Below, in pieces: positions 1 through 64,000 of a DNA stretch of 64,000 nucleotides (position 1 is its first letter; every line of letters starts with the position of its first letter). The stretch is from Balanoglossus misakiensis (lineage: Eukaryota; Animalia; Hemichordata): positions 5,840,791 through 5,904,790 of the forward strand of contig CM082596.2 in assembly GCA_040954595.2 (NCBI GenBank), written 5' to 3'. The position numbers were made by a program, and so were the translations under genes. The notes beneath the pieces were generated by a model, which saw nothing but the letters and a program-made list of their open reading frames with translations, did not search any database and had not been told where the DNA came from.

Positions 1-383
1 ACTTTTTTCCATATTTATAATCAATCACATTACCCACAATGCCATGCATGTCTGCAAACTGTTGAAACATCACTTTAAAAGTGGTGAAAAAACACAAAGA
101 AAAATGTTTGAAAACTGAACACAGCTGAAGTTAATAACCAATGATAACTGAGCCTCATGCTACATGTGAGTAGACAGCTGGTAGTTGTCTGAGAAAATAA
201 CGACCTGAAAGCAACCTCCAAGTTGCTCAACAAGTGACCTTTGACACATCTCTGCCCTACAAGCAGTAAATAGTCTGATAATTTCTGATAATTGGTGATA
301 GTGTTATCTTTTATTCTTTCTAGTGGTTCAGCTTAATGCACTTCATATCTTATCTCAGACTCTGTGGTGATAATCAGCTTTTT

Positions 384-409
384 TCTCTCTCTCTCTCCCT
401 CTCTCTCTC
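384..409. repeat. (TC)n microsatellite
   Basis: tctctctctctctccctctctctctc. Confidence 0.9.
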
Positions 410-2142
410 ACTGGTGTTGAATCTAATTTCATGTTTCTTCCAATGTAGATGGCAAATGATGATGATGATTGTCCTAAAAATTATCAGGGCTTTAATAATA
501 GCAATAATCACATTGCAATAAAGTCTTTAAGTGATGGCAAAGGTCATGAAGTGTAATATGACCGACTTTTATGATACATCTTCAAGTTTCTTTTGGCCGT
601 TATTCTATCTAGTTTTAGCAAGGCCATTTGTCAGATAAAAAAACTGTGGTTCCCTCCCAATCTGTGGCTACTATTTTGGGGTCCAGCATGCTGCATTGCA
701 CATGTTCGTTCCAGGGTTGAGAGAGGTTACTTCGCCCCGAGTCCAGTCAGAGAGATTGAATTTCAGGGACATTGGTGTTTGTGTGTATAGATTGGTTGGA
801 GGGCATGTGCAAATGCCATTCAAATTTAGTCACACTCAACAAAGAGAAGAAAAAGCCTCTGGGGGCTTGACTTGTTCATTATGCATAGGTCATCTGAGGT
901 CAGGTTCAAGGTCATTGCATACAACATGTAAACAAGTCTAAACTTGTAGAAGTCTTGTTGGTTATTTTCTACATCAAAACTTAGTAATGTGCAATATTCA
1001 TCAAATTATTTAAAAAAATATTGGTGCCTCTTTTTATTTAGTTTATTTTGTCAAGCGGTAATTTTGTCTATTACATGTCATCTTTGTTATCAAAAAGTCC
1101 CATCCTCTCAAAACTTTACTTGGACATGTGGTGATTATTCACAAAATCCTTTCAAGATGTTCTGCGGCTGTCAGTGATCAAATTGCACCATGTCTGGTGA
1201 ACATGTGGTATAAAATTACTATAACCATGTGTTTTATCTGGTATGTTATTGTTGTGTTTTTATTATCTTCAAACCCCAAAAACTAACAAGCAAACAAAGA
1301 CACACACATGCAAAATAAAGCCACGCAATTTCTACCACATTATAAAACTATTTTGGTCAAACAATTATTTTGGATGAGATAGTTGATTGAAATTTCTGTT
1401 CATTATTGGTCCGCAAGCGAATATTCCCTCCAAGGAGGACAACTACAGGTCACACTACTACATGACCAACCAGATGTAAATGACAGTAACCCTACGAGGT
1501 GATTGAACACTGATCTGACAGTTTGATGTGTGTGTATTGGCATGTATGCAATTACAAGAAGTGATTTTTTATCAATGTCTTGCGGGGTTCACGTCAATTA
1601 AAGCAATCAGACTGAAAAATGTTATAAATTTTGGGTTGTCACGCGATCTTCTCCACCAGATTGAATTTTATTTCTTGGTGAAGTTGTAACTGGTTTCCTC
1701 CGTGCTCTGGTGAGCACCTGACATTAGATATCAGAAGGGAAAAAAGTATGAAATAATATTATGAGAGCTGTCGTTATTTAAAGCGAGATAGGGTGACACA
1801 AACAAAGGCCACATGATGTCTCAATTGCAAGAGAGAGGCAAAGATAGGCCATCAGAAATCTTGCTCAAGTGGCCGGTTTTAAAAATATCACAGCTTTGGG
1901 CGTAACTGTCACTGAAGACTGTTCACCGAATCAGTTCTTGTCTTGTGGCAATGTGCGGTGCTCAACTTTTTAACGACCTTGTCTCCGCGACATTAAGTGT
2001 CCACTAAAAGTACATCCGCCCATGTCCATAGTCAATAGATGCAGTGTGCCACTTGACAACTTTGAAAAGTTGGAACGTCAACTCAAAACACCACACCAGT
2101 CTCTGGTTTATGTTTTACGCGTATTTATCAACTTTTTTTCAA

Positions 2143-2178
2143 ATGGGAAACCGCTGCTGCAAGCAACCGCATGGAAAG
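2143..2178 (+). CDS. Candidate first coding exon 1a, MGNRCCKQPHGK (myristoylation/palmitoylation-type N-terminus)
   Basis: aaATGG start, 12 open codons, donor AAG|GTAGGA, phase 0, matching the phase-0 acceptor at 18861. Confidence 0.7.
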
Positions 2179-5100
2179 GTAGGATACTTTGTTGAGAGTG
2201 TTTGATTTGTAAATGAGAGGCTGTCTTATAAGTTTTTCTCTCAAGGCTGTTTGTATTTGTTGTTTATAGAACGAAGACTTGAAAGCGATATTCTCAGATT
2301 GAATCACATCTCCAGTTTCTGTCTTGAAATTTCCTTATGTGTGCCATGATGACATAATTTCTTCTCCCAATTTAACGTAGGAAAAGGTTCTAGATAATGT
2401 GACATGTGCGGAGGTTGGTTGGGGATGAGTGGGGGGAAGGGATGGGGGTGGGACGACACGCATATTTCTGCAAGTGAATGAATTTTATAATAATTAAATG
2501 TTCCTCTTGCCTTGTATAAAACACAAGAAATACAAAGCAAACTGTCGCAGAGGAAATTTATTTTATGAGAATCATACTGGTATTGGGAGAGTTCATCAAT
2601 GATTTATAGATGTCAAAGTCACTGACATAGCAGTGGTGTCAATGTGCTTCAAAACAAATATTTTAAAACTAAGTACCCATCACGCCAAATTCTATTCTGC
2701 AGCTGTTTCAGTTCTCATGTGCAATGAAAATGACTACACAATAATTTGGATCAGTTTCTGGTTTCAAAACTAAATTAAAATTTGTCCGGTATACTTTCAT
2801 TCCTCCAATAATGTAATTGGATGGTTTCAAAATGACAACTATACACTCAGTTGTTCGACCTATGAACCGGAGCCCAGTGTATCAATTCGCGGAGATTTAA
2901 AAATAATGATGAGCATGAATCAACAGGAGGAAATTGATTTGGTGGCACAGATTCAAATGTGTCAAGAAGTATGAATGAGTTTCATGAGTATTTTTATCTT
3001 TCGATGATGAAGTTAGAAATGCAGTTCTGTTCAGTGACCTGCTGAGTACTCGTCCTCTGCAAGAACATCTCTTATGCACGTCGTTGTATCAAATAATCAG
3101 CATCAAATTTCTTTAAATCTAAATCTGTCGGATGTTGGCGGTCGTTCCCAGTGAAGTAAACTATTTTTTCTCCATACAGACAACTGTAGCAAAGAGATGC
3201 CCAAATTTATTAACAGGGCAACCCCCCATGATACAAATCAAAGAGAATTATGGGTAGTTTCATGATTGTGAATAAAGAGGCCAAGAAAAAAAACTGTGGT
3301 CACAATAACACATTTCTCAAAAATAGGGTAGGCACAATGTATAGTGGACAGCTTTTAAAAGATATTCTGATATATATATATCCAAGATGTATCTGAAATA
3401 CTGTCATATATTATATCAGAGATCAGTTGTTCAAACACCGAAAAAGACAGTGACGTCATTGTAATACATCTATAACTCTGTACAGGTTTTTCCAATTTGG
3501 TTTCATGTTAACTTTCGTTTTAATTAGAGTTTTGTTTTACTTTCCATTTATTTGGCTCTAAAAACTACTTTCAATGGGTAAAGGTTTCGTTATCCGAACT
3601 TCATACATGTATGTATTGGTGTAAGATTTTACCATGTTCTTATATTTCTACATATTAGGGTTTTAGTTTCTTTATGAACTATATCTGATATCAATGCTAT
3701 AAGCTCAACATTTGCAGCATTAATTAGCTAGATAATACTGGGCATTTCAACTTGCAAAATTCATCATCTACGCTGTGTATCAAGTACATGTATCTAGGAA
3801 TAATACTACACCATATCAACAAGGGTTATCTTTCAGGTCAACTTAGGGGTCAACGTCTGGGAGGTCACAGATCAGAAATCAAGTGATTGGTGTCATCATA
3901 TTATGGCTCCCATTCTAATTGTGTCATGCTTCAAATTCCAGGCCAAGAAATTCAAAAGTGAAATTATATATAATGCACTGAAATGTTTGTAAATAATATG
4001 TAAATGCCAGACATCAATACTGACAAAATACCACAAGTGAAATCCATTATCTCATATACATATACGTTACATGCTTGTATACTGCGCCTTATTATAAATC
4101 CACTCTCCTTGTAGTCAATCATAGACTTATGAATCAAACATAATCTAAACATCGGTAATCATTACAAGAAAAAGAAGGATGAAGATGATATAGACAGGTC
4201 ACAGGTCAAGGAGGAGTATAGATACAATTAAATTGGACTGCCTAGTGATAGATGTTGTCACTGTATATCCAACTGAGTTATTAGAAACAGCCCTGTCAAA
4301 ATAATTTACTGCTTGAAAAAAATTCAAGGCTCCATCCTATGTGCACAGAAAATTGATAGTGTCAACTTCTATATACTGAGCTTAAATCAAAATGTCTTAT
4401 GTGATACCGTGATGATGGGATCAGATGCCTGCCGTATTCTGAGAAGTTAATGTCTGAGTTTTGTCTCTGAGTTTAGCCATGGTAACTGTGGTTCAGCTGG
4501 GTGTGAATGATGACATCAAGACAAATAAACCTCCTCCTAGAGGGCAGCAAGGACTTAGAAATCATTAAATAGAATTACCAGTGTGAAATGACGTACACAT
4601 TTACAGTGTTTACCCTGTATAATTCATTATGGTGTTTTTAAACCAATCTGAATTGAACCTTGCTCTGTACGTACTAGCTATCTTTCTTTGGTCCACTATG
4701 GCCAACAAACAAATTACCTATTATACAAATTTAACAAGAATTTCTAAGAAAAGGCAGACCACACTTGTTATCTGATTATTTAAAGTTTGTCAAAGAAAAG
4801 TGGAATTATTTGGTTTGGTGATTACACCAATGAGACCACATGCATTTCATTTTCATTTGAAATTATCCAAATGTGACAGTTAAAAGTTACACCTAGTCAT
4901 TTATTAAGTCTAATGTTACTCCTATAATCTATTTTTACATCAGAGTACTAAAGCAAGAACTTCACTGATTGGAACATCAACTATCATGTAGCCTGCCCTC
5001 TATTGACTGCTTTTGACATTTTATTCCTTCATCATCAAGTGATCTCTATTGGTGGTTTTATGTGAATAAATCTAAGACATGACAAAAAGTTCAAAACTTT

Positions 5101-6049
5101 TTAGAGGTCCAACTTTATCATAGATCATTGGCCAAATTGGCCAAATATCTGTGAAAAAAATTGATAATACTGTACGTGTGGTGAGATGAGATGCTGTCAG
5201 ATCATGAAAAAGAAAGCATGTCTGGCATGAGAATACAACTTTATCCATACCCTACAGACAAGCACAGCTAGATTTATCCAAAAGAAGATTCTAATTTTAG
5301 TAATTAATACCTTCATCAAATGACAAGACGCCAGACAGTTTTGCAACTTCAAACTGGACAAGTCATTAGCTGGGTTTTCGCTGACATGAACACCAGAGTG
5401 GAAACCTTGAGATGACAAGAAAGTGGTATAAGCTGCTTGATGAAAAACATCTGGTGGACAAATCTGGCAGTCTGAAAAAAGTGCACAAAATCTAGCAAAC
5501 AAAAAAATATTTAATATCAAGATGCGTTTGTTTCCAAACTTTTCTTACTGAATAATGAAGGAAACCATAGGTTATTAAAACTTGAATCAGAAAATAAAAA
5601 AAAAAATTTCAGCAATAATAGATATTTCCAAAAAAATCATTTTTGACCAAAAATTGACAAAAACCTTTTCTTTCCCAGGTCGCACTATCCTGGCCAATTT
5701 TCAGTTTCTGTCTCCTGTCAGACTGCACAATCCGTCAGTGACAATTTAATCAGCTAATGTAATATCATACCGACATTGATATCCAATCACAGCTGTTCTC
5801 TCTGACGTTTCTAAAAATGTAAACCCTAGGGCCAAATTCCGTGCCTGCCAAGAATTTCACCATCAGACTCTCTCAATCTCCCAGCTGATGCATTATTGCC
5901 ATTGGTTCAGCTAGCTACCCAGGGCTGTTTCACTTTTTTCGTTGTTTTTTGTTGTTTTTTTCCTGTGTGGTAATCCAGCGTTTGTTTTCAAGCGAAAAAA
6001 ACGGCTCCCATCCTTTTACCTATATGTTGCAGTCTTTTAAAGTTTATTC

Positions 6050-6086
6050 ATGCGCATGAAAGACCGCAGCTTGCTGCAATTGCCAA
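6050..6086 (+). CDS. Candidate first exon (MRMKDRSLLQLP, phase 1) or uORF-bearing 5'UTR exon
   Basis: Donor CAA|GTAAGT at 6086/6087, with CCAAT/ATTGG boxes upstream (~5784, ~5901). Phase fits the acceptor at 56645 but not 18861. Confidence 0.35.
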
Positions 6087-6455
6087 GTAAGTGTGATCTT
6101 TTAATCTCCCCTACTTTTGAATCTCATTACAGAAACGCGATGTTGATCGTACTAGAGCCAGTAATCTTGTTAGCTGACATCTGTGTGGATCTTTGTCAAC
6201 ACAAATCTGACATCTGTTGTCAGCGTTTCGTTTTATTGCATTGCTCACTGATAAAATATAACAAGCAGCCATCTTTAATGTAGATAATTTCTTGTACTTG
6301 GATTATCAGCCTTTCATGCCACATGTGCAGAAAGGAATAGGGTGAAGTGATTGTTAACTTCTCCAGTTGAGTGTTTTCGCGAATTTACGTACAAGTCACC
6401 AAATACTTATAAATAGAAATGTTTATTTTGAAGCAGAAACTATTTAAATCCTCTG

Positions 6456-6730
6456 AGAAAATTCCAAGAAACCCACTTTTATTATTGTCATGTTCGTGAA
6501 GTTTTACATATAGCTCAGCCAAATGAAATTAAATTCAGTGTTCGGATAAAACCACATGGTCACCCTCCTCAATTTTGAGATAATCTTTGTTAAATGTGTT
6601 CATCTAGAATACCATTAGTGAAAAAAGGCTTGCTCAACAGTTTTTTGCATTATTGACTTATGACATGGTGGCCCCTATATTTTATAGAGAAATGACAATA
6701 GTTTCAATTTAACAGATCGTACATCCTTAA
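6456..6730. mobile_element. Degraded partial copy of the TTAA-flanked element at 35496-35916
   Basis: Shares colinear blocks (tattgtca..ttttaca-atagctcag, ggtcacc..ttttgagataa, cccctatatttt, aatgacaata-tttcaattt) and the right terminus CGTACATCCTTAA. Left boundary approximate. Confidence 0.75.
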
Positions 6731-9700
6731 AAGTCTGTAACTATGCAGGACAGAATGAAGTGTCTCAGCAAACATCTGGATCTCATCTGCCTCCAGCTGA
6801 TTTTTGCATCAAACCTAAAAAATGTCGAGCCATTATTGTCAAATATAGCCCAGGGCATTAGAAATACTGTTATTTTTATTCTCTAAAGACATTCTCAAGT
6901 ATGTAACATGGGATTGTTTTCAGTCACGTGAGAACTTTTCTGTACCATAAAATGGCTCTAGAGGGTAACTGGTCTCCCTACTTGGAGTTTTATACGTGCC
7001 ATTAACCTTGGCATGAATTGAAGACTGGTGATCAAGCCATCCAAAGCTGGTAGCAATTAAAGTCTAGTCCAATCAGTCTGTTGACTTCATCTAGACCAAC
7101 AGTATTTCTTATAAAGTGGGAAATCATCAGAGTTATTTTTGTGGTAATTACATGTAATTGTCATATTTCGTATTTCCCTGACTTACAATATTCCACCGCA
7201 ATGGAATTGTAGACTGTTTGAAATAGCAGTATTAAGGAGTTATAATAACTTCATTAAATGAATTCATTGAATAATTAACTAGGGTTCATATGATCCTGGA
7301 ATTCTAAACCAGACATGTAAAGTCCTTGAATATCATGGGCAACTTCACTCTGGGAAAGTCCTGGAAAATGTAACCTTAAAAAAGACTCATACTTCTGGTA
7401 TAATCATAAACTGCCATTGATTTGATAAAATTACCGAACAACTTTTCCTTGGAAATAGCATTTTTGATCTCAAAAACTCTCGGAAGACTACTAAAACAGC
7501 AAAAAGTTCTAGCTTTGACTGACTGACCGACTGTCTTTCTGTCTGATCATCAGAAAAACTTGCGAACTGTTGCACAAAAAATCTGATATCTTGTTACAAA
7601 TACATTGTGGGTCTGGCTGTGGTAAAACAAAAGATTTACGAAATGCGCTTATAGAGAACAGTCTTAACATTTTCTTGTAAATTTTGTAAATCATGAAAGT
7701 ATGTGGAAATTTGAATGAAAGTTGTATTCTGTTTATTTGATAACTTAATGGAATAGGCAAGAGACGAAATATTACTTGATGTTTTCTTTTTGATTTTCAT
7801 CGACGTTAACAAGATCTTCTTTGGTCATAGAAAAAGTTTTCTGACGTATATACTTCCCATGTTTTTAATTGTAGGTCTGTAAAGAATGTTTTGCAGACCA
7901 CAATTGTGAAGACAAAAGTAGGGCCATGTCTGTCATCCCCTTTTTCTGTAGGCTACCTTTGTTGAACAGTGACATCAATGTAGTGAAAGCCTGTTGTTAT
8001 TTTTGTCATTTAGGTATAAATCTGTTTATTGTACGCTTGCCGAGTCCGTCACACATCATGTGTAAGACGATATTGTGTGGCCTGAATGACAAATATGCAA
8101 ATATTCCCCCCTCTCTGTTCAAAACTACTCATCCAACATGACATAGCGGTGTCTAGTTTTGCATTTCTTGTATCCTCAATAGTTATAACAACAGTTGTAT
8201 GACAAACACTAAAAAAAGAGACAGCGTGTGTAGTCAGTCAACTGCAGAAATATATGAACCGTTGAAGAGTGGCGGCTAAACACAGTGCTGTATAGTTACC
8301 ACTTTAAGACTCTTGAACCACAGTCAGTAGACCAAGTGACCATTCAAAAGGTTAGACAAGATTTTTCTTTCAGTGTAATCACTAACTTCAGAAGTTGCGT
8401 GAGGTCAATCATAAAATGCTGAGCGCCACGGACATGACAGTGTTACATGAATGGCTGTTAGTGTATTTCTCTATGCCATCGATGAATGTCATGTCTTGTA
8501 AACATCTTTTCATCCTGTTAAACGATCCAAACTGATTTTAGCCTGGATAAAGCTGACACGTGCAGTTTGAGTCCAATCTAACTGCCCACCCTTTTGAAAA
8601 GTTGTCTGGATCTGCTACTTACCAAAAGCTGGTTATGCCACTTGAGGGTTTACCAGAAGATTTTTTGTTGTGGTATCTTTAATAATGAGTGTAAAACTCA
8701 GGTGTTTTGGTATCATACAGTTTTGGAGCAGGACTTACCTGTATATCCTTTTAACAATGGTTGTTCCATGTTCTTCCTATTTCTTTTCTTTGCCAACTGA
8801 AATAGAAAAAAAATTATAGTAATTTATAAAGAAATTCATATCTATATATCAATATGTCATAACTTACTATACATTTTACAGGGCAGAAAATTTGACCAAT
8901 TTAAAGCGTTATGATTTACTTTTACAAAATTAAAGCAGTCTTTGCAATTTTACCATTGGGATGAATTACAGTGACCATGCAGGGTTCAGTCAATGACCAT
9001 GCTGTCGTTTCTTTGACATGACTGATGTACAGAATACATGTATATACAGCTGCCAGACTTAGTCTAAACTTTAACTGTTAAGCTAAAAGTTTAATAAACT
9101 GGAACCCCAAGAAGAGATAGTATATGACCGCCTGAATTAATAGTAACACCACATGAATGTATGCAGTACAGTGTGTGGTCTGCCCGTCGTACATTGCGGA
9201 TATTACTTGCGACCATCTCTGTCATCTTGAAATGAACAAGTGTCAAAAATGTCACCCATACCAGTGATATCAGTGGAGAAACTGAACATGTGGTAGGGAA
9301 TGATTGGTGGTGATGATGGCGATGGACACTAAATTGTGCGCCATATGCAGTAAATTGATTTGACTGACTGATAACCCAAACACTGGCACGGAGGGATTTA
9401 TTTTAAGAAGGGCAGAAGTTCAATTCTTCAAAGTGGAATGATGAGTTTGAAGGAGGGTGGTCAGTCCCTGATCCTGATAAAACATCACTTGGATTGTGAA
9501 GATGCACAGTGTATCTAGCTTTGTCTTATGACTGTGGGTATCAAGTCATTGCTTTTCTAATGTTGACAAGTCCAATGTGACATGAAATGGTTCTTGGTGA
9601 TTTTACGTCTATGACCCGAGTGACACCTAGGGGATTTGCAACAACCTCCTTTAGTGGAGAACTGAACTCGCTCGATATTCCCAAGAGCTATTCTCGTTTC

Positions 9701-9989
9701 ATCTCCCTAGATTAGCGGCTCCCTTCATCTATGTTTGGAAGGTAATTACGGTAGAATACTAAAAATAATGCCATTAATTCACATGTCCAGGCATGAGTCC
9801 CCACAAGATTCAGATTAAGTTTCTGTTTGCCTCTGAAAAAGGGGCTTTTCATTTCGCGGCTTTGTTTCTCATCAGTTTAGGGCCTGCACTCTGAAACCAG
9901 ACAGCTGTAAAATAGTTGTAGATTAGTTTAGAAAGAAAAAATGCAGGGCACCCCTCTGGAGCAAACAGGGTCACCAACAAGAAATGCTG

Positions 9990-10060
9990 ACGCTCGATTG
10001 GTTGACCGTGTATCACTTTGTCTGCAGCCGCAAGCTGATTGGCTGTCATTTGCATAAAGT
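9990..10060 (+). promoter_or_regulatory. Putative promoter of exon 1b: two inverted CCAAT boxes and an octamer
   Basis: ATTGG at 9997-10001 and 10038-10042; ATTTGCAT at 10048-10055; locally raised CpG. Confidence 0.5.
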
Positions 10061-10190
10061 TGATAAAGTTCAGTAGTGACAGTGTAATCACTCGCGAGTT
10101 GATTTCTGTTCGCTTTTAAATGGTTCTAAACATTTGTTTGAGTCAAAACTTGCCACTGACTGGGATCTTCGTTTTTTGAATTGAATCAAG

Positions 10191-10199
10191 ATGGGAGGG
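10191..10199 (+). CDS. Candidate first coding exon 1b (MGG)
   Basis: aagATGG Kozak context, ATG GGA GGG then GTAAGT, phase 0. Promoter motifs 140-190 bp upstream. Confidence 0.65.
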
Positions 10200-12028
10200 G
10201 TAAGTTTGTCCAATTTCTGTTATTATTTTCCCTTATCCTTCTGAGACGTCTTTTGTAAAACTCGAAATGCAAGCTTTTCTCTTTCTTGCCTACTTCATCT
10301 GACATGTGATGTTTCCCAGATTGACAGTTTGGATAAACACAAACGTGAGTCAGGAATCCATTGTTTGTGCAGGAGCAGTGAACATTACATTCATTACAGC
10401 GGACCACGGTCAAAACAAGAAATCTTTATACTCCATTTCAGTGCGTACATGTATATAATTTCAATCATGCAGTCTCTGCCATCTTGAAGAACCTTGAACT
10501 TAACATATCCTGGATTTTTCCCCAAAAAACACTTTTACTCTTCCAAATATATAAAGATTGTTTAATACTCCTAACCATAGGAATTTCTCCTTAAATTCTC
10601 AGTTTTAATCCATAGACTCCAGCGTATATTAGACCCATTAAGCCAGTTTTCCATATCAAGCATAGTTAGGAATTTGCGTTTTCAAGAGGGTTAAAAAGAT
10701 AATGATAGATAAGGGTTGTGTCTCCATGCTGAGTGAAATTTTCAGAAAGGATTTGGCGAGCTCCAAATCATTGCTCTGACAGTCAGTTTTGTAGTGATAT
10801 TGCTCAGATGTTGACAGCCACTAATTTCAAGTTAACCCCTACCCTTTTCACTACCAGATGTTGGTGAAAGCCCAATTGTTTCCAGTAGTATGTTTGGACC
10901 TATAAACAGTTAAATGGGGGTGAAAGGGTAATTGCCCTTCACTCTGCGTTAAAATTCGGTACTAAACTTCTGAAAAGGAGAAACACATTTTCTTGAAATT
11001 TACATATTTTGATTTTGATGGCTTTGATATACAAAGGTTTTGATTTTTTTGTCACTTTTATAGTGATGATATTGTCGCAGTTGTCATGGAAGTTTCACAC
11101 AAGACAATTGGTTAATGAATCATGATTCTCAGCTAGATTTTCATCAAATCCATCAATTTTTCTTTCAAGCTTCAAAAGTTATCATTTAATGTGGCCAGAC
11201 CAGACACTGATTTTAGGTTTGCCGTGCCACTGAGCTAGAATTCATTTGACACTACACACTTTTATGTACTCAGTATTCGGATGTTTTACGAGTTGTTTAC
11301 AGAAAAAGCAATGTTGTCAGTGAGAGTGTAAAACGGATGTCAAAAACACTGTTTATTAAAGAAAGCCTGGGAAAATCATCCCACCATTGGAAGCTGTTGA
11401 ATTTGCAATGAACCAGAAACTTGTTGAAAACTATTTTTCACTGTTTATGGAGTCCCTGTGAGTGGGTGAGGAAATTAGATTGGGTTAACACTACAGTGTT
11501 TGATGTGAATCTCAGTAGAGATGGTTTGATCATCTGATGTGGTGTGTTATTGAAGGGTTATACATTGGAAGTGTGGTGGGAGGGGGGGTTGGTTAAATAA
11601 AAGGGGGGGGGGGTAATATTGTCACAGTACTTTATCCAAGGTCTTGTACTAGACCTTGTTTTCTCAAGAGAAGTTATACCAGACTCGGTATGCCATTCCA
11701 GGCTCAAATAATCTCAGCGGATTACAGTAAATATTGACAGAAATAAACACAGCGAAAGTAATTCTTTCCTTGAGGACAGCTAGATTCTAAGATTAGTTTT
11801 CAGGGCATGCAGGTTTGGGTGGAATCATTCTGCATTATGACTCATCATTATACTTCACATTCCACGGTGTTTTTAAACTGAGGTCAGAGAACATTTTACC
11901 AGAAAGTGGATGATGGAGTGCTGCAGACTCCTTCTGCAGATAACTTTCTTGTACCTATATCAGAAATGTTTATGAAATTTGATGATTAACAGCTACAATC
12001 CAAGTAATACAGTGCACCTGCTAATAGT

Positions 12029-12472
12029 TTATATTGAACACCTATTGCCTGGCCATGAGGGCCATAGTGGCCGTTTATTACACCCGAGGGGCTGTGAGTT
12101 ACCAGAATCATATGCTATTTCCCGAGGCCGCAGGCCGAGGGAAATAGCATATGATTCTGGTAACTCACAGTCACGAGGGGGTAAAAACGGCTGCTATGGC
12201 CCGAATATAGGCCAGGCTATAGGTGTTTTATAATAAACCTTATGCTAACAGCTGGGAAAATCTTGCAATTTTCTCTTGAGGTTGGCAGACGATACCTTCC
12301 GCGGTGGCCATTGTGTCAGACGACGTGACGTTGGTCACGTGACCTGTTTATATTTTTTCTGCTATTTCCCTAGCGGTTCATAGTCGATTCTATTTTCCTA
12401 TCACGTGACGGATTCTGGCGAATCACGGCACAGTATTAGCATGAGGTATATTATAATAAACACCTAACTGCC
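12029..12472. mobile_element. Compound double-hairpin (foldback) element
   Basis: Perfect 32-bp arms at 12092-12123 and 12139-12170 inside a ~200-bp palindrome. A second inverted pair spans 12228-12456. Confidence 0.75.
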
Positions 12473-13589
12473 AACACTTGTTTCATATATCATTTCTTTA
12501 CTTTTCGTCTTTAGTTTAATATTTTATTAATTCCTGCAATAGTCTAGAATCTTAGGTGGTGTCTGAAGGTCTAAGGATTGCAAATTTCACCAGCTACATT
12601 CTGGCCTAGTTTGGCAAACTGGGGAGAATATCGACTGACCCTTTCCCAGGGTCATTGATAAAGGCTGACATATTTATAGAAGGCAGGGCTGGTGTATTTC
12701 ACAGAGCTCTTTGTCAAGGTCATGTATTCTAGGTTGACTAATGACATTATAGAGATATAGAGAGTGAAACTGATAGTGGAAGAATGGAGTTTGATATGAG
12801 CGACCTTCGTCATGTCATGATGAATCAGTCAAGATGTCATTCAACAATTCAGCTCTTTTCAGTTTTGTTTTGACTGTCTTTACAATGACTGCGTTATAAT
12901 AATACTAGCACATCATAAAAATATGGTATGTTTGAAGCTGAAATTGTAGAGCAATTGTCGAACCCGCTTCTGTTCTATTCTAGTTTGTAGCGATCCTTTT
13001 TGGCACTGCCGAAATTATGGCTCAGCAATCCAGTTTTATCAATTTTTTTATTTTTGCTTAGCCATGAAAAGACAGACAGATAAGTAGGCTACCTGAGTTC
13101 ATTAGGTGTCAGGGATTTTTATTTCCGACATGTATGGTAAAAAAGGATCAATTTCATGCCTATTATTATAAAAATAAGGTAAACAACCAGCAGAAAAGTT
13201 GTCTCGAAACAACCATGCGCTCACACACACATGCACGCCAGACAGAGCAGCCTGAATGGTCAACATCTGGAAATAGCATCATTGCCAAAAACTGTCAACA
13301 AAACAATTTAGGACCCGGTCATTCACCATGCATAATTCCAACAGAGCGATGATCAGTGGAAGGTCATTCGAGGTCACGCCGACATGCAGCACACACACGC
13401 ACAGAGTGCGTATAATATTCCATTCTGTGTGTCAGAAACTGATATGTGTCAGTGGAGGTTACACACCGTCTTTGTCAGTGAATAGCAACACGTGTGCCAG
13501 ATGTCAGCCCTTTTTTTTAGTTCAACGACAATCATCATGGTGCGTGTCACATTCCTGATGGCTTAGCTAAATCCAGAGATCTTCCACAC

Positions 13590-13625
13590 ATGCATAAACT
13601 GTGCCTGAGTCTAACCCCACCAAGG
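13590..13625 (+). CDS. Candidate first coding exon 1c (MHKLCLSLTPPR)
   Basis: ATG, 12 open codons, donor AGG|GTAAGT, phase 0 matching 18861. Confidence 0.5.
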
Positions 13626-13750
13626 GTAAGTCATGATACTTTTGGCATAATTAAAAATACTCTGGGTTAAAAACGTACGGCAATGTATGGGGGGAAAAAC
13701 AAGCAATTTATGGGTATACAAGGATAAATGGAAAAGTACAAATTACCATT

Positions 13751-14094
13751 CAAAGTCTCTCTCTCGCTGCCCTTTTTTCCATTAATTATATTTGATACAA
13801 GACACCGTTTGTTATTCTACATGTGGATATATAGTGAATCAATGTTCGACCACACACAACTTCCATCCCTCTTATAGACAGGAGAGTGAAAAAAATCGCT
13901 AAAATGAATAATCATTCTTTACCATTTATTCATTTTGGGCGAGTTTTTACTCTCATATCATACAAGTGGGATGGAAGTTTTGTGTGGTTGATCATTGATT
14001 CACTATATATCCACATTTACATTAACATAAATGGTGTCTTGTATCAAACATAATTAATGGAAGGGGCAGCTGGAGAGAGACTTTGTCCCTTTAA
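13751..14094. mobile_element. Palindromic MITE-like element (~340 bp)
   Basis: Imperfect inverted arms of ~160 bp (caaagtctctctc...gagagagactttg). Right end is GTCCCTTTAA; the matching left terminus is missing. Confidence 0.8.
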
Positions 14095-15504
14095 CACATT
14101 TTTCCAATATTTAAATCCATTTCTCAGATGAATGAGGGATTTGATTTGAACTGCATTAATTGTAATTTTACTTTTAATTTAAAAACTCATTGCTGTGGGT
14201 TCATGATGATGACACAGTTTCTGCTGGTTTTGTGACAGCCCCCTTAATATAAACAATCTACGTGACAACTACCGTATATTTTTGCACGGATGATGTGCTT
14301 TTATATGTTTTATCTCCTTGAGTGCTCACAAACTCTGAAAAAAAACCTTTAGAAACAAGCTGGAAAGGGGCCATTATTATATGAACTGGTTTATTTCTCT
14401 ACCAAGCTGTTACTGCACTGAAACTGCTGATGACAAAATGGGTTTCAAGGAATCCCTGTTTTATTATTTAACAAATTACTTTGATATTTCACAACCCCTC
14501 CCCCATCACAAACTATGACCCTTCCCTTGGAAGTTGACCCTCATATTTGATTGTCACGTTGAAGCGCTCATCATGTAACCTTTCCAATATCACTCCACTG
14601 CCATAGTCAGAATTCTTGTCATATCAGCATGGCCAATGCTGTGACCATCACTAATGTGGCACATCCAGCAAACTTGATCCATGGATGACTCAAAGCATAA
14701 TTATATGATGAAACATTCCTTAGCTAGTATCTCATCTCTGACTTAAAACATAGTGTATATCATAAATTTTCTTATTTAACTACATGTTGCCATTATACAG
14801 AAATTTATATACGGTATTTGTAGAAACACTTAGTAAATCTGACATCTGTAGCCATTTCTCTTGCAAAGTTATACCGGTATAATGTTTAATTTGATATGAG
14901 AATCTTCGCTTATCTCCAATTATGTTAGTGGAATCAATTTGGAAACATGACTCGCTTTATTATACTGAAGAACACTGTTCATGTTTGTGCGTATTTGATT
15001 CTATTCCTGGAAAGATCAGGTTTGAGATGAAATGTATTGGATCACTCAGCTAAAATAGGTATCCAGGCACAAGAAATAAACTTTAACAATATAAATGTAA
15101 AAGTGATTCTGGTGCCTAGTAGTACTGTGAGCAAACACATTTAGTTACGCAGTAGGTGAATTATTATGAACTTTTTCCCCTTGGCTTTCTGATTAAATTT
15201 GTAAATTGCATCTCAAGGCGGCACTGCATTGATCTGCATATAGTTCAAATAAAATGCTAAACTTAAAGTGGTGTTAGGTTTCTCCTGATGAAAAAGTAAC
15301 GTAGACAATCGTGTCAAATTCTAAAGGCTTTGATTTCAAATTCATCCACTTGATCCATTCTTGAACTACCGGCGTGGAAAAATGCGGACAATTAAAGAAC
15401 GGGTTATTGATGTGCATATCAGAAATTGCAGCGACCCTCAGTCGACACTCAGTGTAACAGAGAAGAATGTAATCCAATAGGGAAAGAATTTCTGGACAGA
15501 TGTT

Positions 15505-15634
15505 AGGTCAAAGGTCGCGAGGGCACGCAGCGTGAGTAGCAGAGGAGAAGTGGGGGAAAAGATGAATGAAGAAAGTAAACAGTGACTGCCGGCATGCCTA
15601 GTAATGACCTCTGACCCTGCCTGACCTTTGACTT
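15505..15634. promoter_or_regulatory. Cluster of three DR1-type nuclear receptor elements
   Basis: AGGTCA-A-AGGTCG (15505-15517), TGACCT-C-TGACCC (15605-15617), TGACCT-T-TGACTT (15622-15634). Confidence 0.5.
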
Positions 15635-18600
15635 TCATTTAGTGCTTTGTTCCTTCTGCAGCACATCTTTTAAATATTTCCCCCAAAATTGAAGAGATGA
15701 CTTTTTCACACAATCAAAAAGTGACATTTCTGTCGGGAATTCTTTGGCATGTACATGTATGCATTTCAGCAACAGTTTGTTATGGTTTCAGTAACAGGTG
15801 CCATCGCAAAGTGACAGGTGTTTGGTTTTCACATCTGGACCAATTAAGAAAAACTGTCCTGTCCTATAAATAACCACATATAAATTTAATAGTATCTAAA
15901 TATCAGTATTTCTAAACCCTGAGATTGTGACTGCTAATGGGGAGCATAATTTCTCTCTCTGAATTGTTCTTTTTTATATTTTGTATACAAATATGGTGAA
16001 TTAATTATTATCCAATCAGTGCTTGTGTCATATATTGCTTTCAAGTACATGTACACAAACGTGAATATAATGGAACAGTGTGACTGTTTTATTTGGAACA
16101 TTTTTATTCACTGCATTGTATTAACTTCATCGTAGGAAAGTTTATAGTAAAACTTTCCATTTTAGATGGTGCACAAAAATGACAAGCTCAACCACTTTAG
16201 AGATTCATATTTCTCTGAATCATTTCAGATTTGCCATTCAATAAACCAATTGGACAGGATGTTGGCTTGTCATCATATTGTAAATGGAAACTGGTTGTTA
16301 AGAGATAAATTTAGAAGCTGTGAAATTATCGTCTGTGAGTAGATGTAGCTTGTTGGCTGCGGTATATGCTTTAAGGAACGGCTGAATGGCAAAAGTGATA
16401 TTACCCCTGCCGGCCTTAATTAGGGTCAGTGGATATGTGTTTGAGAACACACACTCCACAAGTTGTAATTTATCCCGGGGTGAAAGACCAGGGTATGTGC
16501 CATCTACACAGCCCATGGTGTGGCTTATGAAAATAGCGTTTACTGTCTTTGTTGTAAGATGATACGACAGATCTAGTGAGGGTATATATCTCATAAAGTT
16601 TAGTCACATGAAAAAAAAAGGCAGTCGGTATTCTGCCTTCTCTCCAGCTGGTCCGCTTGATTGGTGGGTGACAACTGGAGAGGGATACAATATCCGGCAA
16701 TCCATGGAAGACTCCATGCATGAACCTGTACTTTAATTTGCCAGTGGTGGCTTGTGCGTGGCATCCTGCCCAACAGAATCTGTGTCCAACAGAATCTGTG
16801 GAAACAAGTGCTACTGGATTTTGTTCACTGGCGTTGAATTCTGGGATTGTTTTGGTGTCGGGAGACAAGCCTGTGTGTTTGTATATTTATAGCGTACACT
16901 TCTAGCAGATCAAGTTAGTGATTATAACTGTGGGACAACTTTGACAAAGAAGGTATGTGGTCTTGATGTGGCAATAGCGTATGCGTACGTTACTTTTGCG
17001 TCATATTTTAGGTTCAAAAGGCCCAGTTCAAGGAAAGTCTGTCCATATTTATGCCAATCCAGAAATGATGAGCTCAAATGTTCTCATTGAGGCTTGTGAG
17101 GGTGTTTTGCTCTCACATTCTCTCATATGGTCGTGTACTACCAGTACTTGTAGGGCTTCATGTTTATAAAAATATCCAGTGTACCAGAGGAAAAGTAAGG
17201 ACATCCTTAAAGTGCCTCTCAAACTGGGATCATCAAGAGCCATTATTTCAACAACATAAAACACTTTGTGTTGTTAAAATTTGTACTTTTTGAATTGAAT
17301 TCTGCTTGTGACTTTCTCCTTTGACATATAAGACACCAAGTTGCAAGGTGATTTCCTGAACCCAATAGCATAGCTGTTGCATGTAAGTGATTTTGTACTT
17401 TGAGAAGAACATTTACCACAATGCTGTACTTAAAATCGAAAGTATTCTGGTCCATTTTTGTATCAACTGCATCAGAATTACTGTCTGGACCATGATACAG
17501 AAATAATCCCATATTCCCATTCTTTGTTCTGTCACCTAGATAATATTGTTTAGTCTACTGGGTGAGTTGCTCTATAATCCTGGCCTGTCATTCCCACTGA
17601 CATGAAAGAACTTATTTCCCTCAGGTCATTCAAAGATAAATACCTTGTGGTTGGTCTCCAAACAAATTGACATTTATGGATAGCTCTCAGAATAACTCAG
17701 CAGATATATTCCTGTTCCCAGTTATTTGGTCTTAGTGTATAAACCTCATGAACTTATTGGTGCTTGTAATTTTGGTGCTTGTCTTAATTTAGTGCAGACT
17801 TAAAGATCTCCAACAGTTTTGTTTGTTTTGTCAGTTGAATTGCGATGTTGACCATGATGAGTTGAATTCCCAAAAGGGAAATCGTGCCTGTGTCTGAGGA
17901 GCTTGCGATCCTAGACTGTGATGGCGCTATCATCCATTCAAGTTGTTGTCAGCATTTAGATGTACCGTATATATTGTGGTGTGACATTTATGGCTCAGTG
18001 GCTTCAGATAAATTTTTCTTGATTTAAACAAGATCAAGCATATTTTCTTTTGCATGTCACGAATTGAATCGAAAGCTAATTGCCATAAGGATGAATCCAA
18101 TACAGACAAAAAAACATCAAATCTGATTCCATATCTGCATTTATGGAACACAATATGCTGCGCTGTTTTTGCAGTCAAGTTAAATGTTTTCTTTTAATCA
18201 TATGGGCCACAGTACATTGTGCCATCAGAGGTGCAAAGGTTAGCTTATAATAAACAGCTGTTCTCATTTCAACTCAAGTAAAACCTTAGACAAATAGCCT
18301 TTTCGAAGGGCTATGTCAATCGATATTTTCGTCTTCCCTTTAAGTTACAAAATTAGAGTCATTATAGACTTCCGTCTGTCTTAAATCACAGCAGATTCAC
18401 ATTGTTGACACTCAAGCTTGTTATTCTCATCTGTTGTATGCAAGTAAGAGTGCAAATCATCCAAAGTTGTATTAAGTAACAAGACAGCTATCAATTTTCA
18501 GGATGATTCAGTGGCCCTGAATATTTTACAGCCTGCTTGTAAATTAAAATAGAAACTTTAGTTATTTATGGTAATCTTGTAAGCCTGGGATAAATCTCAA

Positions 18601-18860
18601 TTCTTGCACTAGGGTAGGAAAGTGACCATGTTTCTTTTTGGAAGAGAAACAAGTGTTCAGTGCATTGAAATAAATGTGTAATTATTATGTTAGCTGATAC
18701 TGTTGGCTTTTTCTCTACTCCTATGCTGTCATTCCAGAGCAAAGAAATTTCCTGTAAGATGATTATGTTTTCACACATAAAAACTTTTCAAGACAACATC
18801 TGCTTTCCTGAATACTCATTTTCTAAAATTATTCCTCTGTTTTTTTTTTTTGCTTGCCAG

Positions 18861-20249
18861 GGTATATCAAGCTTGCTGCCTTCTCACAGCGCAAAGCAAG
18901 ATGATGATCACGGTGGCCAAGATGACGAAGAGCTGATCATGAAATCTGCACAAAATGGTTCCAGTCTGGAAAGGTCTCGTGGGAGACCCATGGATGCTTC
19001 GAAGCAAAGGAGTTACCATGGTGATCACGCCAACCGAGAAACCCCGAGCCCAGAGAAACAACAACTGCCGTCCGAACCGACTCACGGAAACGGTCTCGTG
19101 GTGCCGCTCGACCAGCAGGGGAGTGCCAGCAGTGAGCACGAATCGTACGCCACCCCACCCACCAGTATGTCAAACTCCCGCGAGACCAGTCCAACAGGTG
19201 TGCCCGACAGGCGAGAGCCAGCCACCGCATCCAAACCATCGCAGCGCGTTCTTCCTCTGCCAAGTCAGGTCCCCGGAAGGCCCGGTCGAGATCGTGATTC
19301 TCAAACTGCCAGTGATTCACAAGACATCGCTCCTGCATCTTCGGGATCAAGCAGTCCGAAAATGTGGCACGTAAACCCCCTTCAGCAGTCCGAGGGGAAG
19401 AAGTCCCGCAGTCCGAGCAGTCGAAAGAAGCGGGGCAACAAAGCGAAATTAGCCCGTGTACCTCCGGTCGACAGTTCACAGGCAACAGGCCATCCCAGCA
19501 TCCAGAGTCCCACCACCAGGCAGGAGATACCATTAATCCGGCAAGGATCACTTCCCGGAAGTTTTGAACAGCGGCGTTCTACAATATCATCTCCGGTGTC
19601 TTACACACCACCTCCACAACACAAGCACCAGCCAACGAGTCAGAGCACGGGTGTGCCAGTGCAGCGTCAGCGCGGGGTTTTGACAAGGCACTTCAGTAGC
19701 GACAATGTGCCGGTCTCCTTCACCCATACACCGCCGAGTCCACAGCTTCCTGGAAGGCCGAGGCACTACAGTGTTGGCGACCACAGAAGTGCTTTCTCTC
19801 CGCCACAGCAGAAGTTGTCAAAACAGCTGAGTCTGCAGGAGGAGTACGTGCGGTACGAGAACGGAGAGAGATACAGGTATCCAGAAGTCAAAACTCGCAC
19901 TAATCAAACTCCGCCACCACCCCCTCAAAGGTCAAGCAGTCATGTTTGGTCGAGGCAGATCTCTGGACAGTCGTGGTCTTCACCGCCTCCCCAGGTTCCA
20001 AGTCCCAGTTTCCATTACTCGAATCAAGGCCAAGATGTCATCAGCTCCGCCAGTCAACCCACTCAACAAGCAGTCAGAGATGCAAGCCAACCACGTTTTC
20101 CCCAGGACGGTCTGACGTACAGCCAGCCTGTGCAGTCTCCAACACTTCAGCAAGCTCAACTCCCAAGTAGTCCAACACAGCACAGTCCATTTCCTCCTAA
20201 TTTACATTCGATGCATCCAAACCAACAGCTTTACTATCAACTCCAGCAG

Positions 20250-20282
<33 letters not shown>

Positions 20283-23200
20283 TTTCAACAGCACCAATAT
20301 CAACAACAGCAACCAAAGTTACAGCCAGCTCCAATGCACTACGCCAGGCAAAATAGTGCTCCTGTTTTACAATCAGGCCAATCTCAACAAGTCTATCAAG
20401 GCTACTCTGTTCATCCAGGGCCGGCAGCACAGCAGCCAACTGGAGAACTTCCTCTTCAGGAGAAATACTACCAGCAGAAGGAGAGAGATCCCAGCAACTC
20501 TCCGCCTCAAGGATATACCGGCAGCTATCCAAGTGACACTGCCCATAGCAGTACATCTTCGTCCAGGTATGACAGCGAAACTCGCCCTCTCCTCCCCCAC
20601 CACACCAGAAGTTCCACCAGCACAACAACCACAACTACTACCACGAGCCCAGACCCAACCGCAGACACTCTTTTCTACTTGGTTTCCAAGCATGACAGCA
20701 AACAACGAACTTCTTCGGGAGATGGAGACCTACAGGATCAATCCAGAGCAGAGTACGGATCAAGCAGAGGCGGCGCAATACAAGATATTATCGACTTCAG
20801 AGATCAACATGAAGAGGATGCTTTTTACATCAACGCAGAAGCGTTGCTGAAAGACGAGAAAGCTAGAAGAGGAAGGAGTCTTGAAAGAAATGATCCGGCA
20901 TGGGAGGACCATATCCGGAGGAGGGAACGCAGAAGGGATGAATTGATCCGATCCTCATCACAAGAAAGGGAAGAGAGACAACAACAAAGGCAGAGGGGCT
21001 CCACTTCAGAAAGGGTGACAAATTCAGAGCAGGAGTATGCAAGCGTGCCTCCGTCTCCAAGGAGGGCATCCAGGCACTCCAGTCGCAGCCCTCAAAGGAG
21101 TTCCAGAAGTCAAAGGCGTGAGAGTCCCAGCCCCCGGCCAAAGCGAAAAGTGAGTGGTTCAAAAGAAAAACTTTCAGTAAAATCAGACCAGATTCCTGTG
21201 TATGCCAATGTGCCTCTACAAAAGAAGGTTAAGGCAAAGAAAAAGGAGAAGAAATCGTATGAGGCACCGGTTTATGCAAATGTGCCAATACAGGGAGACA
21301 AAAGAAGACAAAGGAGCCTCAGTAGCCCCTCATCTACCGGTATACCCAAACAGTTAGAGGTACCACCAGATGAACAACCTGAATATGTCAATGTGCCGCT
21401 GCGTTATGACAGAATAAGCCGAAGCCCATCCAGCTGGAAAGAACAGTATGTGATGGACTATGTTCAGAAGTCGTCAGATCCAGATCTCGTGAAACGAAGG
21501 CCGCCGGCAGGTCCGAAGAAATCCGAACGGGAAAGTCCGGTGCCAAGGAGAGTACAGGAGAGCCCATCCCCAAAGAAGAAGATTGATAGTTTATCAAAGG
21601 ATAGCCGGTCACTCAGCCCTCCAACCAGACGGGCCGATAGTCCCAGGTTTTCCCCCAAAAGCAGTCCCTGGCAGAGGAGACAGGAAAGCCCTTCGCCTGT
21701 GCGCAGAGAAAGGCCAAGGAGCTTTGAGGGTGAACCAGGTGATGGAGAAACTAGAAAGCAAAAGGTTCGTGACAGTGAACGGCCAAGGAGTGTTCACGAG
21801 GAACTACTCATGCCGGGAGTTGTTCCGGCTGCTATCGGATATCTCAGAACTAGAAGAGGTCGAGGTTCTGTGAGAGGTGTGAATGAACCTCATCAAAGGA
21901 GTCAGAGTGTTGGACGTGTGGAGAGGTCAAGCAACGATCTTTGCTACTCGGCCAGCAACCTAGAACATTATGCAAGGGATACATCGGATATCACAGACTC
22001 CTTGCCCAGGTCCTGGGGAATGGAGATGTTTGCCAGACGGAGAAGGAATCTGCAGCTTTTTCAAGACGGCTTAGAGCTGGATGCGAGGGAAGGATTTACC
22101 AACCAGGCGTATATTCCAGACACTCTTGACCGAGATCGACCGTGGGAGAACAGGGATGCGACAGAAAGAAGTCGGCTCCGACGACAAGGCTCGTACGAGG
22201 ATGCGCTCGAGAGAGGCTTGATATCAACATCCAGCAGCAGTCCCGAAAGACAATCACCCGTCAAACTGAGTGGAAAAGATGCACAGCTATATTACCTTCA
22301 CGGAACTGAAGACAGTATTCCAAATTTAAGCAATTACTACGGCAAGAAACCAGCACGTCATCGGCGAAGTGAAGACTTTGAAAATGCGCTGAGAGAGCTC
22401 GATGAAATGTACGCTAAATTAAACATTGAAACTGACGATCTGTACCGGCCACATCATGGTGAAGGTTACGGTCGAAGCAAGTCCACAGAGGTGCCCTTGC
22501 ATTCTCAGCATAAGATTCCTGTACCTAGGAAACATAGAAAAGAAGCCCCTTCTCAAAAAGCCAAAAGACGAGCTCAGAGGGAGCGCCCTCACAGTTTCAC
22601 TGCAGGTTTATCAATGAGCAGGGATTCGGAAATTCCATACCAACCCCAAAAGAAGCAACTTCACGTGAAACCTTCCAATAAAAAGAATGATGAAGTGCCA
22701 AAACATGAAAGGGTTGCATCAAAAGCAAGATATAGATCCCAGGAGTATGATTTCTCGAGCAGTGATGAAGAATATGACCAGCGGTTGTTGCAGAAGGCCA
22801 AATCTACGGCGGCTGTTTTCCGTAGACCTGAGATGTATGACAATCCAAGTTCCAGCTCAGACAGCAGTCCACAACTTCAAAGGATCAGTTTGAGGGGAAG
22901 AAGCCACAGCGCGGACAACGTTGTTCCCAGGCGAGAAGGTCAAGTCAAACTTCAAGGACCGCCACAAAGACCCTACGGCAAAGTGGTGATACCCAGCGAT
23001 CTAAGTATATCTCAGGACGATTCTCCGCCTCTGGTGAAAGAGAGATCGGACGACGTGAAAGACAACCGTGAATTGGAAGAAATGTATAACGCCAGTGGTC
23101 TTCACCCCCGTCTCGTGTGGATTACCGACTCTGACTCGATGTCCGTACAGAGAGGTTCAACAGAACATCAGGTATCGACCTCAGAGTTGGAGGAGGAGCT

Positions 23201-23586
23201 CCCTAAGGACGAGGAAGAACTCGGAACTAAAGAAAAAACAAAACAGCAGATGGGATCCGCTAAGGAGGCCAAAACTTGTGACAAAGCTGCTGAAAAACGA
23301 TCTCATAAGCAGACGCACCCAAGCGGGATACCTAAACCACGTAAATCCGAAACTGCGGAACGCGTCTCCAAAACGCCGGACTCGTCACCCGTGTATATTC
23401 GCAACGTGAGGGTTCTGCACAGGGCCAAGGTGAAGGCCAGGAAGGAATCTCCGGAGAAACCCAAGTCAATCCTGGATGATCCCAGCATTCCCTTGGCGGA
23501 TGGGAGTGAAGGAGAGGATGAGGAAGTGAAGGCATTGATGCAGCCATCCTTAGAGGAGGTCAAACTTCAGAAGACCGCCATGACAG
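18861..23586 (+). CDS. Giant 4,726-nt coding exon (~1,575 aa), S/P/R/Q-rich and predicted disordered, with a poly-Q tract
   Basis: Core of ORF 18687-23600. Acceptor (T)n-GCTTGCCAG|GGT in phase 0 and donor ACAG|GTAGAC in phase 1. Composition shifts sharply at both boundaries. Confidence 0.9.
20242..20312 (+). repeat. CAA/CAG-rich coding microsatellite (poly-glutamine)
   Basis: cagcagcaacaacaacaacatcaacaacaacaacaacaa... encoding QQQQQQHQQQQQQFQQHQYQQQQ. Confidence 0.9.
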
Positions 23587-26500
23587 GTAGACCCTTATAA
23601 AATATGGTGGTAGCTAGTCTTCCCTTTGGTCACCCTCGGGTATCATCAGTTCATTGGGTCTTTCAAAAATCTGCCATGTGAAAAATAGATCACTAAGATC
23701 TATGATTATAGTGCGTCCTTGCCCTATAATAATTGCCCTATTGTTGTGCATGTGAAGCCAGCTGGGAATCTGACAAAATTAGGTAAAAATGTGTTGTGTG
23801 GGAGTGCACAAGACTATCCATGCTCCATTGTAGTTTCTCAACCAATCAACCCTCAAATTCAATGATCTTGACATGCTTCATGCTAATACCATAGAAAAGC
23901 AGGAAAGGGTTGATCATGCCGATATTGTCCCATCCTAACATAGCTGGGAAGTTTTAGAAACCCCCCGACTAAAGCCTATACTGCAGTTGGCAACATTTGT
24001 GGTAAAGTTGACAATAGACTACATGCCCCTTGACAAAGTCCACTGAGAAGTCCCGAAAACGGTTGAATTGGCCTGGCATCACACACTAACTAGGTTCTTT
24101 ATTAAGAATGGGTTTTATCCAAAAGCATGAAAAAAAGTTTCTCCCCCAACAACTGATAATATCTGTATTAATAACATTATGACTGTCTGGTACTGGAAGT
24201 TGTTGTTAGGCCAACAACACAAATCCGGCCAACAAACGCACATCTGACAAGCTCACTGTTCAATTTCTATGCAAATTTCTGTTGTCATGACGCTGTAACT
24301 CTTGTTGGTGATTGGCTTGTATCCTCTACTCTTCCTCATCCATCTCTACCTCCTCTCAGTTTGTCTCCATCACAAATTTTCTCATCTATTATGACATCTA
24401 CAAAACTCAGACAAAAATCTTTTCTCTTTTCCACTATCTTTACTTGATTTCTGTCTTTGCTGGAGCGCCAAGACTCTACTCATACTTTTGACCAATTCTG
24501 TCGGGTTTTATCATAATCTCTGTGTTCTGAATGTCATGATAGCCTTCTCATGGTTGTGGTAAAAAGGCCTGAGCCCATTTTGCCTGTTTTCACATTAACA
24601 GCGTAGTTCAATGAACTAAAACCAGGTGAACATCAAAGTATATGCTAATCTACCATGTAAAAATCACATTTTTATGGTATAAAGTGAATTCTGCTCTGCA
24701 TAACTTACAAAAATATAAATTTTTATGCGAATAGATTAATATGCTTATTTATTTATGTGTATCATGAGTTTACAGTACTTCCTTCCTTATTTATGTTTTC
24801 CATATTTAACAGTTTTTTAAAAGTACTTGGTTATTTTGATGCTAGTGTGGACCATAACTCATCTAATTTCTTCATAGTTCTTTGCTGATAAACAACAGTA
24901 TACTTCAGATTGCGGCAGAGTTGATACACAAATTAAACTGACCAGTTTGCCTCCAAGAACCACTTATAAACTGCATTTAGTCCAAATATTTTGAAACGAA
25001 ATTTTGTAAAAAAAAATATCCCATAATCCATTCTGATTTGTTGTAAATTCATATATCTCTTTGTAGACTTTTCCAACCGATCTCATCAGATTGTTTCATA
25101 AACCTTTTAAATCTAATTTATCGATCTCACTTCAATTTTAATATTTATCAGATTCTCACGGATAAAACATTTATAAAACTTACAACTGATTGTGTTGCCT
25201 TCCGTACAGAACAATTTATAGGAAATAGGAAAAATATATTGCACTTTATTTAACTTTTTAATTATTTAATATTTATTTTTAATTCAATTATGTTTGGGGA
25301 GGGAGATATTACTGGTACCAAACCTTTACAAAGCACTTACCTTCGATATTAAAGTACAATATTTATAGAAACTTTCAACCTTATTTTGATACAATTTACC
25401 CACGGTTTTGTTACTTTATTTCTGAACTGCACTGCCATTTGATATTATTACTTTGTAAAAATTATTTTACGTTTAGCTCTTATGTTTTACTCTTCTTGTT
25501 GTGGCCGTGAGTGGCAAAAATTTATTGTACTCACCAAAAAATAAAAGCCCTCTGTCAATAGTTCCATGATGTTTTCAAATCTTTCTTCGTTCAGAGTGCC
25601 TTACTGGTACATAGCCTGTCCATTCTTATATGACTTCACATATGTTTTCTGTAAGATATCAATTGAGATTCAAAACATAATTAAAAATAATTGCATTTAA
25701 AAGCTAAGGTTTTCACTCTCAAGTTTGACAGGGTTTACCAAAGCACACTTTCTTGAAGAAATTGACAATATAAAGTGTATGAGTGTTAGGATACAACATG
25801 ACATCAAATTTCTGAATGCAAGATTCAATGTTGTATTAGACCAAGTAAATGTGCTTTAAAGATTTCACACCTCTTGGAACAGGTTAACACATTTCTGGAG
25901 TGATTTCACTATACAGTGAAAACTCTCCACAGTGTTTAATAATTAAATTAATGGCTATCTCTTCTCTTAAAGAGAAACGTTAAGCTCAAAACATCTTCAA
26001 TTTAATGGCCTCTTCAATACATTCTTTTCCACAGTTGTTAAAATACTCACTGGGAAACTTTGCAAGCAATAGAGTGGTGTGTAGCACATTCATGATGGAG
26101 TACTCAGTAAGTTCACACATTATAAATATAGCACTTATTGTTACAAATGGAAAAGAAAATATAAGAACATGTTATGTAAAGTGCAATACTGGGACAGACA
26201 CACACAGAGAGAAAATAGACAAGATCTGCTGACGAAGTGGCTGAATGATGGCGACACACAAGCAGTTAGAGAAGTACACGCCCTCACTATGGCGATGACC
26301 TCATCTGACCTCCAAGTTGAACTGATCTTCAGGACACTGAGGGCTAATCACCCATTCAGGTGTTATGTTTCAAAAGAGAGCAGATATTAAAACTGTGGTG
26401 AGAGTTTTGATATCAGGAATGTTTGTGAAATTGTTTTGTTTGAAGGCAAATAATGCTGCTGTCAAACTTAGATTACAAACAATTACAAATACAGGCTAAG

Positions 26501-28469
26501 TTGCTTTAGTGCAACCTCTGAGAGAAACTATAGCTTTAATAATGTCCTGAATGTGTTGCCAGGACCACAATGATTTGAAGGGATAATCCAGAAGGACGCC
26601 ATCTCGTGGCGATCTCTTTCTCTGGTGTGGTGCCCTCTTGTGACAAGATGATAAGTATACGAGAATGTACTGTGGACTACTTCTGGCATCTGTTGCATTA
26701 TCTTTTTTCATAAACTAAATGTGTTTTATCAATAATACCCACGTCTTTTTCATTTGTTTATGTCAGTTTGATTGATTTCCTTTCAAATGAATGATTTCTG
26801 CATCTGACTAATCATAATAAATGAATGTGAGCACTTTGTGAAAAAAAACATGAATTCAACCTTTAAAGTTTAACCAGGTGTTCTTTAGATTATGACATTT
26901 TGAGAAAAAACAGCTTTTTAAGTACACCATCCAAATCAAATTTAAATCAAGCAATTAGATATGATGCCTACTGTTGCTGTATTGTATCCAATTCTTTTTT
27001 CTTTTTAAAACTTTGGCTCTTTTTTCCAGAACATGGAAATTGTCTACCATTTTTAAAAACGACAAAAATGATATCACTAACATTTGTCCAATTGTTACAT
27101 GTTTAACATTGTCGACCGTCCCTGAGCAGTATTGACTGTATACGTGTGAAATTAATCCTGACACTGATCAGTGGCAAAGTATTCCATTCCGTGCTCCCTA
27201 TTTCCATACATGGACAACGCATCTGACTTGGACCCCTATGAACTCACAGATAACGCCATAAAAACAAGAGCTGGCCATCAGCCCAGCGAATACTTCGAGA
27301 TTGCATATTTCCATCCCCCAGGTCATTTTACATTAACATTGTGGGGGCTTAGTGAAAGGTTGTGTGTATATATGGGTAACTTCAAACCATCATTTTTGTT
27401 TTCGTTTCTCTAATTTTTGCTAAAAAAGTAAACAGTTTTATTATGGATTTTGATGATGTTATGCAGAAATGACTGAAAAATGTCCTTTTAATCCAAAATC
27501 AGTTGCCAATATGAGAAATGTTTGTATTGTATCTGCACACATATAGTCTCCATTTCCATATGCAGTTAATAGATGGCCATACTATTGTTTCACTCTTTAT
27601 GGTTTTGAATTTTATGAGGTTGATGTGAGCAGTTTCTATTTTTCCGGTTTAGTAAAATGTTATTACGCGTACACTTGACCCTTGCCCCTAAGTTTATTGA
27701 CATCATTGCTTCAAATGGCGTGTTCAATTACCCGAGTCCTTGGTGCAACCTTTTTGAGCTAAAACAGACACTTCCAAGCCCCAAAACATCTTTCAAACCA
27801 TTTCAAATTTCACCTCTTCGGGTGAAACTTTTCTCAGATTTGTTTGCAAAATACCAAGAAAAGTAAACCCATGACAGACACAAAAACGTGAAAGTGGTAC
27901 TGTGCACCACATAAGTAAACCCTATGAAATTAAATTTCAAAAAATAGGCAAAATTTAAAGATCATATATTTTGTTGTCGAGAAGAGGTCCGTGTTCGTGC
28001 CCCAAAGTAGCAGATTCATATTCTGTTGTTTTTGAATCTCGCAACGGCAAATTGGCCCTTTTTCTGCACCCCATGGTATTTGCTGGCTGCTGCATCTCCA
28101 GCCATGATCTGTGTGCTGTCTCTGGTTTCACAAAGAGACTACGGGCCCTACATACACACATCCAGCCAATCACGGCCTTCGCTTGGGACTCATCTTGTTT
28201 GTTTGTGGCCCCGGCTCTCGTCCAAGATGCCAACTGTATAGAGCGGGCAGTGATCGGTTGTTGCTAACGTAAGTTTATCTTTGTTTCATGTCATCGGTAT
28301 GCACTGTCAGTGGCAGCTAGTGTCCACCCGTTCCCCTAGTATTCTTCACAATTCTGTGAGTAGAGTACATCTTCCACAGCCATACTAACTCTTCCATCCC
28401 CGGCATTCTGGCTGCAGTGAATTACACGGCCTACATTAGGATCTCACTTTTCTGTCTTCAGTTTTTGTC

Positions 28470-28496
28470 ATGGACCCCGGGACCCAACATCCTGTG
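28470..28496 (+). CDS. Candidate start-codon exon of an internal isoform (MDPGTQHPV; exon 28462-28496)
   Basis: Acceptor ttttctgtcttcag|, gtcATGG start, donor GTG|GTATGT, phase 0. A non-coding exon donor AAC|GTAAGT lies at 28268 and a CCAAT at 28166. Confidence 0.45.
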
Positions 28497-28606
28497 GTAT
28501 GTACTGTCTTACGAGTATTGATAACCGATGTGCTCATCAGCTGGCTCAGTAAATCATCTGATGGCGTCATCTTTTATTCTGTCCAGCCTCTCTCCTCCTT
28601 TTCCAG

Positions 28607-28625
28607 AAAAATGTGCAAAACTCTG
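28607..28625 (+). CDS. Candidate 19-nt micro-exon (KNVQNS + G)
   Basis: Strong pyrimidine tract ctctctcctccttttccag| and donor CTG|GTATGA. Converts phase 0 to phase 1, which is what joining 28496 to 56645 requires. Confidence 0.45.
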
Positions 28626-31600
28626 GTATGATTTATAATTTTTGGAAAGGAAAACCATATTCTTCGGTCAATAGTTCTTTATGTTTATATTTATTATATT
28701 TTTTTTGTTTTTTGTTGTTCTTTGTTTGATATCTGGGTCATGATTTATAATAGGTTTTGAATCTACTATGTTCACATGATGAATTATTACGCAAGGCTGT
28801 GATATATTTTTGGCCTGTGTGAATGTTGTGTAGGGTGTAGAGTATATGCAATAGTGAATTTGACATCATCAACTGTGGTTACCACAGCAACATGGTCACA
28901 AGCATAACAAACACCTGGCTTTTTCATATTTTTCTCACAGAATTTATAGCTGAAATTTACTGAATATTGAATGAGAAATGTAAAGTCATGCAGTCTGTGT
29001 TTGGAAACAGTGTACGACTTGATCTGAAATGAAACAATTATTGTGTCATGTCACACATGCATAAGATCTGATGTGATTAATTTATAGGTGAACAGTTCAA
29101 ATGCTCGGAATTCTTCAGGGTCGGAAACGCAGATAAAATTGCAGGGGTTTTTCACCTTGTTGAGGTTGAATTTTGATCACGATTGTGTTGGGTATCTTCT
29201 TTGAGAAAAGTTACTGGGAGTTTGAGGTGATTTTGTACTAAAAATTGAAACTGTATTCTCCATAGAATGCGTTTTTTTTTTAGTTCAGCTGTGTAATTGG
29301 TATTTCAGTCCATGGATGCTGTATGTGCCGTCATCCTCTATATTCCACAATAATACCACCACTTCTAATGAATAACAGTCAATGAATCAAATCATTTTGA
29401 TTGGCCTAATAGTAAATATGCATTGCAGAACTAATTGACCACAAATACACAATAACGAAGGAGTCATCGCACTTCCTGGAACACGGATGACAAAATAACC
29501 AGACACGCACATCGCACCAAGCTACTTCAAGGGGACAGTGTTGAGCTGGTACAAATAAACAGTTTAAAGAGGCAGATTAGCATGCATGAAATTTACCATA
29601 ATTACATTGTGTTCCAAAGATTCATCTAGAATTGGATCATTACAATATGAAATCATAAAATCTTTAGAAAAATAAAAATTGTTACTTTAGTGTTGTCGTA
29701 TTTCAAGTGTTGTCTTTACATCATTTTATTTTTGTTACTTCTGAGCTGTATTTGAACTATTGCTCAACACATCATAAACAAAAAATGCCATTTTTGAGTC
29801 TTTCGAAAGCAGGGAGGCCTTGATTAATTTGTTGTTTTGGACTAAAATTTATTTTTTTCCCAAAAGTAGAGGTGGTAGTATCTTAAAAGAGGCCGAATCT
29901 TTGAAATAATTACAGTAATCTTATCCCATTTGGTATAACCAAGCCACACTACCAACACCACTGGAGAAAACAAATCTGGGGAAAAGTACAATGGCAACAG
30001 CTACCGGTATGTTTTGTAACCATCTTTAGTCGCTTAGATATACAAACGTAATTTGGTTTGGACCTTTACTTGATAATCAGTTATTTTTGTCATCTTTGCC
30101 AATTAATACATATAGATTAGCGTATACGTTTCATTTTTACTGTGCTGTTTACAAATACATTGAAATACCATTAGCCAAACTGCAGTTGAAGGAAGCATAA
30201 TGCAGTTTCCGCAAACTATGATTCCTTCTTTTAAAAGTTTATTTCTTACTCCAGCTTTTTAAACAAATGCATGACTATAACACTAATTGAGAAGTTCCTG
30301 TTGATATTTTCATGTAATTCAGCATTCGTTCATAAACTTACTTTATTATTTTATCAACATTAGTGTGGGTCAAACAAGTTTGGTAAAGGCACACTCTACT
30401 GATATGCAAAGTGAGGTGAAGCCAAAAATCTAGGGATCAATCTGTAGCTGTCGACAAGGACTTTTTTCTCATTAACATAATATCATTTTTATTGACTGGT
30501 GAGCACAAACTAATTAGCAATAACTATGTAATAAAAGCAGAACTTTCATAGTGAGTTATGTAATTTGATGTACTTTTGAAATCCAATATGATGAAAACCT
30601 GCAACCTACATAAAACAAGTCAAACAGATATTTGAGAAGCCAGATTTATTTTCTGCTTCTACAAATGAGAGGCTATGACCTCTTTCTGGAAGGTGTTCTG
30701 AAACATTAACTAGCTATACTTACTTTGACTAGCTTTCATCCATTTTGTCAAACTTATCTGAAGAACCTTGTGTTCATAGTTTTTATGTTGACATCAGAAA
30801 GTAAGTTACCAAAGCAGTAGAATTCCAAATTTAATTTTCCATATAGTTTAGTTTTCAGCTAAATTTAATGTTCTGATTTATGTAATCTGAAGGGAATAAA
30901 TCTTGTCATTTAAAAGTGTGAATGAACATCTCTTAGGAATTGAAATATGAACTGTCACAGATAAACAAATATGATACCTTTTACAACCACTGTTGCCATA
31001 GTAATCACTTTTCATGATTATCAATCATTTAGATTTCATGTAATTCTGACTTGTGGTTTAGATTTTTGTAAGGTGGAGGGTGATATATACATCACTTTTT
31101 AATCAAACTGTTTGCAACAAATCAGTCACTTACAGATATATACTTATAGTTTCTGCACCATCTGAAAAAGTTATTGGACTTTTTGTCATGTGCAAATGAG
31201 ATCAAAAATCATTGTGATATAACTTCCCTATCAATCACCCCATACTAAGGTTTTCTATAACTGTGATATTAAACTGAGGCAAATCTGATTGCTGTCATCT
31301 TTATTGGTACAGTTTCCCCTTACCCCCCTGGTATGGAATGGTTCGTTCCATCATAAAATCTTGATAACATGGCTATATGGAAATTATCTAGTCTGGTTCG
31401 GTTGCTGAAGGCTACGTCTACATTCCGATTAGGGAGGACAAATTGTTATTTGTTGCCAAGCTCCCATCAGATGGAAATTTATGAGCCGTCTCTCAGTATT
31501 TCAAATCCCTAATGCTGTAGCTCTGTCAAAGTAACCAGAAAATGGACTTTTTATAGTGTACATGTAAGTGTTTAAATGTACAAGTCAGCTTTTGACTGGG

Positions 31601-34072
31601 AAACGCTGCTCGCCAAATACACACACAGTATATGGTATCAGTTCACTGTCTTATTACAGAGACTTGTGACATTTGACATTTAACAAGCAACTTGTAACGT
31701 AAGAAGCTGGGGTATATATGCTCAGGTTCAAAAAACACATACTATAATATTTCAAAGTTGTGTTTTCCTCAACCTGTGGTTTTCAACACAGAACACTTGC
31801 CACCAGTCTTAATAATGATTTCAAAGAGAACACCCATGAAATAACTGATGAGAATCATAATCATTTTGATCTTATTACTGTTTAGTTGTGAAATCTTCTG
31901 TGTTTACTTGGTGGGAAGAAACCTGGCCTTCGGAAGTTTTAAGTTTGTTTTAATCTTATTTGAAGAAAATCAGATTTGAAATCAACAAACATGACAACTC
32001 TGATATTGTGTGTAATGGACCCAACCCTCCCAAAAAAGCGCCCTCTATTGGAAGCTTGTGCATGCAAGAGAATTTTAGCAGTTTAAACAAGTTGGCTCAG
32101 TTTTGCACAGAAAAGACTTAAAATATTGTAGACTGATATTGGGGAAATAAATGAAATGGTAGGCTTTCATTTTACAGCTCCTCAGATTATCCACTTTAGT
32201 GGTTAAGTCCCATAGGAATTCATCCTCACTTTAAAAGGTACTGATCTTCTAGTAAATGACTGAAAGTACTTGTTTTGATGAAAAAAAAATCATTTCTGAT
32301 TTTTCTACAAATCTGGACAGCCATTATGTCACCTGGTTGGTTAAAGACGTACTTCAACCTTGTCAAAATTTGGGTAAACCCAGCTCAGTATATAGAGTTA
32401 GAAATTAATTTGACCACTAGCATATGCGACAGCTGGAACCATGATCGTGGTTAATTTGTTTGCATAATTGGTGACTCAGACTAAAATTTGAACACATACA
32501 TCATGGAGGAATGACATACATTTATGCGCTATCACCATACGATCCAATTTCTCTGCATAATGCAATTTAATTATAAGTTACTCTGCCTGGCCAAGTGTGA
32601 ATAATTAGATCCATCAAAAAATCAAGTGACAGAACTGAGAAAGATTTCAAACATCACGTATGGAAGTGGATTAATGCAAGGATAGATTCTGAAATTAATA
32701 CCTCTAATCCTTATCATGATATGAGAGATTAAAAATTAATAGGAACTGTGGTGTTTGAAATGGAGAAATGGTGATCCTGTAGTTGCCATAGTGATTGTAA
32801 CGCTGCTGATGATATGGACAGATAATTGATTTTATTCAATGATAACGAAAGAATGAAATCAATGTGAAAGACTTGATTAAATGAACAGAATGACAATCTG
32901 GTAAAATGATACAAGAGATTACGAAATAATTGCATGGTTTTTGACAAGTGACTGACTCAGAGAATGGATGGTGTCAACGTCCTAATGATTTTGTGTTTTT
33001 GCTGGTCTGCGTCTATTCATAGAGCCGATATAGTGTTCAAGGGCATTCTATCTCGATCAATTCAAGCCACCTCCCTGATATCCACTGATGCAGAACCAGT
33101 CTTTTGTGGCCGTGCAACTTTGCAAACCTCCAGAAATTCATCCCCCACAGCCATTCTGGAAGATCAAATATTTAGCCTCCATGACAGAGCATAAGAACCC
33201 TTTCGCTATTTCCAATTTCCTGACATTTTTTTTTGTCAGAAAAGTATGCACGTGTGTGCTTCCCGTCACAAAAACGCTTCCTTCCTCACGGCAGACCGAC
33301 CGCCTATTTTTTTTTCTCGTCCTACTCAGGTGTAACTAGAGATTTCTCAAAGCCAGACACTGACCCATTATGTTGAATACCCCCAGGCTTTGCTGTACAA
33401 CAATAGTACACGATTGAATTACACCACCTGGGTAAAACCACTCACAACAGGGGTTGGACAAGATTGCCATCAGATTATCGCCAAGTTCAAATTCATATAA
33501 AAGTTTTATTTGATGGCATATGTTGACTCAAACTGAACAGATTTCGTTACCAAAATCTGATGGCTTATTCCAATTTTAACAGATGATGGACTAGTTGGTT
33601 TGAAGAATGTCCATATCCTGCTGAAATATACGCCTCCCACATTCGTAACTAGTCTGATTTAAACACTTTCATTGATAGCAATTTTAAATTTTAGATAATT
33701 AGAAACATGTGGCCTGTACCGTGTCCCATTCTTCAGCACTATTCCTATAATCAGTTTCAAATGTTTTTAAAATTTTTACTCTGCTGGAATCTGCAGATTT
33801 AAGTGAAAAACAATTGTAACCCACATAAAGCGAGGAAATGCTCTTATTTTGAAGGTCGTTTCACCTTTTCACCCCTGTGCCAATAATGGTCTTGTCTGGA
33901 TCATAAAACTATACTACGCATTTTCACTGTGAGTAATTCATGGGATGGCCATGCGCTGGTAGCAAGCCCCTGGTTTTGAGGGATACCTGTTCGTGTGTGT
34001 TAATCGTAGTGCGTGCGTGGATTCGGTCGTGTGTCGTAGTGTCGCGGATTGTTAAGCGCGTTACAATACAGG

Positions 34073-34091
34073 ATGGACAGCGATGACGAGG
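34073..34091 (+). CDS. Candidate alternative first coding exon (MDSDDE + G)
   Basis: aggATGG Kozak context, donor AGG|GTGAGT, phase 1, CpG-rich leader at ~33990-34060. Confidence 0.7.
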
Positions 34092-35495
34092 GTGAGTTTA
34101 ATATCCATGTTTCTGCAGATCGAACTAGAAATTATTTTGCCAAAAATTCATATGTCGATGTACAGGGAGTTTTTTTCTCAGTGTATAAACAGTGTTTTGT
34201 TTTGTCGAGGAGCACCTGTTAGGACCACGGTGGATTGTCATGAATGGAACGTACGCGTACCAGACCTATTTTCTCGGTGTTTGTTAAAAGTGGTGGGTAG
34301 TTACTCTGAAACTGCAGACGAAAATAAAAACCGTGATCAGTATAGCATACATTTGCATCTGTTCAAATTTTCATTATCCAAAGTACTATACACTGGAGGA
34401 ATTAACACTATGTAACCATGGCAACCTATCTGTGTAGATCATATATTGTGGATCACCTTTGGACAGTACAGACAGATATTGATTTTTACAATACAAATGT
34501 CTTCAAATATGAAGCATTGTATAGATTTGAATTGTTTATTTACTCATATGTACTGGGTCAACTGGTCAGACAAAATTTATAAAAATCGTAACATTGTTCT
34601 TTCTTTCAAATGGGTGTGGTCCTGATATATTACCCTATTCACTTTTTTTAGTTAGTATTGTTTTAAGGCAGATTAATATTTGATGAAATTGATATGAACT
34701 CTAGTTGATTAGGATTAAATTATTCATAAAGTGGAGATTTGTTTCTGAAAATGTACATCTTTACCGACCATTCCTAAATTACTGGTTCATAATGAAATTT
34801 CCAAGAGTATTTGTCTGCAGGGGGATTTGACTTTTGATAACATATTAAATACTGCAATATGGGAATTGGTGCAGTAAAATCTGACTCATCTGTCATCCAC
34901 TAGACCTGGTTTATGATTTATGGCCTTTTTAGGCCATAAATTCAGATTGTATTGATCGGACACTATCACAGAGGAGCTAAAGTTTACTTATGGACTGATT
35001 GGGAGAATTATGAGGCAAGCCTATACACATGGATCCTCCTCATTGATGCAATTTGTTTAGCTTCATTGTACCTGATGTTTAGGTCAGACCATCTCAGAGT
35101 GAAACGGGTAGAAAGGGGGGTGCAACCCTTTGCTTTCTCGTAAGTGGAACGGTCCACCGTCCAACTATTAGAATGCATGTATGTACCGTAAAGTGATTGC
35201 AAGTGGAATGAACAACAGCTGAGGTTAAAAACATGAATCATGTCATTTCCTCCGTCAAATGTCCACGATTTACACGTTGAGGAGCGTTTTTATCTGGAAA
35301 GCCCACCTGACTTCCATTACGGAAGCTGAACGCACAATGCGTCGTAACGAAGTTGCCGAGAACTTCCCACTTCCCCCCAGTGTCATAACGGGAAAGTCTC
35401 CGTCTTATCATTGGAAGTCACTGGAATTTTCCCCTTCCTGGGAATTCTATTCCAGAATCACAATCTATCCAAACAAAACTTGTTACAGGAAGGTG

Positions 35496-35916
35496 TTAAG
35501 GATGTACGCGCAGAACATAAACCGGAAACAGTGCGCGCCCGGTCTTTTTCGCATAGGATTACATTGAAAATTGCTAGAAAACAAACTTCTACTATTGTCA
35601 TTTTCACGAAATTTTACACATAGCTCAGTCCAGCAAATATAAATTCATTGGTCAAATAAAATATAGGGGTCACCGCGCTCTATTTTGAGATAAATTGCGT
35701 CAAAAATTTTGCCCATAGACAAACCATTGGTGAAAAATGCTGAGTCAGCAGTTTTCTTCTATTATCGACTAAATTCAAGGCTCTGTATTTCAAAAACAAG
35801 CGCGGTGACCCCTATATTTTATTACGGATTTTCATTATACATACAAAGGAGAATCCAAAAATCCACAATTAAAAAAAATGACAATACTTTCAATTTTACT
35901 GAACGTACATCCTTAA
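35496..35916. mobile_element. Non-autonomous DNA transposon with TTAA target duplication (Kolobok-like termini)
   Basis: TTAA-GGATGTACG ... CGTACATCC-TTAA, plus an internal 22-bp inverted pair aaaatataggggtcaccgcgct / agcgcggtgacccctatatttt. Confidence 0.85.
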
Positions 35917-37243
35917 GGTTTTGTTTGCGACTGAAATTCAGGCGATGTCATTTGGTATTAAACAGTAAAGTGCTTTTCAAGTTCCTCTGAGATTCTAAAC
36001 ATAGTACTCGCGTTTTATTTCAAGTATCTTGTATCAGTTATACAAAGCAGATCACTCACTTCAAATTAAAAGAAACATAAATCTGCACTTATATACCATT
36101 TAACTCTTTCAAGTCTAAATTTTGACTGTCATATCAAAATTTCCCCATATACAAATGTACAGCAGTTGGCCTGTTAAGACAGAATTTAATTTAAAAAACA
36201 CTAATACTAGTATCGTTAAGATGATGTATTATGTACAATTTTGCCGTTTCTATAAAATATACATTTTAAGAAGTTTTGAAGCAACTAAACTTCTTGTTAC
36301 TAAATTTACACTTTCTTTAATATTTCTAGGATTAACAGACTGATTAATGTGTGTATGTTATAGCCACTGTCAGAATTGCCCCACAGTGCAAGCATTATAG
36401 CGTATCAAACTCAATTATTCTGCTTGAGGAATTACAAGCGGAAGATAACCGTTTTCATCGGAGAATTTCAAATTCAGAAGGGGGTTTATTTATGCTCTCA
36501 GAGGAAAGACCAAGATTAGTCATCGGCAGAGCAGACATCTCAGCTGGCGATGAAAAATGCTGGGAGCTTGTCTAGCAGAATAATTATCTTTGCTCAATAT
36601 TGTCTCTCAGATCACTTGTCAATCTGGCTCATTGAGTTGACTCTCTTGAAGAAGTGAGTGCTCAGATTATTCTTGAATTGCTCTCGTTCATTCATGTATG
36701 TGTGCTTAGGTGTGTGAGTGCGTGCGTGTGTGTATGTGAAAGAGAAGGGACAGAATTACGACAGTTTTGCTGGGATTCAGTGGAATCTGGCAATTAAGGT
36801 ATCCAACATGATCTTTTCAGTTTAGATACATATTTTTTCAATCACATTTTATGTGAATATTCATTTTGTTCAGAGTTATTGTAAAAACAGTATATTAAAT
36901 TTCCCTCCCATCATGAATTCACAGGTCCCCCCCCCCTCCTGCCTTGACCCCAGACACAATCATAACACAACCTCCTTATCACTCTAATCTCAACTCAAAA
37001 CTCTTGTTTGTTTTTATGTGGTGCAATATTGGCTGATTGATACCATACAGTGTGAAGACAAACAGTTCAGCCCTTGCAAACCAATTAATTCCCTACTTCC
37101 TGTGTATCTGGTTACTCATAACTGTCAATCAAGGTCATTGACTTGAGGTGATCTTTAACCTCTGCCATCCTCTTCGTAACCAAAGATGTCATCTGCTGGT
37201 ACCGTTTGTGTGCAGTTTCATGAAAACGTATTCGTAAAACGTA

Positions 37244-37335
37244 TTAAAGGTATACAGTCACCTCCAATTTACATACACCCATATGCACCCATGGTAACTA
37301 TAGCTAATTTCCCACAGGTGACCGTGTACCTTTAA
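37244..37335. mobile_element. Very small TTAA-flanked MITE
   Basis: TTAAAGGTATACAGTCACCT ... AGGTGACCGTGTACCTTTAA, a 20-bp inverted pair with 2 mismatches. Confidence 0.75.
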
Positions 37336-39428
37336 TGGTATTTTCCAGAGAAAAGAAATTAAGAGAGAAGTGCTTTCATGTGAAAATACTGACCTTGTGT
37401 ACGTTACTCGACTGGCTACATCCCGGGTTGTTTTCTTGAAATTTTTGCTCCATGTGATGTCCTTGACCCAGACGCCGTTTTCTATTAGGTCACCAGAAGG
37501 TCACCGCAACCACAACCACTTGTGTTTTTGTCTGAGAGTCCAGGAGGTCCTGATGAACAATCAGATTTTAAAGTAAAAATTAATGTGTGGAAGATAACAT
37601 TGCTTTTTACCATTTCTTTAAGGACTTTTTATGCTCCAACTGGCATACATATCCTTTAATATCTTTTCTTCTTTGGTTATTCTAGTTTATGACCTATTAT
37701 TGAGAGTTCCAACTCAAATATGCACCAGCTGAGAACTTCATCTTTTGGAGAGAAAAATTACACAGAAGCATAGCAAATTACTCTATGACTCTGTAATTTA
37801 TCTCTCGTCACAGATAACACCCTACATCCTTCCTAAAACATTTATCAACAATCACATTTCCTGTCGGGTTTTGTCTATTTTGACCAAGGCACTGCCAGAA
37901 ACCATCTGACCAATGAGCAAATGGAGAATGAATTGTCAGAGGTGAAAGGCTAAAACGTCAGAGTTCATGCGATTTTGAGGCAGGTTCTTATCTACAATTG
38001 GTAATTTATTGAATATTGACTTTTGAAGTAACTGTTGACAGTTAGGATTCAAACTTGTACAGAGCCCTGATTGTGTTAATTAAATTCTGGACACAATCCA
38101 TCGCTGCATGCAAACTCGGAGAACGATCGATTGCCTCAGCGCTCTGCAGATTTTAAGTTTCTGCGAAAATACTTGGTGTACTTCTCACCCTCCATCCTAA
38201 CAAGTAAGTCCTAATCGAATCTCTAATATAAAAGTTAGACAAGCATGTGTCCACGAGTGAAACTGTGGTTTGAGAGAAAAAAGGTTGGATGTCTTTGTCA
38301 TATACCACTATAGCTGTAGTATCTTAATAGTAGTCAATATCAGTATTCTATAGCCATTAAGACAGAGCCATTTAGTTCAATTATCATCAATAAGAAATAA
38401 AAAGGAAATACATCAGTGCAGCTCTTCCTGAGAACTTCATTAAATAATTTATTTTGTTTTTAGAGTAAACCATTTCACCATAGGGATGTTGTTACTTTTA
38501 TCAGGGACAGATTTGGAAAAAAAAATTCTCTGTTTTCCATCCATCAGTCGTACACTACTTTGAAAAGCGTGACCAACTTAAGTAGAAGTCGAACATCAGA
38601 AATGTTTTACCCATACAAACATTACATAATGAGCACCCAAACTGTAATGCCTATGCAAGAAAGACAACGTAACCCCGGTCTTCAAGGAAGATATTATAAA
38701 TTCAGGCAAAAAACGCTGGCTATTGACTTCTCATCCACATTCACAGTCACACTGCATTCACACAAAGTGAGCTGACTGCAGATATAAGTACTTCACGTTG
38801 TCAATGGAGCTGAAATAATCCTGACAACTGTGAAAACCTCAGATAACTCGTTTGGAATTGAAAAGTTTATCTGCGATAAGTCACTGCAAATAGGTTTTCC
38901 CCGAGTTAAGTGATTTTTGACTGCGCGCGAAAACGTCCCAATCATTCACCATGGACGGGTTCGTTAAAACATTATTGCAAGTTATTATATCCAGTGAATG
39001 GGAACTGTTTGCCTAGCAGTAATAAATCGGGCGTTGACGAGCCCGGCCAATACACAGGTATACAGTGCCGTATGCACCTAGTTTCTTTGATTCTATGGTG
39101 ATTGATGACCTCGAGGCAGAGGTCAGGTTAAACTTCCTCATCGACTTTTTGCGCCCAATAGGCGATCAAACCCAGCTGACGTGCATGCAAACAGTGCCAC
39201 TGTTGTGACTGCCCTGCCATCCATATATGTACGTCAGTGGCCACCGGGTCTAAAATTATCACCCTGTCACCACTGGCAATTATAATCTCCGGACTGATCC
39301 TGGGGTCGCGAGTGTCATGGGTTGCGGTCGTACGGTGACTGCGTTTTGTATTTACTGAAGGGGGGAGGGAAAACTCAAGGAATATATACTTAACAACTGG
39401 ACATTGTGTGTCGACAAAACTCATCACC

Positions 39429-39474
39429 ATGGATAAATACATTCGTGCAGAAAGGTGGAAATATATGCTACCAG
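39429..39474 (+). CDS. Candidate alternative first coding exon (MDKYIRAERWKYMLP + G)
   Basis: accATGG Kozak context, donor CAG|GTAAAA, phase 1. CpG-rich upstream region with CRE-like TGACGT/ACGTCA (~39177, ~39231). Confidence 0.6.
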
Positions 39475-41089
39475 GTAAAATATTGCCATTTTCTAAATTG
39501 ATCACAGATATTTTCAGAACGGTTGATTACAGGGTATTTTCCTCTGTTAGCTTGTTTTCAGCATGCTAGTTCCTGTACCCCAATACATGTGAACAAATAG
39601 GAAAATTTCACCCCCTATGGACAGTAGATGAAAAGCTAGACATATCTAGAGAAACTTTAATGATAATGTATGCAATGTTATTGGCTGTGAGAATTTCTAA
39701 CTCTTCCACACTTTTGATGTGCACAAGGTTGCAACTCTATAGTCAACATGGCTACCAAAAGGTTACCTTCTGGTAGCCAAAGGGTTAAAAAGCCATCAGT
39801 AAACTCAGTTATAGTGAACTAACAAACATTTGGCATGGGATGATCGAGTTGCTTCATTTGAAGTGAAAAAACAGACCTGTTTCACTGTAGCGTGGTGTGA
39901 AATGTAGACGATATCAGTGAAAATTTTTCAGTGTAGTGTGGGCTACTGATAAGAATGCATAATTTTTGTAACTCGTGGCCTCACCAGTCTCTTTTCAGTT
40001 TTAATTCAAAACTTGAACCATATCAGTACGGCATTGCTTTGTCTACCAGTTTGAAAACAAGTCTTAACGCTTTCAACAACAAAAAAAGTTACACGTTTTG
40101 AATTTCAATGATGCAGACTCGTACACCTTTCCCTGGTTTCGACTTTTGTTGTGTGTTCATTGAGCTTATTCACTTGTGTAAAATTATCGGGATGGATTGT
40201 GTTGACGGCATTCCCACACGTACAACTGATAAAGCATGATCAATCTTTGATTATGTCAGTATGTTATTGATCTTTTTGTTTTCAAAACATTTTCTGTGGA
40301 TTCCTGTGGGGAATATACGCAGCACCAAAGTTGCTGAAACAAAGACCGAGCTTCAAAAAAATTTATAGAGCCACCTAGCTACAAGTGGTGGGTCCTAAAC
40401 GATTGTTACTAAGCAAGTAATTTGGCCAGTGCAACATTCTTCAGTGACATGAGTGATGGCTGTTGTGCTCATTATTTTGACTATACTTCAAGTCTACCAC
40501 CCATGCACTTGTACCCCTGATAGAATGAAAAAGTCCCATTCTCCGCCCATCATCATTTCTCTGATCATTCCTTGTACCTCACACATCTTGAACTTCTCAC
40601 CCCTATATCCCTGACACATGGTTTCACCCAATCCGCAGTTGGACCACAGTTTGCTAGTGTAACAGTGAAAGACTTACAGGCAACAAGGATCAGCTTTAAC
40701 AAACAAACCCAGAAGGTCAAATAAACCCACCCGTAAATCACGGAGTAGTAAACTAATGTACAACAATATCAAATTCTATTTTCACTTATTTATAAATTAA
40801 TTGATATACAGTATATTAAAATGATATTGAAAAAATTTATTGGCCCACATAATTTTGAATTTTATCTGCACATCGTGAAAATATGAGGAGTATTATTTCA
40901 GATGCTCTTGCTTAGTGACTAAATGATGAGACAGATTCTTAAGCTGTTGCCTAGCAACCATCTTTTTCTTCAGCAACAAGTTCTCTGTACCCTCTGCGGC
41001 ATTTACAAATGCATTGCAACAAGGTTGCATGTGATAAAGTCATTTGGAGTGACACGACAGTCTTCAATTAGGTTGAGTGGCTGACTTTG

Positions 41090-41190
41090 GTTATAACTTA
41101 GCCTAGTACCTAGCCGTATTTTGTCCACTTTGCTTCCAAAACTAAAGCAAAGCGGACAAAATACGGCTAGGTACTAGGCTAGTTATAACT
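41090..41190. mobile_element. 83-bp hairpin insertion (41099-41181) with a perfect 9-bp target-site duplication
   Basis: 37-bp arms with one mismatch, a 9-nt loop, and GTTATAACT directly repeated on both sides. Confidence 0.85.
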
Positions 41191-42652
41191 TGACGAAACA
41201 GATACACAGAAGTTGAAGTACATAAGCCTTGAATGTGCCTCCTACATCGCATTCCATTGCTGGACAGATGTTCCCGAATAATATATGAATGCCTTTGTAT
41301 ATAATTGGTGAGAGACATACTGCGCATGCAACTTCATGCTGGTCTGTTTGCAACCAATTTAATACCAAACATTCATTTTCTGGCAAGTGAACTTCGGGTT
41401 TTTTGTTTCCAAGATGGCAACTAATTGGTCTCCAGAAATCCAGGTAGTTTTCACACCAGGTGTGAAATGTCTTGCCAGGTGTTTCACATCACATTGAATA
41501 CAGGGGGTTAGTTTTTCCCACAGAACACTGCCCTTACTGTTGTGTAGTACATTGAAAAGTTATAAAATGTCCACAAACTTGGTGGTGATCAATTTTAATT
41601 TAAAGAAACTGACAAGTCTGAAAAGAAACTTGGATGACATAGTTATTTTGGAGGGTACTGTACTTTTTCGCAGTTGAGCTAGGTGACTTCTGCAAAGCTG
41701 GGGGATTGACGGTAAATGTTTGTTTGGTGGCGATTTGTTTCCTCAGCCAGGTCGTTCACCTGGGGCATTTCGCGCCTAGCATTGCAGCATCTGCTGTTCA
41801 GAATGATGCCATGATCTCCTGTGGGTTTTGCCGTGGACCCTCAACACGTCTTCCCCACATGTCCGTCTTTCAGCAACAGAGACCGAGTCTGTTCACACTG
41901 GGTTTTTAAAGTGTGTCGGGATTGAACATTGTGTGCCGGGGGTCTCCAAAAGGCGGGGATCTGTTAACGCTCTGCAGACAGTTTTGAATGGCCAGTGGAG
42001 AGTTGTAAACTGATCCACCCTGGAGTCAAAATCCCTGACTTGTTTTCTGCATGGCCCTCACAATACATATTAAATACACAACTTATGTTTTTAAAATAGT
42101 CACACAATTTATCTGTTTGTTTACAATGACTGTACTTGTGATATTAAATCAGGAGGTGTCATTTTAAAAGTTCACTAGTTGAAGTATTACTTCAAAAATA
42201 TTCTCACAAAGTCCTCAGAGGTAACACAGTGGTGGTCATTTGCTAACACTTTTGTGCACTAAAAGTGATTGACATAATGTGATCCAGTTAGAATTGGCCT
42301 CAATTCTCAGACATTTGAAATCTTAGATTCTCGTGAGATTTCTGACAGGATTAAAAGTGGGTCTGTTTCTCCATTGTCAACAAAACACTTGAAAATGATC
42401 TGAGCCATAACGGGTGATACTTATAAGGATAGAAATGAATATTTGCACCTATTATCCTAATTTCACAGTGGTGTGGTCAAACTGAAAACAAAATACAGTG
42501 AGAACCACATGCTTTATAATTTTGATTTGGTAAAACAGGATGAATATTACCTTGTTAAACTGAAGTATTGGTTTATAATTTTTGTGAATTATATTCCCTA
42601 GAGTCATGATTCAGAAAATGATGTGTTTCAGAGAGTAACCATAGTGACTGAC

Positions 42653-42713
42653 AATTCTAGAACACTCTCCTTTCACAGATATGATATCTGTGAAAGAAGA
42701 GTGTTCTGGAATT
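42653..42713. repeat. 61-bp near-perfect palindrome
   Basis: aattctagaacactctcctttcacagatat-g-atatctgtgaaagaagagtgttctggaatt; 30-bp arms with 2 mismatches. Confidence 0.85.
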
Positions 42714-43770
42714 TCTTTGTGAAAATTTCAAAAATTGGAAAAAAATGTTTACATTGTTAAAGTTCTGATAATGAGGCTTTTAACAGGTAGATGACCTGCT
42801 GGCCTCAGAGGTGACAGTCTCGATACAGCTGTTCAGTTATCTTGTCAACAGCTGTAAAAACTTTACGAGGAAAGGTCAAGTCAGGGTCATGTCCATAACT
42901 TGGCTGACTGGAGATGACAGCAAAACTCATTTGATGTATCAAAAGAGCAAATCATGAGCGAGATGTTTAGCAGATCATTTTATATAACGCACACCCTAGG
43001 AATGCTGCTTTTTATGGCCTGCAACAAGGCTTCAGGCAGACGCGTTCAGGAGGGAGGTAGAGTGACTGCTGGAACACCCCAAACATCCCAAGCACAAAAG
43101 CAGCTTACCTGTATAAAAGGATATAATCTCTTATTTGTTGCAAAGCACCATGGGTGCTATCTTAGTTCTGTGGGCTCATTTCAATTGATCCAAAATGGAA
43201 AAAAAGCATTAACTGTTGTGCGTGGCTTTCTCAGCCAAATCTTCCTTTCACTCGGATTGTCAAGATTTGTTTGTTTAGTTTTGTATTTTTTGGAGGGTTA
43301 CATTGTCCGGCTGTGCAAAAAGCAGACAAATTTCCATCCCATTGATGTGAACACAATAGCAGAGTTTGCATAATGGTCTGGGGATTTAACTCTCACAATT
43401 CTAAAGATTAAATGTATTCACTTTTTTGAATTGGCCGTAGTGATAGATTCCATAGAACAGAGTTCCATTTTTTTTTTCTTTTTCACCCCTGTGACGAAAC
43501 GCTATTGTGATTTGCCGGAGTCAGTGTATGGAAGTATTTACATGTTAAGTGTCATATTAAAGGACTTTAGAGCAGAACGTTGGGGCGCATACACGTTTGG
43601 TGGATCATGCACCAGGCATTGGTGCACTCGGTTCTTTAAACTAGGTTGTCGTACGTAACTTCCTGCCTGGTTTCCTTTTTTCTGGCGCCACTGGTGCCAA
43701 TACCCACACAGGAATCACAGTTGAGTTGTTTTCCTACGTCGTCTGTGAATCAGCGAAACTCGTCGAGAAC

Positions 43771-43816
43771 ATGTCGTATATAAAACTCATGTTGGAGCGA
43801 TTTAGCCGTAAGAATG
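43771..43816 (+). CDS. Candidate alternative first coding exon (MSYIKLMLERFSRKN + G)
   Basis: aacATG start, donor ATG|GTAAGC, phase 1. CpG-rich leader with ETS-like ACTTCCTG (~43658) and CCAAT (~43697). Confidence 0.65.
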
Positions 43817-44431
43817 GTAAGCCACTTGTTTGTCAGACTTTTTTTCAAACGTGAATCACCTGTTGGGTGTCCACTTTTGGCTTTGGAAATGGGTTGCTTG
43901 CTCCCATTGACTTATATGTCATAGGTTTATAGACATTCCTCTGTCGAGACTATTCCGATAAATTATTTTGGCTTTTCATTTTCTCTGATTTTCAATCATT
44001 AGCACGCGGTCTGGCAAAAAGGGTTGTTTTTGTGTCGCGCTGTGATTTGTTTGAAAGGGATTAGCATCCATTGTAACATCACCAACCTTTGTGTCAAACA
44101 CAGCCTTTACACAGGTGTGTATATGATTGATCCAGGCCCATTATTTCAAGGCGCACATACCTGTAGCAATATTTCTATAACTCTAAACCATACGCTTTGT
44201 ACGTGCACGTTTTAGCTGGGAATGTAGAATTCGTAAACTTTTCCCTCCTGATTTCTGATTTACAATCCTGTAAGTGTTATGTCTGACCTTCTGACTGTCA
44301 CCTTTCAGGGTCATCCACCTCCACATAAAAAAGCAAATACACGTGTGGACTCAAAACAGTAAGGGGAGAACTTGAGACTGACAATGACATATCTCTTGAG
44401 AAACTGAAATGATTTCACATATTAAACAATG

Positions 44432-44612
44432 TACAGTAAAACCTGTCTAAACCGAACACAAAAGGGACTGAAGAAATTGTTCGGTTTGCAGAGGTGTCCG
44501 GTTTATAGAGGTTCTATAACATGTGGTTCTATGTCAGAGGGACAGGAAAAGGTGTTCGGTATAGACAGGTTTCCAGATTAGACAGGGTTCGCTTTAGACA
44601 GGCTTTACTGTA
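44432..44612. mobile_element. Tc1/mariner-superfamily (pogo/Tigger-type) MITE
   Basis: TA-CAGTAAAACCTGTCTAAA ... TTTAGACAGGCTTTACTG-TA, with internal tagacagg subrepeats. Confidence 0.85.
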
Positions 44613-44772
44613 ATAAATTAACTGGTCATTCTAGTGGATTGTACCATGATGTGGTTTTAACCGAGTTTTACAAAGTTTTCCAACCATCAGTGGGAAGTTT
44701 TGCATTTATACTGTATCTGTTCCACTGTAGTACCCAGTCCGATTGTACACATTGATACAGTTGATTATATAA

Positions 44773-44910
44773 TACAGTGAAACCTGTCTATTAAGGACAC
44801 CTCTGGGACCAGGAAATCTGTTCTTAATAAAGAGGTGTCCTTAATAGACAGGTAATTCAAACAGGGACCTTTGTCTTGAACAATCTGTCCTTAGAGACGT
44901 TTTTATAGAG
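44773..44910. mobile_element. Truncated related Tc1/mariner-type MITE
   Basis: TA-CAGTGAAACCTGTCTATTAAGGACACCTCT start with an internal inverted copy agaggtgtccttaatagacaggt. Right end degraded; boundary approximate. Confidence 0.7.
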
Positions 44911-46135
44911 CCCAGATAAACATTGAAAGTTATTCTTTAAAATTAGGATACACTATTCCTGAGGCAGAGATGGGTACAGGCACGTTGTGTTACGACTTTA
45001 TGGCATAGTATACCAGTAGATATTAGATTGAGAGCTTCAAACTATAGGGAGTTAAAGATACGCAGGCGAGCGATTGTGAAGTGGCCGGATCAGGTTTCAC
45101 ACTATGAACACTCGGTGTATAATCAGACAAACAATGGTCTTGCTTGAATTACCCAGTAACAATGAAGATCACCTTGATTTGGCGAGCACAAGGAGCCTCT
45201 GTCCCCTGTTCCAGTGCAGTCATGGAACTATCAAGGAGGTTCCTTACATTTCGTGTAGAGATCGGTAAAAAGCGGACACCACAAAGTTGCAAACCTTACT
45301 TGTAATGTACTGTAAACTTTTTAAAACTGCATGTGCACAACCATAATTAGTCAATTCATACTGTTTAGATGTATATGAGCCATCAATCAGCCAGTGATCT
45401 TTTTGTCCTCTCATAGATAGATACATACATGCATGAATATGCACGAACATTCGTATATACCAGACAGAGACATATGAACATCAATCTATCGGAACTATCA
45501 GAAATATTTCACCAGATATAAAGAGACCAAATTCTAAAACAGAGAAATTTGGTTCGCCCAAGGCCAATTGGAGAACTTCTGTGTGAAATAAGCAAGTCCT
45601 TTTTAATCACAGAAGTTAATTTACACATGATCAAGCCAAGACAGGTCCCACTACCCTGCATTATGGATGAGACAGAAACAATACATTCGGGCTAGACATG
45701 ATTCAACCAGAGAACTTCTAAACTATTTGATTTTTATCCAGACGGAGCCCCGATCTCATTCTTGCATTGTTTAATCTCCGCTGAAGTCAGTGAATTAGCT
45801 ACATTAAAGACTTGGGGAAAGTGTTTGTCCATGCGGTTGGTCCGGGGGAGAAAAACAGAGATATTTCCCCTGGAGGCGAAGATAGTGTTTAGGTCTTTTG
45901 AGTGTGTGCAAAAACATTCTTGGTGCCGTATCAAGTTAAGCCTCATTGCTGTGAGCTAAGTTGACTGTTTGTTTTGCCCCATGGTGAAAATGGAAATCTA
46001 GTTGCAGTTGCGACAATTGATCAGAGTCGGACTGCCATGGCTATGTTTCCATTTCAATATGCCAGGCTGTTTTTGTCATAACTACCCAAACTAGAAGAAG
46101 GTTACCTTGTCAATATTGTAACCAAATTTTCACTC

Positions 46136-46383
46136 TTAAGGTAGTACACTCATATTTTGCTCAAGGCAACTTCAGATTATAAAAATTGGTGGTCACAGTG
46201 AAAAATTTCGAATGTGAGCCAAATTGTCTCAAATATGAAATTCAGAATGGCTGCCATTAATCTCTGTGTTAATTTTCATGAAAACAATTCTCAAAAAAAC
46301 TTATCACACACTTAAGCATTAATAAAAAGACTTGAAAGGTAACTTTTTACTGAAAATTGTCCCTTAGGTACATACTACCATAA
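46136..46383. mobile_element. Degraded TTAA-flanked MITE
   Basis: TTAAGGTAGTA ... TACTACCATAA termini, one mismatch from a perfect inverted pair. Confidence 0.55.
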
Positions 46384-49300
46384 TGCTTTGATCAGCTTTT
46401 ATAAACTAGCCCACACAATAGCTGAAACTAGATGCATCAATTTCTGGTGAACGTATATGCTAACAGTATCCAGAATGCATTAATTCTTTTCAGTTGAACA
46501 AAGTGGAACGCAATCATTTCCGTTCCGAAATGACCTGCCTCTCCCATCTGATACCAGACAATAGTAGTTCAGTTTTCGCTAGTTCACAATGGGGTTGGTG
46601 TGGCCAACATCTTTGTCAGACAGGAAAAAAAAGTTTCTGAAGTGTTTTGTGTCCGATTGCCAAGATTTATCTAGTAATTTTAGAAGACTCTATGGAACTG
46701 AGTTGGCCTGTCATTTGAGAGAAAAAATAAACCACAGGGCTGGCGGTCTTACCAAATGTTAACACTTCTATTACATTTTACATTTTTGTCCTTGGTTCAA
46801 ATATTTTCATAAAATGTAGAATGATGTGTTTACCAGTGGAGTTTGGATCTAATCCCAGTATTCATAACGCCATCGAAAACCTTATTTGGTTGTAAGGAAT
46901 GCCAACTTGCACTGACGTGATAAATTTGTTTTTACTTTATTACAATTTTTATTGAGAACTGTTGATCTCCCCTCCCCAAGCCACACCAGACATTAATACT
47001 TGATGTATTGAAAGTCAGTCAGGCTGGTTGTTTTATGGTTGTTATGGAAGTTGCTGGATAACCCAATTGGAAATGGTCTTACATTTATGGGTGTGAAAGT
47101 CAGCCAATCATATTATATGTTGCTTTTTCTGATCAACCAAAGTTTTGAAGTAGTGTAAAACAGCCAATCAGAGCACCTGTTACATTTTGTGGTCATGCCC
47201 TTGAAGTTAAGTGTATGTACATCCAAACGACTCAATTAAAGTTGTCAAACAACATTGAAAATGTAATTAAGGGCCTAATGTCCCCTCCATTTGGTTATTT
47301 ATGAATGTCATTTTGGACAAAGCTTTGGTTTATAAAATCATGTTAAGTATAACTTCCTGTTACTTGAGCCATGGGATGGAGATTCAGTGTATTGTCAGTT
47401 AATTTTTTGCCGTGGGTGGGACATGATGTTACAATGTGTTTGAGCAGACATGATTGTTGTCAAGGCCTTGCACTTAAAATTTTGGAAAATGCGATAACAG
47501 TCAAATAGAATAGGTTATGAATGTCGCTGAATGATGAGGGTCAACAGATCACACCCGTATGAGACGTGTTCATGGAGAACAAAAAATCGATGTTTAAAAC
47601 CCTGATGGGGTCTCAAATCCAAAATGTCCCCAGGGCAGACGAACAAACACCTGAGTGCCAGTCAGTGACCTAGGATATTACTGAGCGATTTCAACACACC
47701 TGCACACACTCTGAATAGAACAAAAATAAAATGTGATAGCCTGCAATGCAATGAAGAATATACTCTACCACATAATACGTAGTAGAATTTGATTTTTCTT
47801 CTATTGCAAGTGGGCACTCAAGCTTTACATTTCACTCGTACCATACCCCTGGTTTCTTAATGATGTGGTCCAGCACTTCTATTCAGTACAGTGGGGTAAG
47901 GCCATTCTACTGTCATGACAGGGGTAAAGATTATTGGGCACATGCATACATGTACATCTATTCTTAACTTGGCACTGTTCTATGTCAATTTTGCATTTTG
48001 TACTTTTTATGTAGTCAAAATGCTGCTCTCTATATACCGGTAGACTTATTTTGTCTAATTTGTTTAGCTTTGTCCACAAAACGTGTTCAGCAGGCAAGAA
48101 AGTGGAAAACAGAATGGTAGTTACGTACAAGATATTGTACTGATGGTGAATTGTCTCTATACACATGTAAACTTAAATGGCAACTGACAAATTACTTCAT
48201 TTATCATCAGGGGATGAATTAGTCTTACTTGTTTCCCAACACAAACCCTCCAACACGCAGAGAATGTGCAATTATCGGGGGTGCAGTTTGCACTTGGTGG
48301 AATGACCACGCGGCATTCGCTGCTTCAGGGATGACATTATGGTCGGGTGGTTGCAGATGCCTGAAAGGGGGATTTTATGCTTGTCGATCAGGTGGATTTA
48401 ATGGCTACAGACCTGTCATTAAAGAGACAATCGCAGCATTGTGGCTCCAGGGTTCCTATACTTGTTAATTGCGGACAGTTTTGTCCCAATTCGCAGGAGC
48501 CATTTGTCAGACTCATTAAAACTGACATCAAACTTCAGGACAGGCAATCTTCATACAGGTGCTTTGTGCAGATGATAATTAAGGGTGAAAGCTCACTGCA
48601 GTATTAAGGGGACAATTGTAGTGTTGTTCCTATGGGGATTCTCTCATGGTTCTGGTACTAGTGATTCAAAATCACCGCCTGGTCTCAAGTGTTCAATTCT
48701 AATGAAATCAGAGGAAGGAACCAGAGAAATACACAGTGAAACTGTTCACCAGACTGTCCACAACCCTGCAATGAAAATGGCTAGATTGTCTGCCATAATT
48801 TATGGCACTATCAGCCTACTATACAGACATTGTGGTCAAAACAAGTTCAAGCAAATAACTGGCCCTAATTGATGTGCAATCACCACCTCCGAATAATGAC
48901 AAGTCAATTACCAATCACCCCTCCAGGCTTACTGGTTGACTTAATGTCATTAGCATACGTTTGGGTTGTGGTCATTAACTGTGTACAGTTACCCTTAATT
49001 AATTATCCAAATCACCACCCAGCAATAAACTCAACAAGCCAAAATAAGAGGCTGTTTTTTGTCTGTGAGATGTGACGACTCCAGATTCTTGTAATTTTTC
49101 AGTCAGAATAGAGTGAGTGAAGATTCCAAGAGTCTGTAGACTGTAGCAGAGTTTTAGTTAGCTAGCCATCATCAAACCAGGGCAAATGGCAAAAATAAAC
49201 TCAACCACTGAAGTGCTACCTTAACATACCAGTACATGTATGGCAAACATTAATACAGAAGTCACTGAAGGGCAGACATTGAAACCTTTAATTATATAGT

Positions 49301-50762
49301 ATCACTCTGCAGTAGAGATACCTTGGTATCTGTTATGGTGATAACCCTTCCACCCCCAGTTCCCTGTAAAGAGGTCCAACATTGCCATGGCAAGCAATGG
49401 AGTTGGAATAAACCATGGTGGTGGAAGGGTTCCATACATACTTGGGACTTTTCAGCACTGGAGGGGTTATTAATGTGCAGACAGTTTTTCTGCTGTGTGT
49501 ATAGACCTCCTGACACTCTGACAATATTGACACAGACATTGTTGACACAGATGTTGACACAAACGTTATAAACAACTTTAACCAGTCCAAAAAAAAAGTC
49601 CAGGACAAAAAAACATACTCATCATTTGTCACTGAAAGAGGAGAATTTGGAACTGATGTCATAAAAATTACGATCTCATTCCATCTTTGTATTGATTATC
49701 AAAAATTTAAATGTTTTTTGTTTGCATGCAAGGACGTGTCTGGGCAAAACTTGTTATTTCTGGACAGGTTTTGAAAGCTGATAACTTCTCTGTCATGCAG
49801 TGTACTGGCTTGACCAGGTTAATTTACTTTGATGGCAGGGTGAACTTTTATGACGTGAACTTTTCTGACATGACGGTATGAGACAGCTGCAAGTTCCCAT
49901 TCATTGTATAAATGATTAGGAAGTCAGTTTCTGACTTCACTAGTCCATTTCTTTGTACTTCTTTATCAGCTGGTTCTAATATTAGACCACCACATCATTG
50001 AACTATTGGTGAATATTAAAATTATTAATACATCCATCTGTATGATCTAAGTATTTATATTGTATACTGTCTCATTTTTTCTATATATGGAAATATTTGG
50101 TTCCAAAGTGCAGTGATCTCGATGCACAAAGTGTTGGACTGTCTCAGTCTGTTAGTTTTATGCCTATATATACGTGACACAACTTGCGATGAGATATTGT
50201 CAAAGTCGTGATTGGCACACAAATCATTGTATTAGCCCCGGTGCGCGTGATCGCGGTGTTTGTGATGTGACCGCTACAGTTTCCAGTGCGGAGACCGACA
50301 AGGTTTTTCTAAACTGACAGCTTATTGTTCTGAAGCTGGACCTGTTCTGTCTGTCCTTGGCCTTCGTGCCAATTTTATTCCTGAAATTTTACTGCTTTAG
50401 AATTGGATGCGATGTAAGGTCATTCGATGCAGCTAGTAAGGTCATTGTTCTACAAAGTATCAGCTGAACTGTTCAACTCTAATACTCATCTAGAATTCTG
50501 ATGAAGGTGACAATGACGTGAATAAACTGTTGGATACGTTTACATGTCTGGAGTCGTCAATTCAAAGAGTTTCTGTGACTTTTACATTGCTTGATCATTA
50601 AGGAACCAGCTTATTTGTAAAATCTCTACTTTTTTATATTTCCATTATATTTTCCCCATCATATCAATTATGTGTTTACCAGATTGTTTTCTTTCATTTT
50701 GAATTCACTCTTCATTAGTGTATGTCCTTGGGCAAGGTATTTCATCCTATAAATGGGCTATA

Positions 50763-51030
50763 TTTTTAATACAGTTTAATATCATTTTGCATTTAATGTG
50801 ATAGGTTTGTGAGAGTGGTAATTTAAGACTGTTGGAAATCAGTGACACAAAAGACAGCAATCTATAAAATATATCATCACAAAGCTCTTTTATTTATTTT
50901 ATCCATCATTTTGTGATGATATATTTCATAAATTGCCATCTTTTGTGTTGCTGATATCCAGTGGTCTCAAATTATCAATCTTAGAATCCTATCCCATTGA
51001 ACGCAAAATGATATTGAACTGTTTTAAAAA
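50763..51030. mobile_element. Palindromic foldback/MITE-like element (~270 bp)
   Basis: Imperfect ~120-bp inverted arms (tttttaatacagtttaatatcattttgc / gcaaaatgatattgaactgttttaaaaa; aaatatatcatcacaaa / tttgtgatgatatattt). Confidence 0.8.
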
Positions 51031-54000
51031 CTGATATTCTCATATGAAAATTGAGACTTAATAATTAACTGTGTTTGTATATCACAGAAGATGGCTGCTA
51101 AGTTTCAAAATGAAAATGGATATAGAAGAATATATTTTGGCCGAGCATATATGTCAATTACTGCTAACATTGTCAATACCAGATAGCATGCTATTACAGG
51201 ACTGAGATAATGTAATTGATAGCATGAACTGTGAACTTTACATGAAGGGTTAGAGAAAGATTAAACAGAATCAAATAAATCAATAGAATTGGTCATTTTT
51301 ATTGCAAAGGTACACAAATTTAAAAGAATACCAGTGTCACCTGATTTTATACAAAGCCAGCAGTATATTCGAAGGTCTAATCTGATAGGTACACACCTGG
51401 TGTACATAAAGAAAATAGCCAATCAGGGGTCATCTTTACAAGGCTGTCGTGTTGTTCGGGGGCAGTCAGCGGTGACAGTTTTGCAGAGAAATATTGCTTA
51501 TGTCATCAAAGTTAATCCCTTCACCCTTTGTTCAGTATTTGGTATCTGGTCTTTATACAATCATGCTTTTGAACATTTCATTGAAAATGCTGAAATATGG
51601 CCATCACACAAAAATGATAATAATTGGCTTTTGATATTTTTGGCTGGATCATTTTCCTCATTTTGAACAAAACTATGTTTCATTGCCAACAGGTGTGTGT
51701 GGACATGTGTGTATACTTAGTGGAAACAACATTTTCCTCCAAGACAACCACAGTAATTGTACTGTGTACCGTGTACCTATTAAATCAGTTCACACTTTTT
51801 TTTATTAAGTGATATGTACACACTCTTTTGTGCAGAAACTGTACCGTGATAGTAATGATGATCATTCTCCCCCGAGGATGCTATTTTTCACTGGTTAAGT
51901 TACGAGTTCTTAAACTTGTTAACATTTCCCCCTACAAAGAGGCTGTTCTTGTTCATGTTTGCCAGCTATGTGAAGTGGTTTGAACCCTGGTAACCTCTGT
52001 GATCACTCTGTATGAGGACAATATTGGCATTGTTTAAGATTGGTCAGATAGCGAAAATACCTGAGGGGGAAACTGGGTTGTCGTAGTCAGAGGTGGTCAG
52101 AGTGCGAGTCTGGAGCAGGGTTTCTGGTAGATCTGAAATATTGCTAGAGAATGTTTGGAAAAGAGAAGAGAATCTTCCAAGACGAGGTAAGAGATTATAA
52201 AGAAGGCTACCCAAGGAGTTCAGAGAAATGGAATATGCGGTAGAGTATCCCATTGGAGGCAAGTGAAGATGAACGATGCGTCAGGATTCTAGGGACAAAG
52301 TTGTTATATTTGGATATTGTTTCGGTTACTCTGTTCTGTTTCCTCCAGAGTCTAGAAACACACGTTGCTGATGACATGCAGGAATGTCTCATTTATTGCA
52401 TCATCTAAATGAATGGATGCATCATCAATCTTGGTTCATCCAGTGTGGCAATTCTATCAAAACCTCTTACTTGTTTGTCATGACATTCAAGCAGCCTTAG
52501 GGACACAAGCATTTATAGGTGTGTATAGTCACAAATACCTGTCTGTGTGTGGCACTGTTGTGTAAAAAAGTTGACTTTTATAAAATCAACTCACAACAGG
52601 CTGATTATAACCAGGCAATATAGTTGCCATGGATACTTGTTACCGTTGGAAACTCTGTTAATGTTTCCATTAATGCGCTGGTTTGGGGTTACCTATATTT
52701 ACTTCTTTACTTATTTGCTTACTTGTATTTTGTAAGACAGTATCATAAATTCAGGTGAGCTAAAAACTATGGTGGTTTCCCATGGCCAACTGGAAGTTTT
52801 TTTCATTAATTACAATTTATTTAATGTGTCAAAATCTTAAAATATTCCCCAAATTCCTATTTTGAAAGTTTGCTTCAGCCTGGTTGGTCAGAACAAGTTA
52901 TTTGCATGTGTTAACTACCACATTGTTATGCAAATGTTACCTGTGACCCTTTGTGAACTTTGACATCTTGTTCATTGATGCGGAAGGTGCCATTTCTGTC
53001 ACGCGTAAATCAGTGCTTATCACTTTTAGCTGAATTCTGATCGCGATCAAACCACTGTGATCAAGTCTTGGTACGTATATAGACCTTTTGTCATTTATCG
53101 GAAATCGATCAAACATACAATTTGCCCTTCAAAGCTTTGGGCCGACCAAAAAATAGCTGTAGCATAAAGAATGTTCGTTGACATAATCGTTTTATTTCAA
53201 ATCCCTTTTTCGTCGGTTGAAAGATTGCAGACGACAAAAATCATTCCAGACACCTTTCCACTGAAGTCTCTGTGAGACCTATAGTTCAGTTCAACTTCTG
53301 AACCGAAGTATTCGTTCCTACATGCACCGGTATGTACCAGTAACATCAGCCAACGATGCGTGTGCCGATCGATTTCATGTAGATTTCAGGGAAACGTGAG
53401 AGGATGGAAGGCAAACTTTGTTTTGATTGTGCAGTAAGATGTTTCTGAAACTTCCTTGGTATATGTTGGCATGTTATTGAGTTTGATCGCTTCAACTTGC
53501 TAACAAATTGTGCAGTTTATCCTTGGCTTGGGTGCCAGGATGTATTTTCTGACAAAACTTTGATTTCGATCGCGCCTTGTCGAAGATTTATTTCGTAACC
53601 TAGCAATTGTAAACAATAAGCGGGATGTGAAATCTACTATCTCTGTGTCACCATGGTGACAAGTTCATCAACGTATGACTCGGACCACTTGTACTTTCTC
53701 ATGTTTGTCCGAGCTCTACGCCCAAAGCCTTGATTTCAAAATAGGTCACTGTCAAGTAATATTACAAATGATTTTCTTTTCGACTCACAACGTGACTGTC
53801 AAAAAAGTGCATGTGTCTGGGCTGAGATCTAATCAGAAATGACAGTCTGGTACTTCAGATGCCATATATGGCAAAATGATACAGTTGTCTTTTTGGCTGT
53901 ACTGAGGTACTCATGTCAAAGGGCTACTGTAATGATGCCATAGTATACAACTATTGAAGTAACCCACCCTTGAACAAAACTGTTTGCATTCACAGCCAAG

Positions 54001-55569
54001 TCGACAACCAAACTCAATGTCAGATGCAGGGTTGGTATTAAGTGCCTCTTTTGCATATTTCATTATTCAGGGCCAACTGTTCTAAAAATTTAAGTGGACC
54101 CCATTGTGCATCTCCAGCAGCTCTGTTGTGCTGGTATATATGTTCAGCTGGGACTCAAACAATCCTGCAATCAGGTTGTCCCCTTGCACCAATACAGTAG
54201 ACAATTCTGGTAAATTTGATCTGTAGTCTGACATCGCCCTTCTCCTCACTGACCCTGACAACGCGAGACCTAACCCTGCCCAGATGTTGCCCCTTTAGAT
54301 TTAACTTTCAAAATTGGATCAGTGATATTCTCATGTATCAGTTTACTACTCCACCGGTCATTTTCACTGTATAATTTCCAAAAACTAGAAACAGTTACTG
54401 AACTTTAAACATGATATATCATAGTAATGCTGTCTGTCCCAATTGTTTTTCCCTTAAAAAATCTGTCCATTTCGTGTTCTGAGTTTGGAGATATTTTCAA
54501 ATTAGTTCTGTGTTGATGACGCTCAATGCCTTCCGTAATCTCATCATGTACGGTTGGCCATGCATCCACAATGATCTTGTGTGGCTTCCCCACATTCCTG
54601 CCACCAGGCTCACTTGTTGTTTTCTGCTCTACAAACTAGGTTGACATTTTTGGAATGCAGCCATCAAGAATGGTGATGTTCAGAACTGCCAGGCTTTTGT
54701 TACTGTTTAAAAGTTGACATCAAGGTTGAAATTTCTCCCAAATGTACAGACATTTCCATATATGACAAATGTTTAACACAACCAGCAAAAGACTAGCTTA
54801 TTCTGATTGTCCTAAACAATAATGTACATGTTTTAATTTGCACAAAGAGCGGACAAAACTCTGACAAAATAGGCATGTTTTATTGACTTATGATTATAAG
54901 TTAAAAAAAAAAAGAATATAATTTTCACACATGATTCGTATTGAAATTATTTATCAAATTGCCAATTTGCACTTTTTAATATTGACTTATTCAAGCTATT
55001 GCCTTCTTAGTGAGTCAAGACAAAAATCTGATAGGGCATGGTATATTTTGTGGTTCACTGAGACCAACTCAAGGTACATTTACCATGCAAAACACTCAGA
55101 GTTTGATATCTTTTTGAGTCATTTTCCGGGGATTTGCCAGACAGACTAAAGATCGAGGAATCTGATTGGCAGGGATCATGAAGTGAACTGACTGGTGTCC
55201 TCTTTACACGTTCCATATTTGGCATGCGATAGCAAACAGCATAGCTCTATTTATGGTTACAGATAACATACCAAGTAAGGGGCCCAGAGAGCACTATTCT
55301 TCAATCACATAAAAGACTACAGATTAGGAAAAAAAGTTTTTTTCAGAAAAACTTTATAGTATTTATAACTTTTTAAAACTATGCTTTTGAATGTCTGCTT
55401 GTGAAGTTTGAACTAGTTATTGAAAGTGCATGAGGTATCGGTGGGCGGGAGATCAAATATCTGCAGTTTTGCAAAACCCTTGTTAGCATCGGTCAGGTCA
55501 ACCAGTGAGAGACGCTGCACATAAACATGAAGTGTGTGACAGGCAGATCAGCGTCGGGTCCGTCAGCTG

Positions 55570-55652
55570 ATGTCACTTTCTATTTCTGTGCCGTCAGATC
55601 CATCTAATGTCAGCTTTGTAAGACAAGAGAGAGAAGTTTGGCTACTTGTAAG
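55570..55652 (+). other. Possible proximal first exon (5'UTR, or phase-2 coding MSLSISVPSDPSNVSFVRQEREVWLLV)
   Basis: Donor AAG|GTATGG and GC box GGGCGG at ~55443. Phase 2 fits 58660 only. Confidence 0.3.
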
Positions 55653-56644
55653 GTATGGTGTGCTTTGAAATTGTGGTACCAAAAGAACAAAAACTGCTCC
55701 TGGAGTTAGACTTTATCGTCTAAGATCCGTTGTGAGTAGTTTTTGTACTGTGAGAAGTTGGTATGTTTCCCAGAGATCTCTGAAATATCTTTGTGTTGCA
55801 GAGTTTGAACTTGGAGTGTTTATCGTAATCGTTCTCTAATGGCCTAGCATTCTTCGGAGACCATAAATTGAGAAGGATTTTGCCGTGCACATGAAGTTGT
55901 AAATAACGTCTCTGAGTTGTCAAGAATCGGCATCGGGTGTTCTTTGTCATGTTTTCATGTTTGCAAACAAAAGTGGGCAATCTGTTTGGAATCCCACTGT
56001 GTCCTCACTTGGCCTTGATTTTTTATTTGTCAGTGTCTTTTGAAGCGGTCCCTGCCTAAGCTCGTTGGAATGCATACTGTCTTGTTGACTGCCAGGTTGA
56101 CATCAATCTCACTCTGAACTAGGTTTTCACAATACAGACTGACTAGCATGGTGAACCAAGTATGTTATTCATGCTGTTATAGACCATCATGCTCAGCCTG
56201 GCAGTGTCTTCCTGCAAAGCATACTTGGTAAACTTCAGTAAAACACACGTCACCAAAAGATAGAACAAAGTTAAAAACCTGAGTTATGTCATCCAGCATA
56301 ATAGATAATTATTGTACTATTGATAATGACAGTCCCCCCTTTCATCTCTGCTCGTTGGAACAGTCTCATTGGTTTCATTGGTATGTTACGAACCCACCAC
56401 TGATGGGAAGGAGGGGGGATCCATTTACTTCAGACGTAATCACTATCTCTGATTATGTCTGATGTCAGACATAGTAATTTGATTCAGTCATTGGCAGAAA
56501 ATTACTATAATGACCCTTTGAACTGATGAGTCCCGATAAAGTGATTCCATTCATGGTTTGTAATAATCTAATTATCTTTACTCTGTCTAGACTAGCTTGT
56601 AAACAAGGCTTTAAACTGGGTGTTTTGTTTTTGTTTGTTTACAG

Positions 56645-56693
56645 ATCCCAGCAGCCCTGGCTCACCTAGGAGCAGGCAACATCTAGTAGAAAG
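56645..56693 (+). CDS. SVIL: 49-nt common exon ((D)PSSPGSPRSRQHLVE-R)
   Basis: Acceptor ttttgtttgtttacag|, donor AAG|GTAAGT, open from phase 1 to phase 2. Confidence 0.85.
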
Positions 56694-58659
56694 GTAAGTT
56701 GAAATTCTTTTCAATTTGTTGAAGCGTATTTACTCTGATTGCGATGTGCACCCATTTTAACATGAAAATTGAATAATGAATAAATTATAAGAGGGGGTAT
56801 TGATGATGCAAGTCAAACATCAACAATCCTCTCCATTATATAACAAGTAAATCCATGCATATTTCTAAATTTATAAACACTCAAAACATCTGCTATTAAA
56901 TCAGAAAAAGTACTTATCATTTTGGTATACAAAGTATTTGTATAGACTCTGTCTGATTTAAGCGATTACATTGTAGCTCACCATCTTGGCATTATTTGCT
57001 CCATAAAATCAATATGTTGAGCTTCTAACACACAAACAAATCTTAGCCCTTCAGATCAGAGAAAAACGTTTCCCCAGTCTGACCCTAACCTCTGGTCACA
57101 GTATAGATGCAGTGTTTCTGTGTAATAAATGGGAATGTTTATATTGCAATTTTCTGTTGCACACACACGGTCCGTCCCCTGACAGATGTGCCAATTTATT
57201 TCAACAATGCCAGATGGTTCCCTGTCGGATCTTGCAAAGCCATTCCCATGAAATGCAACATTGAGTCAATGAATTTGGAATGTGTTTTTTTTTTGCCTCG
57301 AGTGACACCGGAGAATGGCAGTCTTGTAAATGACCTCAGAAGTAGGCCTTCCTCTTAATATTTCTTATCGCACTGGGCGACTACCTCAAGATTACCTACC
57401 AGCTGAAACCACAGTCTCTAAGAACCAAGACAGTTGTTAGCAATGCTATAAATTCATAAATCATGCTATTTTGTCTTCCAACATTTTTTAAAAGCCACTG
57501 ACACAACGAGTATAACTTTTTACCATCACTGAGTAACCATGAAATTTATGCATGTCAACTTTAATAAAAATATTCTGATTCCCAATGTGGGTGACTTTTC
57601 ACATCATAAGACGTTGAATATTTACATCAGCCATTTTGAGCTTCCGGTGAATCCTCTAGTCCATACCAACAAAGTACATTAAACATTTAGAAAAGGAGAT
57701 TATTGACAAGATTATTATGTTTTCTCACTTTTTGGCTGTTTTGATCTTATTTCAGCTTGTCGCAAATCCAATAAAAACTTAAGCTGTATTTTATTCCGTT
57801 CCCTGCCCTCACTCTCCTCATCCAGATCCTTGACTTTTAGATTTTATTGGAATGAATAGTTTCACCCATCATTTGATTCTTCATGGCAGCTTTCACGATC
57901 ACTGTGCCCTAAACTAGCCAAAGAATTTCCCGGAGATAGCTATTAAAACCTCTTGCTAACAACTAAAACATCTGAACTACGTCAGGCCAGTTCAATGCTC
58001 AAAGAAAACAACTGTGATTTTTGCCGGATTGACGTGAACATGTCAAATTAATTGTCACAGCTCTGTCATCTTGTAGCTACTGTACTTCCAACACATGGTT
58101 AGTGTCACGTTCGACTTTTATGGAAAATCAAGTTGACCCTACATGTATGGTGACTCAGTAAATTGACTTTTAGTCGGAAGTATATCTGATAAAGCATCTA
58201 CCACTCTGGGTTTCATTCAGACATACTTCATGACTGCTGAGAGAGCCCAGTATCAGTTAGATTGTCCACAGTCAAAAATGTTAAAAGTAGTATTTGGTTT
58301 GATATTTTAATGGTACACATACTTAGTGTAGACACTATCATGAATGCCACAGTGCTAACCACCCACTCTGCCTTCAACTTGCATTGGAGAGTGCCACAGA
58401 TAATTCGCAACTTTCAATTTTGGAAGCTCCATTAGCTATTTTATCAGCATAGTTTTTGGCCACTAAAGCTTGATGAAATGCCCAGTATTTATCTTAATAC
58501 TAAAAACAGTCCATGCACAATTGTACATGTTATGTGTTTGGACTGGTGTTTGGCATAATCTGCCATTCACAATGCAAGTATCTTTATGTACATTTGTAAT
58601 TGTATAAATAATTCATAATAACGATATACATGATTTTTCATATTATTTTTTGACCCTAG

Positions 58660-58733
58660 GAAACATTGTGGAAGTAATCAACAAACATCTGTTGGAGAGA
58701 GTAACCTTGGAGATGAAGAAATGTCACGCACAG
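58660..58733 (+). CDS. SVIL: 74-nt exon (KHCGSNQQTSVGESNLGDEEMSRT)
   Basis: Acceptor tttttgaccctag|, donor CAG|GTAAAT. Phase 2 to 1 bridges the flanking exons exactly. Confidence 0.8.
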
Positions 58734-60528
58734 GTAAATAGATAATACTGCTCAGCTGGCAGATGAGATGATGTACAGTTTGGATATTTTCATTGCATAT
58801 TTATCATGATCTTTGGCCATGCATAATTCATTTAGCGTCATACAGTGAACCAGATCAGGAACATGCGTGATACAGAATTTGAATTGTCTCAGTAGAAACA
58901 AAACTATGTGTATTAATGAGTACAGATAAACAAGCTGTTTTTTGTTTTGTTTTATACTGTTGTCAGGAGACTTGTTTGGCACCTTGCACCCAAAGAATGC
59001 TTCAGTAGCCTTATAATTGACAAATGAAAAGAATTATTGTAAGCTTGACATAAACATATTTCAATGCTTCGAATATTACCATTATATCTTATTCGTTATT
59101 CAGTTCAGTATACTTCCCTACATGTACATGTAGTTGGGTAACATAGATCTAAGGTTATCATAGCTGCAGGACAAAATGGAATATTTTTTACAACCTATCA
59201 TTTTAATCATGACACGCTAATGATTCAATTTATGAAATTAATCCATTTATCAATTTATCTCGGGAGTCGGGGGGCAACCTGCAGAAATGTGACACTGCAA
59301 TGATTCAGACTACATGTAATATCAGATTGGTTTCTCCCTGTCGCATTTGGATTATTAGTGTTTGTGTAATGTGTTAGACGGGCCAGCTCTGGGAACTATT
59401 GCATTTCGAGAAACTTAATAACGACAGGTTATTACTGAAAAGGACCCCAAGCGCACACGACAGATCACAGAGTATGCAAAGGATGAGTCACCAAACAGTG
59501 ATAGGTGGTGAATCATCGATCGTGGCTGTGATGATTGAAAATGCAGAGAATAGATGGCAATAGAAGATGGCTAGTCGCAACGTTTTTGATTAAGATACCA
59601 GTGACATGCTGATTTGGCAATGCTGTGGTAGAAACTGACAGTCACACACATGGTCTCATCACGTTGAATAATCTGCAGTCACGAGCCCAAAAATGGTTGC
59701 AATGTCCACCTCAGCCCCAGCTAGTGACACACCAATTAAAATGTGTACAGTCTGTTGAGCATGTAGCCTGGATTACATTTGTAAGTCTATGCGATTGAGT
59801 GACTTGCAGGTTGCAATGTATCATTGGATCAAAGGAGGATATAGTCGCTGGTTCAGGTGTTTCAAATCCTGATCTCCATTTCACTGTGTTGGGCCAATAA
59901 AGCCATCGATAACAGTAGACTTAACCAAAGTGTAGAGGTATTAGTGAAATAAATTACACTAATCTTACTTCAGACCAATGAGTGTAATAGATACAGTCAG
60001 TGAAATCAACATACAATGTATGTGTCTGCAATCAGGGCCTGGGAGTTCTCCCTAGAAATATTACTTATTTGCATAACACTAATTAATTGTTATGGTAATT
60101 AGTTTCTGTTGTTAACTTAGATTTATAATAATACTCTTTAATAGCTCTGGGAAGAGCACGGTATCATTTAGCTTGAAAGAAAATCTGAGTTGTAGCGAAG
60201 ATCATTTATCAACGTAAAAATGACAGTCTGTGTTTATGTAGATTGGATGAGATTGGGTTTTCTCTCTGAGTTTTTGTAGAAAGGGGTTCCTTTGAGGGTT
60301 CAAAGGTCAGCTGTCTTCTCCCACATGACAATAGCACACCATCAGTCATCAATTTATGTCAATGAAGCACACAGCTAGCAACTGGGAGATGGTTTGGTTA
60401 AACATTAGACAGTTCTGACTGCATTGGATCAGACAAATGTCAAAGTTATTTCACATCATTTTCAGGATGCAGTTTCTTCTTGGATTTTTGCATTTAACAT
60501 TTAATGTCCTTTTTCCCCTTTGCTGCAG

Positions 60529-62176
60529 TTTCAAAGTTACGAGAAAAAATAACCAGTGAGAAACCTTTGGCAACCTCAGCAGAGAGACGGCGCGCTTTGT
60601 TCGGTGATGTCGGCCGGTCTTCCAGTCACCCGATTACCCCCAAGAAAACAGAGACCGAAGTCATCGGTTGGAATGAGCAAAACCGGGACTCGGATTCAGA
60701 TCGCAGCAGCAGCAGCGGTCGCTACCGGCGACCCCGGACTAGAGAGGAAACAGAGAAGAGATATGCGCGGCTGACTTCCGATCGGAATTTGGACGCTGAC
60801 TTTCCTCGCCGGCGCCTGGACAGCGATTCTTCCGATACGTCCAGAGGAGATGGGAAAGCCGATTATATCCGGAAAGGCTCTACCGCGAGCGTGGACGGCT
60901 ACTCGCGGCTGAGTCCCGTCCCCAGAATAAGCGATGTTGGACAGAGTAAGAGTTTTGATCATGACGTGTCGAGGCACAGCCATTTGGAAAACAACTACAA
61001 GACCGGCTCGGGTGTCACGTCGAGGTACTCGAACGACAAATCAAAAGACGCAGAGACAGAATCGAAATACGGCAAGGATTACGAGAGGGACAGCCAAGTG
61101 TCACGGAGGGCGCTTCTCGACGGTACAGAGAAATCTGTATCGGCTCCAAGGGATAGTTTTGTCAGCCAGAGAACAGCACCTGAAGATCACCGACTCTCCC
61201 CAACGAGACAAGAGTTCGACAGGAGTTCTCCTCTGCGCAGGAGCTCACCGATAATCCGGTCAAGAGACTATGATTTCGATATCACCAGTCGGCCGTCCAG
61301 ACGGCATCGCGTCGATAAGTACGATCATGATCTTGACATTTATAATCGATACAGATTGAAGGATAAGGAAGGCACGGAGGCTTCTGAAAGGACTAGAGGT
61401 GCAACTGATAGGACAGAGAGAGACTCGGATCTGTACAGGAGAGACAGACGGACGAGAGAACTTGGCGACACGAGCCACATCACATCAAACGGCGAGATTT
61501 CTCACTCCATTCGAGAGGAGAGTCTCTCCTCGCAGGTGCCGAAATCAAGCAGAGGCGCAGACTCGGCGACTGTGCTCGGATCGCTGACCGAAAGACTCGG
61601 TTCCCAGGCGTCCGAGGACTCGTCCGAGGACAGCGATGCGAGAGCGAAACGGATAGCGCTGTACAAGGACAAACGCAGGAAGGAACTAGCGGAAAAGTAC
61701 GGCATTGTTGACGACTTGGACTTGAAAGGAGAAACGTCGACGAGGCGATTCAAATATGCAAGCCGCAGGAGCAACACGGACTTGGGCTTGACCTCTGACA
61801 CCTTGAAAAGAGCAGAGGAGTTGATTTCGAAAAACAGGGAGAGGCGGGCGGCCGACAGTTCGCCGCAGCGCAGGCGGATGCAGTCAGAAGATTCCGGCCA
61901 AGCTGATGATACAGATTATTCGTACCTGAGGAAAAAATACGGCCTTGATCGGGACCGCAGCAGGACTACAGATACCACTGCCACAAAGAGCAAAGATGAT
62001 GATGACACTCCCTCGTCTCAACGTCTGAGGAGTACAAGTTTACGTGGAGACGATTCTGATAGATCTCAGCCATCTCAGCATTCTCCAAGGGTTGACAGCC
62101 CTGGTGTGAAGGAAATCGATCATGATGACATCAGTAAGGTTGCCAAGGCAACCACGGAAACAGCACCAAGTCCTAG
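60529..62176 (+). CDS. SVIL: 1,648-nt exon, R/D/S-rich supervillin-like N-terminal region
   Basis: Core of ORF 60504-62180. Acceptor ttttcccctttgctgcag| (phase 1), donor TAG|GTAGGT (phase 2). Encodes RAKRIALYKDKRRKELAEKYGI at 61641-61706. Confidence 0.9.
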
Positions 62177-63539
62177 GTAGGTGAAGGATCAGTGTCATCA
62201 TTGCCAGTATCCTAGTAACAGTATAATGTAGTTGTAACTTTCATTTGTTTTGTCCACCGCATGTTTTGTCCATCAATAAAAAGACCGCAAATATGAAAAG
62301 TTAATTTTCTGAAGGAAACAGGGTAAATTATTTGACAGATTGAGTATACATTGTACATTAAGATTAATTTAATGTGAAAGTTTCTTCCTGTTGTTGGTTT
62401 GCGTGAAAACCCCTGGGGGGGACCTTTCATGTCATAAAATGATGTCATGGTATTTGCGGTGAGATGCATTCAAAGCGGAAATGTCCGCATCTTGCGTAGT
62501 TCCACATCATATCGTGTCTCTGAAAAGATATCAATATTTCCTGCTTCTTAATGTACTCTGTGACATGATATCAACGTCCTTCACATTAATGGGGTTCAGC
62601 CTGGACTGATCTGTATGTTTGCCTTGTGTTATATGTATTATCAAGTTGGTTGAATTATAAACAATGTGGACATCTTTGATGGATCAGTCTAGGATGGGGG
62701 TATGTCTGGACTAAAATTTGAGCCCTGGAGCCCCAGATATACTTGTGTGGCCATGTTAAGCTAGCCCTGGTCCTACATGTAGTTTGAGCAAGATTAGACG
62801 AGATGTTGTTGTTGGAAGATGTTGATAATTATATTTATGTCAAACCTGAGCATAAGGTACTGACTTCAAATGTGTGACTGTGAGTACATACCAGTACACA
62901 GACCAAATCTTATCCCCCAGAGGATTAATTTTACCAGGGCCAAGTGCTAGATAAATTCTGTGTGTAAACAACAAAATTTCCTGCATCCTTGAGACATACA
63001 TCATTTCTCTGCATGTAACCGACTTTGCAGTTGTCTTTGCTGTCTATTACTTCACTTTCACTCTACAAAAATGCTCTGATTATTCATCAGGCAATAGTAA
63101 AACAAAGTTTGAAAGTTATGTAATTCTCCATAATATTATAATCATCATTATCATAGAATGCACTATCTGGTATCCTTTTTGTACTGTTCTCTTACTTTAA
63201 ATTGCCACTGAGGGCAGTCTATCGCAAACCTGCTATTGAAGGACAGAGAGGCAGTGTCTCCTGCTTGTCCTATCTCAGAACATATTATTTATAAAGCTTT
63301 CTTTTATCAAGGGAATATGTTTCTGATTTTTTTTGCACTTAGATGTCTGTTTTTCCACAAGCCCAGAATACAGCCCAAACTGGCAATCACACGTACAGTG
63401 TACTGTGGGAGTCTTGCAATAAGCATGATTTACCACATGCAACAGTTTTGTATTGCTGCATGTTCTCTGCATCTCATACTGGCTCTCTTTTCTCTCCATT
63501 GCATCTTTCTCCTTCATCTCTTCCCCTGTGGTATCTCAG

Positions 63540-63623
63540 GACCGCCACCAAGCCCAACATTTCACCCGAAACCCAACAGCTTGTTGACTCCTTAGAGTCC
63601 AAACGAGCAGCCCGTAGAGAAAG
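63540..63623 (+). CDS. SVIL: 84-nt symmetric (phase 2-2) exon TATKPNISPETQQLVDSLESKRAARRE-R
   Basis: Long pyrimidine tract (63484-63528) then ctcag|, donor AAG|GTACTA, in frame with the preceding exon. Confidence 0.75.
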
Positions 63624-64000
63624 GTACTAGTACCCAACTGCAGTGAACAGAAACGCTTGGGATGTGTTTGGCAAATCTAAAAAGTCTGCATCATAGCATT
63701 TGAAGTTAGCACGCCTCATTTTCTTACATGTGTCATACACGTGCCTTACTATTATGATAATGTATCTGTTTTTTTCATAAAACCCAACCATTACAGAGGT
63801 AAAACTCTCTGGTTTCAGTGGTCCCGCATGTGAATGAACAACTTGACATGTGGGATTATCACAAAAGGAGAAGATATGCGCATAAATATTTGAATCCACA
63901 AGCATCTGCTGTGATAAATGGAAATGAGTTAAACATGTCTGAAAACATGCTGTATGCAAGTTCCGTACATGTGTATACCGATAAATCATTTATGTGAAAG

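What the first reader, a model, noticed from the sequence alone, without database searches (positions are those of the whole stretch)
2143..56693. Two-tier array of alternative first exons sorted by splice phase around a giant exon
Seen: short ATG-plus-donor exons at 2143, 10191 and 13590 all end in phase 0 and lie upstream of the phase-0 acceptor of the 4.7-kb exon. Leaders at 28470/28607, 34073, 39429 and 43771 all end in phase 1 and lie upstream of the phase-1 acceptor at 56645. Several have CpG-rich or CCAAT-bearing upstream sequence. Known: variable-first-exon arrays spliced to shared constant exons occur in plectin, UGT1A and clustered protocadherins. Inference: promoter choice alone would set the N-terminal tag and decide whether ~1,575 aa of disordered scaffold is attached to the supervillin-like core. 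Caveat: I picked candidates by eye, so selection bias is possible.
Basis: partly seen in the sequence, partly recalled or inferred. Interest (0 to 1): 0.85.

Follow-up and report, generated by a model that had tools for sequence, protein, structure and literature searches.

The report
Multi-promoter front end of acorn-worm supervillin
An acorn-worm gene, likely the actin-myosin scaffold supervillin, has several short candidate start exons, three of which match protein starts predicted in a related species, and two unconfirmed ones further upstream would give a giant form a predicted fat anchor: a known kind of gene design with one untested twist.

Summary
The window is the 5' part of an enteropneust gene, most likely supervillin (Ptychodera flava 63%, Saccoglossus 43%). 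All coordinates and phases check out. ATG-donor pairs alone are near chance frequency, but conservation rescues the lower tier: 34073, 39429 and 43771 match three N-termini of P. flava RefSeq isoforms (0 of 150 null each), and the giant-exon-to-56645 junction matches isoforms X1/X2. The upper tier (2143, 10191, 13590) has no homologue on record and no reads were available. Indirect support: 2143 and 10191 give Gly2 myristoylation-type starts, 2143 with Cys5-Cys6 (null 4 and 1 of 3000, post hoc). Phase matching is a necessity of in-frame splicing, not a special design. 'Promoter choice alone' may fail: the 19-nt exon 28607-28625 has the giant exon's phases and could replace it in frame. Plectin/PDE4D/AKAP12-type organisation, not protocadherin/UGT1-type. 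The scan had no note on this locus; one unchecked note concerns shark supervillin's upstream exons.

The parts
2143..2178 (+). Candidate upper-tier first coding exon (MGNRCCKQPHGK, phase 0); Gly2 plus Cys5-Cys6, predicted myristoylation and palmitoylation; an in-frame ATG in poor context lies at 2110
   Evidence: open splice to 18861; motif null 1 of 3000, post hoc; CpG top 6%; no homologue found
9996..10044 (+). Two reversed CCAAT (NF-Y-like) boxes about 195 and 155 nt upstream of the ATG at 10191
   Evidence: 0.11 such boxes expected per 300 nt
10191..10199 (+). Candidate upper-tier first coding exon (MGG, phase 0); spliced to the giant exon it has Gly2 and Ser6
   Evidence: donor score 6.2, A at -3 and G at +4; open splice; motif test; no homologue found
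13590..13625 (+). Weakest upper-tier candidate (MHKLCLSLTPPR, phase 0): strong donor but poor start context (C at -3, C at +4)
   Evidence: CpG top 19% only
18861..23586 (+). Giant coding exon, 4,726 nt, phase 0 in / phase 1 out, 1,575 codons rich in S, P, R, Q, E; three YxNV motifs at residues 781, 805, 842
   Evidence: open frame; GC steps from 0.30 to 0.50 at 18861 and the acceptor has the joint-best pyrimidine tract of 1,642 YAG sites; residues 786-1568 41% identical to Saccoglossus P0004, residues 1284 onward 61% to P. flava P0011; composition and motifs
28470..28496 (+). Candidate first part of a two-exon leader (MDPGTQHPV, phase 0); AGCCAATC at 28164
   Evidence: no match among P. flava leaders
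28607..28625 (+). 19-nt micro-exon, phase 0 in / phase 1 out like the giant exon; second exon of the 28470 leader and/or an in-frame stand-in for the giant exon
   Evidence: joint-best pyrimidine tract; such an exon in 4 of 400 Markov copies at that tract strength, 24 of 400 one step lower, post hoc
34073..34091 (+). Lower-tier first coding exon (MDSDDE, phase 1), homologous to the start of P. flava isoforms X7/X11
   Evidence: 0 of 150 null; CpG top 0.3%
39429..39474 (+). Lower-tier first coding exon (MDKYIRAERWKYMLP, phase 1), 13 of 15 residues identical to the start of P. flava X3/X8
   Evidence: 0 of 150 null
43771..43816 (+). Lower-tier first coding exon (MSYIKLMLERFS...), two phase-1 donors at 43807 and 43816; homologous to the start of P. 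flava X5/X9
   Evidence: 0 of 150 null
56645..56693 (+). First shared (constant) exon, 49 nt, phase 1 in
   Evidence: the PSSPGS junction is shared by 11 of 12 P. flava models
58660..58733 (+). Second shared exon, 74 nt; holds the Met at which P. flava X12 starts
60529..62176 (+). Shared 1,648-nt exon; near 61650 carries a Tyr..Arg-Arg motif with the spacing of the myosin II-binding residues Y108 and R112/R113 of bovine supervillin
   Evidence: 63% to P. flava, 43% to Saccoglossus; motif in all three species; residue numbers from PMC3842989 passages
63540..63623 (+). 84-nt exon; its P. flava counterpart is skipped in isoform X2 relative to X1

Best explanation
This is the 5' region of an acorn-worm gene, likely supervillin, in which at least three conserved short coding exons (34073, 39429, 43771) and the 4.7-kb giant exon each splice in frame to one shared acceptor at 56645, likely from separate promoters, and the upstream exons 2143 and 10191 likely start the giant form and are predicted to add a fatty-acyl membrane anchor. 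Shown from sequence: coordinates, phases, open frames, and that an upper leader joined straight to 56645 hits a stop after 13 codons. Shown by homology: the three lower leaders and the giant-exon junction. Inferred: separate promoters; transcription of the upper leaders; removal of Met1, myristoylation of Gly2 and palmitoylation of Cys5/Cys6; that the gelsolin repeats and headpiece follow downstream of the window. In this model all forms keep the myosin II-binding-type motif in the shared exon; lower promoters give short-headed forms with 6-15-residue tags, upper promoters give a form about 1,575 disordered residues longer that would be tethered to membranes.
For: P. flava cluster: 12 of 12 members read, 7 kinds of start: five short leaders, the giant-exon tail, and a leaderless form. 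These three sit in CpG peaks. Giant exon: strongest acceptor tract, GC step, open frame, no Met until residue 27, conserved 3' half. Upper leaders: 2 of 10 phase-0 candidates fit a myristoylation pattern, against 4 of 3000 null copies with two or more; Gly2 plus two Cys in 1 of 3000; two NF-Y-like boxes before 10191. Supervillin identity: Saccoglossus model P0016 aligns to the giant exon and the shared exons and ends in gelsolin repeats and a headpiece; the headpiece scores 63 bits to supervillin 2k6m against 42.6 to villin; Tyr..Arg-Arg spacing.
Against: No reads, TSS data or relative's DNA were available. No protein covering the 5' half of the giant exon or any upper leader was found; both relatives' models begin inside the giant exon. 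ATG-donor counts are close to chance. 13590 has a poor start context. P. flava models stop without gelsolin or headpiece domains (P0011: 0 Pfam families), so the link to the supervillin core rests on one merged Saccoglossus model and one motif. RefSeq XP records are predictions; their read support was not seen. Two P. flava leaders have no significant window match (74 and 143 of 150 null).
Confidence: 0.65

Rival explanations
1. Only the lower tier is real. The upper 'leaders' are chance ATG-donor pairs, and the giant exon is reached from a first exon outside the window or from non-coding leaders, or is itself a first exon translated from 18687 or 18939 or from an internal Met.
For: Counts near chance; no homologues; relatives' models start inside the giant exon; the frame stays open for 64 codons upstream of 18861, seen in only 8 of 210 acceptor-frame combinations; the window starts 2.1 kb before 2143, so more 5' exons may lie outside.
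Confidence: 0.25
2. Upper leaders are real but the scaffold is set by splicing as well as by promoter: the 4,726-nt exon and the 19-nt exon at 28607 are frame-locked alternatives (both phase 0 in, phase 1 out), so an upper promoter can give an anchored giant or an anchored short form.
For: Leader -> micro-exon -> shared exons is open for all three upper leaders; leader -> giant -> micro-exon stops six codons after the giant exon; using neither also stops. The micro-exon's acceptor tract ties for best in the window.
Against: No P. flava model shows such a start; the micro-exon is fully explained as the second exon of a local leader at 28470, 110 nt upstream; three other phase 0->1 candidates of weaker tract exist, so such exons arise by chance.
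Confidence: 0.15
3. The exons in the window belong to a transcript that ends before the gelsolin core, so the products are disordered scaffolds without supervillin's C-terminal domains.
For: All 12 P. flava models share one C-terminus and the one scanned has no Pfam family; an older Saccoglossus annotation had the two halves as separate proteins P0004 and P0017.
Against: The newer Saccoglossus model joins them into 4,279 residues; the myosin II-type motif is a feature of supervillin N-termini, reported also for sea urchin (PMC3842989 passages).
Confidence: 0.15

Closest known systems
Ptychodera flava RefSeq locus XP_070569861-874 (isoforms X1-X12, named 'futsch-like', 'neurofilament heavy-like', 'dao-5-like')
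   Same: Orthologue; three leaders, the giant-exon junction and the shared exons match. The lower tier is thus already implicit in a public annotation.
   Different: Not recognised as supervillin there; models start inside the giant exon, so no upper tier; two further leaders have no significant match in the window; models lack the gelsolin core.
Plectin and spectraplakin (dystonin/BPAG1, MACF1, Shot) variable first exons
   Same: Several short unrelated first exons spliced to a common exon (PMC8391331 passages); one dystonin start, BPAG1a3, carries a myristoylation motif (PMC3352950 passages).
   Different: Plectin's leaders join one common exon 2 and its large exon 31 is skipped by splicing; here two acceptors of different phase flank the giant exon, which sits in the N-terminal disordered region.
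PDE4D long and short isoforms
   Same: A promoter per isoform ahead of a unique N-terminal exon; long forms carry extra regulatory domains (PMC5342582 passages). That the first exons lie in tiers feeding different acceptors is recalled, not read.
   Different: The module added is small and folded (UCR1), not a 1,575-residue disordered exon; unrelated protein.
AKAP12 alpha/beta/gamma
   Same: Large scaffold, three promoters, isoforms differing at the N-terminus, one myristoylated and targeted differently (PMC7670535 passages).
   Different: All three share the large body; no tier that omits it.
Human SVIL (SV1-SV5, archvillin)
   Same: Likely orthologue; long disordered N-terminus, myosin II-binding motif, isoforms differing in N-terminal inserts (PMC6192639, PMC3842989 passages).
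   Different: Described human isoforms arise by differential splicing of internal exons; the passages read give no variable coding first exons and no acylated start; about 205-250 kDa against an inferred ~5,000 residues for the giant form here.
Clustered protocadherins and UGT1A
   Same: Variable first exons spliced to constant exons, same frame (PMC1885805 passages).
   Different: Their variable exons are large, similar duplicates that encode the functional domain; here the leaders are 3-15 codons and unrelated.

Membership tests
Supervillin | Gelsolin repeats plus villin-type headpiece at the C-terminus | tested here: inconclusive
   Outside the window. Present in the Saccoglossus orthologue model P0016, headpiece closest to supervillin; absent from the P. 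flava model scanned.
Supervillin | Myosin II-binding motif in the N-terminal region (Y108, R112/R113 spacing) | tested here: met
   Tyr followed at +4/+5 by Arg-Arg at window 61650 region, kept in P. flava and Saccoglossus; residue numbers from PMC3842989. Only spacing was compared, not an alignment with the bovine sequence; binding untested.
Supervillin | Long intrinsically disordered N-terminus | tested here: met
   No Pfam family in either large exon; order-promoting residues 9-28% per 75-residue bin in the giant exon. Crude measure, no disorder predictor run.
Plectin-type variable first exon array | Several short, mutually unrelated coding first exons spliced in frame to one shared exon | tested here: met
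   Lower tier; unrelated to each other: 0 of 36 pairs above the 99th percentile of the null.
Plectin-type variable first exon array | Each leader is a transcription start with its own promoter | not testable with these tools
   No runs listed. Only CpG and CCAAT hints.
Plectin-type variable first exon array | A second, upstream array feeding the giant exon | tested here: inconclusive
   Frames open; counts near chance; no homologue; acylation-type starts above null.
Protocadherin/UGT1-type variable-constant cluster | Variable exons are large homologous tandem duplicates | tested here: not met
   9-46 nt of coding sequence, no pairwise similarity, no repeat family covering them.
Protocadherin/UGT1-type variable-constant cluster | One conserved promoter motif ahead of each variable exon | not tested
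   No motif discovery run; pairwise alignments of the 300 nt upstream showed no similarity.
N-myristoylated / dually acylated proteins | Gly2 with permissive residues 3-7, Cys close by for palmitate | tested here: met
   2143 (Gly2, Cys5, Cys6) and 10191 (Gly2, Ser6) fit a recalled PROSITE-type pattern; MGxxxS/T and the Gly2/Cys5 precedent of HK1S from PMC4736023 passages.
N-myristoylated / dually acylated proteins | The fatty acid is actually attached and the ATG is the start in use | not testable with these tools
   Needs labelling; an upstream in-frame ATG at 2110 would hide Gly2 of the 2143 leader if used.

The most novel reading that the evidence does not exclude
The upper promoters make a lipid-anchored giant supervillin of about 5,000 residues (myristate plus palmitate from 2143, myristate from 10191), while the lower promoters make unanchored short forms; at its boldest, the 4,726-nt exon and the 19-nt exon at 28607 form a frame-locked either-or pair, so anchor and scaffold are chosen separately. 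The probability given is for the anchored giant form; the either-or pair about 0.15.
Probability: 0.4. Interest if true: 0.5.

Novelty: new member of a known kind. Interest (0 to 1): 0.33.

Why it matters
The architecture is a known one, and its lower tier already sits unnamed in P. flava's annotation, so the general claim is not surprising. Two things would be new if true: a supervillin that reaches the membrane through its own fatty-acyl anchor, selected by promoter (supervillin is described as a peripheral membrane protein; the 14 papers listed gave no sign by title or abstract start of an acylated form), and a giant exon and a micro-exon held mutually exclusive by reading frame. Practically, it fixes a gene that public annotations split, truncate and misname in both relatives.

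Tried and rejected
No whole genome was held. No RNA holder was listed, so no reads could be laid; this is no evidence either way. Pfam found nothing in the two large exons. Three searches for the 5' half of the giant exon or an upper leader in other species found only Saccoglossus P0004 or nothing; the first and third scored only the ~8,000 best candidates. 29991-30015 looked like the homologue of P. flava's MATLAGTHVFS leader, down to the unusual Tyr at the junction, but 74 of 150 null copies scored as well: kept as a lead only. No match for P. flava's MAIVCTECELMSAVA leader (143 of 150 null; a weak look-alike at 55577 ranks sixth). Leaders as tandem duplicates: rejected. Phase sorting as an independent signal: rejected as logically required and not clean in the unbiased scan. 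ESM Atlas on the myosin-motif region gave one unnamed cluster at 0.87, a lead only. In one search two shared-exon boundaries were off by one base, giving false stops; corrected. Earlier findings by place and by sequence: nothing. The Nogo search gave 2 papers; passages of PMC10003089 did not describe the promoter layout, so that analogy is not used. The donor score uses recalled approximate base frequencies, not a model trained on this species.
Full report
What the gene is. The two large open frames of the window (18669-23600 and 60498-62180) have no Pfam family. The second matches Ptychodera flava XP_070569865.1 at 63% and Saccoglossus kowalevskii XP_006824142.1 at 43%, so the window is from an acorn worm closer to Ptychodera. 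The Saccoglossus cluster holds a 4,279-residue model (P0016) that aligns to the 3' half of the giant exon and to the shared exons and ends in gelsolin repeats and a villin headpiece; its C-terminal half is named supervillin-like and its headpiece scores 63 bits to human supervillin against 42.6 to villin. Near window 61650 a Tyr..Arg-Arg motif, kept in all three species, has the spacing of Y108 and R112/R113, needed for myosin II binding in bovine supervillin (PMC3842989, passages; the same paper reports the site in sea urchin). Caveat: the core lies outside the window, and the P. flava model scanned lacks it.

The observation. All eight candidate exons and both acceptors are as described, and every proposed chain is open to 63623. 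An upper leader joined directly to 56645 stops after 13 codons. 28470 works only with 28607. An unbiased scan does not single these exons out: donors with an open ATG number 8/4/6 by phase upstream of the giant exon (null 4.8/4.8/5.6) and 8/12/3 downstream (null 7.7/7.1/8.1), a mild lean to the fitting phase of 1.6 and 2 sd that reverses downstream at a stricter cut (4/2/0).

Lower tier: confirmed by conservation. All 12 members of the P. flava cluster were read. They have seven kinds of start: five short leaders, the tail of the giant exon (X1, X2), and a leaderless form. Three leaders find their best window match at 34073, 39429 and 43771, both in a six-frame scan and among phase-1 ATG-donor candidates, where 0 of 150 Markov copies scored as high for each. 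These three lie in the top 0.3-2.5% of CpG density. The giant-exon donor 23586 -> 56645 matches the X1/X2 junction. The other two P. flava leaders have no significant match (74 and 143 of 150), and 28470/28607 matches none. That RefSeq isoform models rest on RNA-seq junctions is my background knowledge; their evidence was not seen.

Upper tier: plausible, unproved. 18861 behaves as an internal acceptor: joint-best pyrimidine tract of 1,642 YAG sites and a GC step from 0.30 to 0.50; the 5' half of the exon is open for 785 codons in one frame only. Something phase-0 or non-coding must feed it. But no protein covering that half was found, both relatives' models start inside the exon, and the frame is also open for 64 codons upstream (8 of 210 comparable cases). 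The best indirect evidence is what the leaders encode: of 10 phase-0 candidates, 2143 and 10191 fit a myristoylation pattern (recalled, PROSITE-type); 4 of 3000 null copies had two such, and 1 of 3000 had one with two cysteines at positions 3-7 as 2143 does. The test is post hoc. 10191 also has a good start context, a strong donor and two reversed CCAAT boxes. 13590 has only a strong donor. My odds: 2143 about 0.7, 10191 about 0.65, 13590 about 0.35, 28470/28607 about 0.55.

How it likely works. Lower promoters bypass the giant exon by position and give short forms with tags of 6-15 residues. Upper promoters must use a phase 0->1 exon to stay in frame, normally the giant one, adding 1,575 disordered residues and, for two leaders, a predicted acyl anchor, as with the Gly2/Cys5 start of the HK1S isoform (PMC4736023, passages). 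If the rest resembles Saccoglossus, the giant form is about 5,000 residues (inferred: 4,279 plus about 800). One complication: 28607-28625 has the same phases as the giant exon and the other joint-best acceptor tract. Upper leader -> micro-exon is open; giant plus micro-exon stops six codons later. It may be only the second exon of the 28470 leader, but if upper leaders reach it, splicing as well as promoter choice decides the scaffold.

Comparison. The design is that of plectin (PMC8391331, passages), the spectraplakins with a myristoylated BPAG1a3 start (PMC3352950, passages), PDE4D (PMC5342582, passages) and AKAP12 (PMC7670535, passages). It is not the protocadherin/UGT1 kind, whose variable exons are large similar duplicates (PMC1885805, passages): 0 of 36 leader pairs were alike. 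Human SVIL isoforms are described as products of differential splicing (PMC6192639, passages). Not found in print by listings only: supervillin with alternative promoters (2 of 20 listed mention supervillin, once each), supervillin in hemichordate papers (0 of 15 listed), supervillin with myristoyl (14 of 15 listed, none on its acylation by title or abstract start). Searches were listings used to pick papers. The library lacks most subscription papers and no supplements were read.

Verdict. Observation partly confirmed, interpretation partly supported. Interest 0.33, carried by the predicted lipid anchor on the giant form and the possible giant/micro-exon pair, both open to a single read-mapping test.

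Noticed in passing
window 29991-30015: ATG with good context and two phase-1 donors (30006, 30015); resembles P. flava's MATLAGTHVFS leader but not above null (74 of 150).
   Followed up: yes
   Followed up: partly
window 47102, 47162, 51417, 52038; ATG-donor pairs at 47860, 51675, 52151: NF-Y-like CCAAT boxes and strong phase-0 donors in the lower region; possible non-coding or out-of-frame first exons (cf. P. flava's leaderless X12) or chance.
   Followed up: no
window 55598-55652: Acceptor with 16 of 20 pyrimidines and an AAG|gtatgg donor 1 kb before the shared exon; no frame fits, possibly a non-coding leader exon.
   Followed up: partly
window 21200-21400: Three YxNV motifs (residues 781, 805, 842 of the giant exon), one kept in Saccoglossus; recalled as an SH2-binding type of site.
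   Followed up: no
window 56645-56693: The first shared exon is 14 residues shorter than the matching P. flava stretch.
   Followed up: no
window 50763-51030, 13751-14085, 12075-12187, 41099-41181, 42653-42713, 44782-44853; 6458-6730 with 35568-35916: Hairpin-type inverted repeats and one dispersed repeat in the introns, likely miniature transposons; some CpG peaks (12.2, 35.2-35.6 kb) lie beside them.
   Followed up: no
P0003-P0017: Both relatives' annotations split or misname this gene: P. flava models end without the gelsolin core; Saccoglossus had two models later merged.
   Followed up: partly
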